Positions 1-64,000 of a stretch of 64,000 bases of DNA are shown here, in pieces. Positions within the stretch are counted from its first letter, which is position 1. Each line of letters opens with the position of its first letter. The stretch lies in the sequence record PQ306573.1, one strand, 5' to 3'. The notes beneath the pieces were generated by a model. It was not told the DNA's origin, did no database searches, and was given only the letters and a program-made list of their open reading frames with translations. Source of the stretch: Escherichia phage vB_EcoM_PTE-Eco05. A program made the translations under genes and the position numbers.

Positions 1-2314
<2,314 letters not shown>

Positions 2315-2323
2315 ATTTACCTC

Positions 2324-3145
2324 TTATTGTTTTCTAGGACCAGGAGGGGTTGGTGGAGTCGGGATTGGAATATCGTGAGTATAAGTTTGTTCAACTTCAC
2401 CATTCCAATCTTGTGCTTCAACGTCTCTCGGTTTAATTTCTGTATCAACTGATTCAAAAACGCTGGCGGCTGTTTGAAGGTCTCGTTCATTAGCATGAAA
2501 ATCAAGATAAGTCGTTTTAATAAGGCCTTCTGCTGCGCCTACCGGAGGATACATCCATCCATTTACTTCAAATGTTAATGACCACTCTAAACGTCGACGG
2601 GATAAATTATCACCGTCTATTTGTTCATCCATTGCTGCTGCCATCCATACGACTTTAATATCCCTTTCAAATGGAATATCCTGCCCATATTGCTCAATCA
2701 TAGTCGTATTAAAATGCGGCTGAAAATACGGAATAATTTGCTCAACGATTTGGAACATATCATCTTCATAACGAGTAAAGATGCTCAGTTCAAAAATCAT
2801 TTTAATTGGTGATGGGTTGTATTGGTCTACAATATCCTTAGTCGATTTACTCAAAAGAGAGTTATTCAATATATTCGTTTTAAACGTTGGGTTATAAACG
2901 AAATCTACCATTTGGAGATTTATACGTGGTAGAATAGTTTCGACTTTAGCCACATCTTCTTGTGAGTTTATAGAGGTCCATTTATTAAGTTTCATCATAA
3001 AGTGCTCTTTAGATGCATACGTAATAGGAACTCTAATTAATTTATTGCCTGTAGACAATTGACGGTTAACTTGGATATTTGAAAACAAATCGCCCATCAT
3101 TGTGATATATCGCCTGAACGACGAGTTGTAAAAATAACCAAACAT
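2324..3145 (-). CDS. 15: tail sheath stabilizer / tail completion protein (gp15-like)
   Basis: ORF begins MMFGYFYNSSFRRY, matching recalled T4 gp15 N-terminus from the second Met; AGGAG spacing favours the second ATG. Confidence 0.92.
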   Translation of the reverse strand: MFGYFYNSSFRRYITMMGDLFSNIQVNRQLSTGNKLIRVPITYASKEHFMMKLNKWTSINSQEDVAKVETILPRINLQMVDFVYNPTFKTNILNNSLLSKSTKDIVDQYNPSPIKMIFELSIFTRYEDDMFQIVEQIIPYFQPHFNTTMIEQYGQDIPFERDIKVVWMAAAMDEQIDGDNLSRRRLEWSLTFEVNGWMYPPVGAAEGLIKTTYLDFHANERDLQTAASVFESVDTEIKPRDVEAQDWNGEVEQTYTHDIPIPTPPTPPGPRKQ

Positions 3146-3158
3146 CATTTCTCCTAAC

Positions 3159-3172
3159 CGGCCTTTCGACCG
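3159..3172 (-). promoter_or_regulatory. intercistronic RNA hairpin upstream of gene 15 Shine-Dalgarno
   Basis: CGGUC-GAAA-GGCCG on the minus-strand transcript, immediately 5-prime of the AGGAG for gene 15. Confidence 0.45.
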
Positions 3173-3197
3173 GTGTTTGCTTTATCTTATCTATTTA

Positions 3198-3962
3198 TTA
3201 ATTCATAAACCCATCGTCAAATGGTGAATTTTGTCTACCACGGTTGTTAACTACTACATACGGCTCAACGTATTCACTTGCCTCTGAATTGATTTGCTCA
3301 ACTTCAGAATATTCATCGATATTAATGTCATGGATACCGTCAAGATTTCTAACAGGGTTAAGTTCCAAGTCACTAAATTCAGGTATATTGATACCTTCAT
3401 TTTTCTGAAGCATCGGATTGATTTCTTCGCCAGAGTAAATAAACTTGCCTGCAGTAATTTTACGAATCGCATTTTTACCTACTTGATAGAATGGGTCATA
3501 TGGTTCAACCCAGTTAATCTCAAATAAACTGTTGTCCATTGGGAAGTATATTAAATCACCTTCCTTGGGCTCCTGATTGTTGACCTGGTGTTTGAAAAGA
3601 CCCGGGTTAATAGATAATGTAACTTCGTCTTGAACTTGCATTCCGAAGTTGCTGAAGAACGATTTCGCTCCTTCATAACCTTCAAAAGAGTTCAGATATG
3701 CAGCAAATTTCCATGCTTTAGTAAATTTATTTTTAAGGTCCTCACCAAAGATAAGGTCCACAGCAACATATTCACGTGGAACATAAAAACATTCAATACC
3801 GCGCATCTGTATGCTTTCTGCCACTAGAACATCGGCTAATGTCTGACTATTCTCATAATTATTAAAATTGACAAATTGATTGAGGATTTCGGTCTCATTT
3901 GTCTGAGAATACCCACCACGATTTTCTAGCTTGGCGAAAAGATTTTTATCATAAGTTGCCAT
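3198..3962 (-). CDS. 14: neck protein (gp14-like)
   Basis: 254-aa ORF in T4 gene-14 position and size. Confidence 0.88.
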
Positions 3963-3963
3963 A

Positions 3964-4890
3964 TTAACCTACCAAAATACCTGCAGGAGGGTCCAGTAAA
4001 TATAACTCTTCTCGTAAAGCTTCTTTCTCTAAACGAGCTTCTTCGATTAATCGAACACCATCAACAGTGACGCCACCCGGTAACATCATACCTTGATGTT
4101 TAGCAAGAATTTGCCCATTAAGCTCTTTAGCTAACGCAGTTGCATAATCTTTAACCCAGCGGTTGTTATATGCGCCTTGTTTAGTTGCAGGATCTTCACC
4201 AACTCGTCGTCCGGCCAAATTATGGTCTGGGTTGTCATACCGCTCAGAAATAGACCATGAATCACGAGGACCGACCTGTCCGTACCCTACTGTATTTCCT
4301 ACCATCTTATGGGTCTCAATATAAGAACGAACGTACGATTCAACAATAATGACATCTTTCTGTCTAAAGTTACCCATTACTTTTAATTGCTCGTTTGCGG
4401 AGTTAAACCAAAAATCTGGAAGAGGAGCAATCATATCTTGAAGCATACCCATATAAGATACTAATTGAGAATAATACCCAAGGTCAGCGCCAAAAGCGTT
4501 CGGTCCATAGAACTTACCACAATTACTACCCATGCCACCAGAAACACCTGCCATTCCTAAAAGGAAATCAGTGAACCATGGATAAGTTGCATTACCATCC
4601 ATTGAAGTAATAGAGCCAACATTTGTTCTTATAATTCTTGTTACAGCAAATACGTTAGAACCACGCATATCAAATACGCCGTGACGGTATTTTTCTTCAT
4701 CATCAACAAAAAATACATGGAAACCTTTATTCAACCCATCAAAATGGTATTCGCCATAAAGTTCTAACGCTCGTGAAATACAATCATAAATTTGGTCTGT
4801 AGTTAATTCAACATTTACAATAGGAGCGCCTAAACGACGTAATATTACGTCCTTTAATTCTTTAGGGTTTTGTGCATTATAACCTGACAT
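3964..4890 (-). CDS. 13: neck protein (gp13-like)
   Basis: 308-aa ORF in T4 gene-13 position and size. Confidence 0.88.
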
Positions 4891-4903
4891 ATAAATCCTT
4901 TAG

Positions 4904-4917
4904 GGCCCGAAGGCCCC
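4904..4917 (-). promoter_or_regulatory. intercistronic RNA hairpin between wac and gene 13
   Basis: GGGCC-UUCG-GGCCC on the minus-strand transcript, no U-run; likely stability or processing element. Confidence 0.5.
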
Positions 4918-4922
4918 TTTCA

Positions 4923-6365
4923 TTAAGCTGTAGGAAGTTCAACCCATGCACCATCTTTGCGAACATAGAATTTACCGTCTGAAGGAGCATCTTCGATATA
5001 TCCAGCCTCTTTAAGGGCCTGAATTTCTGCTTCTGCTGCAGCAAGGTCTGTTTCTAAAGTGGTAACACGCGTAGTTAAAGCCATAATTGTTGTGTCATGG
5101 TTTTTAACTGTTGGCAATATACCACGTTCTTCTATGGTTTGACCGTTTGGGTTAGTGCCGCTTATAAGTTTATTTAAACTAGTCACTTGTCCTTTAATAC
5201 CGGACGAATTAGTTCCTAATTCGGTTTGAACGTTTTGAATGTTATTGCCTAGGTCAGTAACACCAGTTTCAAGAATACGAGTCCTATATAAAAGCGAACC
5301 AGCCGGTTCAGGTTGTCCACCATTTGAATCAACGCCAACCACCTGATTAAGCCATGCTACGTTAAAACGTAAACCACTAGAAGAATCAACACCTAAAACT
5401 GTGTTAATACCTGAAATGGAATCGGTATTTAATTTGATCTTACCCTGAAGAGTAGTCGGTAAATCTGGAGAGCCTATAGTAGTTTCTAACGTTGTCAAAC
5501 GTGGTTTAATACCACCAGGCGAGTTAATGTCTGAATTTATTGTTGATATAGAAAGAAGATTGGTCTCGACTTGAGTTTTAATAGCGGTTGAATTAGGATA
5601 TCCAACAAAATCTTTTAATGCCGCAATATCTCTGGTTTGGATAGAAATGGATGAATCAATACCAGATAAACGAGTGTAAACCGGTACTGTTAACGATGGT
5701 CTAGGACCCATTTCTTGGCGGAGGTTTTCAACTTCAGTTGTCAGAGCCCCAACATCAGAATCGGCAAATTTATTTTCCAACTCGGTTAAACGAACGCCTT
5801 GGTCAACCAACACTGAGCTGTTAGTAATAATACGTCGTTTCATCCCGGTGCTTTCATTACCTTCGGTCGGGACGCCATTAATATCTTGTCCAGTATATTG
5901 CCCTAATTCGGTTTTAATCCAAAGAAGGTCGTTACGCACCGTACGATACACTGAATCTGTTTCCGGATTAACTACTCCGATATTAGCAATAGTATCATCT
6001 AGTTTTTCTTCAGTGTTTAAAATATCAACACCGTGTGAATTTACAGTATGTTTTAATACTTCAATATCATCAGTGTTATGTCCAATTTGTGCTAAAGCAT
6101 CTACGTCACCAGAAACATCCAAGATACCTTTAATTGTGGCAATATCGGCATTAGCGGTATCTAAAGATTCTGCGATAGTCTTAACGTTATCGTTAATTGT
6201 TTCCACATTTCGTTGAACTTCTGTTATTGGACGGTTCATTACTCCTTCAGAACCATATAACGTGTCAGCACCAGTTATTTCTTCTGAATTTTTAATCCAG
6301 TTTAAACGTTTTTGACCCTCGTCAGGAGGGCCATCAACATATGGTAGACTTTTTAATTCGATCAT
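4923..6365 (-). CDS. wac: fibritin (whisker antigen control)
   Basis: 480-aa ORF; repeated coiled-coil segments and C-terminal foldon-like GYIEDAPSDGKFYVRKDGAWVELPTA, close to recalled T4 fibritin. Confidence 0.94.
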   Translation of the reverse strand: MIELKSLPYVDGPPDEGQKRLNWIKNSEEITGADTLYGSEGVMNRPITEVQRNVETINDNVKTIAESLDTANADIATIKGILDVSGDVDALAQIGHNTDDIEVLKHTVNSHGVDILNTEEKLDDTIANIGVVNPETDSVYRTVRNDLLWIKTELGQYTGQDINGVPTEGNESTGMKRRIITNSSVLVDQGVRLTELENKFADSDVGALTTEVENLRQEMGPRPSLTVPVYTRLSGIDSSISIQTRDIAALKDFVGYPNSTAIKTQVETNLLSISTINSDINSPGGIKPRLTTLETTIGSPDLPTTLQGKIKLNTDSISGINTVLGVDSSSGLRFNVAWLNQVVGVDSNGGQPEPAGSLLYRTRILETGVTDLGNNIQNVQTELGTNSSGIKGQVTSLNKLISGTNPNGQTIEERGILPTVKNHDTTIMALTTRVTTLETDLAAAEAEIQALKEAGYIEDAPSDGKFYVRKDGAWVELPTA

Positions 6366-6374
6366 TTTTTACCC

Positions 6375-7925
6375 TTAGTAATGGACTTTAATAATATAAT
6401 TTAATGATATATTCCATGGTCTAGTTTCATAACCAATTAATCCTTCGCGATTTAACGTGCCGAACGAGTCACGACCACCACCTAATTCAAATCCGTCATT
6501 TGTGAAATACGAGGCATTGTCCCAGTCTGCATATTTTCTGGTACCAAGATAACCCTGATAAACTGACGCACCAAATGGAGCTTCATTGCGTTGATATTCA
6601 CCCCAGCCACCAGCGTGTTTATGGTATGACATTTGTTGTGCCTGAACACCGCCAACATGCATTCCATCACAACCAACACCCAAACGGTCTTTACCATAAC
6701 CATCTTGACCACGATTATTTAAAATATGACTGCCAGTACCAGCTCCTCTAACAAAAAGGCCGCGCATATCCGGAATCCCTGGATTATTCCAATCCCCACC
6801 AAATCTTGTTCCAACCACATTTCGATAGTCCGGAAATTGGTCTCCAGAAATGGTCCCACCATGACATAAAACCCAACCTGGAGGAGCGCTATCACCTGCG
6901 AACATTTGAATTGTTCCAACAGGAACACGTTCAGATGCATATCTCTCTGTTGCAACTGGCTGGTCACCGTTTTTCCACATTCCGCCACGCGACCAAATTC
7001 CATTTGCTGTGAGGTGATCTAAATTTAAAGAACCATTAATAGTTTGTCCACCGCGTGTATTAATTACATCTGCGTTCCATGCTAATGCTCCGGAGCTATC
7101 GCCTTCAGGGGCAATACCAGCCTGCGTCGTTAATTTAACGACTCCACGTATAGAACCGGTAGCTCCTCTACCATTTAGCGTTTCACCTGTTACTGCAACA
7201 TCCCCTAAATTACTATTAATTTCCGCTTGTGTTCCTAGACGTATAACACCTTTATATTCTTGTGTTGCAACAGAATTCATAAAGGTATACGGGGAAATTG
7301 CATATCCTTCGCGAAGAGTTCCTTGACGTGTTTGAGCCACCGTAGCTAAACGCACAACACCGGTAATAGATTCTGAAGCCGGGTCGTTATTAGGAGCTAT
7401 TTGAGAAATTAATTTTATTGCTAATTGTTGCGTTTTAAGCGGAGTCATTGCCGTGGTGTCATCAGACCCGGCAAGTGCAGCGGTTTGAGATGCAATTTTA
7501 ATAACACCGTTAGTTGTTTCTGTTGAATAACGAGTAGAGAACGCGTTATCAATAGTTTGGTTTAATTTAAGCGGAGTAATAGAAACAGTGTCTAAAGTGC
7601 CAGCAATGGCCTCCTCTTGTGTTGCATATTTAGTTACGCCGTATTGTGTTTCTGATGCATTCGGATACTGAAGTCTTGCATTTAATGTGGCAGGTGTAAC
7701 GGCCTTAGTACTATTAAAACCATCAAGAACTTCTTGTTCTGTCGCTAATTGAATTACACCTTTTTCTGCTTCGCTTGCGTCCGGAACACCTTTAACACCA
7801 TATGCGCTAATTGAGGCTAAGGCTGCCTGGACATTGGTTATTGAACTATCAAAATTTGACCCTACCGGGTCAAATTCAACATATACCGATTCGTTCGAAA
7901 CGTGTTGATATGTATTGTTACTCAT
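6375..7925 (-). CDS. 12: short tail fiber (gp12-like)
   Basis: 516-aa ORF between wac and gene 11; size and position as in T4. Confidence 0.88.
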
Positions 7926-8581
7926 GCGGTTCTCACAAAATAATAAAAGGTTGTAGGTGAATTATGGTTGTCAAGAGTAAGGGTTTGCGCACCTAGTAAA
8001 TTCCAAGTGCCGTACCCGGACTTAGCCTGAGACACTATTTCTTGAGAAACCGTGATACCATAAGAGGAATACGTTGGGAGTACGTGTCTTTGGTTATCTA
8101 AATATGTTATTTGTAATTTAGTCCCAACAGTAGGGTCATCTTTATACTCTGCAATAGCCAATTGGTCAGAAATCGCATTCCGGAGAGTAGTACGTAATTG
8201 TACAACAAATTCGTCGGCTGTCATACCTACAGTAGCATTAACAGGAAGCCCGTAAACTTTTACAATAACAGGGCTTCCATCGGGTAAACTAGGGTCAGTT
8301 ACACTTCCACTAAAGGACCAATAATCTACCTGTGAAGTTCCTTCAGGAGATACACCTGAGGTGTTAATTGTAACTGTTCCTACATCTGCTCTAGCAATAT
8401 TATGAACATCGTTTATTGCAGATTCTACGTTATCATCGTAGAATCCTTTTGCCAATTGAGAAATGGTTACAGAACCTACGCTTTGGTTGTTTAAAATATC
8501 AATTTGAGTAGGATTTTTTCTAAATCCTAAAAAATCTGCTTCGCGGGATATTACTCCCGCTTTAGTATTAAGTATGGCCAT
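7922..8581 (-). CDS. 11: baseplate wedge / tail pin (gp11-like)
   Basis: ORF track extends to 8599, but T4 gp11 (219 aa) begins at the internal Met ([13 protein letters not shown]...), giving an ATG that overlaps the gene-10 stop. Confidence 0.88.
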
Positions 8582-10395
8582 TATGCAATCCTTACCCAAC
8601 GGTATACGGTAATTGACGGTTGAATATTATTTACGGCTTGAGGCGGTACGTGTGTACTATTCGTTGTGGCGTGGCCTTCACGGTATTTGGTGTATATAGG
8701 ACCTTCTGCATCAGGGTCGTATTGACAGCCACCAATAATAATTGTACCGTTCTCATCGGAAATAAGAACTTTCTCGTCAGTTTGAGTAGGAGGTAAATCA
8801 GAATTAGTTAGTGTGTTAGACGTTGTTCCGACTGTTCCACCGGCGGTATGTGTAGGATTCCCGCTAGAATCAAGGTCGTTATTATTTAATGCAAAATTAG
8901 GATCGCTAATATCGTCGTTCCATCCAACTAATACTTTTCCTTGTCCCCATAATTTCCAAGAGCCAAATCCTAAATACGTGGCTGGGTTATTAGGGTTCAC
9001 TGCATTTTCGTAAATAGTACCGACAGGGTAAATGGTGTTAAAAATATTTGCAATAGACGAGAATTCCCTGCTATATGCAGGAACAGATTCTACATTAGGC
9101 CATCCGATATTATTGAAATCGGTCAAAGCCACATCGCCGGTCACATTTACGGTTGCACCTTGTGCGACATACCTTTCATCAGTTGTATCTAAAATGTCAT
9201 CGATACTTAATAAAGTGCCTAAATCGTTATTAAACCATGTAATATCAATAATGTCTTGGTCTTCAAACTTACGGTCAAAGACTAAAGCACGTGCAATAGT
9301 TGCATCATTATCGTCATATTCAATAGAATAATCGGTGTTAGATGTAACCCAAGTCCCACCTAAAGCTGAACACTCGGTAGAAGTTTCTGCATCAGCACCT
9401 TCACATCTGAACATAGGTAAACCAACAGTACCAGCTAATTCTTGAAGAATACCGTTAAAACGAACTTCTAAAGAATTGGTATTGACCGGTTCTGAAGGAT
9501 TAACTCCAAATGCCGAAAAAGGAATAGATTTCAAAGTTGACAAATCCGCGACATATACACTTCCTTCTAAGGAAGGACGGGTTGTTAATTTCGAATCTAA
9601 AATACGTATTTGGCGGCGAGAATAAGAACTACGTAATTGTGTAATCCCATCTAAAAAGGTTTCAATTTGTACGGTGTCGCCGATATTACATGGTTGTCTT
9701 AAACGGATGTTTTTACCATCTAATGCAACGATTTCACCAGGATTAGCTCCTGGAGAACCAAAGTCACTATTGTCACTGAACACGTCACCGTAGTATAATT
9801 CGTTACCACGATGTTTTACACGGATATTATTCACATTATAAGAAACAGACCCAAATACATCAAGAAAATCAGTTTGACCTTGAACTTCGACTAAAAATTC
9901 TTTACGAGCTACACTACTAATATCAGAACTAGTAATTTTGTCTATTTGTTTATTTTTAACGTATTCCCAACGCCCAGGAGAACAGTAAACTAATTCTAAG
10001 TCTGAAAACTGCACATTTATTTCTACTGGGCTAGAAGAACCTTTAATAGTATCACCGCTGGCAGCAATTAATGTTACAGGGTTAATATTCCATGTGGCGA
10101 ATACATCACGGGCTCTAATTACTTTATTATAATCTTCCACTGTTCCTTTAGGTAAATTTATAGAAACACGCCCTGTTGAAGTATCAATTGCGTATGATTT
10201 ACCCCATTCAGCAGCTAAATTAAGTCCATCTGAAGAATGGTATGTTTTCCAGGCACCGGCGGAATATGGAACTTCACCATCGCCTAATTCATAATACAAC
10301 TCATCAAAGTTTTCATTAATTTTTGCACCACCACGACGAAGGTAATCGCCTTGTCCGTCATCAACGACGTTCCCAATTTTAATATTTTGTTTCAT
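8581..10395 (-). CDS. 10: baseplate wedge protein (gp10-like)
   Basis: 604-aa ORF, T4 gp10 size and position. Confidence 0.9.
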
Positions 10396-11258
10396 TATTG
10401 AGCGACCCTAATTTTCTGAGCTGAAATAACTTTAGCTGCCACTCGAAGACCATTTATATGTGAAGAAACTGTCATAGTGGCAAAATTGTTAATTATCGAA
10501 AAACTAATATTAGCAATTTCGTCTTCTTCGTTATCATTACCAACGCGCATCACTGCGTATTCGGTTGAAATAACTCTTGAATTAATTGTATCTATTAGAA
10601 TATTTATTTCGCATGATTTAATTTTTCTGCCGTTGGCAGATTGGCATGTAACCAAAAGTTTAGCAGCATTATATTCAGTTTTATAAAATAGAGGAATATT
10701 GACATAGTCTGAAATAATATTCCATGTCCCGTCTACAGGAATTTCGGTATGACTAAACATACTTTCTGTAGAATAATCCCATATTGAACCGCCTGCACCA
10801 GAAGAAATACAACGAAGAGTAACTTTAGTATAAGGTGTAGTTATAACTAAATTACCTGCAACACCTTTAATAGAATCTAATGCTTGGATACTTAATGGGT
10901 TGTTTACAGAAATTGACCCGTTTGAATTTATAAATTCCACGGAATCGCCGAGTTCACCTCTAGCAACAGTAACAATAACACCACCGGTAGAAGCATCTAT
11001 GTCATGTCTACTTCCTACTGGAACAGGGGTGAAATAATCAGTAGGACCTCCTTTTTGGTAGTATCCAGTGGCATGGATTATTTGTCCATTTGGTCCTGTC
11101 CCATTAGCAGTTGCCATTTTTCGTTGGTCACCAAACGCATTGTAAATAGCATTTATATCATTGTTTATTTTAACACCGCCGTCAAAAAGGATATCGCCTG
11201 TAGAAGCGTTACCAATTTCGCCAACGTCAATCAATTGTTTTGGAGTTTGAATATACAT
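10395..11258 (-). CDS. 9: baseplate wedge, long tail fiber attachment (gp9-like)
   Basis: 287-aa ORF, T4 gp9 size and position; own late promoter upstream. Confidence 0.9.
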   Translation of the reverse strand: MYIQTPKQLIDVGEIGNASTGDILFDGGVKINNDINAIYNAFGDQRKMATANGTGPNGQIIHATGYYQKGGPTDYFTPVPVGSRHDIDASTGGVIVTVARGELGDSVEFINSNGSISVNNPLSIQALDSIKGVAGNLVITTPYTKVTLRCISSGAGGSIWDYSTESMFSHTEIPVDGTWNIISDYVNIPLFYKTEYNAAKLLVTCQSANGRKIKSCEINILIDTINSRVISTEYAVMRVGNDNEEDEIANISFSIINNFATMTVSSHINGLRVAAKVISAQKIRVAQ

Positions 11259-11283
11259 GTGGCTAATCCTTAATAGTTTATAC

Positions 11284-11291
11284 TATTTATA
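11284..11291 (-). promoter_or_regulatory. T4-type late promoter TATAAATA (minus strand) for gene 9
   Basis: Plus-strand TATTTATA about 26 bp upstream of the gene 9 ATG. Confidence 0.7.
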
Positions 11292-11298
11292 CACGAAA

Positions 11299-11316
11299 GG
11301 GAGACCGAAGTCTCCC
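11299..11316 (-). terminator. stem-loop after gene 8 (GGGAGAC-UUCG-GUCUCCC on transcript)
   Basis: Perfect 7-bp stem with UUCG tetraloop followed by UUUCGUGU on the minus strand, directly after the gene 8 stop. Confidence 0.6.
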
Positions 11317-11320
11317 TAAA

Positions 11321-12325
11321 TTAGAACATAAACAAAATATTGATCTCTTCGGTTTGGTCCATTGCCATAATAATAGGTGGACGGTTTTCCATATAAATCA
11401 TTTCACCAGAATGACGCTGTAAATCTCTGGGGTCATAATAATCCTTTTCAGCTTTTATATTAGGGTCATTAGGACGGAGTTTAGCTTCCAACGGGTTTGT
11501 GATAATAGAAATTTGTCTAAATCCTTTATTACCAGGCAGTGCTGCATTAGGGAAATAAACTGAGTCTAAATAGGCTTTAAAACGAATTATGTTTGCTTTA
11601 ACTCTATACACAAGGCCAAAATCATCTTGTTGCCAGGTTAGATTGTTTTCATATCCCCAACGAGCAGGGTCTTCTTTAACTTCTTCCGGCCATGGAACGA
11701 CTATATATTCATTAGTACACCGGTTTATAGACACATCAGGTGGAATCTCATAAAGATACTCCCATATATATCCATCACCAACTTCGATAATCCCTTCAGC
11801 ATCTCCACGGCCTTCAGGAGGGGTTAAAGACCTAACAGATGGAGTCCATTTACCGCCTAATTTAAGACATTCTTCTTTGTTGTCGAGAGACTCAATAGAA
11901 CACATCCCAACATCAGGAACATCTACGCAACGATATACTAACCATCCAGCCCCGACTTCAGTAGCATTATAAGGGGCTGTATTACATACGACTATATCAT
12001 TTATTTTGAATGTATAAGGGTCTGGATAACGAATATCTCCCCAGTCACGTCTAGGAATAACCGAGTCTAACATAGATGGGATAACTTTAACTAAACCCAT
12101 CATGTTAGTCCACATATCTGTTACACCTAAAACCGAGTCTGTTGGATACGGTGGGGCGAAGCCCACCTCATTTTCATTAGCAGCCCATGGTTCAGACCGA
12201 CCAAACGTTATAAAGATGGTGTTTTTATTATCACCATCACCTATTGAATTGTAGAAATTCAACATTTTTTCAGTTCTAAATTTTGAAGTAACTATCGCAC
12301 GATAGACAACACTTGAATCATTCAT
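11321..12325 (-). CDS. 8: baseplate wedge protein (gp8-like)
   Basis: 334-aa ORF, identical length to T4 gp8; followed by terminator hairpin. Confidence 0.9.
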   Translation of the reverse strand: MNDSSVVYRAIVTSKFRTEKMLNFYNSIGDGDNKNTIFITFGRSEPWAANENEVGFAPPYPTDSVLGVTDMWTNMMGLVKVIPSMLDSVIPRRDWGDIRYPDPYTFKINDIVVCNTAPYNATEVGAGWLVYRCVDVPDVGMCSIESLDNKEECLKLGGKWTPSVRSLTPPEGRGDAEGIIEVGDGYIWEYLYEIPPDVSINRCTNEYIVVPWPEEVKEDPARWGYENNLTWQQDDFGLVYRVKANIIRFKAYLDSVYFPNAALPGNKGFRQISIITNPLEAKLRPNDPNIKAEKDYYDPRDLQRHSGEMIYMENRPPIIMAMDQTEEINILFMF

Positions 12326-15300
12326 CTAATTTAACCTGTGGTGGATTAATCGGGTCTCTAGGATTTCCCACGTTATCTAACAATCTTTCATTAACAAGCT
12401 CTCTAAATCTAGAGAACGTTGTACCTGATGCATCAAATAATGGGCTCATTGGCTTGCGTCGTTCGGACGGTAATTGTCCTTGGAAAATAGAGTTATCATT
12501 TTCTTCGTTATAATTTGCAGGTAAAGGGTATTCGATACCGGCATAAGGACTAGCATCATAAATTACTTCACCTGTAACAGGATTGAATTCTACATTACCT
12601 TGAGGGTCTAAACGAGCGACGCGGTCTGCATATTCCGTAGGCAGTCCGGAATCCCACTTATAATTTTTATATTTATTAATAATAGTTTCAACATGTTTAA
12701 GCGTTAATCCTGTATTAATAAACATTGTTAATAAGGTTATTGCAATAAATCCAAATCCTACCGGATGTACAAAACGTAGTACGTCAGATTTCCAACGAGA
12801 GGATGGAAGATTTGACTTTATTTTCATGACGTAATAAGCTCTACCACGATTAAAATAATCAATAGTGTTTTGGGCAAGTTCTTTACCTTTAATACCGCGA
12901 ACTATTTCACCTTCAAAATCTGCTAGTCTTTCGGCTTTTACTTCTTGACCGACTAAAAGCCTACCTAAAAGGTTATGAATAGTCACAGTCCATTGTAATT
13001 TACCTTTAGAATAGCTTCTTTCTAAATATGTAACATTACATCTACCTGTAGCGGTGTATATAGTTTGTCCAACCAAATCTTCACTTATAGAATCAGATTG
13101 AATTATGATATCGTACTCTGTTCCAGCAGATGACTCAATTTCCACTTCAACGTCTTCGTTATAAAGAACTTTAAACAAAAACTTATACGACGCTTCAGTT
13201 CCTTTAGTAGAATAAAAATCGTAACTTCTGGACTCAAAGAACCTAGAAACTAAATCACGTTTCTCAGCATTCAAATAAATGTTCCGTTTATAAATTTCAG
13301 ACCAAAGATATTCCCATGCGTGTTCTTCTCGTGGGTATTTATTTTTAATCAAATTCAATAAGTTATTATAATGAGTCCCGTATCCATCAGAAAGATATTG
13401 AATATACGCTTCACAAAATGCTTCAAAGTTTGTATTATCCAACAGATAAGACTCTGGCATCATTGTAGTGAGTAATGGGCGTAAATCCGGGTCAGCTAGA
13501 CCTGTCTCTTCAACAGGAACCCAAGAAGTTTCTTTTTCTTGGTTTTGTAATGAGGAGGTCAAAAATACGTTAGTGGGCTTCCAAATTATAGAAACGTTAT
13601 CTCTAACACGATAACTAAAATCGTAATATGAAATTATTTCACCTGATGATTTATAAAACAACATACCAGATGCGTATTTTTTAAATCCAGTGAATTCTAT
13701 ATTCGGCATAACAATCTTACAATCGCCATCATTCCAGTATTCATGAACTTTACGATCAGGTGAAGTGCTAGGGTGGCTTTCCACTACCTTTGTGTAAAGC
13801 AAATCAGAATAAATCACTACCGCTCTATCAGAGTTATTAATCCAAGAACGTGTGCCTGATTTTCTAGAATAACTAAAGAAAGGTTCTGCATAATACTGCA
13901 TAGGAGTTGGTGAAAAAGTTTCCCAATTACTTTCTTCGTTTGATGCGAAAATCATCATATGGTAATGTTTATCTGCGAGCCATTCTCTAGGATATTCATA
14001 CTTAACTGCTCCTAAAAGTCCATACTTAGATTGCGTTTCTGGGTCGTCAACAATATCAGATTCTAAAAATTTAAAATTACTAGAAGAGATATAAAGCTCA
14101 ACACCATCAGTAGACATATTGGTGAAAGCCGGTTCTATACGACGGCGTTCTTCTTCGGTATTACCAAATATCCTTTTAAATGTTCCAGCGTCATGGTCTA
14201 AAACGTATACACCTTTATCAACGGAATCCAAAATAGGCTTTGTTCTTGGGTCGTCATTAACATTTTCGACTTCACCAATAATAAGAGCGAATATTCTTCC
14301 ACCAACAGAATCCATTTTATAACAAACTGCTTTAGGGTTGCCTGTTATTGTAAACGTCTCAGGTTCAAACAACCGTTCGGAATAGGTCGGAGATAATGGA
14401 TCTGAATCAATAGGAGCGTTACTGGTTTTAACGAAGCGAACTTTATCTCTGGCCGCAATATAAACATAGTCATCATTACAAGTAATAGCTTCTGCAATAC
14501 GTGATACGTTTCCTGGTAATGACGCGTATGTACCGAAAATCTCTACATCAAAACCTAAATTTAATCGGTCCCCGATTTTAGCAAATGTTACATCTTGTGA
14601 ACTGAAACGAACATCATCAGCAGACCAACGAATATCGGATGATTTACGCCCGTAAAAAATCTTATCATAGCCGAGCAAATACGTCGTATATTCTGATTGG
14701 TAATATACAGTTCGTGAAAGTGGATATCCTACACGGTCATTAAGCAATTTAACCGCTTTCCATGTTTGGCCTTTATCATTAGACACTTTTACAATAGGTT
14801 GGAATCTTTCAAAAAGGTAAAGAATTCCTTCAGATTCCATTAGATATACTCGATTTATATCTTTACATACGTCCTGGATATGCCCCTGGATTTCATGATA
14901 CTGATTTTCACCAATTATAAAATTTCTAATCGATGACACATCGGTGTATGCAGGACTAAATTGGAACGACTCGCTCATCAGTGCTGCCATGATCGTGTCA
15001 TTATTAAAATCAACGTAGTTTGTATTATTTTTTGTAAATTTTTCAGAAATAAACTCGTTAGCTAATTGCATTTCAATCATATGTTGGAATGTGTAAGCGT
15101 TTATTTCAAATGTTTCAAACTCTTCGGTGTATCTCCAATCAGACTGCTCAAATCCCTCCGCTGCTGTAGCCACACGCATCATATATGTTGTTAATGAATT
15201 TAAACCAGACTCAAAGAAATTGTTATCAGCGGTATATCCTAAATTAGTCCATCTATAACTATTACGGGGAATTGCTTCCCCATTAGCTGTTTTGGTCTCA

Positions 15301-15416
15301 GCTATTTCCACAAAATAGTAGAAATTAGCGCCAACCTCATCCCAGCGAATTTGAACTTGGTTTGCGGACAATTTAGATAATCTGAGACTCGTGACTGCTG
15401 GCGCTTTTACTGTCAT
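12318..15416 (-). CDS. 7: baseplate wedge initiator (gp7-like)
   Basis: 1032-aa ORF, identical length to T4 gp7, correct synteny. Confidence 0.92.
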   Translation of the reverse strand: MTVKAPAVTSLRLSKLSANQVQIRWDEVGANFYYFVEIAETKTANGEAIPRNSYRWTNLGYTADNNFFESGLNSLTTYMMRVATAAEGFEQSDWRYTEEFETFEINAYTFQHMIEMQLANEFISEKFTKNNTNYVDFNNDTIMAALMSESFQFSPAYTDVSSIRNFIIGENQYHEIQGHIQDVCKDINRVYLMESEGILYLFERFQPIVKVSNDKGQTWKAVKLLNDRVGYPLSRTVYYQSEYTTYLLGYDKIFYGRKSSDIRWSADDVRFSSQDVTFAKIGDRLNLGFDVEIFGTYASLPGNVSRIAEAITCNDDYVYIAARDKVRFVKTSNAPIDSDPLSPTYSERLFEPETFTITGNPKAVCYKMDSVGGRIFALIIGEVENVNDDPRTKPILDSVDKGVYVLDHDAGTFKRIFGNTEEERRRIEPAFTNMSTDGVELYISSSNFKFLESDIVDDPETQSKYGLLGAVKYEYPREWLADKHYHMMIFASNEESNWETFSPTPMQYYAEPFFSYSRKSGTRSWINNSDRAVVIYSDLLYTKVVESHPSTSPDRKVHEYWNDGDCKIVMPNIEFTGFKKYASGMLFYKSSGEIISYYDFSYRVRDNVSIIWKPTNVFLTSSLQNQEKETSWVPVEETGLADPDLRPLLTTMMPESYLLDNTNFEAFCEAYIQYLSDGYGTHYNNLLNLIKNKYPREEHAWEYLWSEIYKRNIYLNAEKRDLVSRFFESRSYDFYSTKGTEASYKFLFKVLYNEDVEVEIESSAGTEYDIIIQSDSISEDLVGQTIYTATGRCNVTYLERSYSKGKLQWTVTIHNLLGRLLVGQEVKAERLADFEGEIVRGIKGKELAQNTIDYFNRGRAYYVMKIKSNLPSSRWKSDVLRFVHPVGFGFIAITLLTMFINTGLTLKHVETIINKYKNYKWDSGLPTEYADRVARLDPQGNVEFNPVTGEVIYDASPYAGIEYPLPANYNEENDNSIFQGQLPSERRKPMSPLFDASGTTFSRFRELVNERLLDNVGNPRDPINPPQVKLDE

Positions 15417-17383
15417 TGTGAAATAGGCTCCAAATCTATGGTTAAATATTGCGGACGTAAGTCATTTTCAAATACAATTAATGACCCGTCTTTAGTAAAG
15501 ATAACATCATCAGCTGGGTCTGAATAGAGTTCAATAGTTTGAACTTCAAACCTATCAGAAGTTAAATCAATTTTAGCTATATTCCAATAAATTGAATCAG
15601 CCGGATAATTTACTTCACCTATAGAGTAATATTTGTTTCTTCCGTCCGTAACATGAAGTTTATTAAAATCGTCACCAGTATATGGTTGAATATAAGCATT
15701 TTCTATAACGTCGCCATCTGCAAACGGGCCAATGATAACTTGTCCAATGCCACGGTCATTTCTATCTGAACCTACAATGCGAACGTCATATTTAATAGTA
15801 GCTTCCGTTTCAGGGTCAACGCGTAAACTATCAAATGAAAACACGTTAGATTCTAATGTTCTATCTTTAATCTGGTTATTGTATTTAATACCTGTTTCAG
15901 GTGTTTTGTAGAAGTTCTGTACCTCGCGAACCATTTGAATAGTCGCAGACGAACCAATGATAGAAATATCTGCGTCATCGACATACGTTAGCATTTTAGA
16001 TTTTGCGAATGACGAGTTAAAAATTTCCACGTCTTCAATATAATACCGGTCGATTTTATTAATAATTTGGCCTTCTAACCATTGTTCAGATTCCTGTAAT
16101 TTGTTCAATGCATACGTAACGCGAATATTCATTTTAATAAACAAATAATCAGGAGAAATAACAACAGGAGTTATCGTCCCTAAGTTATACTCATTAAGAT
16201 AATTTTTAATATCATCTCGTTGGACGGAAGTCAAATATAACCCAGACTTAGGTTTAGCAGCAATAAATGCGTACCCAGGCTTAGATGAATCCGTAAATGT
16301 CTGAACCGCTTGAATAATAGAACCAAATCGTTCAGAGACGAATGTGTCGTAATCAGTCGCAGTCACACATCGTTGTTGAGTTTCACGTTTAATTGTACCT
16401 AATTCACGGATACGTTCAATATCTTCAGGGTCGCCACCGCCATCCGCACCAACGAAGTCAGGGTTATTACTTGGGTTTTCATTAATTCCAATAACTGTGA
16501 TATTAGCTAATGTATCAGCATAAGAGAATCCTACTGCACCATTTGCTTCAGCACCATTAGTAGAAATATATTCAATTACGATTTTAGAACCCTGGACAGG
16601 TTTAAGGCCACCAATGTAGTTGGATGTTAAAGCACCTTCTGATGTGCTAATAGAGATTTCACCTTCACCAAAATAAAATTCAGTGTTCCCGTCAACAGTT
16701 TCTCGCATATAATAAATGGTTGAAGTAGAACCAGCATGAACCATCGATTTGCGAGTCCAGTTAATCCATTCTGCTCCGTCAACATACAATTTAACCAAAT
16801 TACGGTCGATGTTCTTATCACGAATAATGATAGGTTTTAATTTATCAAATGTTAATTCAGTGCGAACAATACGTCCCTGAGCTAACCTAAGACGTGGGAA
16901 ATATTGATTATTTTTATCTTTAACTACAATGACGTCTTCGGTAGAGACAAAGTTATATGGATTTACAGAAGTACCTTTAGCATATGCCAGGAAACGAGTG
17001 CCACGTGGAATAGTGATATAGTTTCTATTTAATGCATCCGTACATGTGAGCATAATTTCTGTTTGTGCTGCTGATTTAGATGCAGGCAAATATCCATTAT
17101 CCTGAGCCGCTTGTACAACGGAACTGCGCAAGTTAGCAGTACGCATAAAGCTTTCATACACTGCACTATTACTGAACTGTTGGATGTAAAGAGTGTTATA
17201 TGCTAAAAGGTCACACAATACGTTTAAGCGTGAACCTTCAAAATCATAATCAAGAAATTCATTCTGCCCATTAAGCCATTCGATAATGTTCTGTTTGATT
17301 TCGGCAAATGTGCCCCCGATAAAAATTTCGGGAATAGCATTTGCCGTTCTGACTAACTGATAATTTACAGGAGTGTTTGCCAT
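15413..17383 (-). CDS. 6: baseplate wedge protein (gp6-like)
   Basis: From internal Met MANTPVNYQLVRTANAIPEIF..., which matches recalled T4 gp6 nearly residue for residue; ORF track start 17440 is probably an upstream extension. Confidence 0.94.
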   Translation of the reverse strand: MANTPVNYQLVRTANAIPEIFIGGTFAEIKQNIIEWLNGQNEFLDYDFEGSRLNVLCDLLAYNTLYIQQFSNSAVYESFMRTANLRSSVVQAAQDNGYLPASKSAAQTEIMLTCTDALNRNYITIPRGTRFLAYAKGTSVNPYNFVSTEDVIVVKDKNNQYFPRLRLAQGRIVRTELTFDKLKPIIIRDKNIDRNLVKLYVDGAEWINWTRKSMVHAGSTSTIYYMRETVDGNTEFYFGEGEISISTSEGALTSNYIGGLKPVQGSKIVIEYISTNGAEANGAVGFSYADTLANITVIGINENPSNNPDFVGADGGGDPEDIERIRELGTIKRETQQRCVTATDYDTFVSERFGSIIQAVQTFTDSSKPGYAFIAAKPKSGLYLTSVQRDDIKNYLNEYNLGTITPVVISPDYLFIKMNIRVTYALNKLQESEQWLEGQIINKIDRYYIEDVEIFNSSFAKSKMLTYVDDADISIIGSSATIQMVREVQNFYKTPETGIKYNNQIKDRTLESNVFSFDSLRVDPETEATIKYDVRIVGSDRNDRGIGQVIIGPFADGDVIENAYIQPYTGDDFNKLHVTDGRNKYYSIGEVNYPADSIYWNIAKIDLTSDRFEVQTIELYSDPADDVIFTKDGSLIVFENDLRPQYLTIDLEPISQ

Positions 17384-17391
17384 TTTAATTC

Positions 17392-17685
17392 CTATTTTAT
17401 AAAGACTTTTGACGAGGCCTGAGAAACAGTATCCCCGCATGAAATTGGGTCAGCCATTTGAACGGCCTTTTTACCGGTGACATATACTTTAGATGTACGA
17501 GGTTCAGTAACACCACCATGAGTCTCGTACGGTTTTTTAATTTCTGTATGAGGTATTATTTGGTCTCCTGCTACAAGAACAGGAATACCGCCGGTGAATA
17601 CTTTAGATTGAGAAGCATTAATTACTGTAGGAGGCCATGCTTCATGACCTGTTGTAACGCACTGGTCGTAACTTAATCCAGACAT
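17392..17685 (-). CDS. 5.4: PAAR-repeat spike tip protein (gp5.4-like)
   Basis: 97 aa from [30 protein letters not shown]..., matches recalled T4 gp5.4 PAAR protein. Confidence 0.92.
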
Positions 17686-17687
17686 TT

Positions 17688-18203
17688 TTATGGCCTCGCA
17701 TAAACATAGTTTCGTAATTGTTGAGCCCATTTGCTCCAATTTCCTACTATAGTTTTTGTATAAACCTTAGTAAGAGTTTTTTGTATCGGAGCTGGCGGAG
17801 GTTCTGTACTAGAGTCACTTCTTGAGCCGCCTGATGAACTTTCTTCTTGGTAGTTATAAATCATTTCAACCGTATAACTAAACACTTTACGAAGATTCTG
17901 AGGAGCTCTCCACAAATATAGTTGAGTGCTTTGGTCTTGCGGTAAATCTTCCCATGAAGATGCAGTTTTAAAATCATCGTTTAATCGATATTTCAATGCA
18001 TCTGAAGAAAAGCTAAATACACTTTCATATGTTCCATATAAGTGATTACCGTCCACCGTAATGCCTTGTGCTGGTTCATAATCTATTATATTTATTGACA
18101 CCAAAGTTTCGGTTGTTTCTAACTGTGGAGTAAAAAGGACGTCAATAGACGCCCCTTCCATGTCTTCTCCTAAGTCGGTATTTAAAGGAAGTATTTGTGC
18201 CAT
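17688..18203 (-). CDS. hypothetical protein in gp5.1 position
   Basis: 171-aa ORF between gene 5 and 5.4; no motif recognised. Confidence 0.6.
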
Positions 18204-18206
18204 ATA

Positions 18207-19940
18207 TTACCCAATATCAATACGAGATCCGTCAACAGTGTATTGTCCTGAAGCTATTGAGCTCATTGTAGTCATTGTCTCCGACCAATTGCCAGCAACA
18301 GTCATATCAACATTACCATTGACAGTCCATTTAACATTACCATTGACAGTATAGTCATGATTCCCTTCAACTTGAGTCTTAGCATCACCTTTAACAAGAA
18401 TATCTGCATTCCCGTCAACGACTATTTTGATATTGCCCTTAACGTAAAGAGTTCCATCACCTTCAACAGTTTTAACTTGGTTGCCACGAATAAAGATTGT
18501 GTCGTTGCCGTCTATTTGATGGAGGCGGTCTGCCATGTTATAATATATTTCGTTAGCACCAACGTTAACAAGTTTATCACCAGAAACCAGGAAATTCCCA
18601 TCACCATTAGTGATGTCAAAAAGGTCTTCTACAGTTTTACGAGTACGACGCCCGGATGGAGAAACTTCCTCATATGACCCTGTTGGATGAACTAAGCGAT
18701 AACGTTCATTACCTGGAGTATCGTCAAATTCTTGGATATGACCACTTTCTGTTTCCATAGCATGAACGTATGGATACTCACCACGATAACTTGATTCTGG
18801 TTCTTTAAAAAGGATGCGTGAATCTAATGGAACAGGAGGACCAGCCGGGTCTTCTGGATCGGTATTTCTAGTAACTAAATCGGCACCAACTCCTGGTGAA
18901 GGCGGTGTTTTAACAGGAACACCGTATGATTCCATGTTACCTGTTAAAATAATTGTTGTTACACGTGAAGCGCGTCCTTTAGTCTGTTGGAACCATAATG
19001 AATCGCGTCCGGATTTGTATGCGGTTTTCCAATCGCCTGCGGCCATTGCTTTAAGCATAGTATTGAATTTTGCTACACCACCAACGCCCATTTGGAAGCA
19101 CATGTTTTCTAATGCCATTTGACGAGATCTGTTCATTTTAGCATAAACAGGACCTACTTTAGAATTAGAACGAATATCTTTCTGCATCTTAGCAAGGTCC
19201 TTCTCAAATAGAGCTGTTGCTTCTTCTAATGTAATAGTTCCCGGATTTCCTGTTACTTCACGCCCTACTTGATCAGATAACAATTTATTAATTCGAGACA
19301 TATCTCGGGTCTTTTCCATTACGATAAGGTGTCCAATACCTACTGTAGGATACCCTAGATGGTCCCAATACACTTTATCACGAAGACCTTCATCACGACG
19401 TAACATTTCTGTTATTGTAAAATTAGGGTCATCATCTTCTGGAATATTTGCTAAATCTGTATCGTCTGGGTTTATACCATAATCCAAGTTGTTATCTTGA
19501 ATTACGTTAGAGTTCGAATAATAACCAGCTTCACCACCTTGGTTTAATACGTTCGTATCATTACCTAAACGTCGTGGATATTGACCTGTAGGGTCGGAAA
19601 AACCTTCGAGTCTATTAGGTTTTTCACGTACAATTCCGCCATACGTACCGAGTACAATACCGTTTGTTTTCCATTTGTCTAAGAAATGACCATATACTCG
19701 AGTTCCTTCAACAGGGCCTGTAACAGATCCGCCAATACCCGACATTGATGCAGACGTAATAGGTTGAATAACAGTCATCCATGGAAGTTTTTCTGTAGGA
19801 ATACCTTGTACATCACCTTGTGCTCTCTGTGCTGGATGCAGGCCTACGACTCGTACTCGAACACGCCCTTGTTTCAATGGGTCCATTCTGTCTTCAACAA
19901 CACCCACAAACCAATTAAGGCTACTGCTAATCATTTCCAT
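18207..19940 (-). CDS. 5: baseplate central spike with lysozyme domain (gp5-like)
   Basis: 577-aa ORF; internal lysozyme-like segment (DEGLRDKVYWDHLGYPTVGIGHL) resembling gene e product; C-terminal beta-helix repeats (VxGNxxxxV). Confidence 0.93.
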   Translation of the reverse strand: MEMISSSLNWFVGVVEDRMDPLKQGRVRVRVVGLHPAQRAQGDVQGIPTEKLPWMTVIQPITSASMSGIGGSVTGPVEGTRVYGHFLDKWKTNGIVLGTYGGIVREKPNRLEGFSDPTGQYPRRLGNDTNVLNQGGEAGYYSNSNVIQDNNLDYGINPDDTDLANIPEDDDPNFTITEMLRRDEGLRDKVYWDHLGYPTVGIGHLIVMEKTRDMSRINKLLSDQVGREVTGNPGTITLEEATALFEKDLAKMQKDIRSNSKVGPVYAKMNRSRQMALENMCFQMGVGGVAKFNTMLKAMAAGDWKTAYKSGRDSLWFQQTKGRASRVTTIILTGNMESYGVPVKTPPSPGVGADLVTRNTDPEDPAGPPVPLDSRILFKEPESSYRGEYPYVHAMETESGHIQEFDDTPGNERYRLVHPTGSYEEVSPSGRRTRKTVEDLFDITNGDGNFLVSGDKLVNVGANEIYYNMADRLHQIDGNDTIFIRGNQVKTVEGDGTLYVKGNIKIVVDGNADILVKGDAKTQVEGNHDYTVNGNVKWTVNGNVDMTVAGNWSETMTTMSSIASGQYTVDGSRIDIG

Positions 19941-20515
19941 TATGCAATCTCCATCTCACGAATCAAATCAGTGATAAATGAGTTTATATCTTCCTTTGCA
20001 ACAATTTTTATTTTACGAAGTTTTTCGTTATCTAGTACAGCCGCTTCATAAGTATCTACTGCAGCTAAAGGTCCTTTATATTGCGGATACTTACGAGCTT
20101 TGTCGCCTTTATCATACCATACTAATGGCTCATCTGGATATGAAACTAAGTTGTAAAATTTCTCGCGTTTTTCGTTAATATGATAAAGAATTTGGTCGCC
20201 ACCAGCATTAGCATATTTCTGAATAGAAGCTTGATACGCTGCTTCCTGAGATGTAATCCAACCATAATACGGGTCGTAGTTGTCATTACACATCAAAAGG
20301 ACCCAGTATAATTGAGGGTTGCCATAAATGATATTCGCTAGTTCTTCAGGACGCGGAGAGCCTTTAATATAATAAGAACGTAATCTATAATTGGCGGCAA
20401 CACGCTTAAAGTACTCTTTATAGTTACGAAATATGTCTGTCATAGGAATAGTAGGTGCATTCTTATCAACTGTTTTAGCACTATATCCTATTGGGTCGAA
20501 GAATGTAAATAACAA
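19940..20515 (-). CDS. 53: baseplate wedge protein (gp53-like)
   Basis: 191-aa ORF starting MLFTFFDPIGYSAK as in recalled T4 gp53; divergent from gene 4. Confidence 0.92.
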   Translation of the reverse strand: MLFTFFDPIGYSAKTVDKNAPTIPMTDIFRNYKEYFKRVAANYRLRSYYIKGSPRPEELANIIYGNPQLYWVLLMCNDNYDPYYGWITSQEAAYQASIQKYANAGGDQILYHINEKREKFYNLVSYPDEPLVWYDKGDKARKYPQYKGPLAAVDTYEAAVLDNEKLRKIKIVAKEDINSFITDLIREMEIA

Positions 20516-20542
20516 GATAGTCTCCTTCCAATATGAAATTGG

Positions 20543-20550
20543 TATAAATA
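20543..20550 (+). promoter_or_regulatory. T4-type late promoter TATAAATA for gene 4
   Basis: Exact TATAAATA 27 bp upstream of ATG 20577, with AGGAGG Shine-Dalgarno between. Confidence 0.75.
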
Positions 20551-20557
20551 ATAATAC

Positions 20558-20565
20558 TATTTATA
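20558..20565 (-). promoter_or_regulatory. T4-type late promoter TATAAATA (minus strand) for gene 53
   Basis: Plus-strand TATTTATA about 43 bp upstream of the gene 53 start codon; divergent with the gene 4 promoter. Confidence 0.7.
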
Positions 20566-20576
20566 AGGAGGACAAC

Positions 20577-21026
20577 ATGGCCTACTCTGGTAAATGGGTC
20601 CCAAAAAATTTAAAAAAATACCGTGGAGACCATACCAAAATAACGTATCGTTCAAACTGGGAAAAATTCTTTTTCGAATGGTTGGATAAAAATCCAGAAA
20701 TTATTGCATGGGGTAGTGAAACAGCAGTAATTCCATATTTTTGTAATGCCGAAGGTAAGAAACGTCGATACTATATGGACATATGGATGAAAGATGCATC
20801 AGGTCAAGAGTTTTTTGTAGAAATAAAACCAAAGAAAGAAACTCAGCCACCTATTAAGCCTGCAAATCTTACGACTGCAGCAAAGAAACGTTATATGAAC
20901 GAGATCTACGTGTGGTCTGTGAACTGTGACAAATGGAAAGCTGCGTCAGCTGTTGCTGAAAAGAGAAATATAAAATTTCGAGTTCTAACCGAAGATGGTC
21001 TTAGAAAACTCGGATACAAGGGGTAA
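20577..21026 (+). CDS. 4: head completion protein (gp4-like)
   Basis: 149 aa from [11 protein letters not shown]... after AGGAGG; ORF track start 20433 lies upstream of the late promoter and is unlikely. Confidence 0.88.
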
Positions 21027-21028
21027 TT

Positions 21029-21850
21029 ATGAGCATATTCCAAATTATATCTGAAGGCGTACAAGCCCCTAAGATTGCTCAGTCTATGAATGAAAGAAAA
21101 TGGATTGAGATAGGATTAGAATACAAGAAAGCTAAAGAGAAAGGAATCACTGCAAAAGCATTTGCAGAATCAAAAGGAATAAAATACTCGTCGTTTACAT
21201 CTGCAATGTCTAGATATGCATCATCTATTAAGACTGCACAGAAAATTGAAACGCTTGAATCTAAACCTAAAAATAAACTCAATAAGCAAGAACGTCAACT
21301 TCTGATGATAAACTCGTTTCGCAGTTCAATACGAGAAAAGATTAGAAATGAAGGCGCAGCAGTAAACAACAAATCATCTAAGTGGTTTGTTGAAACAATT
21401 AAAAAAAGTGTAAAAGGTCATAAAGTAGTCAAGCCTACACCAGGCAAAATTTATACTTACGTGTATGATGCTAAACATAAAGATACTCTGCCGTATTGGG
21501 ACAGATATCCTTTGATTATTTATTTAGGATTAGGTAAACATAATTTGATGTATGGGTTAAACTTGCACTATATCCCACCTAAAGCACGTCAACAGTTTCT
21601 TGAAGAATTGCTGAAGCAATATGCTAGCACAACTACTATTACTAATAACACAAAGTTGAAGATAGACTGGAGCAAGGTGAAAGGATTTCAAGGTGCTGAC
21701 AAAATGATTAAAGCATACCTGCCAGGCCACATTAGAGGAACAATAACAGAAATAGCTCCTAAAGACTGGGCTAACATAATCATGTTACCTACTCAGCAGT
21801 TTATGTCAAAAGGAAAACGTTTCTCTGCGAATACTGTTTGGAAATCTTAA
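21029..21850 (+). CDS. 2: DNA end protector protein (gp2-like)
   Basis: 273-aa ORF, T4 gp2 size, synteny 4-2-3-1. Confidence 0.85.
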
Positions 21851-21952
21851 TTCTATTCTCTTCCGTTCTTCTGATATTCTGTTGAACCGGATTAATGGAA
21901 GAGACCTAAAACCATTATACTGCATTTTTATTAAAGCGTTTTTGAGGTGCTT

Positions 21953-22537
21953 ATGACTCGTCCAACGAGACAGATTTTTAACCAAACAAATATAACAAAC
22001 TTTGTTGTGGATATCCCAGATAGTACACGAACTTCAGGTTTTGTGCTCAATGCCCAAACGGCACCGTTGCCAGGTGTGAGAATTCCTGTTGTTGAAACTG
22101 TGACAGGCACAATGGGGTTAGGACGTGCAATGCGTGCAGGCACCACATTTGAATATGACCCTTTTGTTGTACGATTTATAGTTGATGAAGACATGACGTC
22201 CTGGATGAACATGTATAAATGGATGCTCAGCACTAATAACTATATAACCGGACATAATACGGCACACTCTGATGGTCCTGAGTTTGTTACTTTGCACATT
22301 TTAAACAACAATAAGACTGAAGTAGTTTTGACGGCGAATTTCTATAAACCATGGATTTCTGATTTGAGTGAAATTGAATTTAGTTACACTGAAGATTCTG
22401 ACCCTGCCGTTACGTGCGTAGCAACTATTCACTATGCGTATATGACGATAGAAAAGGATGGTGAAGTCATTGTATCTCAACAACCACGTCAAGCAGTCGA
22501 ATCTAAATCCATTTCTAGACACCCTTCCTTGCGTTAA
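21953..22537 (+). CDS. 3: tail completion / sheath stabilizer (gp3-like)
   Basis: ORF between gene 2 and gene 1; ATG at 21953 preceded by GAGGTG; assignment by synteny only. Confidence 0.7.
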   Translation: MTRPTRQIFNQTNITNFVVDIPDSTRTSGFVLNAQTAPLPGVRIPVVETVTGTMGLGRAMRAGTTFEYDPFVVRFIVDEDMTSWMNMYKWMLSTNNYITGHNTAHSDGPEFVTLHILNNNKTEVVLTANFYKPWISDLSEIEFSYTEDSDPAVTCVATIHYAYMTIEKDGEVIVSQQPRQAVESKSISRHPSLR

Positions 22538-22591
22538 TCGCTTCTAGCTCCATATGTTATAATCGTTCATAAATTATATGAGGAAAAACCT

Positions 22592-23326
22592 ATGGAGCTA
22601 ATCTTTTTAAGCGGCATCAAACGTAGTGGTAAAGACACTACTGCTGATTACATCAATTCAAACTTTAAATCCATAAAATATCAATTAGCATATCCAATTA
22701 AAGACGCTCTAGCAATAGCTTGGGAGCGTAAACATGCCGAAAACCCGGATGTATTCACCGAGTTGAAATATGAATACTTTGAAGGCATTGGATACGACCG
22801 TGAAACACCATTAAATCTCAATAAATTGGATGTTATTGAATTAATGGAAGAAACGCTAATTTATTTACAACGACAATACCTGCCAATTAATGGTGTTAAC
22901 ATATTATCATCATTAGAAGGTGGGTATTCATATCTAGATATTAAACCATATGAAGCCCTGCGTGAAGCTATAAATAATATCAACGACACATGGTCAATCC
23001 GCCGTCTTATGCAAGCCCTCGGTACGGATGTTGTCGTTAATTTATTTGACCGTATGTATTGGGTTAAGCTTTTTGCATTAAACTATATGGATTATATTGG
23101 AAGTGATTTCGATTACTACGTTGTGACCGATACACGCCAAGTCCATGAAATGGAAACCGCTAGAGCGATGGGTGCTACAGTTATTCATGTGGTTCGCTCT
23201 GGTACGGAATCCACTGATAAACATATTACAGAAGCTGGGTTGCCTATTGAAGAAGGCGACTTAGTTATTACAAACGACGGCTCGTTAGAAGAGCTTTATT
23301 CTAAAATTGAAAAAATCTTAAGGTAA
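22592..23326 (+). CDS. 1: deoxynucleoside monophosphate kinase
   Basis: 244 aa, MELIFLSGIKRSGKDTTADY... P-loop; matches recalled T4 gp1. Confidence 0.93.
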   Translation: MELIFLSGIKRSGKDTTADYINSNFKSIKYQLAYPIKDALAIAWERKHAENPDVFTELKYEYFEGIGYDRETPLNLNKLDVIELMEETLIYLQRQYLPINGVNILSSLEGGYSYLDIKPYEALREAINNINDTWSIRRLMQALGTDVVVNLFDRMYWVKLFALNYMDYIGSDFDYYVVTDTRQVHEMETARAMGATVIHVVRSGTESTDKHITEAGLPIEEGDLVITNDGSLEELYSKIEKILR

Positions 23327-23330
23327 TAAA

Positions 23331-24016
<686 letters not shown>

Positions 24017-24029
24017 TTTTCACAAAACA

Positions 24030-24065
24030 GTTTACATAAGGATGATGGTGTGTTACTATCATCCT
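24030..24065 (+). promoter_or_regulatory. early promoter (GTTTAC-N18-TACTAT) with inverted repeat
   Basis: -35 GTTTAC 24030-24035, -10 TACTAT 24054-24059; inverted repeat AGGATGAT/ATCATCCT flanks the -10. Confidence 0.65.
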
Positions 24066-24093
24066 ATCAAATAAACAACCTCAAGGAAATAAA

Positions 24094-24405
24094 ATGAAAA
24101 CCTATCAAGAATTCATCGCGGAAGCTACTAAAGCAGATAAAAATTTTGTTATTAACACTAACGGCCCGTTAGATGATGAATACGCTAATGCTATTATTAA
24201 GTCAATTTCTAATCAAGGCGTTGAAGTATCAAATTTCGAATATAAGAAAAATGATACTTATATGGTAATTAGTATCAAAAAAGGTTCAAAGGCTAAAATT
24301 AAATCTGCATTTGGTGTTATGCGAGTCGACCAAATCGATAACCACGATTTTTCACAAACAGGGGTTAAACGCCAAAATACCATTTCTTCTAAAGGCATAA
24401 AATAA
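24094..24405 (+). CDS. internal protein with capsid-targeting N-terminus (IP family)
   Basis: N-terminus MKTYQEFIAEA matches the T4 internal-protein capsid-targeting/prohead-protease motif; 103 aa; position of ipI. Confidence 0.8.
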   Translation: MKTYQEFIAEATKADKNFVINTNGPLDDEYANAIIKSISNQGVEVSNFEYKKNDTYMVISIKKGSKAKIKSAFGVMRVDQIDNHDFSQTGVKRQNTISSKGIK

Positions 24406-24440
24406 TTTACAACACGATAGGACTATGTTATAGTAGTCCT
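24406..24440 (+). promoter_or_regulatory. early promoter cassette (TTTACA-N17-TATAGT with stem-loop)
   Basis: -35 24406-24411, -10 24429-24434; inverted repeat AGGACTA/TAGTCCT 24419-24440. Confidence 0.65.
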
Positions 24441-24466
24441 ATCAAAACAACCAAATGGAACCTAAA

Positions 24467-24730
24467 ATGAAAACTTTCAACGAATTCATCTCAGAATCAT
24501 CTGGTGTGAAAATTAACAAAGCGGTCAATCAGGTTATTGCTGTTATTCTTAATTTGTATAACATTGACTTAACTCCGCATATCACGCTTGGTAACAAACG
24601 AAACTTTTTCGTATTTGACACATCCGAACTTGATGAAAATCAGTTCAATAACATTCAACGTTTTGCGAATGATAAAGGTCTTCGACACGAGCCTGGTGGC
24701 TATAAAAAATACGCAATATATTTGAAATAA
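24467..24730 (+). CDS. internal protein-like (capsid-targeting N-terminus)
   Basis: Begins MKTFNEFISES; 87 aa. Confidence 0.7.
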   Translation: MKTFNEFISESSGVKINKAVNQVIAVILNLYNIDLTPHITLGNKRNFFVFDTSELDENQFNNIQRFANDKGLRHEPGGYKKYAIYLK

Positions 24731-24732
24731 AG

Positions 24733-24762
24733 GTATACAAGCCTATAGGGTTATGTTATAGT
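24733..24762 (+). promoter_or_regulatory. early promoter cassette (GTATAC-N18-TATAGT)
   Basis: Same TATGTTATAGTAGTCCTATCAAAACAA core as the 24406 cassette. Confidence 0.55.
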
Positions 24763-24799
24763 AGTCCTATCAAAACAAATGAGTAAATGGAGAAATAAA

Positions 24800-24985
24800 A
24801 TGAAACGCGCTGAACTGATTCGTAATGTTGCTGTAGTAATTGCTTCAATGGCTTTTAGTTTTTCGATGTTTGTAGGATTCATTTGTGGACTACTGACAAC
24901 AACTGAAAACTCTATCTCGTTGGTAGTAGCATTTCTAATCGGCTTAATCGCTATCGTTATGGATAAAATTGCAAAAGGTGAGTAA
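24800..24985 (+). CDS. small membrane protein
   Basis: 61 aa from MKRAEL after GGAG; two hydrophobic helices. Confidence 0.6.
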   Translation: MKRAELIRNVAVVIASMAFSFSMFVGFICGLLTTTENSISLVVAFLIGLIAIVMDKIAKGE

Positions 24986-25348
24986 ATGAAATATCATGTA
25001 TATGCAGATTTTGAAGCAAATCCTTCTAAAGACCCTGATTGTCGTTTGATACGCAGACCATTTGATTCAGCAGCTCAAGCCTGGGCCTGGATTAAAACTT
25101 GTACTCCTTCTTACACTTTCTTTGAAGTGGTAGACGATAACGGAGTTCTGCATCCAGAACCTACAGAAACTATTAATTTCCTTCTGTTTGCTGGTTATGA
25201 CTGTTATCCTCTTGGTGGTATTGACGACCTTGTTGCTACAGGAAAAACTGTTGAGGCTCTTCGCGAAATTTATAAAAATGCAGAAGAAAAATTTGACTGG
25301 TATCATATTGTTGATGCTCATACCTTTGAAGTGGTGGAACATTCATGA
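24986..25348 (+). CDS. hypothetical protein
   Basis: 120-aa ORF, tightly packed with neighbours. Confidence 0.6.
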   Translation: MKYHVYADFEANPSKDPDCRLIRRPFDSAAQAWAWIKTCTPSYTFFEVVDDNGVLHPEPTETINFLLFAGYDCYPLGGIDDLVATGKTVEALREIYKNAEEKFDWYHIVDAHTFEVVEHS

Positions 25349-25635
25349 TTCTTTATGCTAAGGTAAAATCCGTTGAGAATGGATATGAAAGTGACCAACG
25401 TGCAGCTAAAGCACTAGTCGATGACTACGGTATTCTGACTAACTTTGAGGTTGAAAAGGTTTACGTCGACCGTTCATCTTCACAGGTTAAATTACTTTGG
25501 GAAGACCGCAAATTTAATAGTGTGAACTTTGATTTCTTTATTGAAACTGAATCAGGCCCTCTTGAATATGATATTTTCAAGAACCCTTTGAAATTACGTT
25601 GCATTGAATATAACTACATTAATATGGTACGGTAA
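25345..25635 (+). CDS. hypothetical protein
   Basis: 96-aa ORF overlapping previous stop (ATGA). Confidence 0.6.
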   Translation: MILYAKVKSVENGYESDQRAAKALVDDYGILTNFEVEKVYVDRSSSQVKLLWEDRKFNSVNFDFFIETESGPLEYDIFKNPLKLRCIEYNYINMVR

Positions 25636-25731
25636 AACGTAATTTGCTTTAAGAATTATGTGTTATTATTAATCTACCCTCTATTACCAAAGGTGCTCCC
25701 TCAAGTGCCTTTCATAATAGAAAGTTATTTA

Positions 25732-25806
25732 GGCCCTGTAGCTCAATGGGAGAGCTGTCAGCTCATAACTGATAGGTAGCTGGATCGAAACCAGCCAGGG
25801 CCACCA
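25732..25806 (+). tRNA. tRNA with CAU anticodon (Met, or Ile if lysidine-modified)
   Basis: Hand fold: 7-bp acceptor GGCCCTG/CAGGGCC, D-arm GCTC..GAGC, anticodon loop CTCATAA, T-arm GCTGG-ATCGAAA-CCAGC, encoded CCA. Confidence 0.8.
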
Positions 25807-25812
25807 AACAAA

Positions 25813-25884
25813 CGGTGCATCGTATAAAGGTTATTACGGGGAGCTGTTAACTCCTTTATCTTGGTTCGAGTCCAAGTGCGCCAG
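25813..25884 (+). tRNA. tRNA-Asn (GUU) candidate
   Basis: Anticodon stem GGGAG/CTCCT with loop CTGTTAA; T-arm CTTGG-TTCGAGT-CCAAG; acceptor has one 1-72 mismatch; no encoded CCA. Confidence 0.55.
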
Positions 25885-25929
25885 TAATTTAAACGAAGTA
25901 AATTAAGTGCTCTATCCAAATAATAAATA

Positions 25930-25948
25930 CTCCTATATTTTATAGGAG
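25930..25948 (+). promoter_or_regulatory. hairpin sequestering the Shine-Dalgarno of the endonuclease gene
   Basis: CTCCTATA-TTT-TATAGGAG inverted repeat includes AGGAG 10 nt before ATG 25959. Confidence 0.5.
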
Positions 25949-25958
25949 ATAATTGGTA

Positions 25959-26625
25959 ATGAGCATTTGTAAACATTGTAATATGGAATTTGATATTTCT
26001 AATAAACCTAAAGGATGGATGGCTAACCACACTAGATGGTGTAAATCCAACCCTAAATTGGAATTGTATAAAGAAAGTTCTAAATCAGCCATTGCAGCAA
26101 TGAATAAAGCACGTATAGCTTCAGGTAATTTAAACCAGTATGTTGTATCTAAAAAAGACTGGTGTTCCTGTAGTAATTTCGGAAGAGACTAGACAAAAAT
26201 TGTCAGCCGCTTCATTAGGTAGAGAACACTCTGAGGAATCTAGAATAAAAATATCTAATGCTCTGAAAAAATGGTTGAATGAAAACCCCGATAAACATCC
26301 TTGGAAGAAAAATACAAAATTTAAATCTGTGCCTTGTGAATTTTTGAAATCTAAATTAATAGAAAACGGAATTTCATTTATTGAAGAATACCAACCGGTT
26401 AAAAACCGAGCGTATTGCACGGATATTGCTTTAATAGATAAAAAGATTATTATTGAAGTTAATGGAAACCAACATTACTCCAATCCTAAGAAAAAGATTT
26501 TGGCCCCTTATTATAAAGAACGCCATGATATTATAAAATCATTAGGATGGGAAATATATGAACTTCATTATGCTGAAGTTTATAAAGAAGATATTGTAAA
26601 TAATTTAATTGCCTCTATAGTGTAA
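25959..26625 (+). pseudogene. frameshifted homing-endonuclease-like gene (Zn-finger + NUMOD3-like + DUF559/Vsr-like nuclease domain)
   Basis: Two overlapping frames (25953..26192 and 26140..26625) join at an A6 run near 26151-26156; NUMOD3-like SEETRQKLSAASLG and SEESRIKISNALK; C-terminal IIEVNGNQHY...ERHDIIKSLGWEIYEL resembles DUF559. Confidence 0.6.
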
Positions 26626-26686
26626 TGGATAGCATATAATCATTCTAAGGTTAATGGTGAGAGTTCAAATCTTTCTAGAGGCACCA
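26611..26686 (+). tRNA. tRNA-Arg (UCU)
   Basis: Acceptor GCCTCTA/TAGAGGC, anticodon loop ATTCTAA, T-arm GAGAG-TTCAAAT-CTTTC, encoded CCA; overlaps last 15 nt of the upstream ORF. Confidence 0.75.
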
Positions 26687-26704
26687 ACTTTAAGTGAGGA
26701 AAAT

Positions 26705-27049
26705 ATGAAAGGCAATATTTATCTGGTAGTTCATGACTTAACGTTTTATTTTAACGAACGTGAAACAGTTATTTCTCATCGATTGATTAATTCGTTATAT
26801 CAACACGCTGATTACGTTTATTTCCAAAATGAATTTGGCCATTGGAAGTTCATTAAAAATCGTTCTGGGTTAACTAGTTTTGAATACTTTGACCGTAAAG
26901 ACCTTTTAAACGAAATCCCATTGCAACATCGGTTCCAGAAACGCGAATCATTATATTATTGCCGTCATATACCAAACGCCGAATGTGTTAATGAAGCGAT
27001 TAATCTATGGCGTCGGCGTCGAGAGCAAATTGATGGTATGCCAAAATAA
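26705..27049 (+). CDS. hypothetical protein
   Basis: 114 aa from MKGNIYLVVHD after GAGGA; ORF track start 26654 would lie inside the tRNA. Confidence 0.6.
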   Translation: MKGNIYLVVHDLTFYFNERETVISHRLINSLYQHADYVYFQNEFGHWKFIKNRSGLTSFEYFDRKDLLNEIPLQHRFQKRESLYYCRHIPNAECVNEAINLWRRRREQIDGMPK

Positions 27050-27217
27050 GAAGCCGGGTCGCTACCGGTAAGTCGTCGGACTGATGTTCCCTGAGTAAGG
27101 ACTGGTCTTAATAAATCTTTACGATTTGTTATTATCCCCTTATATCACAGCAGAAACGGCGCACCGAATTATCGATTCGAGGAAATATCTTTGCCGTAAG
27201 CCGAGTAGCGTTTTTGA

Positions 27218-27309
27218 CGGAACGTTCGGATATGGTCGAGATATGGCCTTTTAAAAATATTGAGTAGCGTCAACTGCTTAATAACCGGGTTCGAATCCCG
27301 GCGTTTCGT
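27218..27309 (+). ncRNA. tRNA-like structured RNA (long-arm tRNA or T4 stable-RNA-like species)
   Basis: Canonical T-arm CCGGG-TTCGAAT-CCCGG with acceptor pairing CGGAACG/CGTTTCG about 92 nt apart; internal arms could not be folded cleanly by hand. Confidence 0.3.
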
Positions 27310-27360
27310 ACAAACACTTGCCTTAGCAGGTGGAACCCCGACAAGGTTGCCGCAAGGCTT

Positions 27361-27388
27361 AGCCCCTTCCGAAAGGTCGGGGCTTTTT
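27361..27388 (+). terminator. rho-independent terminator (family copy 1, GAAA loop)
   Basis: AGCCCCTTCC-GAAA-GGTCGGGGCT followed by TTTTT. Confidence 0.7.
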
Positions 27389-27433
27389 GGCATAATAATA
27401 AATAGATAAGTTAATTAACTTAGGAAAAGCAAC

Positions 27434-27898
27434 ATGAAATCATACGCTGAATTTTTGACTGAACAATCTAGTTCAGATGTAAAAGCCGCTGCGATTGCAG
27501 CAATTCAAGCAGGTAAATATTCTTACAAAGACGCCTCTGATGAAGAACGTTTCCGTTTTATTAGAGATTTTAAAGCCGAAGGTTTTACTAATGCTAATAC
27601 TGTTAGCCGAGTTTTTAAAAGCCTAGCTGCATCAGGTGAATTGTTCCAGAAAGCTACAGGTAAAGCACCTGCGCCAAAAACAGACCCTAAAGCAGCTCAA
27701 GAAAAAAATATCGCCAAAGGAATTATTTCTAAGTATGAAGCAATTCTTAAAGAGCTTTTAGTAATCAAAACAGAAGGCCAGAAACTGGCACGAGCACATA
27801 GCTTCAAAGATAATCCTCACGCTCATAGCCTTGAGTATGTTGAAGATATCCAAAAACTTATTAAAGACCGTATCTGGTCTGCTAAACAAATTAAATAA
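27434..27898 (+). CDS. internal protein-like (capsid-targeting N-terminus)
   Basis: Begins MKSYAEFLTEQ; 154 aa; Ala/Lys-rich. Confidence 0.65.
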   Translation: MKSYAEFLTEQSSSDVKAAAIAAIQAGKYSYKDASDEERFRFIRDFKAEGFTNANTVSRVFKSLAASGELFQKATGKAPAPKTDPKAAQEKNIAKGIISKYEAILKELLVIKTEGQKLARAHSFKDNPHAHSLEYVEDIQKLIKDRIWSAKQIK

Positions 27899-27904
27899 TA
27901 GAAT

Positions 27905-27931
27905 GCCCCTTCCTTATGGTTGGGGCCTTTT
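27905..27931 (+). terminator. rho-independent terminator (family copy 2)
   Basis: GCCCCTTCCTTATGGTTGGGGC then CTTTT, directly after the stop at 27898. Confidence 0.7.
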
Positions 27932-27964
27932 GGTATCTAGGGCATAAAAATATTTCATAAAGAT

Positions 27965-27993
27965 GTTTACTTCTTCTAAGGACATGATACTAT
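27965..27993 (+). promoter_or_regulatory. early promoter (GTTTAC-N17-TACTAT)
   Basis: Upstream of ATG 28022. Confidence 0.6.
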
Positions 27994-28021
27994 AGACTTA
28001 TCAACCATAGAGGAAAATGTT

Positions 28022-28525
28022 ATGAGTCTTTACACTGAACTGAATAAAAAATCTGAAGAATCTGCTGAAACTATTTTTAAAAACGTGCAAAAGCGTATTT
28101 TGGAAAAGATGTACGATGCAGCATCTAAAGGTGAAAAATCTTGCCGGTTTCCGATGAGGTGTTCTTCTGATTTATGCGCAAATACTATTGAATGGCTGGA
28201 AAGTGAAGGTCTTACGGTAGAGAAAAACCCGGCGACTTCTATTGACGGCGAATCATATATTAGTATTTCTTGGGATAAATCAAGGGTAGAAGAGAAAGAT
28301 GGTGATTGGGTTGTAGATGTTAAAACTTCTGATGGTGGACGTTCTGTTGAAGTTTCAGCTGTAGTTAAAGGTACCCACGAACAAAGGACTTGGGGTTGGG
28401 GTGGTGAAGAAAAAGAAATTGTTCTTAGTGTGATTGCCAGGTCAACTAGTAATAAAATTGCACAAAGCATCATTGACGCTGCAATTGCTGAAGCAGAAAA
28501 AATTTGCAAAATTAAAAATAAATGA
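28022..28525 (+). CDS. hypothetical protein
   Basis: 167-aa ORF behind an early promoter. Confidence 0.65.
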   Translation: MSLYTELNKKSEESAETIFKNVQKRILEKMYDAASKGEKSCRFPMRCSSDLCANTIEWLESEGLTVEKNPATSIDGESYISISWDKSRVEEKDGDWVVDVKTSDGGRSVEVSAVVKGTHEQRTWGWGGEEKEIVLSVIARSTSNKIAQSIIDAAIAEAEKICKIKNK

Positions 28526-28554
28526 TGTACAAACGCCAAGGATGGTGGTACTAT
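28525..28554 (+). promoter_or_regulatory. early promoter (ATGTAC-N18-TACTAT)
   Basis: Upstream of ATG 28585; shares the GGTACTATAGACTTATCAAC core with the 27965 promoter. Confidence 0.5.
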
Positions 28555-28584
28555 AGACTTATCAACTACAGAGGAGTAAACAAA

Positions 28585-28749
28585 ATGACTACTTTAATTA
28601 TTTGGTTCGATGAAAATGAAGAAACATACTGTGTGAATATTGGTGAAAGTCCAATGCCTGAATTTGAATCCTCGGATAAAAACTCTGTTGTATCTTGGGC
28701 TGAAGGTTATAAAGCAGCTAAAGGTGACGTTGAAATAATTTACATCTAA
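28585..28749 (+). CDS. small hypothetical protein
   Basis: 54 aa from MTTLIIWFDENEE after AGAGGAG. Confidence 0.55.
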   Translation: MTTLIIWFDENEETYCVNIGESPMPEFESSDKNSVVSWAEGYKAAKGDVEIIYI

Positions 28750-28767
28750 GTAAGTTTATGTTATAGT
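28739..28767 (+). promoter_or_regulatory. early promoter cassette (TTTACA-N17-TATAGT)
   Basis: TATGTTATAGTAGTCCTATCAAA core again; precedes ATG 28796. Confidence 0.6.
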
Positions 28768-28795
28768 AGTCCTATCAAATCAAGAGGAAAACAAA

Positions 28796-29023
28796 ATGGC
28801 TAAAGTTAGTATTGATGTCGTTGATTATGAATACACAGAAGAAGTTATTCGCAACCGCCACCCTGAAGTTCGTATCGATTCAGTCCAAGATTCCAAGTTC
28901 TGGACAACTGAGCTTAATCTGAGTGGTCCTTATGAAGCTGTTAAGAAGTTCATGGTTGAAGAATACTGCGAAGGCATGCACCCCGAAGACGCCAAGTTTT
29001 ATGTCAATTTGATTAAAAAATAA
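28796..29023 (+). CDS. small hypothetical protein
   Basis: 75-aa ORF. Confidence 0.6.
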   Translation: MAKVSIDVVDYEYTEEVIRNRHPEVRIDSVQDSKFWTTELNLSGPYEAVKKFMVEEYCEGMHPEDAKFYVNLIKK

Positions 29024-29070
29024 TTTACAAACTCTTGAGAGCAGAGTATAATGCTCTCATTGGATAATAA
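29023..29070 (+). repeat. 48-bp exact repeat copy 1 (promoter cassette)
   Basis: ATTTACAAACTCTTGAGAGCAGAGTATAATGCTCTCATTGGATAATAAA, identical to 57616..57663. Confidence 0.85.
29024..29059 (+). promoter_or_regulatory. early promoter (TTTACA-N17-TATAAT) with palindrome around -10
   Basis: -35 29024-29029, -10 29047-29052; TGAGAGCA/TGCTCTCA inverted repeat; part of a 48-bp exact repeat. Confidence 0.7.
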
Positions 29071-29093
29071 ACCACCAATTGAAAGGTAATAAT

Positions 29094-29687
29094 ATGAACA
29101 CACTGAAGAAACTTGTCGAATTCATCCGCACTAAACTGGGTACTGCTATGGCTAAAAATCTGACTGTCGAAGAACAGTATAACGCAGCTGCAGATAAGTT
29201 GATTACCCAAATCAAAGAACTAAAAACGGCTTCTGTTAAATCTATTAATGAAGAAAAACGTATTCGCGAACTTGTTAATGAAAAGAACAAGCAAGCCGCT
29301 TCTAAGGAACGTGAAATTCGTAAGCTCCTGGCTGAAGGACAAGATGTTACCATGCATGCTAAGCTTGGTCTTCTGTATCGTCGAACTGCCGAACAACTTA
29401 ATACAAAAGCTGACGGGTATGCCGCTATGCGAATTGAAATTGCTCGTAAGGTGGTTGAACTTGATGATGCTCGTCAGAATCTGGCAATCAAACTCGAATA
29501 CATTCGTGAAACTCGAGCAGCTAATGCCCTTGGTATCTCTACGGCTGACGATGTAATTGAAATCGCTGCACTGACTAAGGTTGATATCGAAGACACTCTG
29601 ACTCGTGTTGAAACGTTCAATGGCACTCAGCCCGGCGTTGAAACCACTTCTGCTGATGTACAAGAATATATTAACTCTTTGAAATAA
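29094..29687 (+). CDS. coiled-coil protein (possible PspA/IM30-like architecture)
   Basis: 197 aa from [10 protein letters not shown]; long heptad-rich helical sequence; codon usage richer in CTG/CGT than neighbours. Confidence 0.6.
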
Positions 29688-29736
29688 AATAATACGGAGG
29701 ACTCCGGTCCTCCTTTTGGATAATAAAGGAGTTAAC

Positions 29737-30333
29737 ATGCGAAACCAAAATAATGATATTGACTCAATGTTCGAAGAGTTCCGAAATAAGGTAAATCCAC
29801 CTACGTCTTTAGTTGATTCATTACGATATGTCGCAACTGGGCGTAAATGGTACTGGTCGTCTTCTTATGAGACAACTGAATATGCAAATAACCGAAAATC
29901 TTTATTAGCCCCAGGTATTATGATTCATGATATCGGAGCTATTGCTAAACTAGTTGCAGACCATGATATTAGATTTACTGATTTCGTTGCTCCTACGTGG
30001 TCTGTTTGTTGTTTAAACACTGAATGGGAATACATCAGTGAACGTTCAGATGATTACGTAGGCTTTAGAGACAAACTTTTAAGGTCTAACATGTTTTATA
30101 TCGATACTGAAGTTCTAGTCAATAATAAAAAATACTACTTCACTTTAATCGTCGATTCTGAAACTATGTATGAAGGCAAGCCTTTGCTTAAAAGAGTTGA
30201 TGCTTTAAGTGCTATTGATGCTCTTTATGAAACTATGGTTGTTAGTCCTAATTTCACTAACAATTTAATCCTTGAGCAATTTATTATGGAATGTAGAGAA
30301 TATGTCAAAGCCAACCCTGTACATGCCAATTAA
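29737..30333 (+). CDS. hypothetical protein
   Basis: 198 aa from MRNQNNDID after AAGGAG. Confidence 0.6.
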   Translation: MRNQNNDIDSMFEEFRNKVNPPTSLVDSLRYVATGRKWYWSSSYETTEYANNRKSLLAPGIMIHDIGAIAKLVADHDIRFTDFVAPTWSVCCLNTEWEYISERSDDYVGFRDKLLRSNMFYIDTEVLVNNKKYYFTLIVDSETMYEGKPLLKRVDALSAIDALYETMVVSPNFTNNLILEQFIMECREYVKANPVHAN

Positions 30334-30535
30334 GCCATGGGCATACGAATACAAACGTAAATTAATCCCAAACGAAGTACTATTTGGCCCTATTTTAGCT
30401 TTAGCATTTTTAATCTTTATGATTATAGGAGCTGTTTTAGATTCTAGTGAAGTTATATCGTCTGATGCAGTGTTTTTACTTATAGCCGGGTCGTTTATTG
30501 TGCCATTTTTATTAATGCCTATTAATTGGGTGTGA
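30302..30535 (+). CDS. small membrane protein
   Basis: 77 aa; two transmembrane-like segments; start region duplicates that of the 30784 gene. Confidence 0.5.
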   Translation: MSKPTLYMPIKPWAYEYKRKLIPNEVLFGPILALAFLIFMIIGAVLDSSEVISSDAVFLLIAGSFIVPFLLMPINWV

Positions 30536-30694
30536 TATTGGTACCAAGGCCGTCATCACAGAGCCCGATTAAGAGAATGGAAAGTTCAGTGCGCAAAAGC
30601 CCAGTATGATGAAGCTGTTAAAAAGTATGAATATGACGAAGCCATGGAATTCGTTAAGGAGATAAGATGCAAAAGCCTGAACTGAATTTATGCT

Positions 30695-30724
30695 GTTTAC
30701 GCTTCTCAAATGATTAGTTATAAT
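30695..30724 (+). promoter_or_regulatory. early promoter (GTTTAC-N18-TATAAT)
   Basis: In the 250-bp intergenic region upstream of 30784. Confidence 0.6.
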
Positions 30725-30783
30725 GAACTCCTAACTAGACGTGAAAATGAAACAATCGAAAACTTTATTAAGGAATGTAGAAA

Positions 30784-31089
30784 ATGAGTAAGATTATCGA
30801 AATTAAAGTACCAGAGTTTAATGATGCCAAATCCGCTTCAGATGCAATTTATAAACTTCTGAATCAAGCTGAACGTATCGAAGAAGAAGCAACAAAGATC
30901 GCAGACCAATATGCCGTACCATTTTCTGTAGGTGATTATGGTAGCGGTCGTACTTATTATCCTAAGGGTGAAATCGTATCCCAGTGGATGAAAAATGAAA
31001 TTGAAAATAATGGTGGTGATGTTAAGCGTGAAGGTAATGGTTACGTTATTACTGAAGGTGCTTGGGTTTCGTCTTCTGCGTTGTGCTAA
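30784..31089 (+). CDS. small protein, paralog 1 (C-terminal GAWVSSSALC)
   Basis: 101 aa; shares a C-terminal G-W-V-[SA]-S-S-x-x-C motif with the next two ORFs. Confidence 0.65.
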   Translation: MSKIIEIKVPEFNDAKSASDAIYKLLNQAERIEEEATKIADQYAVPFSVGDYGSGRTYYPKGEIVSQWMKNEIENNGGDVKREGNGYVITEGAWVSSSALC

Positions 31090-31098
31090 GGAATCATT

Positions 31099-31371
31099 AT
31101 GTCTAAAGAACAAACCGAACTGGCTGAAGCTGTAGCAAAAATCTATGCAGCTATTGAGGCTGCCAAAGAAATTGCTGATAAACAAAACACAACATTCGAC
31201 TTGTATCCGGCTTATGGTATGGGTGGAACCTATCATTCACCAGGACATCTTAAAGCCGATCTTGAACGTTGTACAAAAAACGGCTATGCTGAATGGGCTG
31301 ACGTTTACCAATACGACTACAACCTGAGCCTTGAAGATGGCGGTTGGGTTGCATCTTCTCACACTTGCTAA
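31099..31371 (+). CDS. small protein, paralog 2 (C-terminal GGWVASSHTC)
   Basis: 90 aa; same C-terminal motif. Confidence 0.65.
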   Translation: MSKEQTELAEAVAKIYAAIEAAKEIADKQNTTFDLYPAYGMGGTYHSPGHLKADLERCTKNGYAEWADVYQYDYNLSLEDGGWVASSHTC

Positions 31372-31380
31372 GGAAACAAT

Positions 31381-31578
31381 ATGTCTCGTGAATTAGATTG
31401 TGCTGTACGTACGGCAGTAGCTGCCCTGGAAAACCTGTTCCAAATTGCAACAGAAGAACGCGAAGAAGTTACATTATGGATTGAAGATAACGCAGGTCTG
31501 AATCTCCAGGACGCGATCTCATTATCCCACAATAGTATCACTATTCAAGGCTGGGTATCATCTAGTTATTCTTGCTAA
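31381..31578 (+). CDS. small protein, paralog 3 (C-terminal QGWVSSSYSC)
   Basis: 65 aa; same C-terminal motif. Confidence 0.65.
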   Translation: MSRELDCAVRTAVAALENLFQIATEEREEVTLWIEDNAGLNLQDAISLSHNSITIQGWVSSSYSC

Positions 31579-31582
31579 AACA

Positions 31583-31612
31583 GTTTACAACAAGATAGGG
31601 CTATGTTATAGT
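31583..31612 (+). promoter_or_regulatory. early promoter cassette (GTTTAC-N18-TATAGT)
   Basis: GGGCTATGTTATAGTAGTCCTATCAAA core. Confidence 0.6.
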
Positions 31613-31640
31613 AGTCCTATCAAATTAAATGGAGTCCACA

Positions 31641-31880
31641 ATGATTTATTACGAAAGTATCGGAACCAAAGTGGTTGTTAAAACCATTACTCGTGAAAAG
31701 TTTGCAAAGATATTCGATATGCGTTATAAAAAATCTGAACACAAAGGCATCCGATTCGAAGATGCGCACTGTACAATTTGCCCTTATAATGAAGACATAA
31801 ACGGTACAATCGTTCCATTGGTAGAGGCTTCACACGATGACCTCTGGGATGAATATGATATCGCATGTCGTGAAATTTAA
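31641..31880 (+). CDS. small Cys-containing hypothetical protein
   Basis: 79 aa from MIYYESIG after GGAG; HCTICP motif. Confidence 0.55.
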   Translation: MIYYESIGTKVVVKTITREKFAKIFDMRYKKSEHKGIRFEDAHCTICPYNEDINGTIVPLVEASHDDLWDEYDIACREI

Positions 31881-31908
31881 GTTAATGAATTAATCCGAGG
31901 AAAATATT

Positions 31909-32865
31909 ATGATGTTAGTTATTGGTTCTCGTGCACTTCACTATCATGGTCTTATTGATTCTAGCGCTATCAAAAATAGCGATTGGGACTTTATTGCGGA
32001 CCAAGGTTCTTGGAATGCATTCAAAAATCAAATGATGGGTGTATATGTCCACCAAGATAACCCTGATGTCCAAATTTTCAAATGCTTCCATAATGGACGC
32101 GAAACTCATTTTGAAGCATATATTGTTCCGGCAATCACTAATGTCCGTGAATTAGTCGGTGAACTCACTCCTGAAGATTTCACGTCTTCTTATGACCTTT
32201 TAAAATACGCCAAGAAAAATTTGACTAAAGACCGTTTGAACGGGTTTTACTGGGCAACTCCTGAGATATGTCTTGCAATTAAGATGTCTCATCGTTTCAA
32301 GAAAAATAATCCATTCTTTTTAAAGACTATGAACCATATTCAGTATCTTCGTGGTAAAGGTGTTACACTGAACGATGAACTTACTGAAATTATGCTGAAA
32401 CGCCAGAAAGAAACCTTGAACTATGCTCACCCAGTTCTTGACACTTCTAAAAGTGCGTTCTTTAAAGATGACATCTATACATATGACCATGATACTATTC
32501 ATGAAGCCATTGCACTAACAGACCGTCCAGCGTATACATTTTATATGAAAGATGGTTCTGAAGTCATGACCTCACGCGAGAAGTTCGAATCGTTACCGGA
32601 AATGATTAAACTGGCCGGTGTATACGAAGAATCATGTGTACTAGCATTAGAACGTTCTCAGATTCCTAATGACTTTAAAATTAACCCTGAAGCCAGTTTC
32701 ATGATGGCATTGGAAAAAGTCTGTACAAGCATCACCTCCGGTTGGTTCCGTGAGTATGCCTGGGAAAACTACAGCAAAGTAGTAAGTATGTACCAAAGCT
32801 TAGGACATGATGATTACGTCAAACGTTTCAAACAAAATTTCCATATTGTAAAACCTTTCAAATAA
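31909..32865 (+). CDS. hypothetical protein with N-terminal nucleotidyltransferase-like G-S...D-x-D motif
   Basis: 318 aa; VIGSRALHYHGLIDSSAIKNSDWDF near N-terminus; spacing is longer than the canonical Pol-beta NTase motif, so tentative. Confidence 0.55.
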   Translation: MMLVIGSRALHYHGLIDSSAIKNSDWDFIADQGSWNAFKNQMMGVYVHQDNPDVQIFKCFHNGRETHFEAYIVPAITNVRELVGELTPEDFTSSYDLLKYAKKNLTKDRLNGFYWATPEICLAIKMSHRFKKNNPFFLKTMNHIQYLRGKGVTLNDELTEIMLKRQKETLNYAHPVLDTSKSAFFKDDIYTYDHDTIHEAIALTDRPAYTFYMKDGSEVMTSREKFESLPEMIKLAGVYEESCVLALERSQIPNDFKINPEASFMMALEKVCTSITSGWFREYAWENYSKVVSMYQSLGHDDYVKRFKQNFHIVKPFK

Positions 32866-32877
32866 TTTCGCAAAACT

Positions 32878-32907
32878 GTTTACACAATTATAGGATTATG
32901 TTATAGT
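32878..32907 (+). promoter_or_regulatory. early promoter cassette (GTTTAC-N18-TATAGT)
   Basis: GGATTATGTTATAGTAAGTCCTATTAAAACA core. Confidence 0.6.
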
Positions 32908-32936
32908 AAGTCCTATTAAAACATGAGGAGAATATT

Positions 32937-33242
32937 ATGAAATTAGGCGAAACCAACCGAATTGGTCTTTTAACAATATTTGCATCACCATTTTACGCAG
33001 CTCTTTCTGTTGCAGTATTACAAAAGGCTTACAGTATGGATGGTGTTCCTGGTTTTGTATTCTTATCACCGTTTTTATTATTCGTCGGAGCTTTGTTATT
33101 ATATGCCACGACTAGTTTCGACCATAATGTCTGGGTCAATTATAAATGTAAATTGACCGAAGAAGAACACGCAGAAGCTCGTAAAAAAGCTATTGAATCT
33201 ACCAATCTAGAAAATTTCATTAAAGAATGTCGAGGAAAATAA
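32937..33242 (+). CDS. small membrane protein
   Basis: 101 aa, two hydrophobic helices. Confidence 0.6.
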   Translation: MKLGETNRIGLLTIFASPFYAALSVAVLQKAYSMDGVPGFVFLSPFLLFVGALLLYATTSFDHNVWVNYKCKLTEEEHAEARKKAIESTNLENFIKECRGK

Positions 33243-33243
33243 T

Positions 33244-33930
33244 ATGAATAGTTCTAAAGTGTTTAATAGTCAAGCTCGTGCAGTAGGTGGTTTTGCTCAT
33301 GCGATTAAAAACGACCAGATTAAAAACGAGCCTATGTTCTTTAACTGCGATTTAAATTTTGCTTTTGATAATGGCGGCCCAATTACTCGTAGCTTTATCC
33401 AAAATCTTCCTGACGATTGGAAAGACTCGGATGTAGTATTTGATTCACGAGTCCACATGCTGATGCCTGGTTGGTACCCTGCTATTCCTGGATATCACCA
33501 TGATGATATTCCTCGCCCTGATATTCCAGTTGGTCAACACTTTATTACTGCAGGACAACCTGACTATGACAATCCTCGCTATTTGTCTGAACATATTCTT
33601 GGTCTTGTTAACGCTGATGTGTGTCCTACTCATTTTGCAACAGGAACTGCAGAGTTCAGTCAGATTCCTGATGGCGAACTTATCTATCGTCAGTGGCACA
33701 AAGAAGTCCTCGAAAAAATTGAAAAAGGTGAACTAGAGAAATGGGAAGCTCCAGATCGTACTCTTCTTCAGTTTGATTGGCAAACATGGCACACTGGTTC
33801 TCGTGCAATTAGTAACGGATGGCGTTGGTTCGGACGTGTATCTCGTAGTACAGACCGAGTTAAAAAGATTACCAATGAAATTCGTGTCAACGCCCAAGTT
33901 TATCTGGAATTCCCTATGGAAGGCTGGTAA
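33244..33930 (+). CDS. hypothetical protein (His/Asp-rich)
   Basis: 228 aa; GYHHDD...CPTHF could be metal-binding; family unknown. Confidence 0.55.
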   Translation: MNSSKVFNSQARAVGGFAHAIKNDQIKNEPMFFNCDLNFAFDNGGPITRSFIQNLPDDWKDSDVVFDSRVHMLMPGWYPAIPGYHHDDIPRPDIPVGQHFITAGQPDYDNPRYLSEHILGLVNADVCPTHFATGTAEFSQIPDGELIYRQWHKEVLEKIEKGELEKWEAPDRTLLQFDWQTWHTGSRAISNGWRWFGRVSRSTDRVKKITNEIRVNAQVYLEFPMEGW

Positions 33931-34421
33931 TGATACAGAAAATTCACTGGTCAAACATGGACGATGGCGACGAAGGTATTTCATACTATTCAGTAGGATG
34001 GACAGGATGTCCATCCTACTTAGTGAAACACCATTGTCAAGCATTTAAAATCGACAAACCAGCAGGTATTATCGTGAACAGATACATTAATGGATATCAA
34101 CCTATCGATGAAGTAATACGAACAACTCAAGCTGAGCTTGAAAAGTTTTTCAATAAGTGCCAATGGATAACAGGATGGATTATATTTGTACCGTCGGTAT
34201 GGTTTTTCGGTACTAAGGTGAGTTCTTTCGGTTTTGTTGATATTATCGCTATCTTATTAGCATCTACTATCGTAAGTATTATTGGTGGTATTATTGGTGG
34301 AGGTACTGTAGGCATCATTATTAATCTTGTTAAAAGTAGTTTACAGGAACGTAAAGACAAGATAAAGGCCAAGAATAATGAAGTTGAACGTTTTATTACC
34401 GAATGCAGGAATTTGAGATGA
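33930..34421 (+). CDS. membrane protein with N-terminal soluble domain
   Basis: 163 aa; Gly-rich C-terminal transmembrane region (IIGGIIGGGTVGIIINL). Confidence 0.6.
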   Translation: MIQKIHWSNMDDGDEGISYYSVGWTGCPSYLVKHHCQAFKIDKPAGIIVNRYINGYQPIDEVIRTTQAELEKFFNKCQWITGWIIFVPSVWFFGTKVSSFGFVDIIAILLASTIVSIIGGIIGGGTVGIIINLVKSSLQERKDKIKAKNNEVERFITECRNLR

Positions 34422-34654
34422 GTATAGCAATTTACATTAAATCAGAATCATGTGATAGTTACCTGTACACATACGATAAAGATGTGTCAGAAGAAAAAAT
34501 CAAAGACGACCTTAATATGGACCTTGATATGTTCTGTCCTATTGCAGATTACAAACTTGCGGTCTCTAATAGTGAAAGTCCATCTAAAGAAACGCGCATT
34601 GAAGAATTTATGTCCGAATTAATGGCCAAATCATGGGACCGAGATGATGAGTAA
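34418..34654 (+). CDS. small acidic protein
   Basis: 78 aa from MSIAIYIKSES after AGGA. Confidence 0.5.
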   Translation: MSIAIYIKSESCDSYLYTYDKDVSEEKIKDDLNMDLDMFCPIADYKLAVSNSESPSKETRIEEFMSELMAKSWDRDDE

Positions 34655-35102
34655 GAAAAATAAAGCGAAAGAACTATCAGCCGGTATTATTTTCCTTACC
34701 GAAGATAAAGAATTATTCATGGGGCGTGTAACTGGTTCTCGTCCTAAAGGTGCATTAGCTCATCGGTGGGATATTCCTAAAGGACGTGTCGAGCCCGGTG
34801 AATCTCCTATTGAAGCCGCTATTCGCGAATGCGAAGAAGAAACTGGGTTTACACAATATGACCCTGCCTTCCTGAAAGACCTAGGTGAACATCATTACTC
34901 AGACAATAAGAATATACATCTGTTCCTATATACCATCCCTGTAGAGCACGAGCAATTCAGAAACAGTATTTGTAATTCATATCATACATTCCCAGACGGA
35001 CGTCAGATTCCTGAATTTGATGCATTCGCTTTAATTAAACCTTCTCAATGGGAATATGTGATGGGCAAATCATTATATAAGGTGCTCACTACCCTACTAT
35101 AA
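34644..35102 (+). CDS. nudE: Nudix hydrolase (NudE / e.1-like)
   Basis: Nudix box GRVEPGESPIEAAIRECEEETG; 152 aa; immediately upstream of e. Confidence 0.88.
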   Translation: MMSKKNKAKELSAGIIFLTEDKELFMGRVTGSRPKGALAHRWDIPKGRVEPGESPIEAAIRECEEETGFTQYDPAFLKDLGEHHYSDNKNIHLFLYTIPVEHEQFRNSICNSYHTFPDGRQIPEFDAFALIKPSQWEYVMGKSLYKVLTTLL

Positions 35103-35136
35103 GTAATAAATACCTCCTATAAACATGGGAGGTATT

Positions 35137-35625
35137 ATGAATATATTTGAAATGCTTCGTAATGACGAAGGTCTTAGACTGACTTTATACAAAGACACTG
35201 AAGGCTTTTGGACGATTGGCATAGGCCATTTGGTAACAAAGAACCCGTCTTTAGCCGTAGCTAAAGCTGAACTTGACAGAATGATCGGTCGTAAATGCAA
35301 CGGTACAATTACCCTTGATGAGGCTGAAAAGCTATTTAACGAAGACGTTGATAAAGCCGTTCGCGGAATCTTGGGTAATGCTAAACTTAAACCGGTATAT
35401 GATTCTTTAGATGCGGTTCGTCGATGTGCATTGGTCAATATGGTCTTCCAAATGGGTGTAGCAGGCGTCGCTGGTTTTACTAATTCTCTTCGTATGCTTC
35501 AACAGAAACGTTGGGATGAAGCGGCAGTAAATCTAGCCCAATCTAAATGGTATCGTCAGACACCTAATCGCGCGAAACGCGTAATCTCAACATTTAAAAC
35601 AGGAACTTGGAAAGCGTATATATGA
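35137..35625 (+). CDS. e: endolysin (T4 lysozyme)
   Basis: 162 aa, [32 protein letters not shown]..., close to recalled T4 lysozyme. Confidence 0.96.
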
Positions 35626-35903
35626 AAACATATAGTGAATTTTTATCAGAATCTATTCTTAGCGAAGCTACCGACACATTTGCAACTAAGCTAGGTGCAG
35701 CTTTGGTTGAAGCCGAAAGTCTATTAGCACGTATTTCTGAACTTGCTAGTAAGATAGATACTCGCAAATTTGAACGTACCAGCGATATCGCTAAGCTTGA
35801 AGCCTTGTTACGTATGTGCGATAAACCGGAAGAAATCGCTAAGAACGGCTCGCTGATGAAACAACGTCTTGAAAAATATATTTCAGGCGCTTCAGAAAAA
35901 TAG
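35622..35903 (+). CDS. internal protein-like (capsid-targeting N-terminus)
   Basis: [14 protein letters not shown] overlaps the e stop (ATGA); 93 aa. Confidence 0.7.
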
Positions 35904-35904
35904 T

Positions 35905-35957
35905 GTTTACTTCCTCCAAGGACTTTGATACTATACATTCATCAACTACTTGGAGGA
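35905..35957 (+). promoter_or_regulatory. early promoter with anti-Shine-Dalgarno spacer (TCCTCCAAG ... CTTGGAGGA)
   Basis: -35 GTTTAC 35905-35910, -10 TACTAT 35929-35934; 9-bp inverted repeat whose 3-prime arm is the denV ribosome-binding site. Confidence 0.6.
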
Positions 35958-35961
35958 AATT

Positions 35962-36375
35962 ATGACTCGTATCAATTTAACACTTGTTTCTGAACTGACC
36001 GACCAACATCTTATGGCTGAGTATCGTGAATTACCACGCGTATTTGGTGCAGTCCGTAAACATGTTCAAAACGGTAAACGTGTAAAGGATTTTAAAATCT
36101 CTCCAACATTTATCTTAGGCGCAGGTCATGTAACATTCTTTTACGACAAACTCGAATTTTTACGTTTACGTCAAATCGAGCTAATCGCCGAATGTTTGAA
36201 ACGTGGTTTCAAAATCAAGGACACGACTGTCCAGGATATTTCCGACATCCCTGCCGAATTTCGTAATAATTATGTCCCGTCCGAAGCGTCCATTGCGATA
36301 AGTCAAGCACGCTTAGATGAAAAAATTGCTCAACGTCCGACTTGGTACAAATACTATGGTAAATCAATTTACTAA
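35962..36375 (+). CDS. denV: endonuclease V (pyrimidine dimer DNA glycosylase)
   Basis: 137 aa, [31 protein letters not shown]..., close to recalled T4 DenV. Confidence 0.95.
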
Positions 36376-36381
36376 GGAAAA

Positions 36382-36642
36382 ATGAAAATGTATCAAGAAT
36401 TTATCATTGAAGCAGATGCCAAAGGTCCTAAATTTAAAGTTAAAGCTTTCATTGGTGATGCGGAAGATTTTGGCTCATTAAAACGTAATGGGTACTTTTT
36501 CTTAGGTGGCGATGGTAAAGAAATCAACACCTATGCAAAACGTAGTGAAATTGCTTATGTTGTAGCAAGTCCTAAAGTAGATGTTGACGATATTGGATAC
36601 GATTTTAACAACTTCGGAATTATTTCTGGCGGTAAAGCTTAA
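36382..36642 (+). CDS. internal protein-like (capsid-targeting N-terminus)
   Basis: MKMYQEFIIEA; 86 aa. Confidence 0.65.
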   Translation: MKMYQEFIIEADAKGPKFKVKAFIGDAEDFGSLKRNGYFFLGGDGKEINTYAKRSEIAYVVASPKVDVDDIGYDFNNFGIISGGKA

Positions 36643-36645
36643 ATT

Positions 36646-36675
36646 GTTTACGCTTAAGTATTAATATGGTATAAT
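36646..36675 (+). promoter_or_regulatory. early promoter (GTTTAC-N18-TATAAT)
   Basis: Upstream of ATG 36706. Confidence 0.6.
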
Positions 36676-36705
36676 TACTCTATCAAAACAAACAAGGAAA
36701 CAAAA

Positions 36706-37284
36706 ATGAAAACATATAAAGAATTTATCGCCGAGGCCTTTGCAGGAAAAGCTCAAGGCATTAATAAGGACGAGTGGACTTATCGTGGCGGAAACGGCTT
36801 TGACCCTAAAACAGCTCCTATTGAACGGTACTTAGCTACAAAGGCTTCCGACTTTAAAGCCTTCGCTTGGGAAGGACTTCGCTGGCGTAACGATCTAAAT
36901 ATTGAAGTTGACGGTCTTAAATTTGCTCATATTGAAGATGTTGTTGCTAGTAACTTAGACGCAGCTTTTGTTAAAGCCGACAGTGACCTTCGTCGTTGGA
37001 ATTTAAAACTGTTCTCTAAACAAAAAGGCCCGAAGTTTGTGCCTAAAGCCGGTAAATGGGTTATTGATAATAAATTAGCTAAGGCTGTCAACTACGCTGG
37101 TCTTGAATTCGCCAAACACAAATCATCATGGAGAAGTCTTGATGCAATGGCTTTCCGTAAAGAATTTGCCGATGTTATGACTAAAGGCGGCTTTAAGGCA
37201 GAAATAGATACCTCTAAAGGTACGTTTAAAGACGCTAATGTTCAGTACGCTTACGCCGTTGCCAATGCAGCCCGTAATTCCTAA
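36706..37284 (+). CDS. internal protein, IPIII-like by size
   Basis: MKTYKEFIAEA; 192 aa (T4 IPIII is about 194 aa). Confidence 0.75.
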   Translation: MKTYKEFIAEAFAGKAQGINKDEWTYRGGNGFDPKTAPIERYLATKASDFKAFAWEGLRWRNDLNIEVDGLKFAHIEDVVASNLDAAFVKADSDLRRWNLKLFSKQKGPKFVPKAGKWVIDNKLAKAVNYAGLEFAKHKSSWRSLDAMAFRKEFADVMTKGGFKAEIDTSKGTFKDANVQYAYAVANAARNS

Positions 37285-37325
37285 TAAAGCTAATACTCAG
37301 ACCTATTTACATTTAAAGGAAACAT

Positions 37326-37628
37326 ATGAAAACATATCAAGAATTTATTACTGAAGCGCGAGTGAGTGCAGGTAAATTAGAAGCCGCTATAAATAAAAAG
37401 GCCCATTCATTTCATGATTTGTCCGATAAAGACCGTAAGAAACTTGTAAGCCTTTATATTGACAAAGAGCGTATTCTCGCTCTTCCTGGCGCTAATGAAG
37501 GTAAACAGGCCAAGCCTTTGAATGCTGTCGAAAAGAAAATTGATAACTTTGCTTCTAAATTCGGTATGTCTATGGATGACCTTCAGCAAGCGGCTATCGA
37601 AGCAGCTAAAGTAATTAAAGGTAAATAA
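37326..37628 (+). CDS. internal protein, IPII-like by size
   Basis: MKTYQEFITEA; 100 aa; resembles recalled T4 IPII. Confidence 0.75.
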   Translation: MKTYQEFITEARVSAGKLEAAINKKAHSFHDLSDKDRKKLVSLYIDKERILALPGANEGKQAKPLNAVEKKIDNFASKFGMSMDDLQQAAIEAAKVIKGK

Positions 37629-37741
37629 CAGTTTACTTTCTCCTAGAATTGTGATAGTATATTCATAATTACTTGGAGTGGTAAATACAGAAATGGACAA
37701 TTCATGCGCCACGGAATGGCCCAACCTAAAAGAGAAACTAA

Positions 37742-38281
37742 ATGAGAACATTTTTAACTGGACCTTATCTATCCCTGATGAATGCTTTTACACACCATTC
37801 TGATGCTAGAGTAGAAGAAATTTGTAAGAACGGTTATGTCCCACCATTTGAAGACGTACTCAAGCAGTACTGTACACTTCGACTAGACGGTGGACGTCAA
37901 TCAGGTAAATCGACCGCAGTAACTAATTTTGCTGTTAATTGGCTATATGATGGTGGAACAGTTATTGTTCTTTCTAATACTTCAGCTTATGCTAAAATTT
38001 CTGCTGGCAACATTAAAAAAGAATTTTCTCGTTATTCTAGCGATGATATTCGATTCCGTTTATTTACTGATTCTGTTCGTAGTTTTATTGGCAATGAAGG
38101 TTCTAAATTCCGTGGATTAACGCTTTCTCGTATTCTGTACATAATTGACGAGCCTATTAAAGCTCCTGATATGGATAAGATTTACAATGTCCATATTAAA
38201 ACAGTCCAACACTGTTGCAAAAGCAAATATTGCATCGGCGGTATTGCTCGTCCTCAATTTTTTGTGATTGGAATGCAATGA
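37742..38281 (+). CDS. P-loop NTPase / kinase-like protein
   Basis: Walker A GGRQSGKST and Walker B-like ILYIIDEP; 179 aa. Confidence 0.6.
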   Translation: MRTFLTGPYLSLMNAFTHHSDARVEEICKNGYVPPFEDVLKQYCTLRLDGGRQSGKSTAVTNFAVNWLYDGGTVIVLSNTSAYAKISAGNIKKEFSRYSSDDIRFRLFTDSVRSFIGNEGSKFRGLTLSRILYIIDEPIKAPDMDKIYNVHIKTVQHCCKSKYCIGGIARPQFFVIGMQ

Positions 38282-38586
38282 TGACCACTATTGAAGTTTT
38301 TGAGTATTGTTATAACAGCCCAGTATGCAATAAAAGGGCTCTTGTAGAAAATTATGAGATTTACCATTTTAAACCTAAACGATATCGTTTGACTAAAGGT
38401 CCGTTCGCAGGGCAGCAGGTTCTTTGTACTGCTCCTAATGCACGGTTGATGACTAGTATTCCGCATTTCAAAATGGAATTTATTGATGGGCCATTTAAGG
38501 GATTAATCACTCAAAGTTTAATGGCGTTTAATTCCGTCCCATTTTTGATTAAAGAAAAAACTTGGATAAATTTATTTTCTAATTGA
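38275..38586 (+). CDS. hypothetical protein
   Basis: About 103 aa from MMTTIEVFEY; start overlaps previous stop. Confidence 0.5.
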   Translation, partial: AMMTTIEVFEYCYNSPVCNKRALVENYEIYHFKPKRYRLTKGPFAGQQVLCTAPNARLMTSIPHFKMEFIDGPFKGLITQSLMAFNSVPFLIKEKTWINLFSN

Positions 38587-38592
38587 GGTTAT

Positions 38593-38955
38593 ATGAAAGC
38601 ATATCAAATTCTTGAAGGTGCACATAAAGGCACTATTTATTTTGAAGACGGTACTCAAGCCCGGATTATTGTCTCTAAGACTTTTAAAGAAGACGCTATT
38701 GTAGACCCGGAAATTTTCTACGGTTTGCATGCCCGTGAAATTGAAATTGAACATCAACCTAAAGTTAAAATTGAAGGTGGTCAACATCTGAACGTTAACG
38801 TTCTGCGTCGTGAAACTCTGGAAGATGCAGTTAAGCATCCGGAAAAATATCCGCAGCTGACCATTCGTGTATCCGGTTATGCAGTTCGCTTTAACTCTCT
38901 GACTCCGGAACAGCAGCGCGACGTTATCGCTCGTACCTTTACTGAGAGTCTATAA
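38593..38955 (+). CDS. autonomous glycyl radical cofactor (GrcA/YfiD-like; T4 Y06I-like)
   Basis: C-terminal [29 protein letters not shown] glycyl-radical motif; 120 aa. Confidence 0.9.
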
Positions 38956-39179
38956 TGGCTAAATTGATTATAGAAGGGTCTGAAGATGTTTTAAAATGTT
39001 TTGCCGCCTGGTTTAGTTGCTCAGGCGAGCAATCATTCATTGAAGCATTTAGAATGGGTGATATTACTGGAAACTATCCGACAACTGATATCACTGTACG
39101 TGGATATGGTATTAATGAGCCTATCCAATTGGTCGAATATGACCTTGCCACCGATGAGGAAATTCCTTATGTCGATTGA
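38955..39179 (+). CDS. small hypothetical protein
   Basis: 74-aa ORF. Confidence 0.55.
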   Translation: MAKLIIEGSEDVLKCFAAWFSCSGEQSFIEAFRMGDITGNYPTTDITVRGYGINEPIQLVEYDLATDEEIPYVD

Positions 39180-39435
39180 AGACATCAAAGGCTACAAGCC
39201 GCATACCGATGATAAAATCGGTAAAGTGAACGCTATTAAAGATGCCGAAGTCCGTCTTGGATTGATGTTTGATGCTCTGATTGAAGAAGCATATATCTTG
39301 AAAGAAAATGAAACAGAGCAACAAACCAAAGAAGATATGGATGCAGTGCAGGCTCTTAAGTATGCTAAGCAACATCTAAAAGAAGCCAGCATGTGGGCAT
39401 GTCGTGCGGTATTTCGACCTGAGGAAAAATACTAA
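39169..39435 (+). CDS. small protein in vs.4 position (possible Acb2-type cyclic-nucleotide sponge)
   Basis: 88 aa from MSIEDIKGYKPH; three ORFs upstream of regB and one downstream of the grcA-like gene; function inferred from synteny only. Confidence 0.4.
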   Translation: MSIEDIKGYKPHTDDKIGKVNAIKDAEVRLGLMFDALIEEAYILKENETEQQTKEDMDAVQALKYAKQHLKEASMWACRAVFRPEEKY

Positions 39436-39650
39436 TGGCTTCTACTATTACTGGGTTATTGGACTTCCAAGAAAAGGTCAACAAAATTTGTAGTGAATAC
39501 TTAAAGTATCTTGAAGAAGACCTTGAAGACTGTAAGGAAGAAGGCGAAGAAGACTATGCTGACCAGCGTCGTCGCCAAATCGAAGAGATGAGGCATTTCG
39601 CCAATATAGTATCTAAAGAATCCTGGGCTTTAACTCCATTTTATCAATAA
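39435..39650 (+). CDS. small acidic hypothetical protein
   Basis: 71-aa ORF. Confidence 0.55.
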   Translation: MASTITGLLDFQEKVNKICSEYLKYLEEDLEDCKEEGEEDYADQRRRQIEEMRHFANIVSKESWALTPFYQ

Positions 39651-39654
39651 AGTA

Positions 39655-39703
39655 GTTTACTTCTCCTCTAGTTGTGTTACTATAGACCTGTCAACTAGAG
39701 GAG
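39655..39703 (+). promoter_or_regulatory. early promoter with anti-Shine-Dalgarno spacer (CCTCTAGTTG ... CAACTAGAGG)
   Basis: -35 GTTTAC 39655-39660, -10 TACTAT 39678-39683; 10-bp perfect inverted repeat 39665-39674 / 39692-39701, 3-prime arm overlaps GAGGAG of regB. Confidence 0.65.
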
Positions 39704-39711
39704 AAATCAAA

Positions 39712-40170
39712 ATGACTATCAATTCGGATGTTTTTATCCGCCGTAATAAACTCCGTCGAATCTTTGAAACGGAGTTCCGCAAAATAAATGCCGGTATAAA
39801 AGATGCTGCAAAGTCTCTTGGACTACCAGGCTTTCATATCAAGTATTCTCAACATCTCTTAGATCGTGCCATCCAGAGAGAAATAGATGAGAATTACGTT
39901 TTTGAATTATTTCATAAAGTAAAAAATCACGTTAAAGAAGTTGCAGAATTTTTATCAATGCCGGCACGTCCGGATGTTGATGAAGATTTTGTCGAAGGTG
40001 TCGAATATCGCCCAGGCCGTTTAGAAATAACTGACGGAAATCTTTGGTTAGGACTTACAGTTTGTCGCGAAAATCCGGCATTCAAAATGAAGACTCTTCA
40101 ATGTAGAATGGCTATTATTAACAGTAAACGACTACCAGGAAAAGCTTCTAAAGCAGTGATTAAAATCTAG
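39712..40170 (+). CDS. regB: endoribonuclease RegB
   Basis: 152 aa, MTINSDVFIRRNKLRR...YSQHLLDRAIQREIDE..., close to recalled T4 RegB. Confidence 0.93.
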   Translation: MTINSDVFIRRNKLRRIFETEFRKINAGIKDAAKSLGLPGFHIKYSQHLLDRAIQREIDENYVFELFHKVKNHVKEVAEFLSMPARPDVDEDFVEGVEYRPGRLEITDGNLWLGLTVCRENPAFKMKTLQCRMAIINSKRLPGKASKAVIKI

Positions 40171-40178
40171 AGGTAAAC

Positions 40179-40721
40179 ATGAGAAAAGCACTACTCGCTG
40201 GTCTATTTGCTCTTTCGTTATCAGCACATAGCTCCGAGCATACTTTTAGTAATGTCCAACTCGATAACTTGAATTATGCTTATCAGTTTGGGGAACAGTT
40301 TTCTAAGGACGGAAAATTTAAAACGCATGAAAATATGCATAAGAAAGGACTTGGATACATAATGGCCGCAATACTATGGCAGGAATCATCTGCCGGTATT
40401 AATCTTAAAGATAAGAAAGGTCACCATGCGTATGGAATGTTCCAAAATTATCTACCAACAATGAGGGCAAGAATTAACCAGCTTGGTTATAATATGTCTG
40501 ATGCCCAAATTAAGAAAATGCTATCTAAGCGGTCTAATTCAGCCAGATGGGCTTATATCGAATTTTCTTATTGGTTAAATATACATAATGGGGATATAAG
40601 AAAAGCTATATCCTCATATAATGCAGGATGGAAGACAAGTGCTGGAAGTAAATATGCTTCTGAAGTCCTAGAAAAGGCTAATTACCTTAAATCAAATAAA
40701 CTACTGGAAATAAAAGAATGA
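40179..40721 (+). CDS. secreted lytic transglycosylase-like protein (SLT motif)
   Basis: Signal peptide MRKALLAGLFALSLSAHS; SLT-like ILWQESSAG...AYGMFQ; position of T4 vs.1. Confidence 0.7.
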   Translation: MRKALLAGLFALSLSAHSSEHTFSNVQLDNLNYAYQFGEQFSKDGKFKTHENMHKKGLGYIMAAILWQESSAGINLKDKKGHHAYGMFQNYLPTMRARINQLGYNMSDAQIKKMLSKRSNSARWAYIEFSYWLNIHNGDIRKAISSYNAGWKTSAGSKYASEVLEKANYLKSNKLLEIKE

Positions 40722-41065
40722 CCAAAATGTTGGCTTTAATAGTTGGCTTGGTTTCATTTAACGCTCTTGCTAATACTACATATACTGATGTAACGGAGTA
40801 TACAAACAGAACGGCGTCTGATTATTGTGGTAAAAGTCGAGAGTGTAAAGTAGATTTTTCACAAAAATTGTTATATGCGTATAAAGACGGAGAAAAAGAT
40901 GGGGTGTCTAGTAGGTTCAAGGCGTCTACCTTAATTAAAAGATACTATAAAAAATGGCAAATATTAGAATGCTCGGTGGCGGAACCTAAAGATAAGGCAG
41001 CATGCAATTCTATGGTGGACCGTCTAGTTGACTCTTATACTAGAGGACTTGCAGCAAGTGATTAA
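40718..41065 (+). CDS. secreted/periplasmic small protein
   Basis: 115 aa with N-terminal signal peptide, several Cys. Confidence 0.6.
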   Translation: MTKMLALIVGLVSFNALANTTYTDVTEYTNRTASDYCGKSRECKVDFSQKLLYAYKDGEKDGVSSRFKASTLIKRYYKKWQILECSVAEPKDKAACNSMVDRLVDSYTRGLAASD

Positions 41066-41522
41066 AAACTATATCAAGGGCGATATTGTCGCCCTGTTTT
41101 CTAAAGGTAATAATATTGCTCACGGGTGTAATTGTTTTCATACAATGGGCGCTGGTGTGGCAGGACAATTAGCAAAGGCTTATCCAAAAATTCTGGAAGC
41201 CGATAAACTTCAAACCGAATTCGGAGACAAGTCTAAACTCGGGACTTATTCGGTTTATGAAAAATATTTTAAGACCCATAAAGCTTATTGCTTTAATCTT
41301 TATACACAGTTTGAGCCGGGACCTAATTTTGAGTACTCTGCTTTAATGAATTGTATAATAGAATTAAATGAATTCGGAAAGAATAAGATAACAAAGCCTG
41401 TAATTTATATGCCAAGAATTGGTGCAGGTATTGGTGGTGGAAACTGGGATGTCATCGAAGAGATTTTAGATACGTATTCCACTAAACTAGAAATTGTGAT
41501 TGTTGATTGGGAACCTAAATGA
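41058..41522 (+). CDS. macro domain protein (ADP-ribose binding/hydrolase candidate)
   Basis: GDIVALFSKGNNIAHGCNCFHTMGAGVAGQLAKAYP fits macro-domain N-terminal motifs; start uncertain (GTG 41058 or ATG 41028 of the track). Confidence 0.65.
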   Translation: MIKNYIKGDIVALFSKGNNIAHGCNCFHTMGAGVAGQLAKAYPKILEADKLQTEFGDKSKLGTYSVYEKYFKTHKAYCFNLYTQFEPGPNFEYSALMNCIIELNEFGKNKITKPVIYMPRIGAGIGGGNWDVIEEILDTYSTKLEIVIVDWEPK

Positions 41523-41701
41523 AATTAACTAAAGAAGAGAAAGCTAAACTGTTCGAACTTATCCATGACCTATTGGATGAACAAGCAGCCACCAATGCGT
41601 ACGATGAATATGCTCCTTTAACAGATGAAGAATATCACGCATTGATGGAATCATTTGACAGGAAAGAACAAGAACTCATTGACTACGTGAATTCACTATA
41701 A
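41519..41701 (+). CDS. small acidic hypothetical protein
   Basis: 60-aa ORF. Confidence 0.5.
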   Translation: MKLTKEEKAKLFELIHDLLDEQAATNAYDEYAPLTDEEYHALMESFDRKEQELIDYVNSL

Positions 41702-41710
41702 GGGACTCTT

Positions 41711-42292
41711 ATGGCTAGTTTAATTTTTACATATGCCGCTATGAACGCTGGTAAGTCTGCTTCATTACTTACCGCCGCACATAACTATAAAGAACGTGGC
41801 ATGGGTGTATTAGTTCTTAAACCGGCTATTGATACTCGCGATTCAAAAGGTGAAATAGTCTCTCGTATTGGTATTCGTCAGGACGCCAATATAATTACAA
41901 AAGACATGGATATCTTTGAATTCTATAAATGGGCTGCAGCACAAAAGGATATTCACTGCGTATTTGTTGACGAAGCTCAGTTCTTAACTACTGAAAAGGT
42001 GTATCAACTTAGTCGTATTGTTGACGTATACAATGTGCCGGTAATGGCATACGGACTACGAACAGATTTTAAAGGTAATCTATTTGAAGGTTCTCAAGCA
42101 TTAATGGCTATTGCCGATAAGCTTGTTGAACTTAAAGGTGTCTGTCATTGTGGTAAAAAGGCCACAATGGTAGCTAGAGTCACGGAAGACGGACTTCCAA
42201 TTACGGATGGCAGTCAAATTGAAATTGGTGATACCGATAGATATGTGTCATTATGCCGGAAGCATTGGAATGATTTGACAGGGTTGTTATAA
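41711..42292 (+). CDS. tk: thymidine kinase
   Basis: 193 aa, P-loop AAMNAGKS, zinc ribbon CHCGKK...C; T4 Tk length. Confidence 0.94.
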   Translation: MASLIFTYAAMNAGKSASLLTAAHNYKERGMGVLVLKPAIDTRDSKGEIVSRIGIRQDANIITKDMDIFEFYKWAAAQKDIHCVFVDEAQFLTTEKVYQLSRIVDVYNVPVMAYGLRTDFKGNLFEGSQALMAIADKLVELKGVCHCGKKATMVARVTEDGLPITDGSQIEIGDTDRYVSLCRKHWNDLTGLL

Positions 42293-42319
42293 ATACTAAT
42301 ATCTAACCAAGAGGTATAT

Positions 42320-42532
42320 ATGCAGCAATTAAACGAAAGACAACTTCGTAATCTTACTGTAACCCAATTGGATGAAATCCGAAGAGAATTAGGACATTCT
42401 ATTTCTCATTTAAACGAGGATATCCGTCAAACTGGTTCTAAAGCTGATTATACACGCAAGCGCAAGCTGGAAAAATACCTCACAGATGTTAAGGCCGTCC
42501 AAAGGCGAAAAATAAATACTGGCCAAAATTAA
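42320..42532 (+). CDS. small hypothetical protein (rI.1 position)
   Basis: 70-aa ORF. Confidence 0.55.
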
Positions 42533-42544
42533 CAGGAGGCCTAT

Positions 42545-42847
42545 ATGGCCTTAAGAGCGATAGCTGTCATGGCGATGCTGGGGTTTTTTGCAGCAACAAC
42601 TCCTATCGTTGGTACTGCATATATCGACCCATATTTTGATAACTTTATGGAATCAGGGATTAAAAACGTATATACTTTGTTTGAAATTCAAAATGTCGAG
42701 AATTCTGAAAAATTCTATAAGTATATGGCAAAGCATTACAAAAATAGCCCCTGTGATGATGCATTTGAATGTCATGAACAAGGCATAAAAACTGCCAGAC
42801 AATTTGCTGAGTTCATGAAAATAAAATTAGAGCCTACATCTATCTAA
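42545..42847 (+). CDS. rI: lysis inhibition regulator (antiholin) rI
   Basis: 100 aa, N-terminal signal anchor, DPYFDNFMESGIKNVYTLFE...CHEQG resembles recalled T4 RI. Confidence 0.88.
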   Translation: MALRAIAVMAMLGFFAATTPIVGTAYIDPYFDNFMESGIKNVYTLFEIQNVENSEKFYKYMAKHYKNSPCDDAFECHEQGIKTARQFAEFMKIKLEPTSI

Positions 42848-42854
42848 TTTACTA

Positions 42855-42881
42855 GCCCCTTCCTTATGGTTGGGGCTTTTT
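42855..42881 (+). terminator. rho-independent terminator (family copy 3)
   Basis: GCCCCTTCCTTATGGTTGGGGC + TTTTT directly after rI. Confidence 0.7.
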
Positions 42882-42882
42882 G

Positions 42883-42890
42883 TATAAATA
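42883..42890 (+). promoter_or_regulatory. T4-type late promoter TATAAATA
   Basis: Exact TATAAATA 25 bp upstream of ATG 42915. Confidence 0.65.
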
Positions 42891-42914
42891 TCCTTGTAAA
42901 CTAAGAGAGGATAT

Positions 42915-43472
42915 ATGAAATTTTTAAAATATGTAAGTTGGGTTGTTCTTGTTCCTATAGATTGGATCGCAGCGATTTTAGCAATTATTCTAGCACCATT
43001 TGTAGTTCCATTCCATAGTGAAAAAACCGGTAAACTACCTTATGGCTTTGACTGGATGATGACTTACGATAATCCTATCGATGGTGACCGCGGCCATGTT
43101 GAACGTTGGTCTAAAATACGTAAAATTCCTGTTATAGGTAAATATGCTCAACGCGTAGCTTGGCTATGGCGCAACAAAGCATATAATTTTTCGTATCATG
43201 TTTTAGGTCGCGAAGCTTCATCAGAATGGCACTATAAAGGCAACGCCGAAACTAAATCTGGATCTCCTGATCCGGCACATCATGGATATCTTTTAGTTTG
43301 GAACGAGTCGGCATGGGGATTATTCGCTGCTATACCTTATCTTAAGGTTGGTGGTATTACATTTTATCTGCGTGTTTACTGTGGTTGGAAACTTAAGAGT
43401 CTTTTGAGTCGTCCTATTCCACGCGCAATGCTTTCATTCCATATCAACCCTTTACGATATTACAAAAACTAA
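42915..43472 (+). CDS. membrane-anchored protein (rI.-1 position)
   Basis: 185 aa; N-terminal transmembrane helix then soluble domain. Confidence 0.7.
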   Translation: MKFLKYVSWVVLVPIDWIAAILAIILAPFVVPFHSEKTGKLPYGFDWMMTYDNPIDGDRGHVERWSKIRKIPVIGKYAQRVAWLWRNKAYNFSYHVLGREASSEWHYKGNAETKSGSPDPAHHGYLLVWNESAWGLFAAIPYLKVGGITFYLRVYCGWKLKSLLSRPIPRAMLSFHINPLRYYKN

Positions 43473-43477
43473 TCAAA

Positions 43478-43505
43478 GCCCCTTCCGAAAGGTTGGGGCT
43501 TTTTT
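43478..43505 (+). terminator. rho-independent terminator (family copy 4, GAAA loop)
   Basis: GCCCCTTCC-GAAA-GGTTGGGGC + TTTTTT. Confidence 0.7.
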
Positions 43506-43515
43506 GCATTTAGCA

Positions 43516-43566
43516 GTTTACTTCTCCTCAGGTTGTGTTATAGTAGACCTTACTTACTAGAGGAGA
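43516..43566 (+). promoter_or_regulatory. early promoter with anti-Shine-Dalgarno spacer
   Basis: -35 GTTTAC 43516-43521, -10 TATAGT 43539-43544; spacer TCTCCT complementary to AGGAGA 43561-43566. Confidence 0.6.
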
Positions 43567-43571
43567 ACGTT

Positions 43572-43751
43572 ATGTCACGTAAAGAAAAAATTTCTAAGTT
43601 AATGTTTTTGATTGAAGAGTACGCTAACGCTGTATCCGATTGGGAAAATGCTCATGGTTGCGAAGATGGAGACATCGACATTAACAGAGCTATGAAAAAG
43701 ATGGCTGATACGCACACCGAATTACAAATGTATGTTAACGAGATTATGTGA
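43572..43751 (+). CDS. small hypothetical protein
   Basis: 59 aa from MSRKEKISK. Confidence 0.55.
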   Translation: MSRKEKISKLMFLIEEYANAVSDWENAHGCEDGDIDINRAMKKMADTHTELQMYVNEIM

Positions 43752-43758
43752 GGATATT

Positions 43759-43965
43759 ATGCTTTACGATTATACTGGAAAATCCGAAGATGGTGTACTT
43801 GAACTTTTACCTGAAAGCGTTGAAGATGATGATACGGTGGTGATGTTTTGTAAAAATGGTCCTGGGGATAAGGGATGGATTTATCTTCGCCAAGAAAATG
43901 ACCTAATTGTTTTGGACCCTAAACAAGTTGAAGAACTTTATCAACATTTAAAACACAATCGGTAG
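43759..43965 (+). CDS. small acidic hypothetical protein
   Basis: 68 aa from MLYDYTGKSEDG after GAGGA. Confidence 0.55.
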   Translation: MLYDYTGKSEDGVLELLPESVEDDDTVVMFCKNGPGDKGWIYLRQENDLIVLDPKQVEELYQHLKHNR

Positions 43966-43994
43966 TTTACATCTTGATAGGACTATGGTATAGT
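43965..43994 (+). promoter_or_regulatory. early promoter cassette (GTTTAC-N18-TATAGT)
   Basis: TAGGACTATGGTATAGTAGTCCTACCAAAACAA core. Confidence 0.6.
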
Positions 43995-44022
43995 AGTCCT
44001 ACCAAAACAAATGGAGAACAAA

Positions 44023-44133
44023 ATGAAACTTTTGCTTATCGCTTATGTTGTAGTACAATATAATTATCCGATGTTTACTTATAACATGGTAAACGGCATA
44101 GTGAATCTTATTGAAACGAGTATGGTAAAATGA
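44023..44133 (+). CDS. 36-aa hydrophobic peptide (unannotated small ORF)
   Basis: MKLLLIAYVVVQYNYPMFTYNMVNGIVNLIETSMVK; GGAG 7 nt upstream; own promoter cassette; below the 60-aa ORF-track cutoff. Confidence 0.4.
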   Translation: MKLLLIAYVVVQYNYPMFTYNMVNGIVNLIETSMVK

Positions 44134-44244
44134 CCTGTGAACAAGCTAATAAATTGATGGATATTATTTAATTTTATAGAAATCAGGTTGATGCGTGCCA
44201 GAATGCTTTGGTGAATTTTGTTGAAACTTTAATTGGTGAATAAT

Positions 44245-44778
44245 ATGAAAACTGTAATTGAAACAACCGAGTTGTTTGGTGATTTATGTATCGAAAAACG
44301 TGGTTATGTGTATGTTCTGACACAAGAAGATGATGCTGCTACTATTCTTCCTATGGAACTGGATAAGATTTTAAAACTCAATCCGTCTGGACGTCGTCGA
44401 GAGGTAATTAACATTGGTGAAGACCTCCAAGTTCGTTTTTATCCTGGTCTTTACAACGCGGCCAATATCGAAACTGAAGACGAATGTTTTTCTATTAATA
44501 ATTGGAAAACATTCGTCACTAAGGTGAAAGAATTAATGGAATCTGAAACAGCCAAAAAGGCCAAACTTCAATGGGCTAAATGCCGTAATGCTTTTATTAC
44601 AAATCAGGACCGCCCTGACTATACAACAGTCCTGGGAGTTAATCCTTCTTATGAAGACGGTGATGTCGTAGTTATTCGCCAAATTGATGACCTTCGTCAA
44701 CATATCATTACATTAGACAAAGATGAAGCAGTTGCTCTTAAAGCTTATCTCGATTCTATTATCCCAACTTTGAAATAA
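44245..44778 (+). CDS. hypothetical protein
   Basis: 177 aa from MKTVIETTELFG. Confidence 0.6.
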   Translation: MKTVIETTELFGDLCIEKRGYVYVLTQEDDAATILPMELDKILKLNPSGRRREVINIGEDLQVRFYPGLYNAANIETEDECFSINNWKTFVTKVKELMESETAKKAKLQWAKCRNAFITNQDRPDYTTVLGVNPSYEDGDVVVIRQIDDLRQHIITLDKDEAVALKAYLDSIIPTLK

Positions 44779-44787
44779 GGAATTATT

Positions 44788-45261
44788 ATGATTATCAATG
44801 AAAACTCTTGGCATTTTAAAATTTATGCCGCGTTCAATAGTACACGGAATCGCCCGAAAACGTTGTGTGCTTATTTTTGGAAAACGTTAATCCCGGTATT
44901 GTCTGTTTCAATTATTGGATTTGCGATTTTAGCAGCAGTCATAATCATTGGCCAGGAAATTTTAACTAAATTCTTTGTTTTTAGCAGTCTATGGACATTA
45001 GTTCCAGCCTCAATTGGTGTAGGCATTTTAATGGTAGCAGTCATGGCTTTTATTGCTGCTGGGTTGGTAATTGGTCCGTCTTGGTTGTTAGACAAATATA
45101 ACGACAGAAAATATTATAAAGAAATTGAGCTCATTGCACAAAACCAAGAACGAATTAAAAATGGACTGGAGCCTATTGAACGTAAGAAATCATTAATAGG
45201 CGAATACCTTAAAGCTCGTAAAGAAAAAGTCTGTCCTACTCTTGAATATAAGGCTAAATGA
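44788..45261 (+). CDS. membrane protein
   Basis: 157 aa; three predicted transmembrane segments. Confidence 0.6.
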   Translation: MIINENSWHFKIYAAFNSTRNRPKTLCAYFWKTLIPVLSVSIIGFAILAAVIIIGQEILTKFFVFSSLWTLVPASIGVGILMVAVMAFIAAGLVIGPSWLLDKYNDRKYYKEIELIAQNQERIKNGLEPIERKKSLIGEYLKARKEKVCPTLEYKAK

Positions 45262-46247
45262 TGAAAACGATTGTTAAGGCTTACTTTGGTAGCCACCTTT
45301 ATGGAACGTCTACTCCTGAATCTGACATCGATTTTAAAGAAATTTATGTCCCTCATGCTCGTGATATCTTGACCGGTAACGTTAAAGAACACATGAGCAA
45401 GAACACGAATAACACATCTTCTAAGAACACAAAAGACGACGTGGACCATGAGTTGTATAGTCTCAAATATTTCTTTAAACTATCTGCGGATGGTGAAACC
45501 GTCGCATTAGATATGCTTCACACTCCACAAAGTCTAGTAGTTAAATCTGATTTGCCTGATGTATGGAAGTATATTCAAGATAACAGGTCTCGTTTCTATA
45601 CCACTAACATGAAATCTTATTTAGGGTATGTCCGTAAACAAGCTTCTAAATACGGTGTCAAGGGTTCTCGACTGGCTGTTCTTCGTCAAGCCCTTAAACG
45701 TTCTAATGAATGGGGACAATACTTTGATAATGGTGCAGTAATTCGTTTATCACATATGAAGAATGTTCTGCCTGTAGGTGAATTTGCTTCGTGGGTTGAA
45801 ACCGAAAACGAGAAAACAGGTAAGCAAACATTCTATAATCTGTTAGACCGTAAATTCCAAGACACGTTAACCAATAAAGAGTTCAATGCCATCCTGGTTA
45901 AACTGGAAGAGAACTATGGTGAACGTGCTCGTAAGGCGGAAGCCAACGAAGGTATTGACTGGAAAGCATTGAGTCATGCATGTCGTGGTGGACTTCAACT
46001 ATTGGAAATTTACAAAACCGGCGACCTGGTTTACCCACTTCAGGATGCTCCATTTATTCTCGATGTTAAGCTTGGTAAACATACGTTTAAAACTGTACAA
46101 GAATTCCTAGAAGATATCGTTGAACAAGTTGAACAAGCATCAGAACAAGCCGCTAAGAACGGTATGCAACAAAAAGTAGATATGAGTTTCTGGGATGACT
46201 TCCTTGAACAAGTCTACTTAGAAAACCACAATTCGTACTATAAATGA
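45258..46247 (+). CDS. nucleotidyltransferase-fold protein
   Basis: N-terminal YFGSHLYGTSTPESDIDF fits the minimal NTase motif G-S-x10-D-x-D; 329 aa. Confidence 0.7.
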   Translation: MMKTIVKAYFGSHLYGTSTPESDIDFKEIYVPHARDILTGNVKEHMSKNTNNTSSKNTKDDVDHELYSLKYFFKLSADGETVALDMLHTPQSLVVKSDLPDVWKYIQDNRSRFYTTNMKSYLGYVRKQASKYGVKGSRLAVLRQALKRSNEWGQYFDNGAVIRLSHMKNVLPVGEFASWVETENEKTGKQTFYNLLDRKFQDTLTNKEFNAILVKLEENYGERARKAEANEGIDWKALSHACRGGLQLLEIYKTGDLVYPLQDAPFILDVKLGKHTFKTVQEFLEDIVEQVEQASEQAAKNGMQQKVDMSFWDDFLEQVYLENHNSYYK

Positions 46248-46249
46248 TA

Positions 46250-46267
46250 AGGGCCTTCGGGCCCTTT
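46250..46267 (+). terminator. hairpin GGGCC-UUCG-GGCCC + UUU after the NTase gene
   Basis: Perfect 5-bp GC stem, UUCG loop, short U-run. Confidence 0.5.
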
Positions 46268-46294
46268 AGGGGGTGAAAATATTTTTAAAAAGTA

Positions 46295-46323
46295 GTGTAC
46301 ATGCTTTTAGGATATGTTATTAT
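46295..46323 (+). promoter_or_regulatory. early promoter (GTGTAC-N17-TATTAT)
   Basis: ATGTTATTATAGACCTATC core shared with the 46575 and 48052 promoters. Confidence 0.55.
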
Positions 46324-46353
46324 AGACCTATCAAAACAAGAGGAGAAAACAAA

Positions 46354-46572
46354 ATGAAAACCAAAATGTTAGAAATGATTCGTGAAGCTGGTGATAAAGG
46401 TCTTATGGTTAACACTCGTGATGCAGACCAACGTCAAGCATTCGGTGAACTGAAATCTAAAGGTCTTGTTAAAGCATCCTTGGGAATCGGTAATGCATTA
46501 CGAGTCACTTTGACTCCTGCTGGTAAAGCAGTGTTCTTTCAACCTCTTACCAAAAAATCTCGTCGCAAATAA
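46354..46572 (+). CDS. small basic protein
   Basis: 72 aa from MKTKMLEMIREAG after AGGAG; ORF track start 46273 lies upstream of the promoter. Confidence 0.55.
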   Translation: MKTKMLEMIREAGDKGLMVNTRDADQRQAFGELKSKGLVKASLGIGNALRVTLTPAGKAVFFQPLTKKSRRK

Positions 46573-46574
46573 TT

Positions 46575-46603
46575 GTTTACTTTTGCTTTAAACATGTTAT
46601 TAT
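46575..46603 (+). promoter_or_regulatory. early promoter (GTTTAC-N17-TATTAT)
   Basis: Upstream of ATG 46643. Confidence 0.6.
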
Positions 46604-46642
46604 AGACCTATCGAAACGAAATGAGTAAATTTGGAGAATAAA

Positions 46643-47623
46643 ATGTTCAACGTTCAAATCAAAAAAGGTATCTATCGTAATAACGAAATCTCTGGTTCTT
46701 ATGTCGCCACAAAGACATGGTTCCCGGCAAAGCTTAATCCTGAATGTTCCCACTTAGGTGACGGTAAAATTTTCGTTATGATTGATGGTTCTGAACGTGG
46801 AGTATGGGTCTTCAAATCAGACATCATAATGGAAGGAGTTGAGACATCACCAGTTGCAGTTGCTGAAAGCACTGAAGATATGAAAACTCGTATCAACAAA
46901 CGCTTTAAAGTAATGAACATGATGACGAATGGCATTATTGATGGCAAAATTCGTTCACTCATTATTTCAGGTGCAGCCGGTATTGGTAAGACGTATTCTC
47001 TGGATAAAGCACTTAATAGTGCTAATGATAACGGTTTCATCAAATACAAAAGCATTAATGGTAAAATCTCTGGTATTGGCCTTTACGAACAACTTTGGCT
47101 CAACCGTGATGCAGACAGCGTTCTCTTAATCGACGACGTTGATGTATTCTCAGATATGGACATCTTGAACCTTCTTAAAGCAGCATTAGATACCGGAGAT
47201 AAACGCAAAGTTTGTTGGAGCACTGCGTCATCTTATCTCGATGATAAGGGTATTGATAAAGAATTCGAGTTTGAAGGTACTATCGTTTTCATTACAAACG
47301 TTGATATCGATAAAGAGTTAGAACGCGGTTCTAAACTTGCTCCACACCTTCAAGCTTTAGTATCTCGTTCAGTGTATCTCGATCTTGGAGTACACTCTAA
47401 TGAAGAGATTATGGTTCGAGTTGAAGATGTAATATTATCTACTGACATGATGCAGAAACGTGGTCTGACGGATGCAGAAACGTATAAAGCATTGTCCTGG
47501 ATGAAGGCTAACGTATCTCGTCTTCGCAATGTATCATTACGTACGGCTCTTTATGTAGCAGATTTTATTTCAACTGATAAAGATGGTTGGGAGGAAATCT
47601 CTGAAGTAACTTTACTGAAATAA
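46643..47623 (+). CDS. AAA-type ATPase
   Basis: Walker A GAAGIGKT, Walker B LLIDDVD; 326 aa. Confidence 0.75.
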   Translation: MFNVQIKKGIYRNNEISGSYVATKTWFPAKLNPECSHLGDGKIFVMIDGSERGVWVFKSDIIMEGVETSPVAVAESTEDMKTRINKRFKVMNMMTNGIIDGKIRSLIISGAAGIGKTYSLDKALNSANDNGFIKYKSINGKISGIGLYEQLWLNRDADSVLLIDDVDVFSDMDILNLLKAALDTGDKRKVCWSTASSYLDDKGIDKEFEFEGTIVFITNVDIDKELERGSKLAPHLQALVSRSVYLDLGVHSNEEIMVRVEDVILSTDMMQKRGLTDAETYKALSWMKANVSRLRNVSLRTALYVADFISTDKDGWEEISEVTLLK

Positions 47624-47761
47624 GCTTATAGGAAGTTCTGAGGTGACAAAAGCCATAAAGATGAATAATCATACGGCTTACCTCAAAGAAGGACACCAGG
47701 AACCTACTGAGGGCATAGGAATATTTAAAAATAATGATGTACAAATCAAAGAGGATATGTT

Positions 47762-48049
47762 ATGGATTTTATGCAAAAAATTAAAGCCGCAGTCGAACTC
47801 TATGCTCATCGTATGGTTAGTTCTACAATGCAATATAGCGAGGAGGTTCGCCAGGTCTCTTCCTTGAAAGGAAAAACTAAAGCCTTAATTACCTTAGATC
47901 GTTTGCAAAAGAATGCTATAGAGATGCTCCAGTACGACAAGGGTGTATATAAGAAAGAGCAGGAAGAGAAACTTAAATCTGAAAAATTACAAAAAATCCC
48001 GAAGTCTGTTTGGTTCAGTGGAAAAAATACCGAAAAAAGTTTCTTTTAG
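47762..48049 (+). CDS. hypothetical coiled-coil protein
   Basis: 95-aa ORF. Confidence 0.5.
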   Translation: MDFMQKIKAAVELYAHRMVSSTMQYSEEVRQVSSLKGKTKALITLDRLQKNAIEMLQYDKGVYKKEQEEKLKSEKLQKIPKSVWFSGKNTEKSFF

Positions 48050-48051
48050 TT

Positions 48052-48080
48052 GTTTACAAGGTCTATGGTTATGTTATTAT
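48052..48080 (+). promoter_or_regulatory. early promoter (GTTTAC-N17-TATTAT) with AGGTCT/AGACCT inverted repeat
   Basis: Upstream of ATG 48108. Confidence 0.6.
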
Positions 48081-48107
48081 AGACCTATCAACTACTGGAG
48101 GTAAAAC

Positions 48108-48635
48108 ATGAACGCTAAAGATATTTTCAACCTGGTAAATTATAACGACGGTAAATTTAAATCTGAAGCACAAAGCAAGTTCTTTAATGACATTGCTTAT
48201 GGTAACGAGATTACCGTGGACGGAGGTCAGATTTTCAAATCTCGCTGGAATTGGATTGTTATCATCGATTCAGTTGGAATTGTGGAAGTCTACAAAAACA
48301 CTAACAAAAAACGTACATTATTCTGGTCTCGTGAAACTAACGAGCAGTACAAAAAGGATAAAGCATCTCGTTTATCCAAAGTAACCCAGGAAGATATCGA
48401 GTTTATCAAGAAAGATATCGAGATGTACGAAAATTTAATCGCTGAAGACCAGGCAGTACTCGATAAGTTTGATGAAATTAAAGCTTCTCGTGAAATCCCT
48501 GACTTCATGAAAGAAGCAGTAAACGAACGATACGCTCTCACTTCAGAACGTATTGCAAACTATACAAAACAGAAAGCAGAACGTATTAGTACTCTTCGGA
48601 AATTTGAAGAACGTTTAAAGACGGTTCACGCATAA
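48108..48635 (+). CDS. hypothetical protein
   Basis: 175-aa ORF. Confidence 0.65.
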   Translation: MNAKDIFNLVNYNDGKFKSEAQSKFFNDIAYGNEITVDGGQIFKSRWNWIVIIDSVGIVEVYKNTNKKRTLFWSRETNEQYKKDKASRLSKVTQEDIEFIKKDIEMYENLIAEDQAVLDKFDEIKASREIPDFMKEAVNERYALTSERIANYTKQKAERISTLRKFEERLKTVHA

Positions 48636-48697
48636 ACGCTTTACCCAAGGACGGGTTATAATGGTTTTGAGTTCCAATTCAATCTGAGGAAATAGTT

Positions 48698-49693
48698 ATG
48701 AGCATTACATCTGATGCGGTAAAACATGAAATTAACGGTTTATGTGCTTCACAGATTAAAGTATGGTTTAAAGACCATAACGATCGCAGAGCACTTAATT
48801 ATGAGCAAATTGCTATCCAAGTTCATCAATTACTGACTAGTAAATTTGATTTTCATATGCCGTCTGAAATCTATACTAATCTGCCGCGAGCACTTATTAA
48901 AGCGTGTAAAGGTTATGGAAAATCAATGGCTGATGGAATCTTCAGCGCGCTGAATAAACTTAACGTTCTGTCGATGATTAACTCTAACAACATCCTGCGT
49001 AATCTAGGACGTACTGATTTGTTCGGCCGTGAACAGGGTAAAATGCCTTTGAAATGGATTGTTGCTCATCTTAACGAGAACCAAACACGTTTTATGGCCG
49101 TAACAGCACGTTTACAAATGGGCCTAGATCGTCAGATGAACTTTAAAACTCATCAGCGTTATTCAGGTTCAACAGACTTTTATAAATGCGAGCTTCAAAA
49201 GGTTGCAGGTAAAACCGTTTTAGTGGTTCGTGTAACGTTTGAAGGACGACGTCAAGGATATTTTGACCTAATCGGCTCCGGTCTTAAACATTGTGGATTT
49301 ATCGACGAAGTTGATATCAAGCGAGACGGCGTTGGATACCGTATTGGGTATGTTTGTACTCTTAAAGAAGAGATTTCAGGACCAGCTCCAGGACTAAAAG
49401 ACGTTAGATATAAAGACGAGCTCGTTGAAGAAATAAAAGAAGTTGAATATGATATCAACCAAGAAGATGCTCTTAAAGACCTTATTGATGAACTGAACCA
49501 AGACGTTATTCCGGTTCAGAAATTTGAATCAAAACATGCTGAGCAAATCAAATACTTTGAAGCTTTGATTAACGAACTTAATGTAACTATTCAACAGACT
49601 GACGATGAAATCTCACGATTAGCAGGCTTAAACGGTAAAAATAAAACAGAACGAGCTAATCTTATTCAGGTAGTAAAACTTCTTAAGGAATGA
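48698..49693 (+). CDS. hypothetical protein
   Basis: 331-aa ORF; no motif recognised. Confidence 0.65.
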   Translation: MSITSDAVKHEINGLCASQIKVWFKDHNDRRALNYEQIAIQVHQLLTSKFDFHMPSEIYTNLPRALIKACKGYGKSMADGIFSALNKLNVLSMINSNNILRNLGRTDLFGREQGKMPLKWIVAHLNENQTRFMAVTARLQMGLDRQMNFKTHQRYSGSTDFYKCELQKVAGKTVLVVRVTFEGRRQGYFDLIGSGLKHCGFIDEVDIKRDGVGYRIGYVCTLKEEISGPAPGLKDVRYKDELVEEIKEVEYDINQEDALKDLIDELNQDVIPVQKFESKHAEQIKYFEALINELNVTIQQTDDEISRLAGLNGKNKTERANLIQVVKLLKE

Positions 49694-49722
49694 TGTACAA
49701 CCAAGGATGGTTGGAGTATAAT
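49693..49722 (+). promoter_or_regulatory. early promoter (ATGTAC-N18-TATAAT)
   Basis: Upstream of ATG 49751. Confidence 0.5.
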
Positions 49723-49750
49723 GAACCTATCTTAACGAGAGGAAAATATT

Positions 49751-50701
49751 ATGACACGTTCACATTACATTGAATACTTTGCCGGTCTTATCGCTAACGT
49801 TCATGCTCAGCGCGCTTCTGGTGCACTAGGATTTGATGTTCCACACCGAGATGTAGTAAGTGGTATTCTTCGCGATTTTGGTACATACACAGGCCAAGAA
49901 AATCATATCTGTAAAGATACTCAAAATGCATATTCTCATTCATTAGGGACACTGCTTCAATGGTTCAAACGTTCTCGTTTATTATCTTCTACTGTAGCTC
50001 GTGATAACATCAAAAACTTTATGAAGCCGAGCTTTATTAAATCTGTGACATCTAAAACCGATTTGGTTGAATTCACTATTGTTAATGATGTTAAAAAGAC
50101 TCATTTGGCTGATTGGTTATCTACCATTCCTGAAACTAAATTTGCTGATAAATTTGCTTGTGAATTCAATAACCAAGTGAATATGCTTTTTAAACATTCT
50201 CGTAAATTATTCACAGGTGGCGATGGTCGTACAAATAAAGTTCATGTTAAAGATTGGGTTACTGCAGTATTCAAACCAACTGGTAATGGTAACGCATCAT
50301 TGTCAATTGATATCCAGGTTCCTTATTACTACTCACGTAATCTCGGTACCATGAAAGCTGAAGAAATTAATAAGCATAACAAAACCGTTCGTTCGTTGTC
50401 TTATAAACTTATTACATTGTTAGAGACTATGGATGTTGTTGAAACGTTCGACGAATCCGAAGATAACGGTTCAATGTTATACAGTTCTCGTACCCGAATT
50501 AAGCTGAAGTCCCCTAACGAGTATAAGCCTAAGCCTATTAAAGAGCCTAAAGCAGAAAAAGTTGATAACTTAAGAGAAGAACGCGAATATCTCAAATCTC
50601 GTCTGAAAGAAGTCGAAGCCCAGATTGCAGAACAAACTAAATCGTTAAAAGCTCTGAATGCGAAAGCGGATGGTTTACGAAATGCCATTGAGGTTTTATA
50701 A
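49751..50701 (+). CDS. hypothetical protein with C-terminal coiled coil
   Basis: 316-aa ORF. Confidence 0.65.
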   Translation: MTRSHYIEYFAGLIANVHAQRASGALGFDVPHRDVVSGILRDFGTYTGQENHICKDTQNAYSHSLGTLLQWFKRSRLLSSTVARDNIKNFMKPSFIKSVTSKTDLVEFTIVNDVKKTHLADWLSTIPETKFADKFACEFNNQVNMLFKHSRKLFTGGDGRTNKVHVKDWVTAVFKPTGNGNASLSIDIQVPYYYSRNLGTMKAEEINKHNKTVRSLSYKLITLLETMDVVETFDESEDNGSMLYSSRTRIKLKSPNEYKPKPIKEPKAEKVDNLREEREYLKSRLKEVEAQIAEQTKSLKALNAKADGLRNAIEVL

Positions 50702-51006
50702 TGAAACTACGTCTTTTAGAGGATATTGATATGAACACTAATCACAGCTTGGTTAAGTTTATTGACGATAGTTCAAAGATTGAATTTGTTCAGCGAGATA
50801 AAATCCACGGTGAAGAGGAGTTCGTTCCTCCAGCATGGAACGAAATCATGAAAATGGTTGAACGACGTGAAAATGCTGCCAAATCGGCAGCAAAACATCC
50901 ATGTCCGGAATGTGGAACTATCCAAGTCCAACTGGTTAACTGGACCACTGATAACTTGAAATTGAAATGCCGTAAATGCTTCCACAAATTTGAGAGAACA
51001 TTATAA
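50701..51006 (+). CDS. zinc-ribbon protein
   Basis: 101 aa; CPECG...CRKC. Confidence 0.6.
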   Translation: MKLRLLEDIDMNTNHSLVKFIDDSSKIEFVQRDKIHGEEEFVPPAWNEIMKMVERRENAAKSAAKHPCPECGTIQVQLVNWTTDNLKLKCRKCFHKFERTL

Positions 51007-51419
51007 TGAGATATAGCCTTCGTTGTTTTATTGCAGCTTTAGTTTTTGCCATCATTCCATTTATTTGGAACAACCAGAATACTTACATGGAAACTAAAGT
51101 AATTCCTGTGGAGGTAGTGGAATTAATTTCAGGTCAATCTACAGGAAAATATTCTAAATTAGAATTTATTGCCGTCTATAAAGATGAGCAAGGACGAGTT
51201 TTTGACAGGCGTGTATCACCTTCGTTTTATACGCTTCTGAATAAAGGTGATACGATAGCTATAGAAATTCGTGAGATGGATATCAAACAAACTACTAAAG
51301 ATAACCTGATTTGGTTCTTTGGTACGGTGTTGATGTTCTCTATCTGTATCACAGGTTTTATTACATGTATTGTATTTGGTGTTGCATATTTAATCGATGA
51401 AAGGAAAAATAATGTTTAA
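51006..51419 (+). CDS. membrane protein
   Basis: 137 aa; N- and C-terminal hydrophobic segments. Confidence 0.6.
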   Translation: MRYSLRCFIAALVFAIIPFIWNNQNTYMETKVIPVEVVELISGQSTGKYSKLEFIAVYKDEQGRVFDRRVSPSFYTLLNKGDTIAIEIREMDIKQTTKDNLIWFFGTVLMFSICITGFITCIVFGVAYLIDERKNNV

Positions 51420-51675
51420 AGTGTACGGGTATGACTCTACTATTCATAAATGCATTTATTGTGATAATGCGAAACGATTGCTGACTGTTAAGAAACAGCC
51501 ATTCGAATTCATTAATGTTATGCCAGAAAAAGGTGTGTTCGATGATGAGAAAATTGCTGAGCTTCTGGTTAAGCTTGGACGTGAATCACAAGTCGGATTG
51601 ACTATGCCTCAAGTGTTTGCTCCTGACGGAAGTCATATTGGTGGTTTTAATGAATTGCGAGAATATTTTAAATGA
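51412..51675 (+). CDS. nrdC: glutaredoxin/thioredoxin NrdC
   Basis: 87 aa from MFKVYGYDSTIHKCIYCDNAKRLL..., matches recalled T4 NrdC. Confidence 0.93.
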   Translation: MFKVYGYDSTIHKCIYCDNAKRLLTVKKQPFEFINVMPEKGVFDDEKIAELLVKLGRESQVGLTMPQVFAPDGSHIGGFNELREYFK

Positions 51676-52007
51676 ACGATATTGATTTCGCCAAAGCATA
51701 TAAATTTGTAGCAACTCTTCTCGGCCCTGACGCTCCTACTAAGCTTGAAGTTTTAAATTCTATTCCGACTTCATTGGTTCGAGATGCTGAAATATGGACA
51801 TGGGACGACCCGGCTGTTTGTGAAGACCTGTACATTCTGATGAATGACATGATGGTTAAAAAGCCTGAAACAATGGTTACCATTACCGTTGAAGAATATA
51901 ATCGCCTGCAAGCCATTGAAGAGCTTCTGTGGAACATTGAATCGGCTTTGCCATCCGGACTAGAATCCTGGATTGATTATGAAGAGCTCAATAAGCTCCG
52001 CGGTTAA
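51672..52007 (+). CDS. hypothetical protein
   Basis: 111-aa ORF. Confidence 0.6.
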   Translation: MNDIDFAKAYKFVATLLGPDAPTKLEVLNSIPTSLVRDAEIWTWDDPAVCEDLYILMNDMMVKKPETMVTITVEEYNRLQAIEELLWNIESALPSGLESWIDYEELNKLRG

Positions 52008-52056
52008 ACCGTGGTATTCGGCTCGATGGGAGACTGTCGAGCCAGACGTCGAAACG

Positions 52057-52086
52057 GTTTACAACGACGAAGAACCATGTTATGAT
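52057..52086 (+). promoter_or_regulatory. early promoter (GTTTAC-N18-TATGAT)
   Basis: Downstream of a GGCTCGA...TCGAGCC hairpin (52020-52042). Confidence 0.5.
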
Positions 52087-52135
52087 GAACCTTCAATAAA
52101 TGAATTAATTGATATGGAAATGGGAAGAGATTATT

Positions 52136-52306
52136 ATGCAAGTTAAATTACTGTACCGTTTATTAAAAAATGGCAAACATGATTGGTATTTGCTTATTAA
52201 AACCGATCCGAATTTTTTCTCTGGACAACCATTTACAGTTCGTCCTACTAAACGTCAGCTTCGCAAAGCTAAACGTTCTCATCGTAACTTTTATAACGTT
52301 TACTAA
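52136..52306 (+). CDS. small basic protein
   Basis: 56 aa from MQVKLLYRLL. Confidence 0.5.
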   Translation: MQVKLLYRLLKNGKHDWYLLIKTDPNFFSGQPFTVRPTKRQLRKAKRSHRNFYNVY

Positions 52307-52308
52307 AT

Positions 52309-52316
52309 TATAAATA
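52309..52316 (+). promoter_or_regulatory. T4-type late promoter TATAAATA for gene 49
   Basis: Exact TATAAATA 30 bp upstream of ATG 52346; followed by CCCTTA...TAAGGG inverted repeat 52317-52339. Confidence 0.65.
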
Positions 52317-52345
52317 CCCTTATCTATTTAAGGTAAGGGTTTATC

Positions 52346-52819
52346 ATGCTATTATCAGGCGCAAAATATAAAGAAGAAAAACAAAAATTTTATGATGCAC
52401 AGAATGGTAAGTGTCCTATTTGCCGCCGTGAATTAGACCCTGATGTTCAAGGTAACCATCTTGACCACGACCACGAATTAAACGGGCCAAAAGCCGGTAG
52501 AGTTCGTGGATTACTCTGTAATCTGTGCAATGCAGCAGAAGGCCAAATGAAGCATAAGTTTAATCGTTCCGGACTTAAAGGACGTGATGTCGACTACCTC
52601 GAATGGCTTGAAGCTCTTCTTGCTTATTTGAAACAAGATTATTCTGATAATAATATCCATCCTAATTTTGTTCCAGACAAAACTAAAGAGTTCTCAAGAC
52701 TAGGTAAAGAGGAAATGATGGCTGAGATGCTTCAAAGAGGATTTGAATATAATGAATCTGATACTAAAACACAATTAATAGCTTCATTCAAAAAGCAGCT
52801 TAGAAAGAGTTTAAAATGA
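52346..52819 (+). CDS. 49: endonuclease VII (Holliday junction resolvase)
   Basis: 157 aa, MLLSGAKYKEEKQKFYDAQNGKCPICRREL...HLDHDHELNGPKAG..., close to recalled T4 gp49. Confidence 0.95.
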   Translation: MLLSGAKYKEEKQKFYDAQNGKCPICRRELDPDVQGNHLDHDHELNGPKAGRVRGLLCNLCNAAEGQMKHKFNRSGLKGRDVDYLEWLEALLAYLKQDYSDNNIHPNFVPDKTKEFSRLGKEEMMAEMLQRGFEYNESDTKTQLIASFKKQLRKSLK

Positions 52820-54633
52820 AAATTGAAAAAGAAATTGAAGGACTGATTCATAAAACTAATAAAGACCTTTTAAACGAGAATGCTAATAAAGATTCTCGTG
52901 TTTTTCCAACTCAACGGGACCTTATGGCTGGTATTGTGTCTAAGCACATTGCCAAAAATATGGTCCCGTCTTTTATTATGAATGCGCATGAAAGCGGAAT
53001 CATTCACATGCATGATATTGATTATTCTCCTGCTCTTCCATTTACTAATTGTTGTTTAGTAGATTTAAAAGGAATGCTTGAGAATGGATTTAAATTAGGC
53101 AATGCTCAAATTGAAACGCCTAAATCGATTGGTGTTGCTACTGCAATTATGGCACAAATTACTGCACAAGTTGCTTCACACCAGTATGGCGGAACTACAT
53201 TTGCGAATGTAGATAAAGTACTTTCTCCTTATGTTAAACGCACCTATGCAAAACATATTGAGGATGCAGAAAAATGGCAAATCGCTGATGCGTTGAATTA
53301 TGCTCAATCTAAAACAGAAAAAGACGTATACGATGCATTCCAAGCTTACGAATATGAAGTAAATACTCTCTTTAGTTCAAACGGGCAAACACCTTTTGTA
53401 ACAATTACATTTGGTACAGGAACTGACTGGACTGAACGAATGATTCAGAAAGCAATTCTGAAAAATCGTATTAAAGGTCTTGGTCGTGATGGGATAACTC
53501 CTATTTTTCCTAAACTTGTTATGTTTGTTGAAGAAGGTGTTAATCTTTATAAAGATGATCCGAACTATGATATTAAACAACTTGCGTTAGAATGTGCAAG
53601 CAAAAGAATGTATCCTGACATTATTTCGGTTAAGAATAATAAAGCTATTACCGGTTCTTCAGTTCCTGTTTCTCCGATGGGTTGTCGTAGTTTCTTGAGC
53701 GTATGGAAAGATTCGACTGGTAATGAAATTCTTGATGGACGTAATAATCTTGGTGTTGTAACACTGAATCTTCCTCGCATCGCGTTAGATTCTTATATTG
53801 GAACACAGTTCAATGAACAGAAATTTGTTGAGCTATTTAACGAACGAATGGACCTGTGTTTTGAAGCCTTGATGTGTAGAATTAGTTCTTTAAAGGGTGT
53901 TAAAGCTACTGTTGCTCCTATTCTTTACCAAGAAGGTGCATTCGGTGTTCGTCTTAAACCCGATGACGATATAATTGAGTTATTTAAAAACGGTAGAAGT
54001 TCAGTTTCCCTAGGATACATTGGTATTCACGAATTGAATATTCTTGTCGGTCGTGATATTGGACGAGAAATTTTGACTAAAATGAATGCTCATCTTAAAC
54101 AGTGGACTGAAAGAACTGGATTTGCTTTTAGTTTATATTCTACTCCTGCTGAAAACCTTTGTTATCGCTTCTGTAAACTTGATACAGAAAAATATGGAAG
54201 CGTAAAAGATGTTACCGATAAAGGTTGGTACACTAATAGTTTCCATGTTTCAGTAGAAGAAAATATTACTCCGTTTGAAAAGATTTCTCGTGAAGCACCA
54301 TATCATTTCATTGCGACCGGCGGTCACATTTCTTATGTTGAACTTCCTGATATGAAAAATAACTTAAAGGGCCTTGAGGCTGTATGGGATTATGCTGCAC
54401 AACATTTAGATTATTTTGGTGTTAACATGCCGGTAGATAAATGTTTTACATGTGGAAGTACCCATGAAATGTCTCCTACCGAAAACGGATTTGTTTGTTC
54501 AGTTTGTGGAGAAAGTGATCCTAAAAAGATGAACACAATAAGAAGAACATGCGGATATCTTGGAACTCCTAGCGTTGTTCCATGGAATTTAGGTAAAATG
54601 AAAGAAATGGTAAAACGAGTAAAACATGCATAG
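52816..54633 (+). CDS. nrdD: anaerobic ribonucleoside-triphosphate reductase
   Basis: 605-aa uninterrupted ORF; C-terminal zinc-ribbon Cys cluster (CFTCGS...CSVCGE) and glycyl-radical region. Confidence 0.93.
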   Translation: MKIEKEIEGLIHKTNKDLLNENANKDSRVFPTQRDLMAGIVSKHIAKNMVPSFIMNAHESGIIHMHDIDYSPALPFTNCCLVDLKGMLENGFKLGNAQIETPKSIGVATAIMAQITAQVASHQYGGTTFANVDKVLSPYVKRTYAKHIEDAEKWQIADALNYAQSKTEKDVYDAFQAYEYEVNTLFSSNGQTPFVTITFGTGTDWTERMIQKAILKNRIKGLGRDGITPIFPKLVMFVEEGVNLYKDDPNYDIKQLALECASKRMYPDIISVKNNKAITGSSVPVSPMGCRSFLSVWKDSTGNEILDGRNNLGVVTLNLPRIALDSYIGTQFNEQKFVELFNERMDLCFEALMCRISSLKGVKATVAPILYQEGAFGVRLKPDDDIIELFKNGRSSVSLGYIGIHELNILVGRDIGREILTKMNAHLKQWTERTGFAFSLYSTPAENLCYRFCKLDTEKYGSVKDVTDKGWYTNSFHVSVEENITPFEKISREAPYHFIATGGHISYVELPDMKNNLKGLEAVWDYAAQHLDYFGVNMPVDKCFTCGSTHEMSPTENGFVCSVCGESDPKKMNTIRRTCGYLGTPSVVPWNLGKMKEMVKRVKHA

Positions 54634-55456
54634 GTATTATATAATTTATAAAATAACAAATATAATTAATTCAAAGGAATATATCGGTGCTATGCGCACC
54701 GATAACATAAATGATGGTTATATGGGGTCAGGAACATTGATTCGTGCCGCTTTATTAAAATATGGTAGAAAAAATTTTAATAAAGAAATTTTACATGTTT
54801 TTGATAATGAAAAACAAATGTATGATAAAGAAGCTGAACTTGTAACCGAAGAGTATTGTCTAAAAGAAAATACATATAATATTAAACCTGGTGGAAAAGG
54901 TGGAACTGCCTATGAACAGACACTTGAACATCGCCGTAAAAATAGTTTAGCAAATAAAGGTAAAAAGAGAACAGAAGAAACTAAAATAGCTATTTCACGT
55001 GCTTTAAAGAAATATAAACGTACGCCAGAGCATCAAGCAAATTTAAATAAAGCCGTAAGCATAGCTATGAAGCGAAAAGATGTTAGAAGTAAATTAGCTG
55101 GAGAGCGGTCTGAGAAAGATAAATTATCTATATCAAACGGTGTTAAAAAATATTACAATTCTTTGAGTGAAGAAGAACGCGAACTTCATCGCAAGCGAAT
55201 TATTGAAGGTAAAAAGAATTCTCCCATGTCATTGGAATCTAGACAAAAGCTTTCAAAAGCTTTAAAAGGGCTTCAAGTTGGTTCAAAAAATCCAATGTAT
55301 GGAAAAATTTCTCCAACTAGCAAAACCGTTTCAGTTGACGGTATTAAATATGATTCAATTAAAAAGTGCTCAAATGCCATAAAAGTTTCTAGACATCTTA
55401 TACTAAAACGCTGTAATTCTACTGATGAAGCTTGGAAAAATTGGATATTATTATGA
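54626..55456 (+). CDS. free-standing GIY-YIG homing endonuclease (seg-like)
   Basis: N-terminal YIIYKITN...KEYIGAM GIY-YIG motif; repeated NUMOD3-like ETKIAISRALK / RQKLSKALKG; overlaps nrdD end and nrdG start. Confidence 0.85.
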   Translation: MHRYYIIYKITNIINSKEYIGAMRTDNINDGYMGSGTLIRAALLKYGRKNFNKEILHVFDNEKQMYDKEAELVTEEYCLKENTYNIKPGGKGGTAYEQTLEHRRKNSLANKGKKRTEETKIAISRALKKYKRTPEHQANLNKAVSIAMKRKDVRSKLAGERSEKDKLSISNGVKKYYNSLSEEERELHRKRIIEGKKNSPMSLESRQKLSKALKGLQVGSKNPMYGKISPTSKTVSVDGIKYDSIKKCSNAIKVSRHLILKRCNSTDEAWKNWILL

Positions 55457-55923
55457 ATTATGACAGAATATACCCGTGCTGCTTTGTTAATGGTCCTGGA
55501 TGCAGGACAGTTCTTTTCGTTACAGGTTGTTTGCATAAATGCGAAGGGTGTTATAATAAATCAACATGGAATGCTAGAAATGGTGTTCCATTCACTAGTG
55601 AAACACTAGAACAATTGATTGAATGTTTGAATAATGATTATATAGAAGGATTAACTATAACCGGAGGAGACCCTCTCTATCCTGATAACCGAGATGTTAT
55701 TCATCGCATTGCTCAAACAGTAAAAAATCTTTATCCCAATAAAAGCATTTGGATGTGGACAGGATATAAGTTTGAAGATATTAAACAACTAGAAATGCTT
55801 AAATATGTTGATGTTATTATTGATGGGAAGTATGAGAAAAATCTTCCGACTAAAAAGCTGTGGCGAGGATCAGATAATCAGCGACTTTGGTCAAATACCG
55901 ATGGGGTGTGGAAACATGATTAA
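55453..55923 (+). CDS. nrdG: anaerobic RNR activating enzyme
   Basis: 156 aa from MNYDRIYPCCFVNGPGCRTVLFVTGCLHKCEGC..., matches recalled T4 NrdG. Confidence 0.93.
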   Translation: MNYDRIYPCCFVNGPGCRTVLFVTGCLHKCEGCYNKSTWNARNGVPFTSETLEQLIECLNNDYIEGLTITGGDPLYPDNRDVIHRIAQTVKNLYPNKSIWMWTGYKFEDIKQLEMLKYVDVIIDGKYEKNLPTKKLWRGSDNQRLWSNTDGVWKHD

Positions 55924-56033
55924 ATTGAATTACATTATGGATACTATAAATGATATGATTTTTCGTTTTGGTCCAGAATTTTATTCGCAATATAGTTTAG
56001 TGCTTATCAATGCTTAGTTAATTAAGGGCAAAT

Positions 56034-56246
56034 ATGTATAAATTTCGTAAAGGTTTAGCTGATTTTCTTACAACTGTAACGTTCTTTTTGTTTATGGCAG
56101 TTGGAGCTATTTTTCTTATTCCTTTTACTGGTGTATTTTTCGTGATTAGTTTAATTTCTCCGGAAAAGGGTTTATCCTCCAGCGAATTCAATGAACGTTT
56201 GGACAAAATTACTAATAAACTGAATTCTGTTCTTGGCAAGGAATAA
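56034..56246 (+). CDS. small membrane protein
   Basis: 70 aa, two hydrophobic helices. Confidence 0.55.
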   Translation: MYKFRKGLADFLTTVTFFLFMAVGAIFLIPFTGVFFVISLISPEKGLSSSEFNERLDKITNKLNSVLGKE

Positions 56247-56248
56247 TT

Positions 56249-56557
56249 GTGGAACACAACAAGATTGAAATTTATGGCATCCCTGAAGAAGTTGGACGTT
56301 GTCCAGGATGTTATACTGTTACAAAACTTTTAAAGGAGCTCAATGCTCCTTATACATTTTATAAAGTCCTCACTAATAATGGTAAGATTGAATACGACCG
56401 TCCTTTAATCGTATCTCTTGCTAAACGTGCAGGATTCACTTCACTTAATATTCGTTATCCTGTCATATTTTTAAATGATAAGAAACAAAAGAATATTGCA
56501 GAGTTTAAAAAGTCCTTGATTTCATTAGGATATGACTCTGATATCATAGAAGATTGA
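56249..56557 (+). CDS. glutaredoxin/thioredoxin-fold protein (NrdH-like)
   Basis: CPGC active-site motif near N-terminus; 102 aa; next to nrdG. Confidence 0.7.
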   Translation: MEHNKIEIYGIPEEVGRCPGCYTVTKLLKELNAPYTFYKVLTNNGKIEYDRPLIVSLAKRAGFTSLNIRYPVIFLNDKKQKNIAEFKKSLISLGYDSDIIED

Positions 56558-56724
56558 CCAGGTGCCGCCTGGTCTTCTTTATCTCATTTCTAATATAATC
56601 CATTGGAATCTTCACTTCACTATCTCCTTGGGCCCCTCTCAAATAAAAAATATTTTCATAAAACAGTTTTACATCCTCAATAGATGTGTTAAGATTAACA
56701 CCATCTACCGCAGAGGAAAACAAA

Positions 56725-56973
56725 ATGATTAGTCTGAATTCGAAGAAAGTTGTTCTATCTCTTAATGTAAATAACGAACGTCCGATATTCATTACCATTT
56801 CCGATTTGAACGTTGAAATTGCTAATGGCATCCGTACTTATCAAACGTCTAAAACACATTGGGACTATATCCCGATGTTGACGCTTACTCAGCGTTTAGA
56901 AGCAATTGGCCTTAAAGACCTTTCAGTAAGTGAAGTGAATTTTATCAAACGCGTTGTATCAATCAACCTCTGA
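56725..56973 (+). CDS. hypothetical protein
   Basis: 82 aa from MISLNSKKV after AGAGGA. Confidence 0.5.
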   Translation: MISLNSKKVVLSLNVNNERPIFITISDLNVEIANGIRTYQTSKTHWDYIPMLTLTQRLEAIGLKDLSVSEVNFIKRVVSINL

Positions 56974-56980
56974 GGTAGCT

Positions 56981-57274
56981 ATGGGTAAAACATATCGTCG
57001 TAAAGATTTGAAAGTTCGCGATTATGACTATTTTGGTAAGCGTAAAGCTCCTGACGGTGTTAGCCACAAAGACATGGTTGAAAACATTTTCCGCTCAGAT
57101 AAATGGAAACGTATGAAAGGCGTTGATTCTGAAGTCAAGAATGAAATGAATCGACAACTCCGCAAAGAAGTTCGTAAGTTGAAAAAAGATGTTTACAGTA
57201 AAGAAGAGTATGATTATAATACTTCTCATACTGAAGCCAAACGTAAAGCTAACGAATGTTATCGTTACAGTTGA
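56981..57274 (+). CDS. small basic protein
   Basis: 97 aa from MGKTYRRKDLK; Lys/Arg-rich. Confidence 0.5.
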   Translation: MGKTYRRKDLKVRDYDYFGKRKAPDGVSHKDMVENIFRSDKWKRMKGVDSEVKNEMNRQLRKEVRKLKKDVYSKEEYDYNTSHTEAKRKANECYRYS

Positions 57275-57412
57275 GGAAATTATGAATATCAAACGAATGC
57301 TTTTTAAGAAGGGATTATACACTTTAAATGTTAATCCAAAGGGTGATACAACTAAATGGTCTGTAAATGACTGAATTAAGTTCATCGATGAAAATGGGGC
57401 CTGGGACACAAA

Positions 57413-57613
57413 ATGAATCCTGAATCTATGTTATCGCAAAAGCTTCGTGAAGAACGTGCCGAATTCTTTGCCAATATGAAACTCAACGGCGTTGAGGATG
57501 AAGACTTCTTACGCTGGTTCTGGATTTACAAATACAAAGAATGCCAGCACGCTGTACTACTGACTTGTGCAGTTATGTACGAAGGCTGGAAAGGCGCTAA
57601 AAAGTTCGGATAA
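57413..57613 (+). CDS. small hypothetical protein
   Basis: 66-aa ORF. Confidence 0.5.
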   Translation: MNPESMLSQKLREERAEFFANMKLNGVEDEDFLRWFWIYKYKECQHAVLLTCAVMYEGWKGAKKFG

Positions 57614-57615
57614 CG

Positions 57616-57663
57616 ATTTACAAACTCTTGAGAGCAGAGTATAATGCTCTCATTGGATAATAA
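57616..57663 (+). repeat. 48-bp exact repeat copy 2 (promoter cassette)
   Basis: Identical to 29023..29070. Confidence 0.85.
57617..57652 (+). promoter_or_regulatory. early promoter (TTTACA-N17-TATAAT), second copy of the 48-bp repeat
   Basis: -35 57617-57622, -10 57640-57645; sequence identical to 29023-29070. Confidence 0.7.
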
Positions 57664-57682
57664 AATAACCGAGGAAAATAAT

Positions 57683-58015
57683 ATGTCTACTAAAATCAAA
57701 AACGTAGTTAATTCTTTCGCTTTCGATAAAGTTGTTGCTCTTCTGGAATCCGGCAATATTGTTACTCCTCAAGTTCTTGACGCATGGGAATTCCGTCTTT
57801 ATGAAATCATGCAAAAACACGACCAGAAAATTGGACGTAATTCTATTCGCGAAATTCTAGTACAATATATTCTTTCTGAATTTGACGTTGCTGCATTTGG
57901 TGTTGAATCTAAAGCTTATCAGAAACATGAAATCTCTGAAAAGACTATCCGTCGTATGAAAAATCAGCGTAAGAAAAAATTCGTTGACCTGAAAATTGTT
58001 AAGGCGGCAAAATGA
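57683..58015 (+). CDS. hypothetical protein
   Basis: 110 aa from MSTKIKNVVNS after GAGGA. Confidence 0.6.
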   Translation: MSTKIKNVVNSFAFDKVVALLESGNIVTPQVLDAWEFRLYEIMQKHDQKIGRNSIREILVQYILSEFDVAAFGVESKAYQKHEISEKTIRRMKNQRKKKFVDLKIVKAAK

Positions 58016-58239
58016 GCGTATTAACAGAAACTTTGATTAATGACCTGCGTCTAGCTGGTTACGAAGTTGGTACAAATAGCCTAGGTCTTCCTCAGATTGA
58101 AGGTCCTGGATTTATTCTTGAATATGAATTCAAACAATGGTGGTTATATGCTACGGTTGACGATGCGTTAAATATTGATTTTGTTGACCAATTTGATTCG
58201 TTGGATGCTGCCTTATTTGCAGCAAAGGAAATAGAATGA
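58012..58239 (+). CDS. small acidic hypothetical protein
   Basis: 75-aa ORF overlapping previous stop. Confidence 0.55.
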   Translation: MSVLTETLINDLRLAGYEVGTNSLGLPQIEGPGFILEYEFKQWWLYATVDDALNIDFVDQFDSLDAALFAAKEIE

Positions 58240-58394
58240 AACTATCTTGAATCGCTATAACCGAAGAAAAGTTTGGTGAATTTTAAGTCGACAACTTTAT
58301 GAAAGTTACGTATCTTTGATAGTATCTCGTGCTTTAAGATAGGTCTCTAAATATTATGATATAATAGACCTATGAATTGAGCCAAGAGGTACTT

Positions 58395-58952
58395 ATGACT
58401 GAACAAAAACCTAAAAATAACTATGTGAATAATAAAGAGCTTCTCGCCGCTATAATCGAGTGGAAAAAGGAGCTCTTAAATAATAAAGACCCAAACAAAA
58501 TTATTCGTCAGAATGATACCATCGGTTTAGCAATTATGCTTATCGCCGAAGGCCTGTCCAAACGTTTCAACTTTTCAGGATATACCCAGTCTTGGAAGCA
58601 GGAGATGATTGCAGATGGGATTGAAGCCTCTATTAAGGGACTTCATAATTTCGACGAAACTAAGTATAATAACCCACATGCATACATAACTCGAGCTTGT
58701 TTTAATGCTTTTGTCCAACGTATCAAAAAAGAACGTAAGGAAGTTGCAAAGAAATATAGTTACTTCGTTCATAATGTCTACGACAGTCATGACGATGATA
58801 TGGTAGCGTTAGTAGATGAAACGTTTATTCAAGACATCTACGATAAAATGACGCATTATGAAGAATCCGCTTATAAAGCTCCTGGGGCTGAAAAGAAGGA
58901 AGTTGTTAGCGATTCGCCTAGTTTGGATTTTTTATATGAGGATGACAATTGA
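58395..58952 (+). CDS. 55: late-transcription sigma factor gp55
   Basis: 185 aa from [27 protein letters not shown]..., matches recalled T4 gp55. Confidence 0.93.
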
Positions 58953-59151
58953 CATCTCTAACTACTTAGAAGAACCTTTTGACGAAGCAATCCCTTATTT
59001 GGTAAAACTGTTGGGTCGTGAATTTAAAATTAATTTTGACATCGACCCTTTGAACCCACATGACGTGTCATTTTCGATAAATGGGACTCCGGTTGAGTAT
59101 GAGTTCTGTATTGAAGAGGATGGACGTTTTTATTTTAATTTAATGAGATAA
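58936..59151 (+). CDS. small hypothetical protein
   Basis: About 71 aa; start uncertain (58936 or 58942); overlaps end of gene 55. Confidence 0.35.
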
Positions 59152-59152
59152 T

Positions 59153-59476
59153 ATGACTACCGAGATTATTGAAAATAAAGAAGCAGAAGATGCAGTAGCT
59201 AAAATGCTACAAGAAATCCAAAAGAAAAATGAAGCTGAAGCACGTAAAAAATCCGAAAAGATTCTTAAAAAGAATCGTTTTGAACTAAACCGTCTTTATG
59301 CTCATGCTCAAGAAGCAGCAATTCAAAACAACTTCGAAGCTTACGAATATGCTATTAAGAAATCTCGGGATATTCTACGACAACCATACAATGACAAGTT
59401 AATTAAAATCCAATGGGTTACTACTCGTCAGGCTATTGAGGACATCATTAATGGCGCTAGTTCAAACAAAGTTTAA
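59153..59476 (+). CDS. hypothetical coiled-coil protein
   Basis: 107-aa ORF. Confidence 0.55.
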   Translation: MTTEIIENKEAEDAVAKMLQEIQKKNEAEARKKSEKILKKNRFELNRLYAHAQEAAIQNNFEAYEYAIKKSRDILRQPYNDKLIKIQWVTTRQAIEDIINGASSNKV

Positions 59477-59657
59477 ACGTCTGAAGCTGAACGCAGGGTT
59501 CACCCTTAAATTGGGAGGTCCTCTTTGTGTTAAAATTTCTGAAAAGGAATATCACGACGGTTCTATTACAGAAATTTGTCCGCCTATTGTAAAGGCAGAC
59601 CCAAAACAACTCGTGTGGGTCGATTCATTTCAAGTTAAGAAATGGTGGAAACGATGA
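59451..59657 (+). CDS. small hypothetical protein
   Basis: 68 aa from MALVQTKFKR. Confidence 0.45.
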   Translation: MALVQTKFKRLKLNAGFTLKLGGPLCVKISEKEYHDGSITEICPPIVKADPKQLVWVDSFQVKKWWKR

Positions 59658-59696
59658 GAGAAATTGATTTAGGCATTTTCTGAGAGGTGCTTATGC

Positions 59697-59870
59697 ATGA
59701 CGAACATCCCGACTTCTGAAAATTTCGATAAAATCCGTAAAGGCAAAGCAGAAAGAATGAGACGTTTTAAAGAGTCTTATGATAAAGCTAAAGCCGAAGG
59801 AACTATTACATACAAGCCCATTCGATTTAAAAGTTCAAATGAGCCTCTGTACGGTGTACTATGTGGATAG
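59697..59870 (+). CDS. small basic protein (unannotated 57-aa ORF)
   Basis: MTNIPTSENFDKIRKGKAERMRRFKESYDK...; GAGGTG upstream; followed by a terminator. Confidence 0.45.
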   Translation: MTNIPTSENFDKIRKGKAERMRRFKESYDKAKAEGTITYKPIRFKSSNEPLYGVLCG

Positions 59871-59893
59871 GAACTCTTCGGAGTTCCTTTTTT
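59870..59893 (+). terminator. rho-independent terminator
   Basis: GGAACTC-TTCG-GAGTTCC followed by TTTTTT. Confidence 0.8.
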
Positions 59894-59939
59894 GCTTTAT
59901 AAACGGATGATAGAATGAATTAACTAATGAGGAAATAAT

Positions 59940-60959
59940 ATGAAAATTTTGCACTTAGGCGACTTCCATATCGGAGTCAAACAAGACGACCCATGGGTTC
60001 AAGATATTCAACGTGATGGTATTCGTCAAGCAATTGAATACTCTAAGAAACACGGGATTAAAACTTGGATTCAGTATGGTGATTGGTTTGACGTCCGTAA
60101 AGCAATAACACATCGTACAATGGAATTCAATCGTGAAATCGTTGATATGATTTCTAAAGCAGGCATTCACGTTCATGTCACGATAGGAAACCATGACATG
60201 GCGTTTAAGAATACAATAACACCTAACACTGTTTCTGAATTGTTAACTCAATTTGAAAACTTTACTATTTACGAGCATCCGACTACTGTAGATTTTGACG
60301 GATGTCTGATTGATATCGTTCCATGGATGTGTGAAGAAAATACAGGTGAAATCTTAGAGCACATCAAGACTTCTTCCGCAGCGTATTGTGTTGGGCACTG
60401 GGAACTGAATGGCTTTTATTTCTATAAAGGAATGAAGTCTCATGGGCTTGAACCTGATTTCTTAAAGACCTATAAACAAGTCTGGTCCGGCCACTTCCAC
60501 ACAATCTCTGAAGCTGCTAACGTCAAATATATTGGGACACCATGGACCCTTACTGCAGGCGATGAGAACGACCCGCGCGGATTCTGGGTATTTGACACTG
60601 ATGTTGAACGTATGGAATTTATTCCTAATGAAACAACATGGCATCGACGAATCACTTATCCGTTTAAAGGCAAAATCAATTATTCTGATTATACTAATCT
60701 AGCCGTACGTGTTATAGTATCAGAAATTGATTCAGAGTTGACTAAGTTTGAATCTGAACTTGAAAAAGTAGTTCACTCTCTTCGTATGGTTTCTAAAGTT
60801 GATAACAGTGTTGAATCTGATGATGACCAGGAAATCGAGATTAAATCACTTAAAGATATCATTAAAGAATATATTGACGCGATTCCAGATATCTCAGACG
60901 AAGACAGAGAAGCGCTGGTCAAATATTCCAACGAACTTTATATTGAGGCAACACAATGA
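59940..60959 (+). CDS. 47: recombination nuclease subunit gp47 (Mre11-like)
   Basis: 339 aa; phosphoesterase motifs LHLGDFH, GDWFD, GNHD. Confidence 0.93.
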   Translation: MKILHLGDFHIGVKQDDPWVQDIQRDGIRQAIEYSKKHGIKTWIQYGDWFDVRKAITHRTMEFNREIVDMISKAGIHVHVTIGNHDMAFKNTITPNTVSELLTQFENFTIYEHPTTVDFDGCLIDIVPWMCEENTGEILEHIKTSSAAYCVGHWELNGFYFYKGMKSHGLEPDFLKTYKQVWSGHFHTISEAANVKYIGTPWTLTAGDENDPRGFWVFDTDVERMEFIPNETTWHRRITYPFKGKINYSDYTNLAVRVIVSEIDSELTKFESELEKVVHSLRMVSKVDNSVESDDDQEIEIKSLKDIIKEYIDAIPDISDEDREALVKYSNELYIEATQ

Positions 60960-61213
60960 CTTTAGATGAATTTAACAATGCTGGGCTCGGGCTTGAAGTT
61001 GAAATAGACGTTAAAGATGATGATGGATTCGAGAACACCATCAAGTATTGGATTGAGCCATTACGCGTTGAAGGCAATGAAGTTAAAGCAGTTCATGTCT
61101 GCACCGACTGGGCTATTGAATTTAGCTTTAATATAATGGACAACGATACTCCCGGCTCTATTCTTAAAATGGCTGAAGCGTGTATTGAGGATGCGTATAA
61201 TGACGAAGACTGA
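60956..61213 (+). CDS. small acidic protein (46.1 position)
   Basis: 85-aa ORF between 47 and 46. Confidence 0.55.
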   Translation: MTLDEFNNAGLGLEVEIDVKDDDGFENTIKYWIEPLRVEGNEVKAVHVCTDWAIEFSFNIMDNDTPGSILKMAEACIEDAYNDED

Positions 61214-61439
61214 TTATGAAATCCATCGTCATGAATTTAGTATTGGTGACGGTTATATTGGTATCGTTGAATGGACTGAGAATTACGAGGAGACAACTCC
61301 TCGTTTCTTTGGAACAATGTATGTTACCTGTGAGTATGCACCAGGTGTTGTTATGTATGCAGAACTAGATGAATATTTTGCTGATAGAGATGACATGTTA
61401 AAATATGTAGAGGACTTCATTCGAAGAGAATACATATGA
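61185..61439 (+). CDS. small hypothetical protein (46.2 position)
   Basis: 84-aa ORF; true start may be at 61200. Confidence 0.5.
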   Translation: MRMRIMTKTDYEIHRHEFSIGDGYIGIVEWTENYEETTPRFFGTMYVTCEYAPGVVMYAELDEYFADRDDMLKYVEDFIRREYI

Positions 61440-63124
61440 AATCATTTAAATTAAATCGTGTTCGTTATAAAAATATAATGTCTGTTGGGCAAAATTTTAT
61501 CGATATCCAATTAGATAAAGTCCAAAAGACCTTAATCACAGGTAAAAATGGCGGTGGTAAATCTACGATGTTAGAAGCCATTACTTTCGGACTTTTCGGT
61601 AAACCATTTCGTGATGTTAAGAAAGGACAAATCATTAATAGCACGAACAAGAAAGAGCTCTTAGTTGAGCTTTGGATGGAATTCGATGATAAAAAATACT
61701 TCATTAGACGTGGCCAAAAGCCCAATATTTTCGAAATCTCCGTTGACGGTGTTCGTCTCGATGAATCTGCCAGCAGTCGTGACTTCCAAGAAGAATTTGA
61801 ACGTAGCATCGGAATGTCATATGCGTCTTTTAAACAAATCGTTGTGCTTGGGACGGCAGGGTATACCCCTTTCATGGCTCTTAGCACCCCTGCTCGTAGA
61901 AAACTTGTCGAAGACCTTTTAGAAGTCGGCACACTCGCTGAAATGGATAAAATCAATAAGTCTCAAGTTCGCGAACTTAATTCTCAGGGACAAGTTCTTG
62001 ATGCCAAGAAAGATGGTATTATCCAACAAATTAAGATTTATAACGAGAATATCGAACGTCAAAAGAAATTATCTGGTGATAATGTAGCGCGTCTACAGAA
62101 TATGTATGACGACCTAGCCAAAGAAGCTCGTTCATTAAAAGCAGAAATCGAAGAAGCTAATGAGCGACTACTTAATATCGTTCTTGATGAAGACCCTACT
62201 GAGGCATTCAACAAGATAGGACAAGAAGCATTCTTGATTAAATCTAAAATTGACTCATATAACAAAGTTATTAAGATGTATCATGATGGCGGTACATGTC
62301 CTACTTGTGCATCACAGTTGCACCAGGGTGATCCTATTGTCTCTAAGATTACCGATAAGCTTCATGAATGTAATCACTCATTCGAGCAACTTACATGTCA
62401 CAGAGATAATCTGAGTGTCCTAGTGGACGAATATAGAGCTAATGTTAAGACTAAACAGGACCTTGCATCTGATATTCGTACCAAGAAACAAGCAATGATT
62501 GCCACTATTGATAAAGCTAAGAAAGTTAAAGCTGCAATAGAACAAGCCTCGGCGGAATTTATCGACCATGCCGATGAGATAGCTTTGCTTCAAAAAGAAC
62601 TTGATAAAATCATTAAAACAAAATCGGATATCGTTCTTGAAAAATACCATCGTGGTATTATCACAGATATGTTAAAAGATTCTGGTATTAAAGGTGCTAT
62701 CATTAAAAAATATGTGCCTCTGTTCAACAAGCAGATTAACCATTATCTTAAAATCATGGAAGCTGATTACGTGTTTTCTATTGACGAAGAATTCAATGAA
62801 TCTATAAAATCACGTGGTCGTGAAGAGTTCAGTTATGCTTCATTTAGTCAAGGCGAAAAAGCACGCATTGATATCGCGTTGTTGTTTACATGGCGAGATA
62901 TTGCTGAAAAGGTCTCTGGTGTTAAAATCAACACTCTGATTCTTGATGAGGTTTTTGATGGGGCAGTTGATTCTGAAGCTGTTAAGGCTATAGATACCAT
63001 TCTTGGAAGTTTACAAAATACTAACGTGTTCATTATTTCTCATAGGGACCATGACCCTCAACGTTATGGACAACATTTGCAAATGAGCAAAGTTGGACGA
63101 TTTACTGTAATGACTGTTTCATAA
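61436..63124 (+). CDS. 46: recombination ATPase subunit gp46 (Rad50-like)
   Basis: 562 aa; Walker A GKNGGGKST, central coiled coil with CPTC zinc hook, C-terminal signature/Walker B region LILDEVFD. Confidence 0.93.
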   Translation: MKSFKLNRVRYKNIMSVGQNFIDIQLDKVQKTLITGKNGGGKSTMLEAITFGLFGKPFRDVKKGQIINSTNKKELLVELWMEFDDKKYFIRRGQKPNIFEISVDGVRLDESASSRDFQEEFERSIGMSYASFKQIVVLGTAGYTPFMALSTPARRKLVEDLLEVGTLAEMDKINKSQVRELNSQGQVLDAKKDGIIQQIKIYNENIERQKKLSGDNVARLQNMYDDLAKEARSLKAEIEEANERLLNIVLDEDPTEAFNKIGQEAFLIKSKIDSYNKVIKMYHDGGTCPTCASQLHQGDPIVSKITDKLHECNHSFEQLTCHRDNLSVLVDEYRANVKTKQDLASDIRTKKQAMIATIDKAKKVKAAIEQASAEFIDHADEIALLQKELDKIIKTKSDIVLEKYHRGIITDMLKDSGIKGAIIKKYVPLFNKQINHYLKIMEADYVFSIDEEFNESIKSRGREEFSYASFSQGEKARIDIALLFTWRDIAEKVSGVKINTLILDEVFDGAVDSEAVKAIDTILGSLQNTNVFIISHRDHDPQRYGQHLQMSKVGRFTVMTVS

Positions 63125-63178
63125 ACGCTTTAACACGATGTGGTTATAATGACCACATCAAATTAAATGGAGAACAAC

Positions 63179-63367
63179 ATGGAGTATTCAACTGGACAAC
63201 ATCTTCTCGTTGTCCCTGAAATTAAAAAATATGTTTTGACCAATACGTTTTCAGGTGAAGAACATATTGTCACTGAACAAATGCTCAAATCTGCTTTTAA
63301 AGATGAGTATAATAAAATAATGTCTAATCGCAATTCCGCATGGACAGTTACCGACTTCTACGAATAA
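63179..63367 (+). CDS. small hypothetical protein (45.2 position)
   Basis: 62 aa from MEYSTGQHLL after GGAG. Confidence 0.55.
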   Translation: MEYSTGQHLLVVPEIKKYVLTNTFSGEEHIVTEQMLKSAFKDEYNKIMSNRNSAWTVTDFYE

Positions 63368-63379
63368 GAGAGAAATAAT

Positions 63380-63796
63380 ATGTTTACTACTGCTAAAGGT
63401 TTTACCGCTGCTGATCTGAAAGTTACTTCTATCCGTACTGACGCTAACCCGCATAACCATAATCGTGTTCGTAAAGCATGGGTCCTGCATTGTGATGACG
63501 CAAGTGCTAAAAAACTCCAATCTTTGCCACAAGAAACTCGTTTTATGATTTATGGTTTTATTGATAACGATGTGTCGGATATGTGGATTCATTTGATGCG
63601 TAAGCACTATAAAGATTCTATTGAAGCTGGCGGAAAAATCGTTCTTGATAAAGACGGTTCTGAACGCCTTGAAGATTTTTACTGTGTTGATGCCGACGAA
63701 CAACTAATTGCAGCTGGCGAAATTGTTGCTTCTAAAATTCCAGAATATATTGAATCACTGCCTGAAGCTATTAAAAAGCAGATGGTTGCTGCATAA
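63380..63796 (+). CDS. rpbA: RNA polymerase binding protein RpbA-like
   Basis: 138-aa ORF immediately upstream of gene 45; assigned by synteny and size. Confidence 0.7.
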   Translation: MFTTAKGFTAADLKVTSIRTDANPHNHNRVRKAWVLHCDDASAKKLQSLPQETRFMIYGFIDNDVSDMWIHLMRKHYKDSIEAGGKIVLDKDGSERLEDFYCVDADEQLIAAGEIVASKIPEYIESLPEAIKKQMVAA

Positions 63797-63838
63797 TAAA
63801 TTTGTTATAAACTTTGAATTGTCTTGAAAGGAAATAAA

Positions 63839-64000
63839 ATGAAACTGTCTAAAGATACTATCGCTATTCTGAAAAACTTCGCTTCTATTAACTCTGGCAT
63901 TCTGCTGAGTCAAGGTAAATTTATTATGACTCGTGCAGTTAATGGCACCACTTATGCGGAAGCAAATATCTCTGATGAAATTGATTTTGACGTAGCACTT
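63839..64000 (+). CDS. 45: sliding clamp gp45 (5-prime part; continues beyond window)
   Basis: MKLSKDTIAILKNFASINSGILLSQGKFIMTRAVNGTTYAEANISDEIDFDVAL matches recalled T4 gp45 N-terminus. Confidence 0.93.
   Translation, partial: MKLSKDTIAILKNFASINSGILLSQGKFIMTRAVNGTTYAEANISDEIDFDVAL

Follow-up and report, generated by a model that had tools for sequence, protein, structure and literature searches.

Seven open reading frames (ORFs) of a T-even-type phage open with closely similar residues and continue into sequences that show little resemblance to one another. Do these N-termini direct proteins into the phage head, and what might such proteins do there? An earlier note had read the ORFs as an expanded family of capsid-targeted internal proteins (Ips) that might be co-injected against host defences. 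We analyzed them within a 64 kb window, by which we mean the whole stretch of DNA examined.

A common N-terminal signal

Upon a six-frame regular-expression scan of the window for MK[TSM][YF]xEF[IL]xE, we found exactly seven matches, all on the plus strand and each at the start of an ORF (24094, 24467, 27434, 35622, 36382, 36706, and 37326; 86-192 aa). The earlier count was confirmed, and 100 shuffled sequences gave none. Both M[KR]x[YFW]x[ED][FYW][ILVM]xE and the Met-less core [YF]xEF[ILVM]xE returned the same seven with no extras, the core averaging 0.15 matches in shuffled sequence; an even looser N-terminal pattern added a single unrelated ORF, 45609. A purine-rich ribosome-binding sequence precedes each of the seven ORFs by 5-10 nt. 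The mechanically longest ORFs 24455 and 35607 begin 5′ of the motif, and the motif Met at 24467 and 35622, as previously chosen, is the sensible start.

In T4, residues 4 and 7 of the capsid targeting sequence (CTS) serve targeting and residues 8 and 10 serve processing, which Asp10 blocks (Mullaney & Black 1996, as summarized in PMC9026906). Tyr/Phe4, Phe7, Ile/Leu8, and Glu10 are kept in all seven ORFs. The earlier note had held that similarity stopping short of a protease site would refute its reading; with Ile/Leu8 and Glu10 present in 7/7, the similarity does reach that site. At the sequence level, identification of the shared motif as the T4 CTS is supported. The conserved residues are encoded by differing synonymous codons (TTC/TTT, ATC/ATT/TTG/TTA, GAA/GAG, and ACC/ACT/ACA/TCA), which points to selection on the peptide. 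The motif had also been described as common to T4 IPI, IPII, and IPIII, but the strict pattern demands Glu10 and would miss a T4-type Ip1 with its 19-residue propeptide (MKTYKEFISPD...LTE). No Ip1-type ORF was found in the 64 kb window.

Further internal [LI]xE triplets occur in four of the seven proteins, so the mature ends are uncertain; in 35622, a second LSE at residues 13-15 follows the 10-residue propeptide, so that either S11 or A16 may be the first mature residue. Mature pI is strongly basic in five of the proteins (9.35-9.7) and near-neutral in two (6.3 and 6.4). All-against-all BLASTP of the mature parts (residue 11 to end) yielded no convincing pair, the best being 24094 and 24467 at E = 0.004 in a seven-sequence database, and comparison of the Ip7 and 36382 families by hhalign, minus the first 10 residues, gave a probability of 0.2%. 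At this sensitivity, we agree that the downstream sequences are mutually unrelated, with the reservation that 24094 (E = 7e-39) and 36382 (E = 5e-20) share a match to phrog_2667 and so may be distantly related.

The genes and their surroundings

The window belongs to an RB69-like Mosigvirus and shares 96.5% identity with phage mogra. The complete mogra genome has exactly the same seven CTS ORFs and encodes prohead core and scaffold genes. The family is thus expanded relative to T4 itself, with its three Ip genes, and not relative to mogra. Conserved homologues of all seven ORFs occur in many phages, and every one except 27434 is annotated as an internal head protein in at least one relative (6/7). 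PHROG matches place Ip7, Ip9, ORF127c, and ORF125c (Table 1) in 'internal head protein' families, with E of about 1e-20 to 1e-48. Ip sets differ among close relatives; Shf125875 has Ip1 and Ip7 without IpIII, whereas the window has Ip7, Ip9, and IpIII.

Table 1. Coordinates of the CTS-bearing genes and flanking elements
Feature	Position	Strand	Details
PeSL-type cassette upstream of Ip7	24024..24075	+	early-type promoter TTTACA-17-TACTAT overlapping stem-loop; repeat D3
Ip7, 103 aa	24094..24405	+	propeptide MKTYQEFIAE, predicted cut before A11; mature 93 aa, pI 9.5
PeSL-type cassette between Ip7 and Ip9	24399..24450	+	TTTACA-17-TATAGT inside palindrome GATAGGACTA...TAGTCCTATC
Ip9-like internal head protein, 87 aa	24467..24730	+	propeptide MKTFNEFISE, predicted cut before S11; mature 77 aa, pI 9.35
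PeSL-type cassette downstream of Ip9	24717..24781	+	repeat families D1/D4
Terminator-like hairpin, left copy	27362..27393	+	repeat D15, 81% identity, spacing 543 nt; terminator scan match 27367-27382
Unnamed CTS-bearing protein, 154 aa	27434..27898	+	propeptide MKSYAEFLTE, predicted cut before Q11; mature 144 aa, pI 9.6
Terminator-like hairpin, right copy	27905..27936	+	repeat D15; directly after 27434 stop codon
RB69ORF127c-type internal head protein, 93 aa	35622..35903	+	mature pI 6.3
RB69ORF125c-type internal head protein, 86 aa	36382..36642	+	propeptide MKMYQEFIIE, predicted cut before A11; mature pI 6.4
Early-type promoter upstream of ipIII	36645..36675	+	TTTACG-17-TATAAT; promoter scan
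IpIII orthologue, 192 aa	36706..37284	+	propeptide MKTYKEFIAE, predicted cut before A11; mature pI 9.6
IpII orthologue, 100 aa	37326..37628	+	propeptide MKTYQEFITE, predicted cut before A11; mature pI 9.7

Ip7, with 57B/Acb1 and trna.4 on either side, occupies the classical ipI locus. Its family phrog_2667 is labelled 'internal head protein', and it shares 95.7% identity with mogra_128 ('internal head protein 7') and 67.8% with Shf125875 Ip7, the annotation of which cites RB15 Ip7 CAA84464. The second gene of this locus, 24467, is 96% identical to mogra_129 ('Ip9 putative internal head protein [VR7]') and matches phrog_7673 'internal head protein' (E = 5e-48). Cassette-like elements flank both genes. 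That upstream of Ip7 fits the PST/T4 PeSL consensus TTTACW-N17-TAYWAT (PMC4122927), that between the genes combines repeat families D1/D3, inverted repeats I2/I6, and a promoter scoring 10/12 with TG, and further copies of that downstream of Ip9 lie at 28722-28786, 31567-31631, and 32865-32908.

Around denV, 35622 matches phrog_3499 (E = 6e-46), and its annotation reads 'internal head protein' in RefSeq NC_025437, with 'putative' added in mogra. Gene 36382, between denV and ipIII, is an 'internal head protein' in RefSeq Shf125875, VR20, VR25, IME340, and others, and 'hypothetical' in many records; the mogra annotation of its counterpart begins two codons late, so that Met-Lys is lost. The last two genes are direct orthologues of the T4 pair (94-95% aa), with 93.8% aa and 91.1% nt identity for IpIII (phrog_5341, E = 2e-117) and 94.7% aa and 94.4% nt identity for IpII (phrog_7857, E = 5e-55). 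In purified phiR1-RT virions, LC-MS/MS detected 3/3 CTS ORFs of the corresponding region, namely IpIII (25 unique peptides), IpII (14), and the unannotated 52-aa Gp134, in a data set that also holds obvious carry-over proteins.

In the 200 nt preceding each of the seven genes there is no canonical T4 late promoter (TATAAATA), the visible promoters being early-type, and the 41 nt gap between ipIII and ipII contains no promoter-like site. Late synthesis, which prohead loading needs, must therefore come via read-through or coupling; one example is 35622, the start codon of which overlaps, as ATGA, with the end of lysozyme gene e.

Gene 27434, which follows the tRNA/rnaD/rnaC cluster, probably encodes an unrecognized internal protein at a third locus. 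Its homologues occur in 511 phage records and are 'hypothetical' in 40/40 sampled, and it matches phrog_2280 'unknown function'. It is absent from T4 and occupies the same position in Tequatrovirus ime09. Homologues at 47-60% identity keep the CTS-like N-terminus [FY]xEFLxE while their C-terminal halves diverge. The D15 direct repeat pair brackets the gene, its left hairpin closing the rnaD/rnaC region. The family falls outside the 'two highly variable IP loci' named in the published description, and no sampled record gives it an Ip annotation. Structure prediction had been proposed earlier as a check; the AlphaFold2 model of 27434 (pLDDT 72.8), the only confident one obtained, consists of two helical modules with a Pro/Lys-rich linker between them and found no PDB fold match, and that of 36382 (pLDDT 46.7) was unusable.

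Comparison with known systems and environmental phages

The T4 Ips carry the same N-terminal targeting and cleavage signal, their mature proteins are likewise small and mostly basic, and the neighbourhoods are similar (57B-ip-trna.4 and e-denV-ip-vs.8). Unlike T4, the window lacks Ip1, has Ip7 and Ip9 at the ipI locus instead, places ipIII/ipII on the opposite side of denV, and has two additional members flanking denV and one after the tRNA/rnaC cluster. Polymorphic T-even Ip genes, from Ip4 onwards, were reportedly described by Repoila et al. in 1994. These represent the same phenomenon, with unrelated mature proteins behind a common CTS at hypervariable loci with PeSL-like flanks; 24094 and 24467 bear names of that series and do not differ in kind. 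Other head-packaged, injected proteins active at the start of infection include T4 Alt (a gp21-processed ADP-ribosyltransferase), the SPN3US/phiKZ ejection proteins, and P1 Dar. Maturation of Alt and of the SPN3US ejection proteins involves trimming by the prohead protease, as proposed for the window's seven, but Alt, the giant-phage ejection proteins, and P1 Dar use other targeting sequences and are large and often enzymatic, whereas the seven are small and contain no recognizable catalytic domain.

A degenerate DNA pattern scanned against IMG/VR gave 129 matches, 118 of them complete ORFs that start with the tag and are 57 aa or longer. Position 11, unconstrained by the pattern, was Ser or Ala in 61% of tagged ORFs, as expected after a gp21 site, and the mature part had a pI >8.5 in 68%. 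Distant T4-type genes lay at 80/120 tagged loci, and core genes of the tagged phages were 24-44% identical (aa). In these distant T4-like phages the proteins behind the tag are highly varied; some have enzyme domains and some are Lys/Arg-rich and of low complexity, such as an S-SM2 homologue.

Proposed packaging and anti-defence function

The seven ORFs are very likely the full Ip gene set of an RB69-like T-even phage, encoding CTS-loaded, gp21-cut, injected anti-defence proteins. On each precursor, Tyr/Phe4 and Phe7 of the 10-residue CTS would bind the scaffolding core during prohead assembly, and the prohead protease gp21 would cut after Glu10 of [IL]-x-E, leaving a mature protein, small and in most cases basic, free within the head. 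If T4 is a guide, each would be packed alongside the DNA in a few hundred copies and be injected with it in the next infection before phage gene expression. We infer packaging, cleavage, and injection for these seven proteins. Once injected, Ips would most likely act as stoichiometric inhibitors of defences against incoming modified DNA, chiefly type IV restriction enzymes of the highly diverse GmrSD type, with one subtype blocked per Ip. Their genes occupy hyperplastic loci and are exchanged between phages as cassettes, flanked by PeSL or terminator repeats.

The injected T4 proteins Ip1, Ip2, and Ip3 block distinct GmrSD type IV restriction enzymes, one apiece; Ip2 inhibits that of ECOR21 and Ip3 that of ECOR17 (2025, PMC12373910). 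RB69 ara-hmC DNA is cut by GmrSD, and T-evens 'package a diverse family of inhibitors of type IV REs' (PMC6024577). The window's DNA probably carries arabinosyl-hmC rather than T4-like glucosyl-hmC, given the RB69 precedent and the arabinose-pathway genes annotated in mogra. The co-injected, diversified anti-defence set that had been proposed is the accepted T-even view (PMC3012670, PMC6024577, PMC12373910); for the five proteins other than IpII/IpIII, an anti-restriction role would follow by analogy. These five showed no sequence similarity to IPI*, Ip2, Ip3, or any solved structure, and their targets need not be restriction enzymes.

Alternatively, the packaged proteins could mainly serve the particle, as scaffold-core helpers or basic counter-ions for DNA condensation or ejection, with anti-defence confined to a few members. 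The basic mature parts of five members, and of 68% of the environmental cargo, would fit such a role, as would T4 IpIII mutants, which show half the head-assembly rate, ~40% burst size, and more polyheads (PMC9026906). Yet two of the seven are not basic, T4 can do without any one of Ip1, Ip2, or Ip3 on laboratory hosts, each of these proteins having its own GmrSD target (PMC12373910), and a particle role leaves the mutually unrelated mature parts and the rapid turnover between Shf125875 and the window unexplained. We regard this as unlikely, though compatible with the injected anti-defence reading.

Far less probable still is that some members, especially 27434, retain the 5′ end as a recombination or translation-initiation cassette and make unpackaged proteins that stay in the cytoplasm of the producing cell. 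Similarity does run into the 5′ untranslated region (repeat family D2, 43 nt covering the ribosome-binding site and CTS codons, 70-79% identity), the bracketing PeSL or terminator repeats are known to mediate shuffling, and the promoters in front are early-type rather than late. Against it stand the synonymous codon differences, the persistence of the peptide motif and Ser/Ala-rich position 11 where nucleotide-level homology is gone, the retained N-terminus of the diverging 27434 homologues, and the detection of Gp134 in virions. An AT-rich genome (window GC about 37%) and several ORFs of only 86-103 aa might suggest a chance or low-complexity artefact in which some ORFs are not genes, but the shuffles, the placement of all seven at coding-strand ORF starts with ribosome-binding sites, the PHROG matches, and the homologues refute this, leaving it a negligible probability.

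Taken together, the earlier observation is correct and ordinary. The novelty it implied is not supported, since six of the seven were already annotated and >30 Ip variants, at hypervariable loci flanked by promoter/stem-loop cassettes, had been reported (Comeau et al. 2007, as cited in PMC2839356). The gene family and its anti-defence role are established, and mostly annotated in close relatives. Modestly new are 27434, probably an Ip outside the two known loci, and the tag on diverse environmental cargo, some of it enzymatic, which suggests that the tag generalizes beyond the window.

Seven ORFs that begin with the capsid targeting sequence

In a six-frame scan of the window for MK[TSM][YF]xEF[IL]xE, the N-terminal capsid targeting sequence (CTS) of internal head proteins (Ips), we found exactly seven matches, at the seven ORF starts where the earlier note had placed them. 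All seven lie on the plus strand and open ORFs of 86 to 192 aa, which we name here by their start coordinates. Loosened versions of the motif recovered the same seven ORFs, the strict motif occurred 0 times in 100 shuffles, and a purine-rich ribosome-binding sequence precedes each ORF. In T4 IpIII, the first ten residues are enough for packaging; residues 4 and 7 serve targeting, residues 8 and 10 serve processing, and Asp at position 10 prevents cleavage (PMC9026906 section 2.6). Upon inspection of these positions, we found Tyr/Phe4 and Phe7 in all seven ORFs, together with Ile/Leu8 and Glu10 (not Asp), so that the N-terminal similarity does extend to the site of the prohead protease, gp21. 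The conserved CTS residues are encoded by varied synonymous codons among the seven genes, which speaks for the peptide, not the DNA, as the target of selection.

From residue 11 onward, the part left after the predicted propeptide cleavage, we observed no convincing pairwise similarity among the seven proteins, and at the sensitivity of these comparisons the mature parts are mutually unrelated, as the earlier note had described. One PHROG matches both Ip7 (24094) and 36382, so these two may be distantly linked. The shared PHROG had suggested a hidden relationship, which we dropped when hhalign, run on the two families without the first ten residues, returned a probability of 0.2%.

The 14 kb stretch holding these genes shares 96.5% identity with Escherichia phage mogra and ∼95% with other Mosigvirus (RB69-like T-even) phages. 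Its gene order runs 57A, 57B (the anti-CBASS nuclease gene, Acb1), 24094, 24467, trna.4/.3/.2, the tRNAs, rnaD/rnaC and 27434 on the left, and continues from 27434 through the e.x genes, nudE, e, 35622, denV, 36382, 36706 and 37326 to vs.8 on the right. Six of the seven ORFs belong to a named Ip family and lie in the classical Ip loci (57B-trna.4 and e/denV/vs.8); the exception, 27434, occupies a third site, past rnaC. PHROG matches were concordant with these assignments, and 35622 and 36382 match head-and-packaging families. Since the same seven CTS ORFs, and no more, turn up in the complete mogra genome, the window probably holds the whole set. Mogra also encodes prohead core, scaffold and major capsid genes; the gene 20-24 region lies outside the window. 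For the 36382 family, several database entries start two codons late: in mogra_155, P0010 and P0012 the start is annotated at the second Met (MYQEF...), by which Met-Lys is lost and the motif hidden.

Features of the internal protein loci and related sequences. Positions are in the window except where a locus is named (L002, phage mogra; L005, phage T4; L133, Yersinia phage phiR1-RT; other L numbers, IMG/VR loci); single numbers are ORF starts.
Feature	Position	Strand	Residues 8-10; 11	Remarks
Ip7	24094	+	IAE; A	'internal head protein 7' in mogra and Shf125875; traced to RB15 Ip7
Ip9	24467	+	ISE; S	name from phage VR7
Unnamed	27434	+	LTE; Q	'hypothetical' in 40/40 sampled of 511 phage records and in RefSeq; phrog_2280 'unknown function'
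RB69ORF127c type	35622	+	LSE; S	'internal head protein' in RefSeq NC_025437 and other records
RB69ORF125c type	36382	+	IIE; A	'internal head protein' in RefSeq NC_025437 and other records
IpIII	36706	+	IAE; A	93.8% aa identity to T4
IpII	37326	+	ITE; A	94.7% aa identity to T4
57B (Acb1)	23561-24016			Pfam E=6.5e-59
Insertion region	25953-26625			
Homing-endonuclease-like ORF	26140-26625			NUMOD3 + DUF559/RAP; between tRNA-Asn and tRNA-Arg
rnaD/rnaC region	27044-27393			non-coding; 92% identity to T4 (species 2 + species 1 stable RNA)
Terminator-like hairpins	27362-27393, 27905-27936			81% identical, 543 nt apart
Three tandem small ORFs	30784-31578			101, 90 and 65 aa; junctions in repeat family D11
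Overlap of e stop and 35622 start	35622-35625			ATGA
ipIII + ipII	36694-37661			91.1% + 94.4% nt identity to T4 (L005)
PeSL-like elements, first type	24024-24075, 24399-24450, 24717-24781, 28722-28786, 31567-31631, 32865-32908			
PeSL-like elements, second type	27975-28008, 28536-28569, 35916-35949			
mogra_155	L002 12415-12669			36382 family
Gp134	L133 14421-14579			52 aa; starts MKTYIEFINE
Example IMG/VR loci (L006-L125)	L063:6037-6816, L090:3231-4268, L019:3988-4524, L111:390-1289, L041:933-1586, L033:8454-11354			

A probable third internal protein locus and evidence from virions of other phages

Judged from its sequence, 27434 looks like an unrecognized Ip at a third locus. Homologues as distant as 47% identity still begin with a CTS-like N-terminus but have had their C-terminal halves exchanged. 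The family is narrow, forming 9 clusters in a large-database search, to which an exhaustive search of representatives added only five more distant relatives. The two terminator-like hairpins bracket 27434 exactly and T4 lacks the gene at the same site; the gene and its hairpins look like a cassette inserted at a terminator.

In the region of Yersinia phage phiR1-RT that corresponds to these loci, we found three CTS ORFs: IpIII, IpII and the unannotated Gp134, which lies between tRNA genes. The published LC-MS/MS list for purified phiR1-RT particles includes all three, with 25, 14 and 2 unique peptides, respectively, and Gp134 is a probable further Ip near the tRNA cluster. Because carry-over proteins are also in that list, this evidence for an association of the tag with the virion is supportive rather than decisive. 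Gp57B was likewise found in the purified virions (9 unique peptides) and may be carry-over. phiR1-RT has no homologue of 27434, and our literature search found no virion proteomics of a phage that has one. In the jumbo phage PA5oct, a relative of the body family of one environmental CTS protein is a structural protein confirmed by mass spectrometry.

Several other features of these loci were observed. The noncoding stretch that resembles the T4 rnaD/rnaC region gave no Rfam family above threshold, and Rfam found only three tRNAs. Among the tRNA genes, the homing-endonuclease-like ORF is preceded and overlapped by a 79-aa Cys-rich ORF; this insertion and tRNA-Asn are absent from mogra at the same site, and the position of the insertion is analogous to that of segB in the T4 tRNA cluster. 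Farther right, three tandem paralogous ORFs end in G-x-W-V-[SA]-S-S-x-x-C and have repeated junctions. Metagenomic fusion proteins (P0009, P0019 and P0020) span deletion junctions; in one, a trna.3-like N-terminus is followed by the C-terminal 32 aa of the 27434 protein, and in another the DenV N-terminus runs into the C-terminus of the 36382 protein. These fusions point to deletion and recombination as frequent events in the Ip loci.

Expression signals and probable exchange of cassettes

Genes 24094, 24467 and 36706 are each preceded by an early-type promoter (TTTACA/G-17-TAtAgT), and 35622, 36382 and 37326 appear to be cotranscribed with e, denV and ipIII, respectively. The end of e and the start of 35622 overlap in an ATGA, which suggests that translation of 35622 is coupled to that of e. 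Within 200 nt upstream of the seven ORFs, we found no canonical late promoter (TATAAATA), and sites with one mismatch were no more frequent than background. Read from the sequence alone, the packaging model is weakest where these late promoters are missing.

Two families of PeSL-like (early promoter/stem-loop) repeats, intergenic and 30 to 65 nt long, are scattered over the hyperplastic region and flank Ip genes. Six copies are of a 50 to 65 nt element in which an early promoter overlaps a stem-loop, and three of these bracket Ip7 and Ip9. The elements fit the PeSL consensus described for PST/T4 (PMC4122927), and such elements have been noted before at 'two highly variable IP loci' (PMC2839356). 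The ipIII/ipII module exceeds its flanks in identity to T4 (69-83% nt identity for 57B/1, e/nudE, denV and vs.8) and lies on the opposite side of denV from its position in T4. Both observations suggest that the module was recently exchanged between Tequatrovirus and Mosigvirus by lateral transfer. Directly upstream of the Ip7/Ip9 locus lies the Acb1 gene, and their adjacency marks the locus as a small anti-defense island.

Proposed functions of the internal proteins and spread of the tag

In the proposed pathway, the precursor would attach to the scaffolding core through its CTS and be cut by gp21 after Glu10, and the mature protein would be packed along with the DNA and then injected. Of T4 Ip1, Ip2 and Ip3, each inhibits a GmrSD type IV restriction enzyme of its own and gives no protection against the targets of the other two (PMC12373910). 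RB69 DNA contains arabinosyl-hmC and is cut by GmrSD enzymes (PMC6024577); arabinose-pathway genes are annotated in mogra. Homology to the demonstrated inhibitors is confined to 36706, the Ip3 orthologue, and 37326, the Ip2 orthologue, and this orthology suggests that the two proteins very probably inhibit the targets of Ip3 and Ip2. By analogy, we infer that the other five would neutralize other defense variants. In BLASTP comparisons, the mature parts of 24094, 24467, 27434, 35622 and 36382 showed no similarity to Ip1, Ip2 or Ip3.

Searches with all seven proteins returned nothing significant in the PDB, including the deposited IPI∗ structure, and sub-threshold noise in Pfam, NCBIfam and PADLOC. 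In structure prediction, a route that the earlier note had proposed, AlphaFold2 gave a moderate model of 27434 (pLDDT 72.8) with two helical modules and a Pro/Lys-rich linker between them, but Foldseek found no PDB match to this model with E below 1. The model of 36382, built from only four sequences, was too poor for a fold search (pLDDT 46.7); in a large-database search this family, too, was narrow, with 11 clusters.

Taken together, the motif, the cleavage residues and the two T4 orthologues support the earlier reading overall. That T-even phages carry a diversified, injected anti-defense set is the accepted view; in the window it very probably applies to the Ip2 and Ip3 orthologues, and by analogy it extends to the five proteins that lack similarity to Ip1-3. 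The seven-gene finding is correct but not new: in some relative or other, six of the genes carry an Ip annotation, and reviews state that diverse capsid-targeted, injected counter-defense proteins share only the CTS (PMC3012670; PMC9026906). For T-even phages this view rests on Repoila et al. 1994, and in later papers the number of Ip variants is put at 'more than 30 known variants' (PMC2839356) or 'at least 10' (PMC12373910). The result in the window is mainly a clean annotation of seven Ips, two of them with known GmrSD targets. Modestly new are 27434 as a probable Ip at a third locus and the spread of the tag beyond coliphages.

We scanned IMG/VR with the tag MK[TS][FY]xEF[ILVM]xE, written as a degenerate DNA pattern, and obtained at least 129 matches in at least 120 loci, with at least 118 complete tag-initial ORFs of ≥57 aa; nearly all of the matches listed fall at ORF starts. 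Among the matches listed, the tag-bearing ORFs come from uncultured viral contigs, are very diverse and range from 57 to 966 aa. Their mature parts have a median pI of 9.6 and, together with those of the seven window proteins, form 63 clusters. Position 11, which the pattern leaves unconstrained, is Ser/Ala in 61% of the 113 environmental CTS ORFs among the matches listed, and 80 of the 120 listed loci contain T4-type genes at 24-44% aa identity. Enzyme domains were found in some of the listed cargo, namely ART-PolyVal, GNAT, nucleotidyl- and cytidylyl-transferase, 2H/LigT/Acb1-like and methyltransferase domains. One environmental CTS family also occurs in cultured cyanomyoviruses, with a relative in cyanophage S-SM2 (MKTLGQFLAE...).

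A simple N-terminal rule appears to pick packaged cargo well outside the coliphages. We regard it as possible, though somewhat doubtful, that the 27434 family is a genuine injected Ip at a third locus and that the tag MK[TS][FY]xEF[ILVM]xE may be a superfamily-wide loading signal whose cargo includes enzymes. The 27434 family, widespread as a 'hypothetical' protein, can be relabeled a probable Ip. Because injected Ips act before phage transcription, they are the phage's first line of counter-defense; knowing the full Ip set helps predict which wild hosts can be infected, which matters for the choice of T-even phages for therapy. If the broader reading is true, one could read straight from sequence which effectors uncultured T4-like phages inject, and the enzyme cargo (ART-PolyVal ADP-ribosyltransferase, GNAT acetyltransferase, nucleotidyltransferases, Acb1/LigT-like 2H phosphoesterase and methyltransferase) would pre-empt defenses besides type IV restriction.

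What the first reader, a model, noticed from the sequence alone, without database searches (positions are those of the whole stretch)
25959..26625. Frameshifted endonuclease-like gene in the tRNA cluster, with slippery A-run, hairpin-occluded ribosome-binding site and tRNA overlap
Two overlapping frames encode, if joined by a +1 shift at an A6 run (about 26151-26156), a single protein with an N-terminal Cys/His zinc-finger-like segment, two NUMOD3-like motifs and a C-terminal DUF559/Vsr-like nuclease-like domain. This is an unusual homing-endonuclease architecture (neither GIY-YIG nor HNH). Its Shine-Dalgarno sits inside a CTCCTATA/TATAGGAG hairpin, and its 3-prime end overlaps tRNA-Arg by 15 nt. 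The frameshift could be a pseudogenising mutation, a sequencing error in a homopolymer, or programmed slippage.
Basis: partly seen in the sequence, partly recalled or inferred. Interest (0 to 1): 0.6.

Follow-up and report, generated by a model that had tools for sequence, protein, structure and literature searches.

The report
Frameshift-broken homing endonuclease gene in phage
A selfish DNA-cutting gene (a Vsr-like homing endonuclease) in the tRNA cluster of a T4-like coliphage has been broken by one extra A in a run of A's; this is ordinary decay of a mobile gene, not programmed frameshifting.

Summary
ORF-A (25959-26192) and ORF-B (26140-26625) overlap in frames 0 and +1 around an A6 run (26151-26156). 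Removing one A gives a 221-aa protein. All 9 aligned orthologous loci carry A5 and one intact 666-nt ORF, and 22 T4-like phage records encode the full protein in a single frame. dN/dS is 0.06-0.10 on both sides of the run, so the frameshift is an insertion private to this lineage, not programmed slippage. Two Logan assemblies from different SRA runs match the window exactly, A6 included. No other gene in about 50 kb is split. Random sequencing error is therefore unlikely.

The hairpin over the Shine-Dalgarno sits just downstream of a conserved T4 late-promoter motif. This is the late-only translation control already described for I-TevI, segB and mobE.

The leader, endonuclease gene and overlapping tRNA-Arg form a 781-bp cassette found sporadically beside tRNA genes in several phage genera.

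Verdict: a recently pseudogenised member of a known family. Interest is low.

The parts
25732..25806 (+). tRNA-Met(CAT). This is the last sequence shared with phages that lack the endonuclease; the polymorphic block begins right after it.
   Evidence: ARAGORN, Rfam 62.4 bits, alignment with mogra, AV115 and LF82-4.
25813..25884 (+). tRNA-Asn(GTT). It lies immediately upstream of the cassette. It is absent from the endonuclease-free phage mogra.
25907..26687 (+). Conserved mobile cassette: leader, endonuclease gene and tRNA-Arg. Homology to the divergent copies in DCP548 and PSD2001 starts exactly at 25907 (GTGCTCT). In PSD2001 it ends at the 3' end of tRNA-Arg.
   Evidence: blastn boundaries 25907-26687 for PSD2001 and 25907 onward for DCP548; alignment A1.
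25904..25912 (+). 5' strand of the outer leader helix. It pairs with 25961-25969, which is the G of the AUG plus codons 2-3. It is present only on transcripts that start upstream of the late promoter.
   Evidence: The 70-nt fold gives -19.9 kcal/mol, z = -4.7, with 0 of 200 shuffles as stable. Equivalent leaders fold in six orthologous loci, z -2.8 to -6.3.
25922..25929 (+). T4-type late-promoter motif AATAAATA. The core ATAAATA is invariant in all 7 loci compared, and the first base is T in the other six. The predicted transcription start is A25935, inside the 5' arm of the hairpin.
   Evidence: Alignment A5. The consensus TATAAATA lies at -13 to -6, and A or T is common at -13 in most of the T4-like phages studied (PMC1524935).
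25930..25948 (+). Inner hairpin, CTCCTATA / TATAGGAG. It sequesters the Shine-Dalgarno AGGAG at 25944-25948.
   Evidence: RNA starting at 25935 is essentially unstructured, -1.5 kcal/mol.
25959..26192 (+). ORF-A. Residues 1-66 are the native N-terminus (CCHC zinc finger and a helix). They are followed by 11 out-of-frame residues and a stop.
26151..26156 (+). A6 run, the site of the one-base insertion. All 9 aligned orthologous loci have A5.
   Evidence: Alignment A1. The same A6 is present in Logan contigs from SRR12795745 and SRR29581963.
26140..26625 (+). ORF-B, in the +1 frame. It holds the NUMOD3 repeats and the Vsr-like nuclease domain, with family-invariant residues E143, D155, E166, N168, G169 and H172 (joined-protein numbering). 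There is no Shine-Dalgarno within 5-10 nt of its ATG.
   Evidence: sequence read.
26264..26264 (+). Private G-to-T substitution. It changes Arg102 to Leu in the second NUMOD3 motif, at a position where Arg is the family's majority residue.
   Evidence: Column-by-column comparison with 7 close relatives; consensus.
26611..26686 (+). tRNA-Arg(TCT), the allele linked to the endonuclease gene. Its first 15 nt encode the last four residues and the stop codon of the endonuclease.
   Evidence: The same overlap occurs in Klebsiella phage orthologues. The allele differs from the tRNA-Arg of the endonuclease-free phage mogra.

Best explanation
The region 25959-26625 is one gene. It is a free-standing homing endonuclease gene of the Vsr-like ('EDxHD'/DUF559) family, with an N-terminal CCHC zinc finger, NUMOD3 DNA-binding motifs and a C-terminal Vsr-fold nuclease. 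In this phage lineage it has recently been inactivated by insertion of one A into an A5 run, making A6.

In intact relatives, the gene travels as a 781-bp cassette with its regulatory leader and an overlapping tRNA-Arg, and the cassette lies next to tRNA genes.

Expression is inferred to be late-only. Read-through transcripts from the upstream tRNA region fold a two-tier structure that buries the Shine-Dalgarno and the start codon. Transcripts from the T4-type late promoter inside that structure start at about 25935, lack the 5' arms and can be translated.

In the window's allele, ribosomes terminate at 26192 after 77 residues. That yields a zinc-finger stub without NUMOD3 or nuclease. ORF-B has no ribosome-binding site of its own and is probably not made, apart from rare slippage errors.

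Shown here: the insertion, the intact orthologues, purifying selection on them, the fold, and the conserved promoter and structure.

Inferred: endonuclease activity, homing, the target site, late-only expression, and loss of function.
For: 1. Insertion: all 9 aligned loci have A5 where the window has A6. Seven are about 99.4% identical to the window, and two are 77-81% identical. Each has one 666-nt ORF.
2. Single frame elsewhere: tblastn finds the full 221 aa in one piece in 22 T4-like phage records from Escherichia, Klebsiella, Enterobacter, Providencia and Acinetobacter phages.
3. Selection: dN/dS is 0.04-0.10 for codons 1-65 and for codons 66-221 between divergent orthologues where dS could be computed, so the whole single-frame protein is under selection.
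4. A6 is reproducible: Logan contigs from SRR12795745 (5,620 bp compared) and SRR29581963 (1,283 bp) are 100% identical to the window and include A6.
5. Not an error-prone assembly: of 81 CDS from phage mogra, none maps to the window as a frame-split gene.
7. Mobility signature: only 10 of 234 matching phage records carry the gene. Others, such as mogra, keep the flanks but have a different insert. The cassette boundaries 25907-26687 recur in a phage filed under another genus in its record's taxonomy (PSD2001, Gaprivervirus).
8. Regulation: the ATAAATA core is invariant, and leaders that bury the ribosome-binding site and AUG occur in all 7 loci, built from different sequences. The same design is published for I-TevI, I-TevII, I-TevIII, segB and Aeh1 mobE (PMC2988022) and for metagenomic Vsr-like endonuclease genes (PMC2677866).
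9. Recurrent decay: a second, independent homopolymer frameshift allele of the same gene (P0128, 157 aa) is exactly reproduced by deleting one A from the A5 run at 26401-26405.
Against: - No reads were inspected. The two Logan runs might be the same phage stock, or one might be the source of the window, so a systematic homopolymer artefact is not strictly excluded.
- No activity, target site or homing has been measured for any member of this orthologue group.
- The last Asp of the EDxHD motif has no invariant counterpart in the family alignment.
- Sequence-only searches against PDB did not detect the nuclease domain.
- The window's promoter octamer starts with A rather than T.
- A low level of +1 slippage on AAA-AAA-G would recreate the wild-type protein exactly, so 'dead' is inferred, not shown.
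Confidence: 0.78

Rival explanations
1. Sequencing or assembly error. The phage really has A5 and an intact gene, and the extra A is a homopolymer miscall.
For: The change is a single base in a homopolymer, the classic error type. The rest of the gene is 99.4% identical to intact copies. Another Logan-derived protein in the same cluster (P0128) also looks like a homopolymer indel. That could mean such errors occur in those assemblies.
Against: The same A6 appears in the window and in assemblies of two different SRA runs that are otherwise 100% identical to it. None of 81 CDS from a related phage maps to the window as a frame-split gene, so this is not an error-prone assembly. A6 is short for a systematic Illumina error (general knowledge). 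The copy also carries a private non-synonymous change, R102L, at a conserved position, which fits relaxed constraint.
Confidence: 0.1
2. Functional recoding. Ribosomal +1 slippage on UCU-AAA-AAA-GAC, or loss of one A by transcriptional slippage, restores the 221-aa endonuclease at a low, possibly useful level. On this reading the A5/A6 tract acts as an attenuator or reversible switch.
For: A +1 slip of tRNA-Lys from AAA to the overlapping AAA, followed by AAG-ACU-GGU, gives exactly the orthologous sequence SKKTGV. Homing endonucleases in T-even phages are kept at low levels by several mechanisms (PMC2988022).
Against: No orthologue uses the shift; all have A5 in frame. The allele is private to one lineage at the tip of a clade of near-identical intact copies. 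There is no slow or stop codon in the A site, since GAC follows, and no Shine-Dalgarno-like stimulator upstream of the run (sequence). The absence of these known +1 stimulators is judged from general knowledge of prfB-type sites. A run of six A's is shorter than the runs known for efficient transcriptional slippage (general knowledge).
Confidence: 0.05
3. Two genuine genes. On this reading, a 77-aa zinc-finger protein (ORF-A) and a separately initiated 161-aa NUMOD3-nuclease (ORF-B) work as two polypeptides.
For: Both ORFs begin with ATG and were called as genes in the Logan annotation.
Against: Orthologues have one fused ORF under purifying selection across the junction. ORF-B's ATG has no Shine-Dalgarno at 5-10 nt; the only AGG lies more than 10 nt upstream. 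That ATG also lies 50 nt upstream of ORF-A's stop, so termination-reinitiation coupling is not possible. The last 11 residues of ORF-A are out-of-frame sequence with no homologues.
Confidence: 0.03

Closest known systems
I-Bth0305I and the Vsr-like 'EDxHD' homing endonuclease family (Dassa et al. 2009, PMC2677866; Taylor et al. 2011, PMC3239194)
   Different: This gene is free-standing in a tRNA cluster, not inside an intron or intein. It has NUMOD3 plus a CCHC zinc finger, where I-Bth0305I has two NUMOD2/HTH motifs. Its core motif is D..E-V-N-G-N-Q-H-Y, with 4 rather than 5 residues between N and H. There is no invariant Asp after the His; Y184 and Y185 are invariant and D190 is present in only 29 of 41 sequences. 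No sequence-level hit to 3R3P was obtained.
Hef of T-even phage U5 (Sandegren et al. 2005; placed in the Vsr-like family by Taylor et al. 2011)
   Same: It is a free-standing endonuclease of a T4-related phage that is neither GIY-YIG nor HNH, and it belongs to the Vsr-like lineage.
   Different: Hef sits between nrd genes and cleaves nrdB (PMC2988022). The gene here sits among tRNA genes. No hit in an nrd region appeared in the tblastn search, so any relationship is distant.
SegB of phage T4 (GIY-YIG; Brok-Volchanskaya et al. 2008, PMC2330249)
   Same: It occupies the same niche: a free-standing endonuclease gene inside the T-even tRNA cluster next to tRNA-Arg. SegB is described with a similar arrangement of promoter and RNA structure over its ribosome-binding site. 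SegB cleaves inside tRNA genes and drags neighbouring tRNA genes along by co-conversion. Here the tRNA-Arg allele is co-inherited with the gene.
   Different: The catalytic family is different (GIY-YIG against Vsr-like) and there is no sequence relationship. The target of the present enzyme is unknown. A SegB-like GIY-YIG gene occupies the equivalent site in phage LF82-4.
Late-promoter/hairpin translational control of I-TevI, I-TevII, I-TevIII and Aeh1 mobE (PMC2988022)
   Same: A late promoter lies just upstream of the endonuclease ORF and within an RNA structure that sequesters the ribosome-binding site on longer early and middle transcripts. Late transcripts are too short to form that structure.
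   Different: Here the control is only predicted. The window's octamer is AATAAATA rather than TATAAATA. A second, outer helix also covers the start codon.
Defunct homing endonuclease genes in T-even phages, for example T4 I-TevIII (PMC2988022, PMC2790892)
   Same: Each is a homing endonuclease gene inactivated in one phage while functional orthologues persist in relatives.
   Different: I-TevIII is inactive because of a large deletion. Here the lesion is a single-base homopolymer insertion, so the inactivation is more recent and in principle reversible.

Membership tests
Vsr-like / 'EDxHD' homing endonucleases | C-terminal catalytic domain with the Vsr-type variant of the PD-(D/E)XK fold | tested here: met
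Vsr-like / 'EDxHD' homing endonucleases | Composite catalytic motif E-D-x-H-D (Vsr D51, H64 position, H69, D97) | tested here: inconclusive
   E143, D155, E166, N168 and H172 are invariant in 41 of 41 homologues. N168 matches the Asn that replaces Vsr H64 in I-Bth0305I. No invariant Asp follows H172: D190 is present here but in only 29 of 41 sequences, while Y184 and Y185 are invariant. No residue-level structural alignment was available. hhalign against a Vsr sequence written from memory was not significant.
Vsr-like / 'EDxHD' homing endonucleases | N-terminal NUMOD-type DNA-binding region preceding the nuclease | tested here: met
   Pfam NUMOD3 covers residues 87-103, at 20.5 bits against a cut-off of 20.4 in the joined protein and 27.1 bits in ORF-B. 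A repeat of the motif lies at 73-86. The NUMOD type differs from I-Bth0305I, which has NUMOD2.
Homing endonuclease gene (functional definition) | Sporadic presence or absence among closely related genomes with conserved flanks | tested here: met
   Ten of 234 matching phage records carry the gene. Mogra, AV115 and LF82-4 share the flanks but have other inserts. The same cassette occurs in PSD2001 with unrelated immediate flanks.
Homing endonuclease gene (functional definition) | Site-specific double-strand cleavage of the endonuclease-free allele, and biased inheritance in mixed infection | not testable with these tools
   This needs purified protein and phage crosses. The only indirect hint is a hybrid tRNA-Arg in DCP548, which looks like a recombination junction.
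Pfam DUF559 (PF04480) | Whole-protein score at or above the gathering threshold | tested here: met
   The score is 21.2 bits against 20.6, which is marginal. RAP (PF08373) scores 22.9 against 24.2, just below its cut-off.
Programmed ribosomal frameshift site | The shift site and the two-frame arrangement are conserved in orthologues | tested here: not met
   All 9 aligned loci have A5 and a single frame. All 22 full-length tblastn hits are single-piece.
Programmed ribosomal frameshift site | Stimulatory context for +1 shifting (a slow or stop codon in the A site, or an upstream Shine-Dalgarno-like element) | tested here: not met
   The sequence is CAGTATGTTGTATCT-AAA-AAA-GAC. The next codon is GAC and there is no GGAGG-like element upstream. 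The criteria come from general knowledge of prfB-type sites.
T-even late-promoter/hairpin control of endonuclease genes | A late-promoter motif placed so that late transcripts lack the 5' arm of a structure that sequesters the ribosome-binding site | tested here: met
   AATAAATA lies at 25922-25929, which predicts +1 at 25935 inside the 5' arm (spacing from PMC1524935). The full leader folds at -19.9 kcal/mol, z -4.7. The late-transcript version folds at only -1.5 kcal/mol. The arrangement is conserved in 7 loci. Transcript mapping was not possible.

The most novel reading that the evidence does not exclude
The A6 allele is not dead but throttled. Occasional +1 slippage of tRNA-Lys on AAA-AAA-G, or loss of one A during transcription, regenerates exactly the wild-type 221-aa enzyme. 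On this reading the A5/A6 tract works as a reversible, mutation-prone attenuator. It would let a potentially toxic endonuclease, aimed at a tRNA locus, persist after it has run out of empty target sites.

A related untested idea concerns the stop codon, which lies 15 nt inside tRNA-Arg. RNase P processing of that tRNA would remove the stop codon from the mRNA. That would make endonuclease translation and tRNA maturation mutually exclusive on any one transcript.
Probability: 0.04. Interest if true: 0.55.

Novelty: new member of a known kind. Interest (0 to 1): 0.2.

Why it matters
For annotation, the two ORFs should be merged and flagged as one frameshifted homing endonuclease pseudogene of the Vsr-like family, not called as two hypothetical proteins. 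The intact orthologues, now mostly labelled 'hypothetical protein' or mislabelled 'HNH endonuclease', can be named.

Biologically, it is a clean snapshot of the decay phase of a homing endonuclease life cycle in T-even phages. The lesion is a single-base homopolymer change in a gene that is otherwise 99.4% identical to working copies, and a second independent homopolymer lesion is seen in another assembly.

The modestly interesting part lies outside the frameshift. A Vsr-like endonuclease lineage has specialised on tRNA clusters of T4-like phages across at least five host genera. It travels fused to a particular tRNA-Arg allele, and it has left a hybrid, apparently dead tRNA-Arg in one phage. 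That parallels SegB, which uses a different catalytic fold. It offers a second system for studying how endonucleases reshuffle phage tRNA repertoires.

Tried and rejected
- Sequence-only searches of PDB, with the joined protein and with a 41-sequence profile, found no nuclease relative. They gave only weak C2H2-like zinc-finger hits (E 0.7-7). The fold had to be established by structure prediction.
- hhalign of the family profile against an E. coli Vsr sequence written from memory aligned only 22 columns, probability 0.5%. It was not used.
- The Hef/SegH paper (PMC1275590) is not held, so Hef could not be compared directly.
- Exact scans for the A6 and A5 versions of the 29-30-mer across the run found nothing in IMG/VR. 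Scans for the A6 version also found nothing in JGI metagenomes or GTDB genomes. megablast of the locus against complete E. coli genomes found nothing. The source of the window and further carriers of A6 were therefore not found beyond the two Logan runs.
- Rfam found only the three tRNAs in 25500-27000, so no known RNA family overlaps the leader.
- The generic sigma-70 and terminator scan was uninformative, with 6 promoter-like sites against 7.5 expected. It merely re-found the hairpin on the opposite strand as 'terminator-like'.
- I considered and rejected three readings. Programmed frameshifting fails because the orthologues are in frame. Two independent genes fails because ORF-B has no ribosome-binding site and selection acts across the junction. 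A novel endonuclease architecture fails because it matches the published Vsr-like family.
Full report
**What is in the sequence**

The window is a T4-like coliphage of the RB69/Mosigvirus type. It has 37.3% G+C, and its best 12-kb matches are about 96-97% identical to phages AV111 and mogra.

The finding lies between two tRNA genes. Upstream are tRNA-Met (25732-25806) and tRNA-Asn (25813-25884). Downstream is tRNA-Arg(TCT) at 26611-26686.

ORF-A runs 25959..26192 and encodes 77 aa. ORF-B runs 26140..26625 and encodes 161 aa. They overlap by 53 nt, with ORF-B in the +1 frame. The A6 run is at 26151-26156, and removing one A gives an open 221-codon frame.

The hairpin CTCCTATA/TATAGGAG (25930-25948) contains the Shine-Dalgarno AGGAG. 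The ORF's last 15 nt are the first 15 nt of tRNA-Arg.

**Nature of the frameshift**

megablast found 234 phage records matching the locus. Ten of them carry the gene. I aligned nine orthologous loci:
- seven at about 99.4% identity: F2, WFL6982, Mizar, HY126, AV111, ZQ3 and ELT1;
- two divergent ones: DCP548 at 77% and PSD2001 at 81%.

Every one has A5 where the window has A6. Each has one uninterrupted 666-nt ORF, annotated as a single CDS in several records. Apart from that base the window differs from the close relatives at only a handful of positions.

A tblastn search with the repaired protein found full-length, single-piece matches in 22 T4-like phage records. They come from Escherichia, Klebsiella, Enterobacter, Providencia and Acinetobacter phages, at 99.5% down to 50% identity.

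Between the divergent orthologues where dS could be computed, dN/dS is 0.04-0.06 for codons 1-65, upstream of the run. It is 0.06-0.10 for codons 66-221, downstream of it. Selection therefore acts on one continuous protein.

A programmed frameshift would be conserved, and this one is private to a single lineage. The local context also lacks the features of known +1 sites. The codon after the run is GAC, and there is no Shine-Dalgarno-like element upstream (the criteria are general knowledge).

**Real mutation or sequencing error**

The exact 161-aa ORF-B product is on record in two Logan assemblies from different SRA runs, SRR12795745 and SRR29581963. ORF-A was also called next to it in the first. 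The retrieved loci, 5,620 bp and 1,283 bp, are 100% identical to the window and contain A6.

I also mapped 81 annotated proteins of phage mogra onto the window. None maps as a frame-split gene. The few partial or missing ones are divergent or absent genes. The assembly is therefore not riddled with homopolymer errors.

The window's copy carries one more private change, G-to-T at 26264. It converts Arg102, the family's majority residue in the second NUMOD3 motif, to Leu.

I cannot see reads, and the two runs may be the same phage stock. I therefore leave about 10% for an artefact.

The 90%-identity protein cluster also holds a 157-aa member, P0128. Its C-terminus is reproduced exactly by deleting one A from a different A5 run, at window 26401-26405. 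The gene has eight A-runs of five or more. It is thus a large target for this type of lesion, whether biological or technical.

**What the protein is**

Pfam gives DUF559 at 21.2 bits (cut-off 20.6), NUMOD3 at 20.5 bits (cut-off 20.4; 27.1 in ORF-B alone) and RAP just below its threshold. PHROGs gives weak hits, some labelled homing endonuclease.

A homologue search returned 117 proteins. Some sources name several of them very-short-patch-repair endonuclease.

In an alignment of 41 homologues, the following are conserved:
- Cys4, Cys7, His24 and Cys28, each in 40 of 41 sequences;
- E143, D155, E166, N168, G169, H172, Y173, L181, Y184, Y185 and G196, all invariant.

An AlphaFold model of the 99%-identical orthologue P0001 has mean pLDDT 89. 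It shows a beta-beta-alpha zinc-finger unit, a helical middle region and an alpha/beta C-terminal domain.

|---|---|---|---|

RAP-domain proteins also score well in both searches.

**Comparison with known families**

I-Bth0305I is the prototype of the Vsr-like 'EDxHD' homing endonuclease family. Its members have N-terminal NUMOD motifs and a C-terminal Vsr-like nuclease. They occur in introns, in inteins and as free-standing genes. According to that paper, the family includes the Hef endonucleases of T-even phages (PMC3239194; PMC2677866).

The architecture, however, belongs to a described family.

Membership is solid for the fold and the domain order. It is inconclusive for the full catalytic motif. 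D155, N168 and H172 have clear counterparts: N168 corresponds to N208 of I-Bth0305I and H64 of Vsr. No invariant Asp follows H172, since D190 is present in only 29 of 41 sequences.

**Regulation**

Directly upstream of the hairpin lies AATAAATA (25922-25929). In six orthologous loci from four other phage groups the same position reads TATAAATA. The core ATAAATA is invariant.

TATAAATA is the T4 late promoter, located at -13 to -6. The first T was poorly conserved in most of the T4-like phages studied, where A or T is commonly found (PMC1524935). That places the predicted late start at A25935, inside the 5' arm of the hairpin.

Folding 25903-25972 gives a two-tier structure of -19.9 kcal/mol, z -4.7, with none of 200 shuffles as stable. 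Its parts are:
- an outer helix, 25904-25912 paired with 25961-25969, which covers the start codon region;
- a middle helix, CCAA/UUGG;
- the inner hairpin, which covers the Shine-Dalgarno.

RNA beginning at 25935 folds at only -1.5 kcal/mol. The six other loci form equivalent structures that bury the ribosome-binding site and AUG, using different sequences. In the Providencia phage the promoter itself is the 5' strand, and in the Acinetobacter phage CAUGAAGUA pairs with UACUUCAUG. Their z-scores run from -2.8 to -6.3.

This is the published control of I-TevI, I-TevII, I-TevIII, segB and Aeh1 mobE. Early and middle read-through transcripts cannot be translated, and late transcripts can (PMC2988022). 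The same hairpins with TATAAATA were noted upstream of metagenomic Vsr-like endonuclease genes (PMC2677866). The occluded ribosome-binding site is thus a family trait. It has nothing to do with the frameshift.

**Mobility and the tRNA context**

Homology between the window and the divergent copies starts exactly at 25907 (GTGCTCT). In PSD2001 it stops at 26687, the end of tRNA-Arg, and the immediate flanks are unrelated. The unit is therefore a 781-bp cassette of leader, endonuclease gene and tRNA-Arg.

It always sits within about 25 nt downstream of a tRNA gene:
- tRNA-Asn in the window;
- tRNA-Met in DCP548 and PSD2001;
- tRNA-Leu in the Klebsiella phages;
- tRNA-Arg in the Providencia phage;
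- tRNA-Asn in the Acinetobacter phage.

The overlap with tRNA-Arg is kept in Klebsiella phage orthologues that are only 64% identical in protein.

Phage mogra lacks the endonuclease gene. It keeps tRNA-Met and the downstream gene, but between them has a 100-nt spacer and a quite different tRNA-Arg(TCT) allele.

DCP548 has a hybrid. Its 5' half is the endonuclease-linked allele, and its 3' half is identical to the mogra allele. ARAGORN no longer recognises it as a tRNA. This looks like a recombination junction inside the tRNA gene.

In LF82-4, a GIY-YIG endonuclease gene with a similar promoter and hairpin occupies the site, and tRNA-Arg is missing.

All of this parallels SegB of T4, which sits beside tRNA-Arg. 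SegB cleaves within tRNA genes and spreads together with neighbouring tRNA genes (PMC2330249).

From this I infer, without direct evidence, that the enzyme cuts in or near the rival tRNA-Arg region. I also infer that the linked allele is resistant to it.

**Verdict**

The finding is a real but ordinary feature. It is a recently pseudogenised copy of a free-standing Vsr-like homing endonuclease gene, with the standard T-even late-only translation control.

- A real, non-programmed inactivating insertion: about 0.78.
- Sequencing artefact: about 0.10.
- Functional slippage: about 0.05.
- Two separate genes: about 0.03.

It is a new, uncharacterised member of a known family, and interest is low. 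The tRNA-linked cassette and the hybrid tRNA are the parts that might repay experimental work.

Noticed in passing
window 54626-55456 (+): A 276-aa ORF with a GIY-YIG N-terminus (YIIYKITN...YIGAMRT...GYMGSG) and NUMOD3-like repeats starts 8 nt before the stop of the 605-aa anaerobic ribonucleotide reductase gene (52816-54633). It is probably a seg-type homing endonuclease gene at the nrdD position. It is 32% identical to a 'putative endonuclease' that lies at a different site in phage mogra.
   Followed up: partly
L008 (phage DCP548) about 1721-1796; alignment A6: The tRNA-Arg next to the endonuclease gene is a hybrid. Its 5' half matches the endonuclease-linked allele. Its 3' half (GAAGGTTAGAATCCTTCTGTCTCGACCA) is identical to the allele of the endonuclease-free phage mogra. 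The acceptor-stem halves no longer match, and ARAGORN finds no tRNA there. It looks like a gene-conversion scar.
   Followed up: partly
L012 (phage LF82-4) 841-1509: At the same genomic site, after tRNA-Met, a GIY-YIG homing endonuclease gene replaces the Vsr-like cassette, and tRNA-Arg is absent. Its leader (CATAAATA followed by a hairpin over AGGAG) folds at -20 kcal/mol, z -6.8. The site is a hotspot occupied by endonucleases of different families.
   Followed up: partly
protein P0128 (Logan contig of 2,135 bp); equivalent to window 26401-26405: This is a second, independent frameshift allele of the same gene. The 157-aa product ends ...QPVKTERIARILL, exactly as expected if one A is lost from another A5 run. 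Its contig could not be fetched.
   Followed up: partly
window 26611-26625: The endonuclease stop codon lies 12-15 nt inside tRNA-Arg. RNase P cleavage at the tRNA 5' end (26611) would therefore remove the stop codon from the mRNA. The overlap is conserved in Klebsiella phage orthologues. The consequences for expression are untested.
   Followed up: no
window 25633/25642 junction compared with L001-L003 996-1511: The close relatives F2, WFL6982 and Mizar, and also DCP548 (L008 341-856), carry an extra 516-nt ORF (hypothetical protein) between the Y07B-like gene and tRNA-Met. The window lacks it.
   Followed up: no
L010 (phage mogra) 808-907: In the endonuclease-free phage, a 100-nt non-coding spacer of unknown nature lies between tRNA-Met and tRNA-Arg, in place of tRNA-Asn and the cassette. 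It was not checked against RNA families.
   Followed up: no
public annotation of orthologues: The intact orthologues are labelled inconsistently: 'hypothetical protein' in most records, 'HNH endonuclease' in two (phi1_146055 and phi1_092060), and unannotated in F2, HY126, AV111 and PSD2001. The HNH label is not supported by the fold.
   Followed up: yes

Follow-up and report, generated by a model that had tools for sequence, protein, structure and literature searches.

Probable PeSL-type promoter and stem-loop cassettes throughout the hyperplastic early region of an RB69-like phage

The genomes of T4-type phages contain blocks of small, mostly unknown genes, which vary even among near-identical isolates and probably set host range and resistance to defence systems; the route by which these genes move is still disputed. 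The closest described counterparts of the elements considered here are the promoter-early stem-loops (PeSLs) of Arbiol et al. 2010 (PMC2839356), in which a strong sigma-70 early promoter with an AT-rich upstream region is combined with a stem-loop lying mostly between the -35 and -10 or over the -10. PeSLs are located between a stop codon and the next Shine-Dalgarno sequence (SD) and ATG and form clusters in hyperplastic regions. Their repeats extend over tens of bases, the ORFs beside them vary among closely related phages, and crossovers fall within the element. PeSLs of PST/T4 (T-even) and nt-1/KVP40 (schizo-T-even) were subsequently described by Comeau et al. 2014 (PMC4122927), with the consensus TTTACW-N17-TAYWAT; composites of a terminator and a promoter were seen close to indels there, among others in the ndd region and at the internal-protein locus, and nt-1 was reported to have PmSLs, which are based on Mot boxes. 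For RB69, 57 early promoters were predicted by Nolan et al. 2006 (PMC1524935); T4-type early promoters are characterised there by a GTTTAC -35, TGn, the -10 and a C-rich stretch at -3 to -1, and lie upstream of conserved early genes and novel ORFs, and a term search of the main text found no mention of inverted repeats, hairpins or palindromes. The traits listed so far for PeSLs and early promoters are shared by the elements described below. A further relevant arrangement is found at T4 e, 49, soc and I-TevI (PMC3014915), where an RBS-sequestering hairpin has a promoter inside it; with the 5' arm placed before the transcription start and the 3' arm over the SD, translation is possible only from the promoter-proximal transcript.

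The window, i.e., the whole stretch of 64,000 nucleotides that was analysed, comes from Escherichia phage vB_EcoM_PTE-Eco05 (PQ306573.1). The genome was assigned to the RB69-like (Mosigvirus) T4-type phages, as it shows 96-97% identity to Mosigvirus genomes and is colinear with RB69 over region 53/5 ... 46. The part from 24 to 64 kb is a T4-type hyperplastic early region. All cassettes lie in 46-170 nt spacers of the early region between gene 57B and gene 46, the counterpart of the T4 tRNA/e/tk/nrdC/55.x hyperplastic region. All cross-phage comparisons used GenBank phage records, and no usable transcript maps of T4 or RB69 were found in the literature. A search of the whole window against Rfam 15 at the gathering score returned three tRNAs only, the promoter cassettes matching no family. 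Taken as a whole, the observations are probably best explained by regulatory cassettes of the PeSL type, spread through the hyperplastic early region of an RB69-like phage, i.e., by a published phenomenon, here in Mosigvirus, a genus without an earlier description of it. The likeness to PeSLs had been proposed in the preliminary description, and the position of the stem-loop, which follows the commonest PeSL layout (PMC2839356), supports it.

The starting point was an exact duplicate described as 48 bp long. The repeat is real and one base longer, the 49 bp at 29023-29071 being identical to 57616-57664:

29023..29071, + strand: cassette copy 1, between frd.3 (28796-29023) and e.6 (29094-29687); -35 TTTACA at 29024-29029, -10 TATAAT at 29047-29052, hairpin arms at 29036-29043 and 29052-29059
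57616..57664, + strand: cassette copy 2, between 55.3 (57413-57613) and 55.2 (57683-58015); -35 at 57617-57622, -10 at 57640-57645, hairpin arms at 57629-57636 and 57645-57652

Each copy consists of a TTTACA-N17-TATAAT promoter, preceded by A/T-rich sequence, and an 8-bp hairpin, the -10 lying within its loop and 3' arm. With 11 of 12 positions of the sigma-70 consensus, it is the top sigma-70 match in 24-44 kb, and the ATK47/48 records annotate it as a host-type promoter. The fold has a free energy of -13.8 kcal/mol (-13.8 and -12.4 kcal/mol for the two strands), with z -3.71 against shuffles for copy 1 (z -3.61 in a second folding run) and z -3.47 for copy 2. The stem is followed by ATTGGATAAT and lacks the U-run by which an intrinsic (Rho-independent) terminator is recognised; thus, the hairpin is not a canonical intrinsic terminator. 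Its 3' arm does not cover the SD. The 32-nt core of the 49-mer had zero matches at up to 3 mismatches in 100 shuffles, and an exact scan of the IMG/VR viral contigs for this core also returned zero matches.

The 49-mer was found in 160 phage records, in 1-3 places each, with names that are all Escherichia, Shigella, Salmonella or unassigned; 348Ecol098PP has a third copy of its 34-nt core, upstream of ndd. The proteins encoded downstream of the cassette copies are unrelated to each other. The e.6/55.2/ndd cassette family is old: it occupies two or three loci and occurs in four genera, and its stem sequence varies between copies while pairing is retained. Between copy 1 and copy 2 there are 7 differences in RB69 and 5 in ATK48; in 348Ecol098PP and phi25-307 the two are the same from position 5 on, and in the window at all 49 positions. 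The e.6 and 55.2 loci of JS98 share just 34 of 51 positions, and KIT03 e.6 and JS98 55.2 show approx. 5 differences in the first 49 positions (a hand count from the alignment). The two copies were thus homogenised to identity in this lineage, by recombination or gene conversion. The exact identity had been taken as a sign of recent recombination or strong selection; this holds in the sense of homogenisation within an old family and not in the sense of a fresh duplication. Copy 1 was found to be nearer to the Marfa and JS98 55.2 promoters than to the JS98 e.6 promoter, which was the basis for considering copy 1 a recent copy of the 55.2 promoter; this reading was dropped, since Tequatrovirus KIT03 has the same type of cassette at e.6.

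The repeat belongs to a larger set. More than 20 early promoters had been counted, and the list now holds 22 early-type and 5 MotA-box promoters, all on the + strand of 24-64 kb, accompanied by 8 terminators in the early region. The early-type pattern was T[TGA]TAC-N16-17-TAnnnT followed by an SD and ATG. The promoter and gene lists were curated by hand from regular-expression matches and heuristics, and orthologous or paralogous copies among them are non-independent samples. A generic sigma-70 consensus scan of 24-44 kb gave 76 matches vs. 66.8+-8 in shuffles, i.e., no enrichment; the promoter signal is the T4-type pattern together with an intergenic, SD-proximal position, rather than loose hexamer matches. 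Terminators with a G+C-rich hairpin and a U-run lie at 27361, 27904, 42854 and 43477 (one family) and at 29694, 46249, 56558 and 59870. The remaining features are as follows, z being that of the fold and breakpoints being those of gene content:

24031..24075, + strand: early promoter, hairpin AGGATGAT/ATCATCCT over the -10; z -3.06; breakpoint at the -35 (24037)
24406..24450, + strand: early promoter, 10-11 bp hairpin GATAGGACTA/TAGTCCTATC; z -5.43, second folding run z -7.09
24734..24778, + strand: early promoter (TATACA) of the same family as 24406, weak G.U-rich stem; breakpoints 24745 and 24794
25644..25690, + strand: MotA-box (middle-type) promoter 5' of the tRNA cluster; abutted (25637) by a 511-bp insertion in 6/6 relatives
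27361..27393, + strand: intrinsic terminator, family AGCCCCTTCC-loop-GGTYGGGGCTTTTT (D10); breakpoint 27388-27395
27904..28010, + strand: terminator (27904-27936) then early promoter (-35 at 27966), a classic terminator+promoter cassette; breakpoints 27959 and 28013
28526..28570, + strand: early promoter (TGTACA); breakpoint 28508
28739..28783, + strand: early promoter of the TAGTCCTATC family, without the 5' arm and hence without a hairpin; breakpoint 28770
30696..30740, + strand: early promoter (TTTACG-N17-TATAAT); a 250-bp indel stops 7 nt upstream of the -35
31584..31628, + strand: early promoter, hairpin GATAGGGCTA/TAGTCCTATC with one G.T; z -3.99
32879..32925, + strand: hybrid early promoter; in ATK48 and AV117, an added ORF between two promoters, crossover at the -35
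35906..35961, + strand: early promoter, spacer TTCCTCCAAG after the -35 pairs with the Shine-Dalgarno region CTTGGAGGAA; z -4.10
36647..36705, + strand: early promoter (TTTACG-N17-TATAAT), no hairpin; breakpoints 36713 and 36728
37632..37680, + strand: early promoter, CTCC.../...GGAG hairpin; z -1.86, p=0.043; breakpoints 37680 and 37703
39656..39711, + strand: regB early promoter, 13-14 bp hairpin of spacer TCTCCTCTAGTTG and SD region CAACTAGAGGAGA; z -4.75, second folding run z -4.15; breakpoint 39651
42854..42886, + strand: terminator (D10), left direct repeat beside the DUF7338 gene (42915-43472)
43477..43571, + strand: terminator (43477-43509, right direct repeat) then early promoter (-35 at 43517) with anti-SD spacer
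43966..44010, + strand: early promoter, hairpin GATAGGACTA/TAGTCCTACC; z -2.69
46249..46340, + strand: UUCG-type terminator (46249-46267) then early promoter (-35 TGTACA at 46296); breakpoints 46249 and 46337
46576..46620, + strand: early promoter, TATAGACCTATC family; breakpoint 46594
48053..48097, + strand: early promoter, hairpin AGGTCTAT/ATAGACCT; z -2.26
48636..48680, + strand: MotA-box promoter (ACGCTTTA-N12-TATAAT)
49694..49740, + strand: early promoter (TGTACA-N17-TATAAT), nrdC.5 site
56558..56724, + strand: terminator (56558-56580) and early promoter (-35 at 56668), nested hairpin reaching the SD; z -3.92; breakpoint at the downstream ATG (56726)
58329..58375, + strand: MotA-box promoter, 8-bp inverted repeat ATAGGTCT/AGACCTAT around the -10; breakpoint 58315
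59870..59935, + strand: UUCG-type terminator then MotA-box promoter, upstream of gene 47
63125..63170, + strand: MotA-box promoter, hairpin GATGTGGT/ACCACATC over the -10; z -3.09, second folding run z -4.53; breakpoints 63113 and 63181

Cassette boundaries coincide with gene-content breakpoints: in comparisons with six relatives, a breakpoint was found at 21 of 30 promoter or terminator junctions vs. 16 of 57 others (Fisher p=2.4e-4). Promoter windows, 4.8% of the sequence, hold 18 of the 69 unique breakpoints, and terminators, 0.8%, hold another 4. Small gene modules of related phages start and stop at cassettes, and several of the indels are crossovers within repeated promoter or terminator sequence. 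Three are clean recombinations from promoter to promoter, of which one falls exactly at copy 2; a fourth event runs from terminator to terminator. At copy 2, all six relatives carry a 296-bp module of promoter and ORF075c, with the junction at 57616-57623. A deletion of ORF075c in the window was considered and dropped; JS98 and RB9 also have 55.3 adjoining 55.2, which makes an insertion within the RB69 lineage the likelier event. The extra ORF of ATK48 and AV117 has its crossover at 32884-32890. In all six relatives, nrdC.5 (approx. 1 kb) lies between two exact 27-bp promoter copies, of which the window has one, at 49696-49722. The DUF7338 gene is absent from all six relatives and lies in the window between two 33-nt terminator copies. 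It is reasonable to suppose that the cassettes, with 30-60 bp of shared sequence, serve as portable homology for homologous recombination by the phage itself, in which case a module would travel with its own promoter.

The most serious alternative is that the cassettes are passive boundaries, recombination occurring anywhere and selection keeping intact genes with their own promoter, as in moron-like modules. Gene junctions overall take 39% of breakpoints in 10.6% of the sequence. Within junction windows, the density is 0.94 per 100 nt with and 0.97 without cassettes; the enrichment per junction could therefore reflect junction length together with selection for intact genes, and a recombination hot spot is not separable from a selection filter. 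Furthermore, as upstream stop codons abut the -35, "at the -35" is indistinguishable from "at the gene end". No breakpoint was seen in the six relatives at 9 of the 30 cassette junctions, including that of copy 1, while 16 cassette-free junctions have one, and some indels are carried by homing-endonuclease-like genes and not by cassettes. What passive boundaries do not account for are the four events in which the junction falls within a repeat that flanks the indel on either side, the signature of a homologous crossover (the -35 hexamers at 32884 and 57616, the 27-bp nrdC.5 promoter repeat and the 33-nt DUF7338 terminator repeats), and the PeSL-to-PeSL circles detected experimentally in RB49/phi1 by Arbiol et al. 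(PMC2839356). This alternative has some weight, although we consider it less likely than not.

The second component of the cassettes is the hairpin. The preliminary description held that many promoters carry an inverted repeat flanking the -10; indeed, compared with dinucleotide shuffles, the fold is significantly better in 12 of the 27 (p<0.05; mean z -1.70 and Stouffer Z -8.8), with roughly half lacking a significant stem, and a second folding run on selected cassettes gave z -3.6 to -7.1. In an alignment of 12 members of the e.6/55.2 cassette family (from the window, RB69, ATK48, moha, 348Ecol098PP, JS98, Marfa and KIT03), 94.8% of cells are paired, compared with 81.7+-1.9 in shuffles, none of 500 reaching the observed value; all slid registers stay at or below 54%, and 5 of the 8 stem pairs show changes on both sides. 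Among orthologues of the promoter at 43966..44010, the stem shows A-T to G-C covariation, with both intermediates seen.

On transcripts that read through from promoters further upstream, the hairpin may serve as an attenuator or protect 3' ends, although this is proposed with lower confidence than the role of the cassettes in recombination; since it ends approximately at the predicted transcript start of the cassette, the cassette's own transcript would be without it. A hint at the RNA level comes from Tequatrovirus RB9, the 55.3/55.2 spacer of which has an intrinsic terminator at the hairpin position. In a subset of cassettes, the 3' arm reaches the Shine-Dalgarno sequence and could prevent read-through RNA from being translated, in the manner of T4 genes e and 49. 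This geometry occurs at 27966, 35906, 39656, 43517 and 56668 and weakly at 46296, i.e., 6 cases against 4.5 expected from a spacer-shuffle null (p=0.25), a null that retains the CT-rich spacer composition; the test is not significant because this composition is the signal itself. At 39656 and 35906, the extended arms exceed the SD/anti-SD. A bolder reading, offered tentatively and somewhat doubtful as it stands, is that selection maintains the hairpin over the -10 as a single-stranded element, most likely of RNA, through which every small early gene becomes an insulated plug-and-play unit. The hairpin would then be present only in read-through RNA, at the site of the intrinsic terminator in T4-type relatives, and the SD-masked subset would be translated solely from its own promoter. 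If this were true, promoter, insulator and recombination homology would be one 50-nt object, which would let modules shuffle freely, the stem being kept by compensatory change across genera.

Two other explanations of the inverted repeat compete with an RNA element. It might work as DNA, either as an extruded hairpin or cruciform that aids promoter opening or as a structure-specific target (e.g., of endonuclease VII) that starts recombination. The -10 is always at the junction of loop and 3' arm, where extrusion would expose its non-template strand in the loop, and good folds exist on both strands; the stem mismatches (9 G.T vs. 5 A.C, p=0.42) favour neither significantly, so that they do not settle which strand matters. 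Against this, the + strand fold is the stabler in 65 vs. 26 distinct promoters, two family members have a U.G at pair 13-36, which is an A.C on the other strand, and RB9 has a true RNA terminator at the same position. In addition, stems as short as these (7-8 bp, with 8-nt loops) generally extrude poorly as cruciforms. A DNA-level role therefore appears unlikely.

The compensatory changes might instead be mutational, quasi-palindrome template switching copying one arm onto the other and making palindromes perfect without function. Such switching during replication has reportedly been documented for T4 by Ripley and co-workers, and it would suit both the stem mismatches, which are all single transition-type intermediates (G.T or A.C), and the perfect arms of quite different sequence in close relatives. 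However, the register of the palindrome relative to the -10 is constant in four genera and at three loci, approx. ten unrelated arm sequences occupy the same position in different promoters, and mutation alone leaves the promoter location and register unexplained. We regard this origin as rather remote.

It could also be argued that the likeness between cassettes stems purely from a strong T4-type early promoter consensus (UP, -35 GTTTAC, TGn, -10 and start region), with convergence producing the 49-bp identity. T4 early promoters do have consensus regions outside the hexamers (PMC2988021; PMC1524935), and the start-region motif CCTATCAA is common to most promoters of the window, hairpin-less ones included. 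Nevertheless, with column frequencies fixed, 14 promoter pairs are at least 65% identical vs. 0.62 expected (69 aligned columns, column permutation), and the maximum in 2000 permutations was 5 pairs. The identity spans the unconstrained spacer and 20 nt past the -10, the same 34-49 nt recur at three loci, and orthologous copies with different stems in other phages indicate that promoter function does not dictate the stem sequence. The extended cores reported earlier are real: TATGTTATAGTAGTCCTATCAAAACAA occurs at 24424, 24752, 28757, 31602 and 43984 with 0-2 mismatches (the copy at 32.9 kb, D6, has a 1-nt insertion), and ATGTTATTATAGACCTATC is exact at 46314, 46594 and 48071. In repeat families D1-D9 and D13, the last being the 49-bp cassette, promoter copies are conserved past the hexamers. 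The cassettes thus fall into sequence sub-families beyond consensus, and an explanation by consensus is highly improbable. Equally improbable is an operator at which a dimeric DNA-binding protein would turn early promoters off: a dyad over the -10 is where an operator would classically be expected, and the shut-off of T4 early promoters is not fully understood (PMC3014915), but the arms are wholly different between promoters and change in compensatory pairs between orthologues, whereas a protein operator would conserve sequence and not pairing.

The PeSL idea has so far been based on three phage pairs, and the window widens it to RB69-like phages, of which there are approx. 160 public genomes. 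The compensatory changes across four genera add sequence-level evidence for upkeep of the hairpin itself. Concrete junctions can now be tested, namely, nrdC.5 with its promoter repeats of 27 bp, ORF075c, which joins the -35 of copy 2, and the DUF7338 gene with its terminator repeats. For phage engineering, the cassettes represent natural landing pads with their own promoter.

There are also differences from the described systems. The -35 of the PeSLs of Arbiol et al. (PMC2839356) is TTGACA, compared with TTTACA/TGTACA here, and their stems are of the GGGG...CCCC type, whereas those of the window contain A/T and vary from copy to copy; promoter and terminator activity and mini-circles were experimental there, whereas the cassettes of this Mosigvirus, in which MotA-box (middle) promoters likewise have a hairpin, are predicted from sequence. 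In PST (PMC4122927), the stem-loop is drawn directly upstream of the promoter, which fits the window composites at 27904, 43477, 46249 and 56558 and does not fit the hairpins that embrace the -10; neither covariation analysis nor cross-locus homogenisation was reported in that study. The window has its own e and 49 versions of the RBS-sequestering hairpin (35100-35139 and 52304-52348), and the same geometry is seen at the promoters at 39656 (regB), 35906, 43517, 27966 and 56668. The T4 e, 49, soc and I-TevI promoters are late, and expression is delayed (PMC3014915); as the internal promoter is early here, the predicted effect would be insulation from read-through, not timing. Finally, the modules resemble the morons and modular-evolution linkers of tailed phages, in which a single gene, with a promoter and terminator of its own, is inserted between conserved neighbours; here, however, the boundaries are homologous cassettes repeated within one genome, which points to legitimate rather than illegitimate recombination.

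Mosigvirus (RB69-like) genomes, such as moha, JK45, APCEc01, ATK47/48 and PHB12, show 96-97% identity to the window. Late genes occupy the minus strand from position 1 to approximately 20.5 kb, the last of them being genes 5 and 53, whereas from there to 64 kb only the plus strand is used, with genes in RB69 order:

Plus strand, from approximately 20.5 kb: 4, 2, 3, 1, 57A, 57B, internal-protein genes, tRNAs, frd.3, e.6-e.2, nudE, e, denV
Plus strand, after denV: vs.x, regB, vs, tk, rI, mobD.x, nrdC.x, pin, 49, nrdD, nrdG
Plus strand, after nrdG: 55.x, 55, a-gt.x, 47, 46, 45.2, rpbA

This plus-strand part is the large hyperplastic early region of T4-type phages. Six of its small genes (24094, 24467, 35622, 36382, 36706 and 37326) open with MKTYQEFI(A/S)E, the capsid-targeting sequence of T4 internal proteins; this accounts for D4, one of the numbered repeat families, and several of the six belong to the segments that vary most (24.0-24.8 kb and 36.4-37.7 kb). 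The tRNA cluster (25732-26686) comprises Met (25732), Asn (25813) and Arg (26611); Met and Arg alone, spaced 75-140 bp, are present in six Mosigvirus relatives (ATK48, 348Ecol098PP, RB69, phi25-307, AV117 and moha), and the order in JS98 is Arg, Asn, Met. A long spacer (27047-27360), which runs from a 131-aa ORF to the terminator at 27361, is the counterpart of the rnaC (species 1 RNA) annotation in ATK48, and no Rfam family was found for it.

Pattern scanning and inspection of all spacers of at least 30 nt, with gene and promoter lists that are our own heuristics rather than an annotation, yielded 22 early-type promoters, 5 MotA-box (middle-type) promoters and 8 intrinsic terminators. This agrees with the more than 20 early promoters of the preliminary description, whose individually quoted motifs were also found where it had placed them. 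Its further claim, that these promoters share cores well beyond the -35/-10 hexamers, holds as well, and their similarity exceeds the consensus: there are 14 pairs at least 65% identical (13 without copy 2 of the cassette discussed below), compared with 0.62 (maximum 5 in 2000 trials) when aligned columns were each permuted among the 22 early promoters, a null that keeps position-specific composition and destroys linkage. Thus, the promoters group in sub-families through descent or exchange.

An inverted repeat flanking the -10 had been noticed in many promoters. Indeed, when the 62 nt after each -35 were folded and compared with dinucleotide shuffles, 12 of 27 promoters were stabler than the shuffles (p<0.05; mean z -1.70; Stouffer Z -8.8, with copies that are non-independent). 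At least nine unrelated arm sequences share one register: the spacer holds the 5' arm, the -10 is located at the junction of loop and 3' arm, and the 3' arm begins where the -10 ends and stops near the predicted transcription start; MotA-box promoters 58329 and 63125 have the same arrangement as the early promoters. Because the start-region motif (T/A)CCTATCAA is common to many promoters, with or without a complementary 5' arm, the hairpin looks like an addition on top of a conserved start region. Six promoters (27966, 35906, 39656, which is that of regB, 43517, 56668 and, weakly, 46296) have a spacer able to pair with the Shine-Dalgarno region, with stems of up to 13-14 bp at regB; this class, taken whole, was not significant against a spacer-shuffle null, and its geometry agrees with hairpins already described for T4 genes e and 49 (PMC3014915). 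Late-promoter-like TATAAATA is found at 35100-35139 and 52304-52348 inside hairpins over the gene e and gene 49 ribosome-binding sites, which are known T4 translational-control structures conserved in the window. The regB-promoter design also occurs at an unrelated locus downstream of motB-like genes in 348Ecol098PP (25812-25860), where the spacer CTCCTCTGG of an early promoter pairs with CCAGAGGAG at the Shine-Dalgarno sequence, with a compensatory A-T to G-C difference.

The exact duplicate, first described as 48 bp long, is real and extends to 49 bp, and chance is excluded as its origin. Its copies are as follows:

29023-29071: copy 1, between frd.3 and e.6
57616-57664: copy 2, between 55.3 and 55.2

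The proteins downstream are unrelated (55.2 is a DUF7570 protein and e.6 has no Pfam family). The cassette (TTTACA-N17-TATAAT) matches 11 of 12 sigma-70 consensus positions, the top score in 24-44 kb, and contains an 8-bp inverted repeat, TGAGAGCA/TGCTCTCA, with the -10 within the loop and 3' arm (-13.8 kcal/mol, z -3.6). The 49-mer occurs at 1-3 places in each of 160 phage records, all named for Escherichia, Shigella or Salmonella or unassigned, and was not found in IMG/VR. Copy 1 differs by 0 or 1 base across the four relatives compared for it. Copy 2 is polymorphic relative to copy 1, with seven differences in RB69, including two compensatory stem pairs, five in ATK48 and a similar state in moha; in 348Ecol098PP and phi25-307 it equals copy 1 from position 5 on but has TGCACA as its -35, and in the window it equals copy 1 over all 49 positions. 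The 34-nt core occurs a third time in 348Ecol098PP, upstream of ndd. Outside the genus, the same promoter is found at the two loci with the following stems:

Upstream of 55.2, JS98 (Dhakavirus): GGGACCA/TGGTCCC
Upstream of 55.2, Klebsiella phage Marfa: GAGGAC/GTCCTC
Upstream of e.6, JS98: GAGGACA/TGTCCTC
Upstream of e.6, Tequatrovirus KIT03: GGGAGTA/TACTCCC

In a 12-member alignment, 94.8% of stem cells are paired, compared with 81.7±1.9 in shuffles (0 of 500 reached the observed value), all slid registers are at most 54% paired, and five of the eight stem pairs have changed on both sides. There is good evidence that what is maintained in the stem is pairing, not sequence. The e.6 and 55.2 loci of JS98 are identical at just 34 of 51 positions, while KIT03 e.6 and JS98 55.2 show approximately five differences in the first 49 positions (our own count, alignment A2), mostly in compensatory stem pairs. 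The cassette is therefore an old family that has passed between the e.6 and 55.2 loci on more than one occasion, by exchange or conversion, and the perfect identity in the window is the latest homogenisation of this kind.

Gene-content breakpoints (indels or replacements of at least 40 bp) were taken from chained BLAST alignments of the window with the six relatives.

Location of the 69 unique breakpoints and share of sequence
Within -20 to +50 of a -35: 18/69; 4.8%
In terminators: 4/69; 0.8%
At other gene junctions: 27/69; 10.6%
Inside genes: 20/69; 84%

The proposal that cassettes mark indel boundaries is borne out by junction, since 21 of 30 promoter/terminator junctions have a breakpoint versus 16 of 57 others (odds ratio 6, p=2.4e-4), with the same density per 100 nt in the junction windows of both classes (0.94 vs. 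0.97). Such enrichment might reflect either a recombination hot spot or a selection filter for intact, self-sufficient modules; given the equal density, and upstream stop codons that usually abut the -35, junction statistics cannot separate the two.

The junction sequences are more telling. In all six relatives, nrdC.5 (approx. 1 kb) is flanked on both sides by the promoter TACAACCAAGGATGGTTGGAGTATAAT, in exact 27-bp copies; the window has one such copy and lacks nrdC.5. In ATK48 and AV117, two promoters enclose an additional ORF at 32884-32890, where the window has a single hybrid promoter joined at the -35. A 296-bp module, comprising RB69ORF075c and a hairpin-bearing promoter (GATAGGAAGA/TCTTCCTATC), separates 55.3 from copy 2 in all six relatives, with its junction at the -35 of copy 2. 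As ORF075c is absent from JS98 and RB9, the window arrangement, whose 55.3/copy 2 junction is shared with about 15 other records, probably represents the ancestral state, and the module would have been inserted. The DUF7338 gene (42915-43472, within 42854-43509) is present in the window and in none of the six relatives. A terminator, AGCCCCTTCC-loop-GGTTGGGGCTTTTT, stands on each side of it, the two copies having different loops (CTTATGG vs. CGAAAG), whereas all six relatives have a single terminator of either loop type. This family recurs at 27361 and 27904, both at breakpoints; a 154-aa ORF (27434-27898) is flanked by such a pair in reversed loop order.

Other indels are of a different kind. 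Two involve homing-endonuclease-like genes: a 161-aa NUMOD3/DUF559 (Vsr-like) ORF between tRNAs Asn and Arg (26140-26625), and a 276-aa GIY-YIG/NUMOD3/I-TevI-type (Seg-like) gene in the nrdD-nrdG gap (54626-55456), which is present in moha and missing from five of the six relatives, with breakpoints (54569 and 55453) away from cassettes. Several in-frame or gene-boundary events have no repeats. A gene-free stretch of 248 nt that separates e.5/e.4-like ORFs from the following gene (30533-30786) seems to be the remnant of a deletion ending 7 nt before the -35 at 30696, since four relatives have 250 bp extra in this e.3/e.4 region.

Promoter-type sequences are correctly placed and oriented and are repeated beyond the consensus, many have a maintained hairpin, and several module gains or losses cross over inside them. 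Short homology is cited in PMC2839356 as sufficient for T4 recombination. Judging from established T4 biology, such recombination may use the cassettes as portable homology, and a module would arrive together with its own promoter. The hairpin might act at the RNA level in read-through transcripts, as an attenuator or by protecting the 3' end of the upstream message, which is the weakest step. This role is favoured by the promoterless 55.3/55.2 spacer of RB9 (RB9 record 385-438, vs. window 57611-57685), in which a canonical terminator (GGGCTTCGGCCC-TTTTT) stands directly ahead of the shared GGATAATAAAAT; this intrinsic terminator (GGGCTTCGGCCCTTTTT) occupies the position of the Mosigvirus/Dhakavirus/Marfavirus promoter hairpin, which is followed by the same GGATAATAAAAT. 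It is also favoured by the end of the hairpin, located at about the predicted start of the cassette's own RNA, which would consequently lack it, and by sense-strand folds stabler than antisense ones in 65 vs. 26 distinct promoters, together with a U.G pair in two family members. Certainty is lowered because the cassette stem has no U-run, direct mismatch counts (9 G.T vs. 5 A.C) are not significant, and quasi-palindromes corrected by template switching could give the same picture as compensatory change.

For RB69, 57 early promoters were predicted, and a term search of the main text of the genome paper for inverted repeats, hairpins and palindromes was negative (PMC1524935). Promoter-early stem-loops (PeSLs), elements proposed to mediate gene shuffling in T4-type phages, were defined for RB49/phi1, where the stem-loop most commonly lies in the -35/-10 interval or overlaps the -10 (PMC2839356), and were later extended to PST/T4 and nt-1/KVP40, with TTTACW-N17-TAYWAT as the promoter consensus of the T-even pair (PMC4122927). 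The window promoters fit this consensus, and every PeSL feature testable in sequence was found. The initial interpretation of the cassettes as PeSLs is supported by their match to those of RB49/phi1 in anatomy, location, repetition and link to indels; they can be regarded as a further instance of known elements, well documented here and unsurprising to a T4 specialist. What appears to be new is the occurrence in this genus and the covariation, seen in four genera and at three loci, together with homogenisation between loci, a terminator in the equivalent position and an insertion from terminator to terminator.
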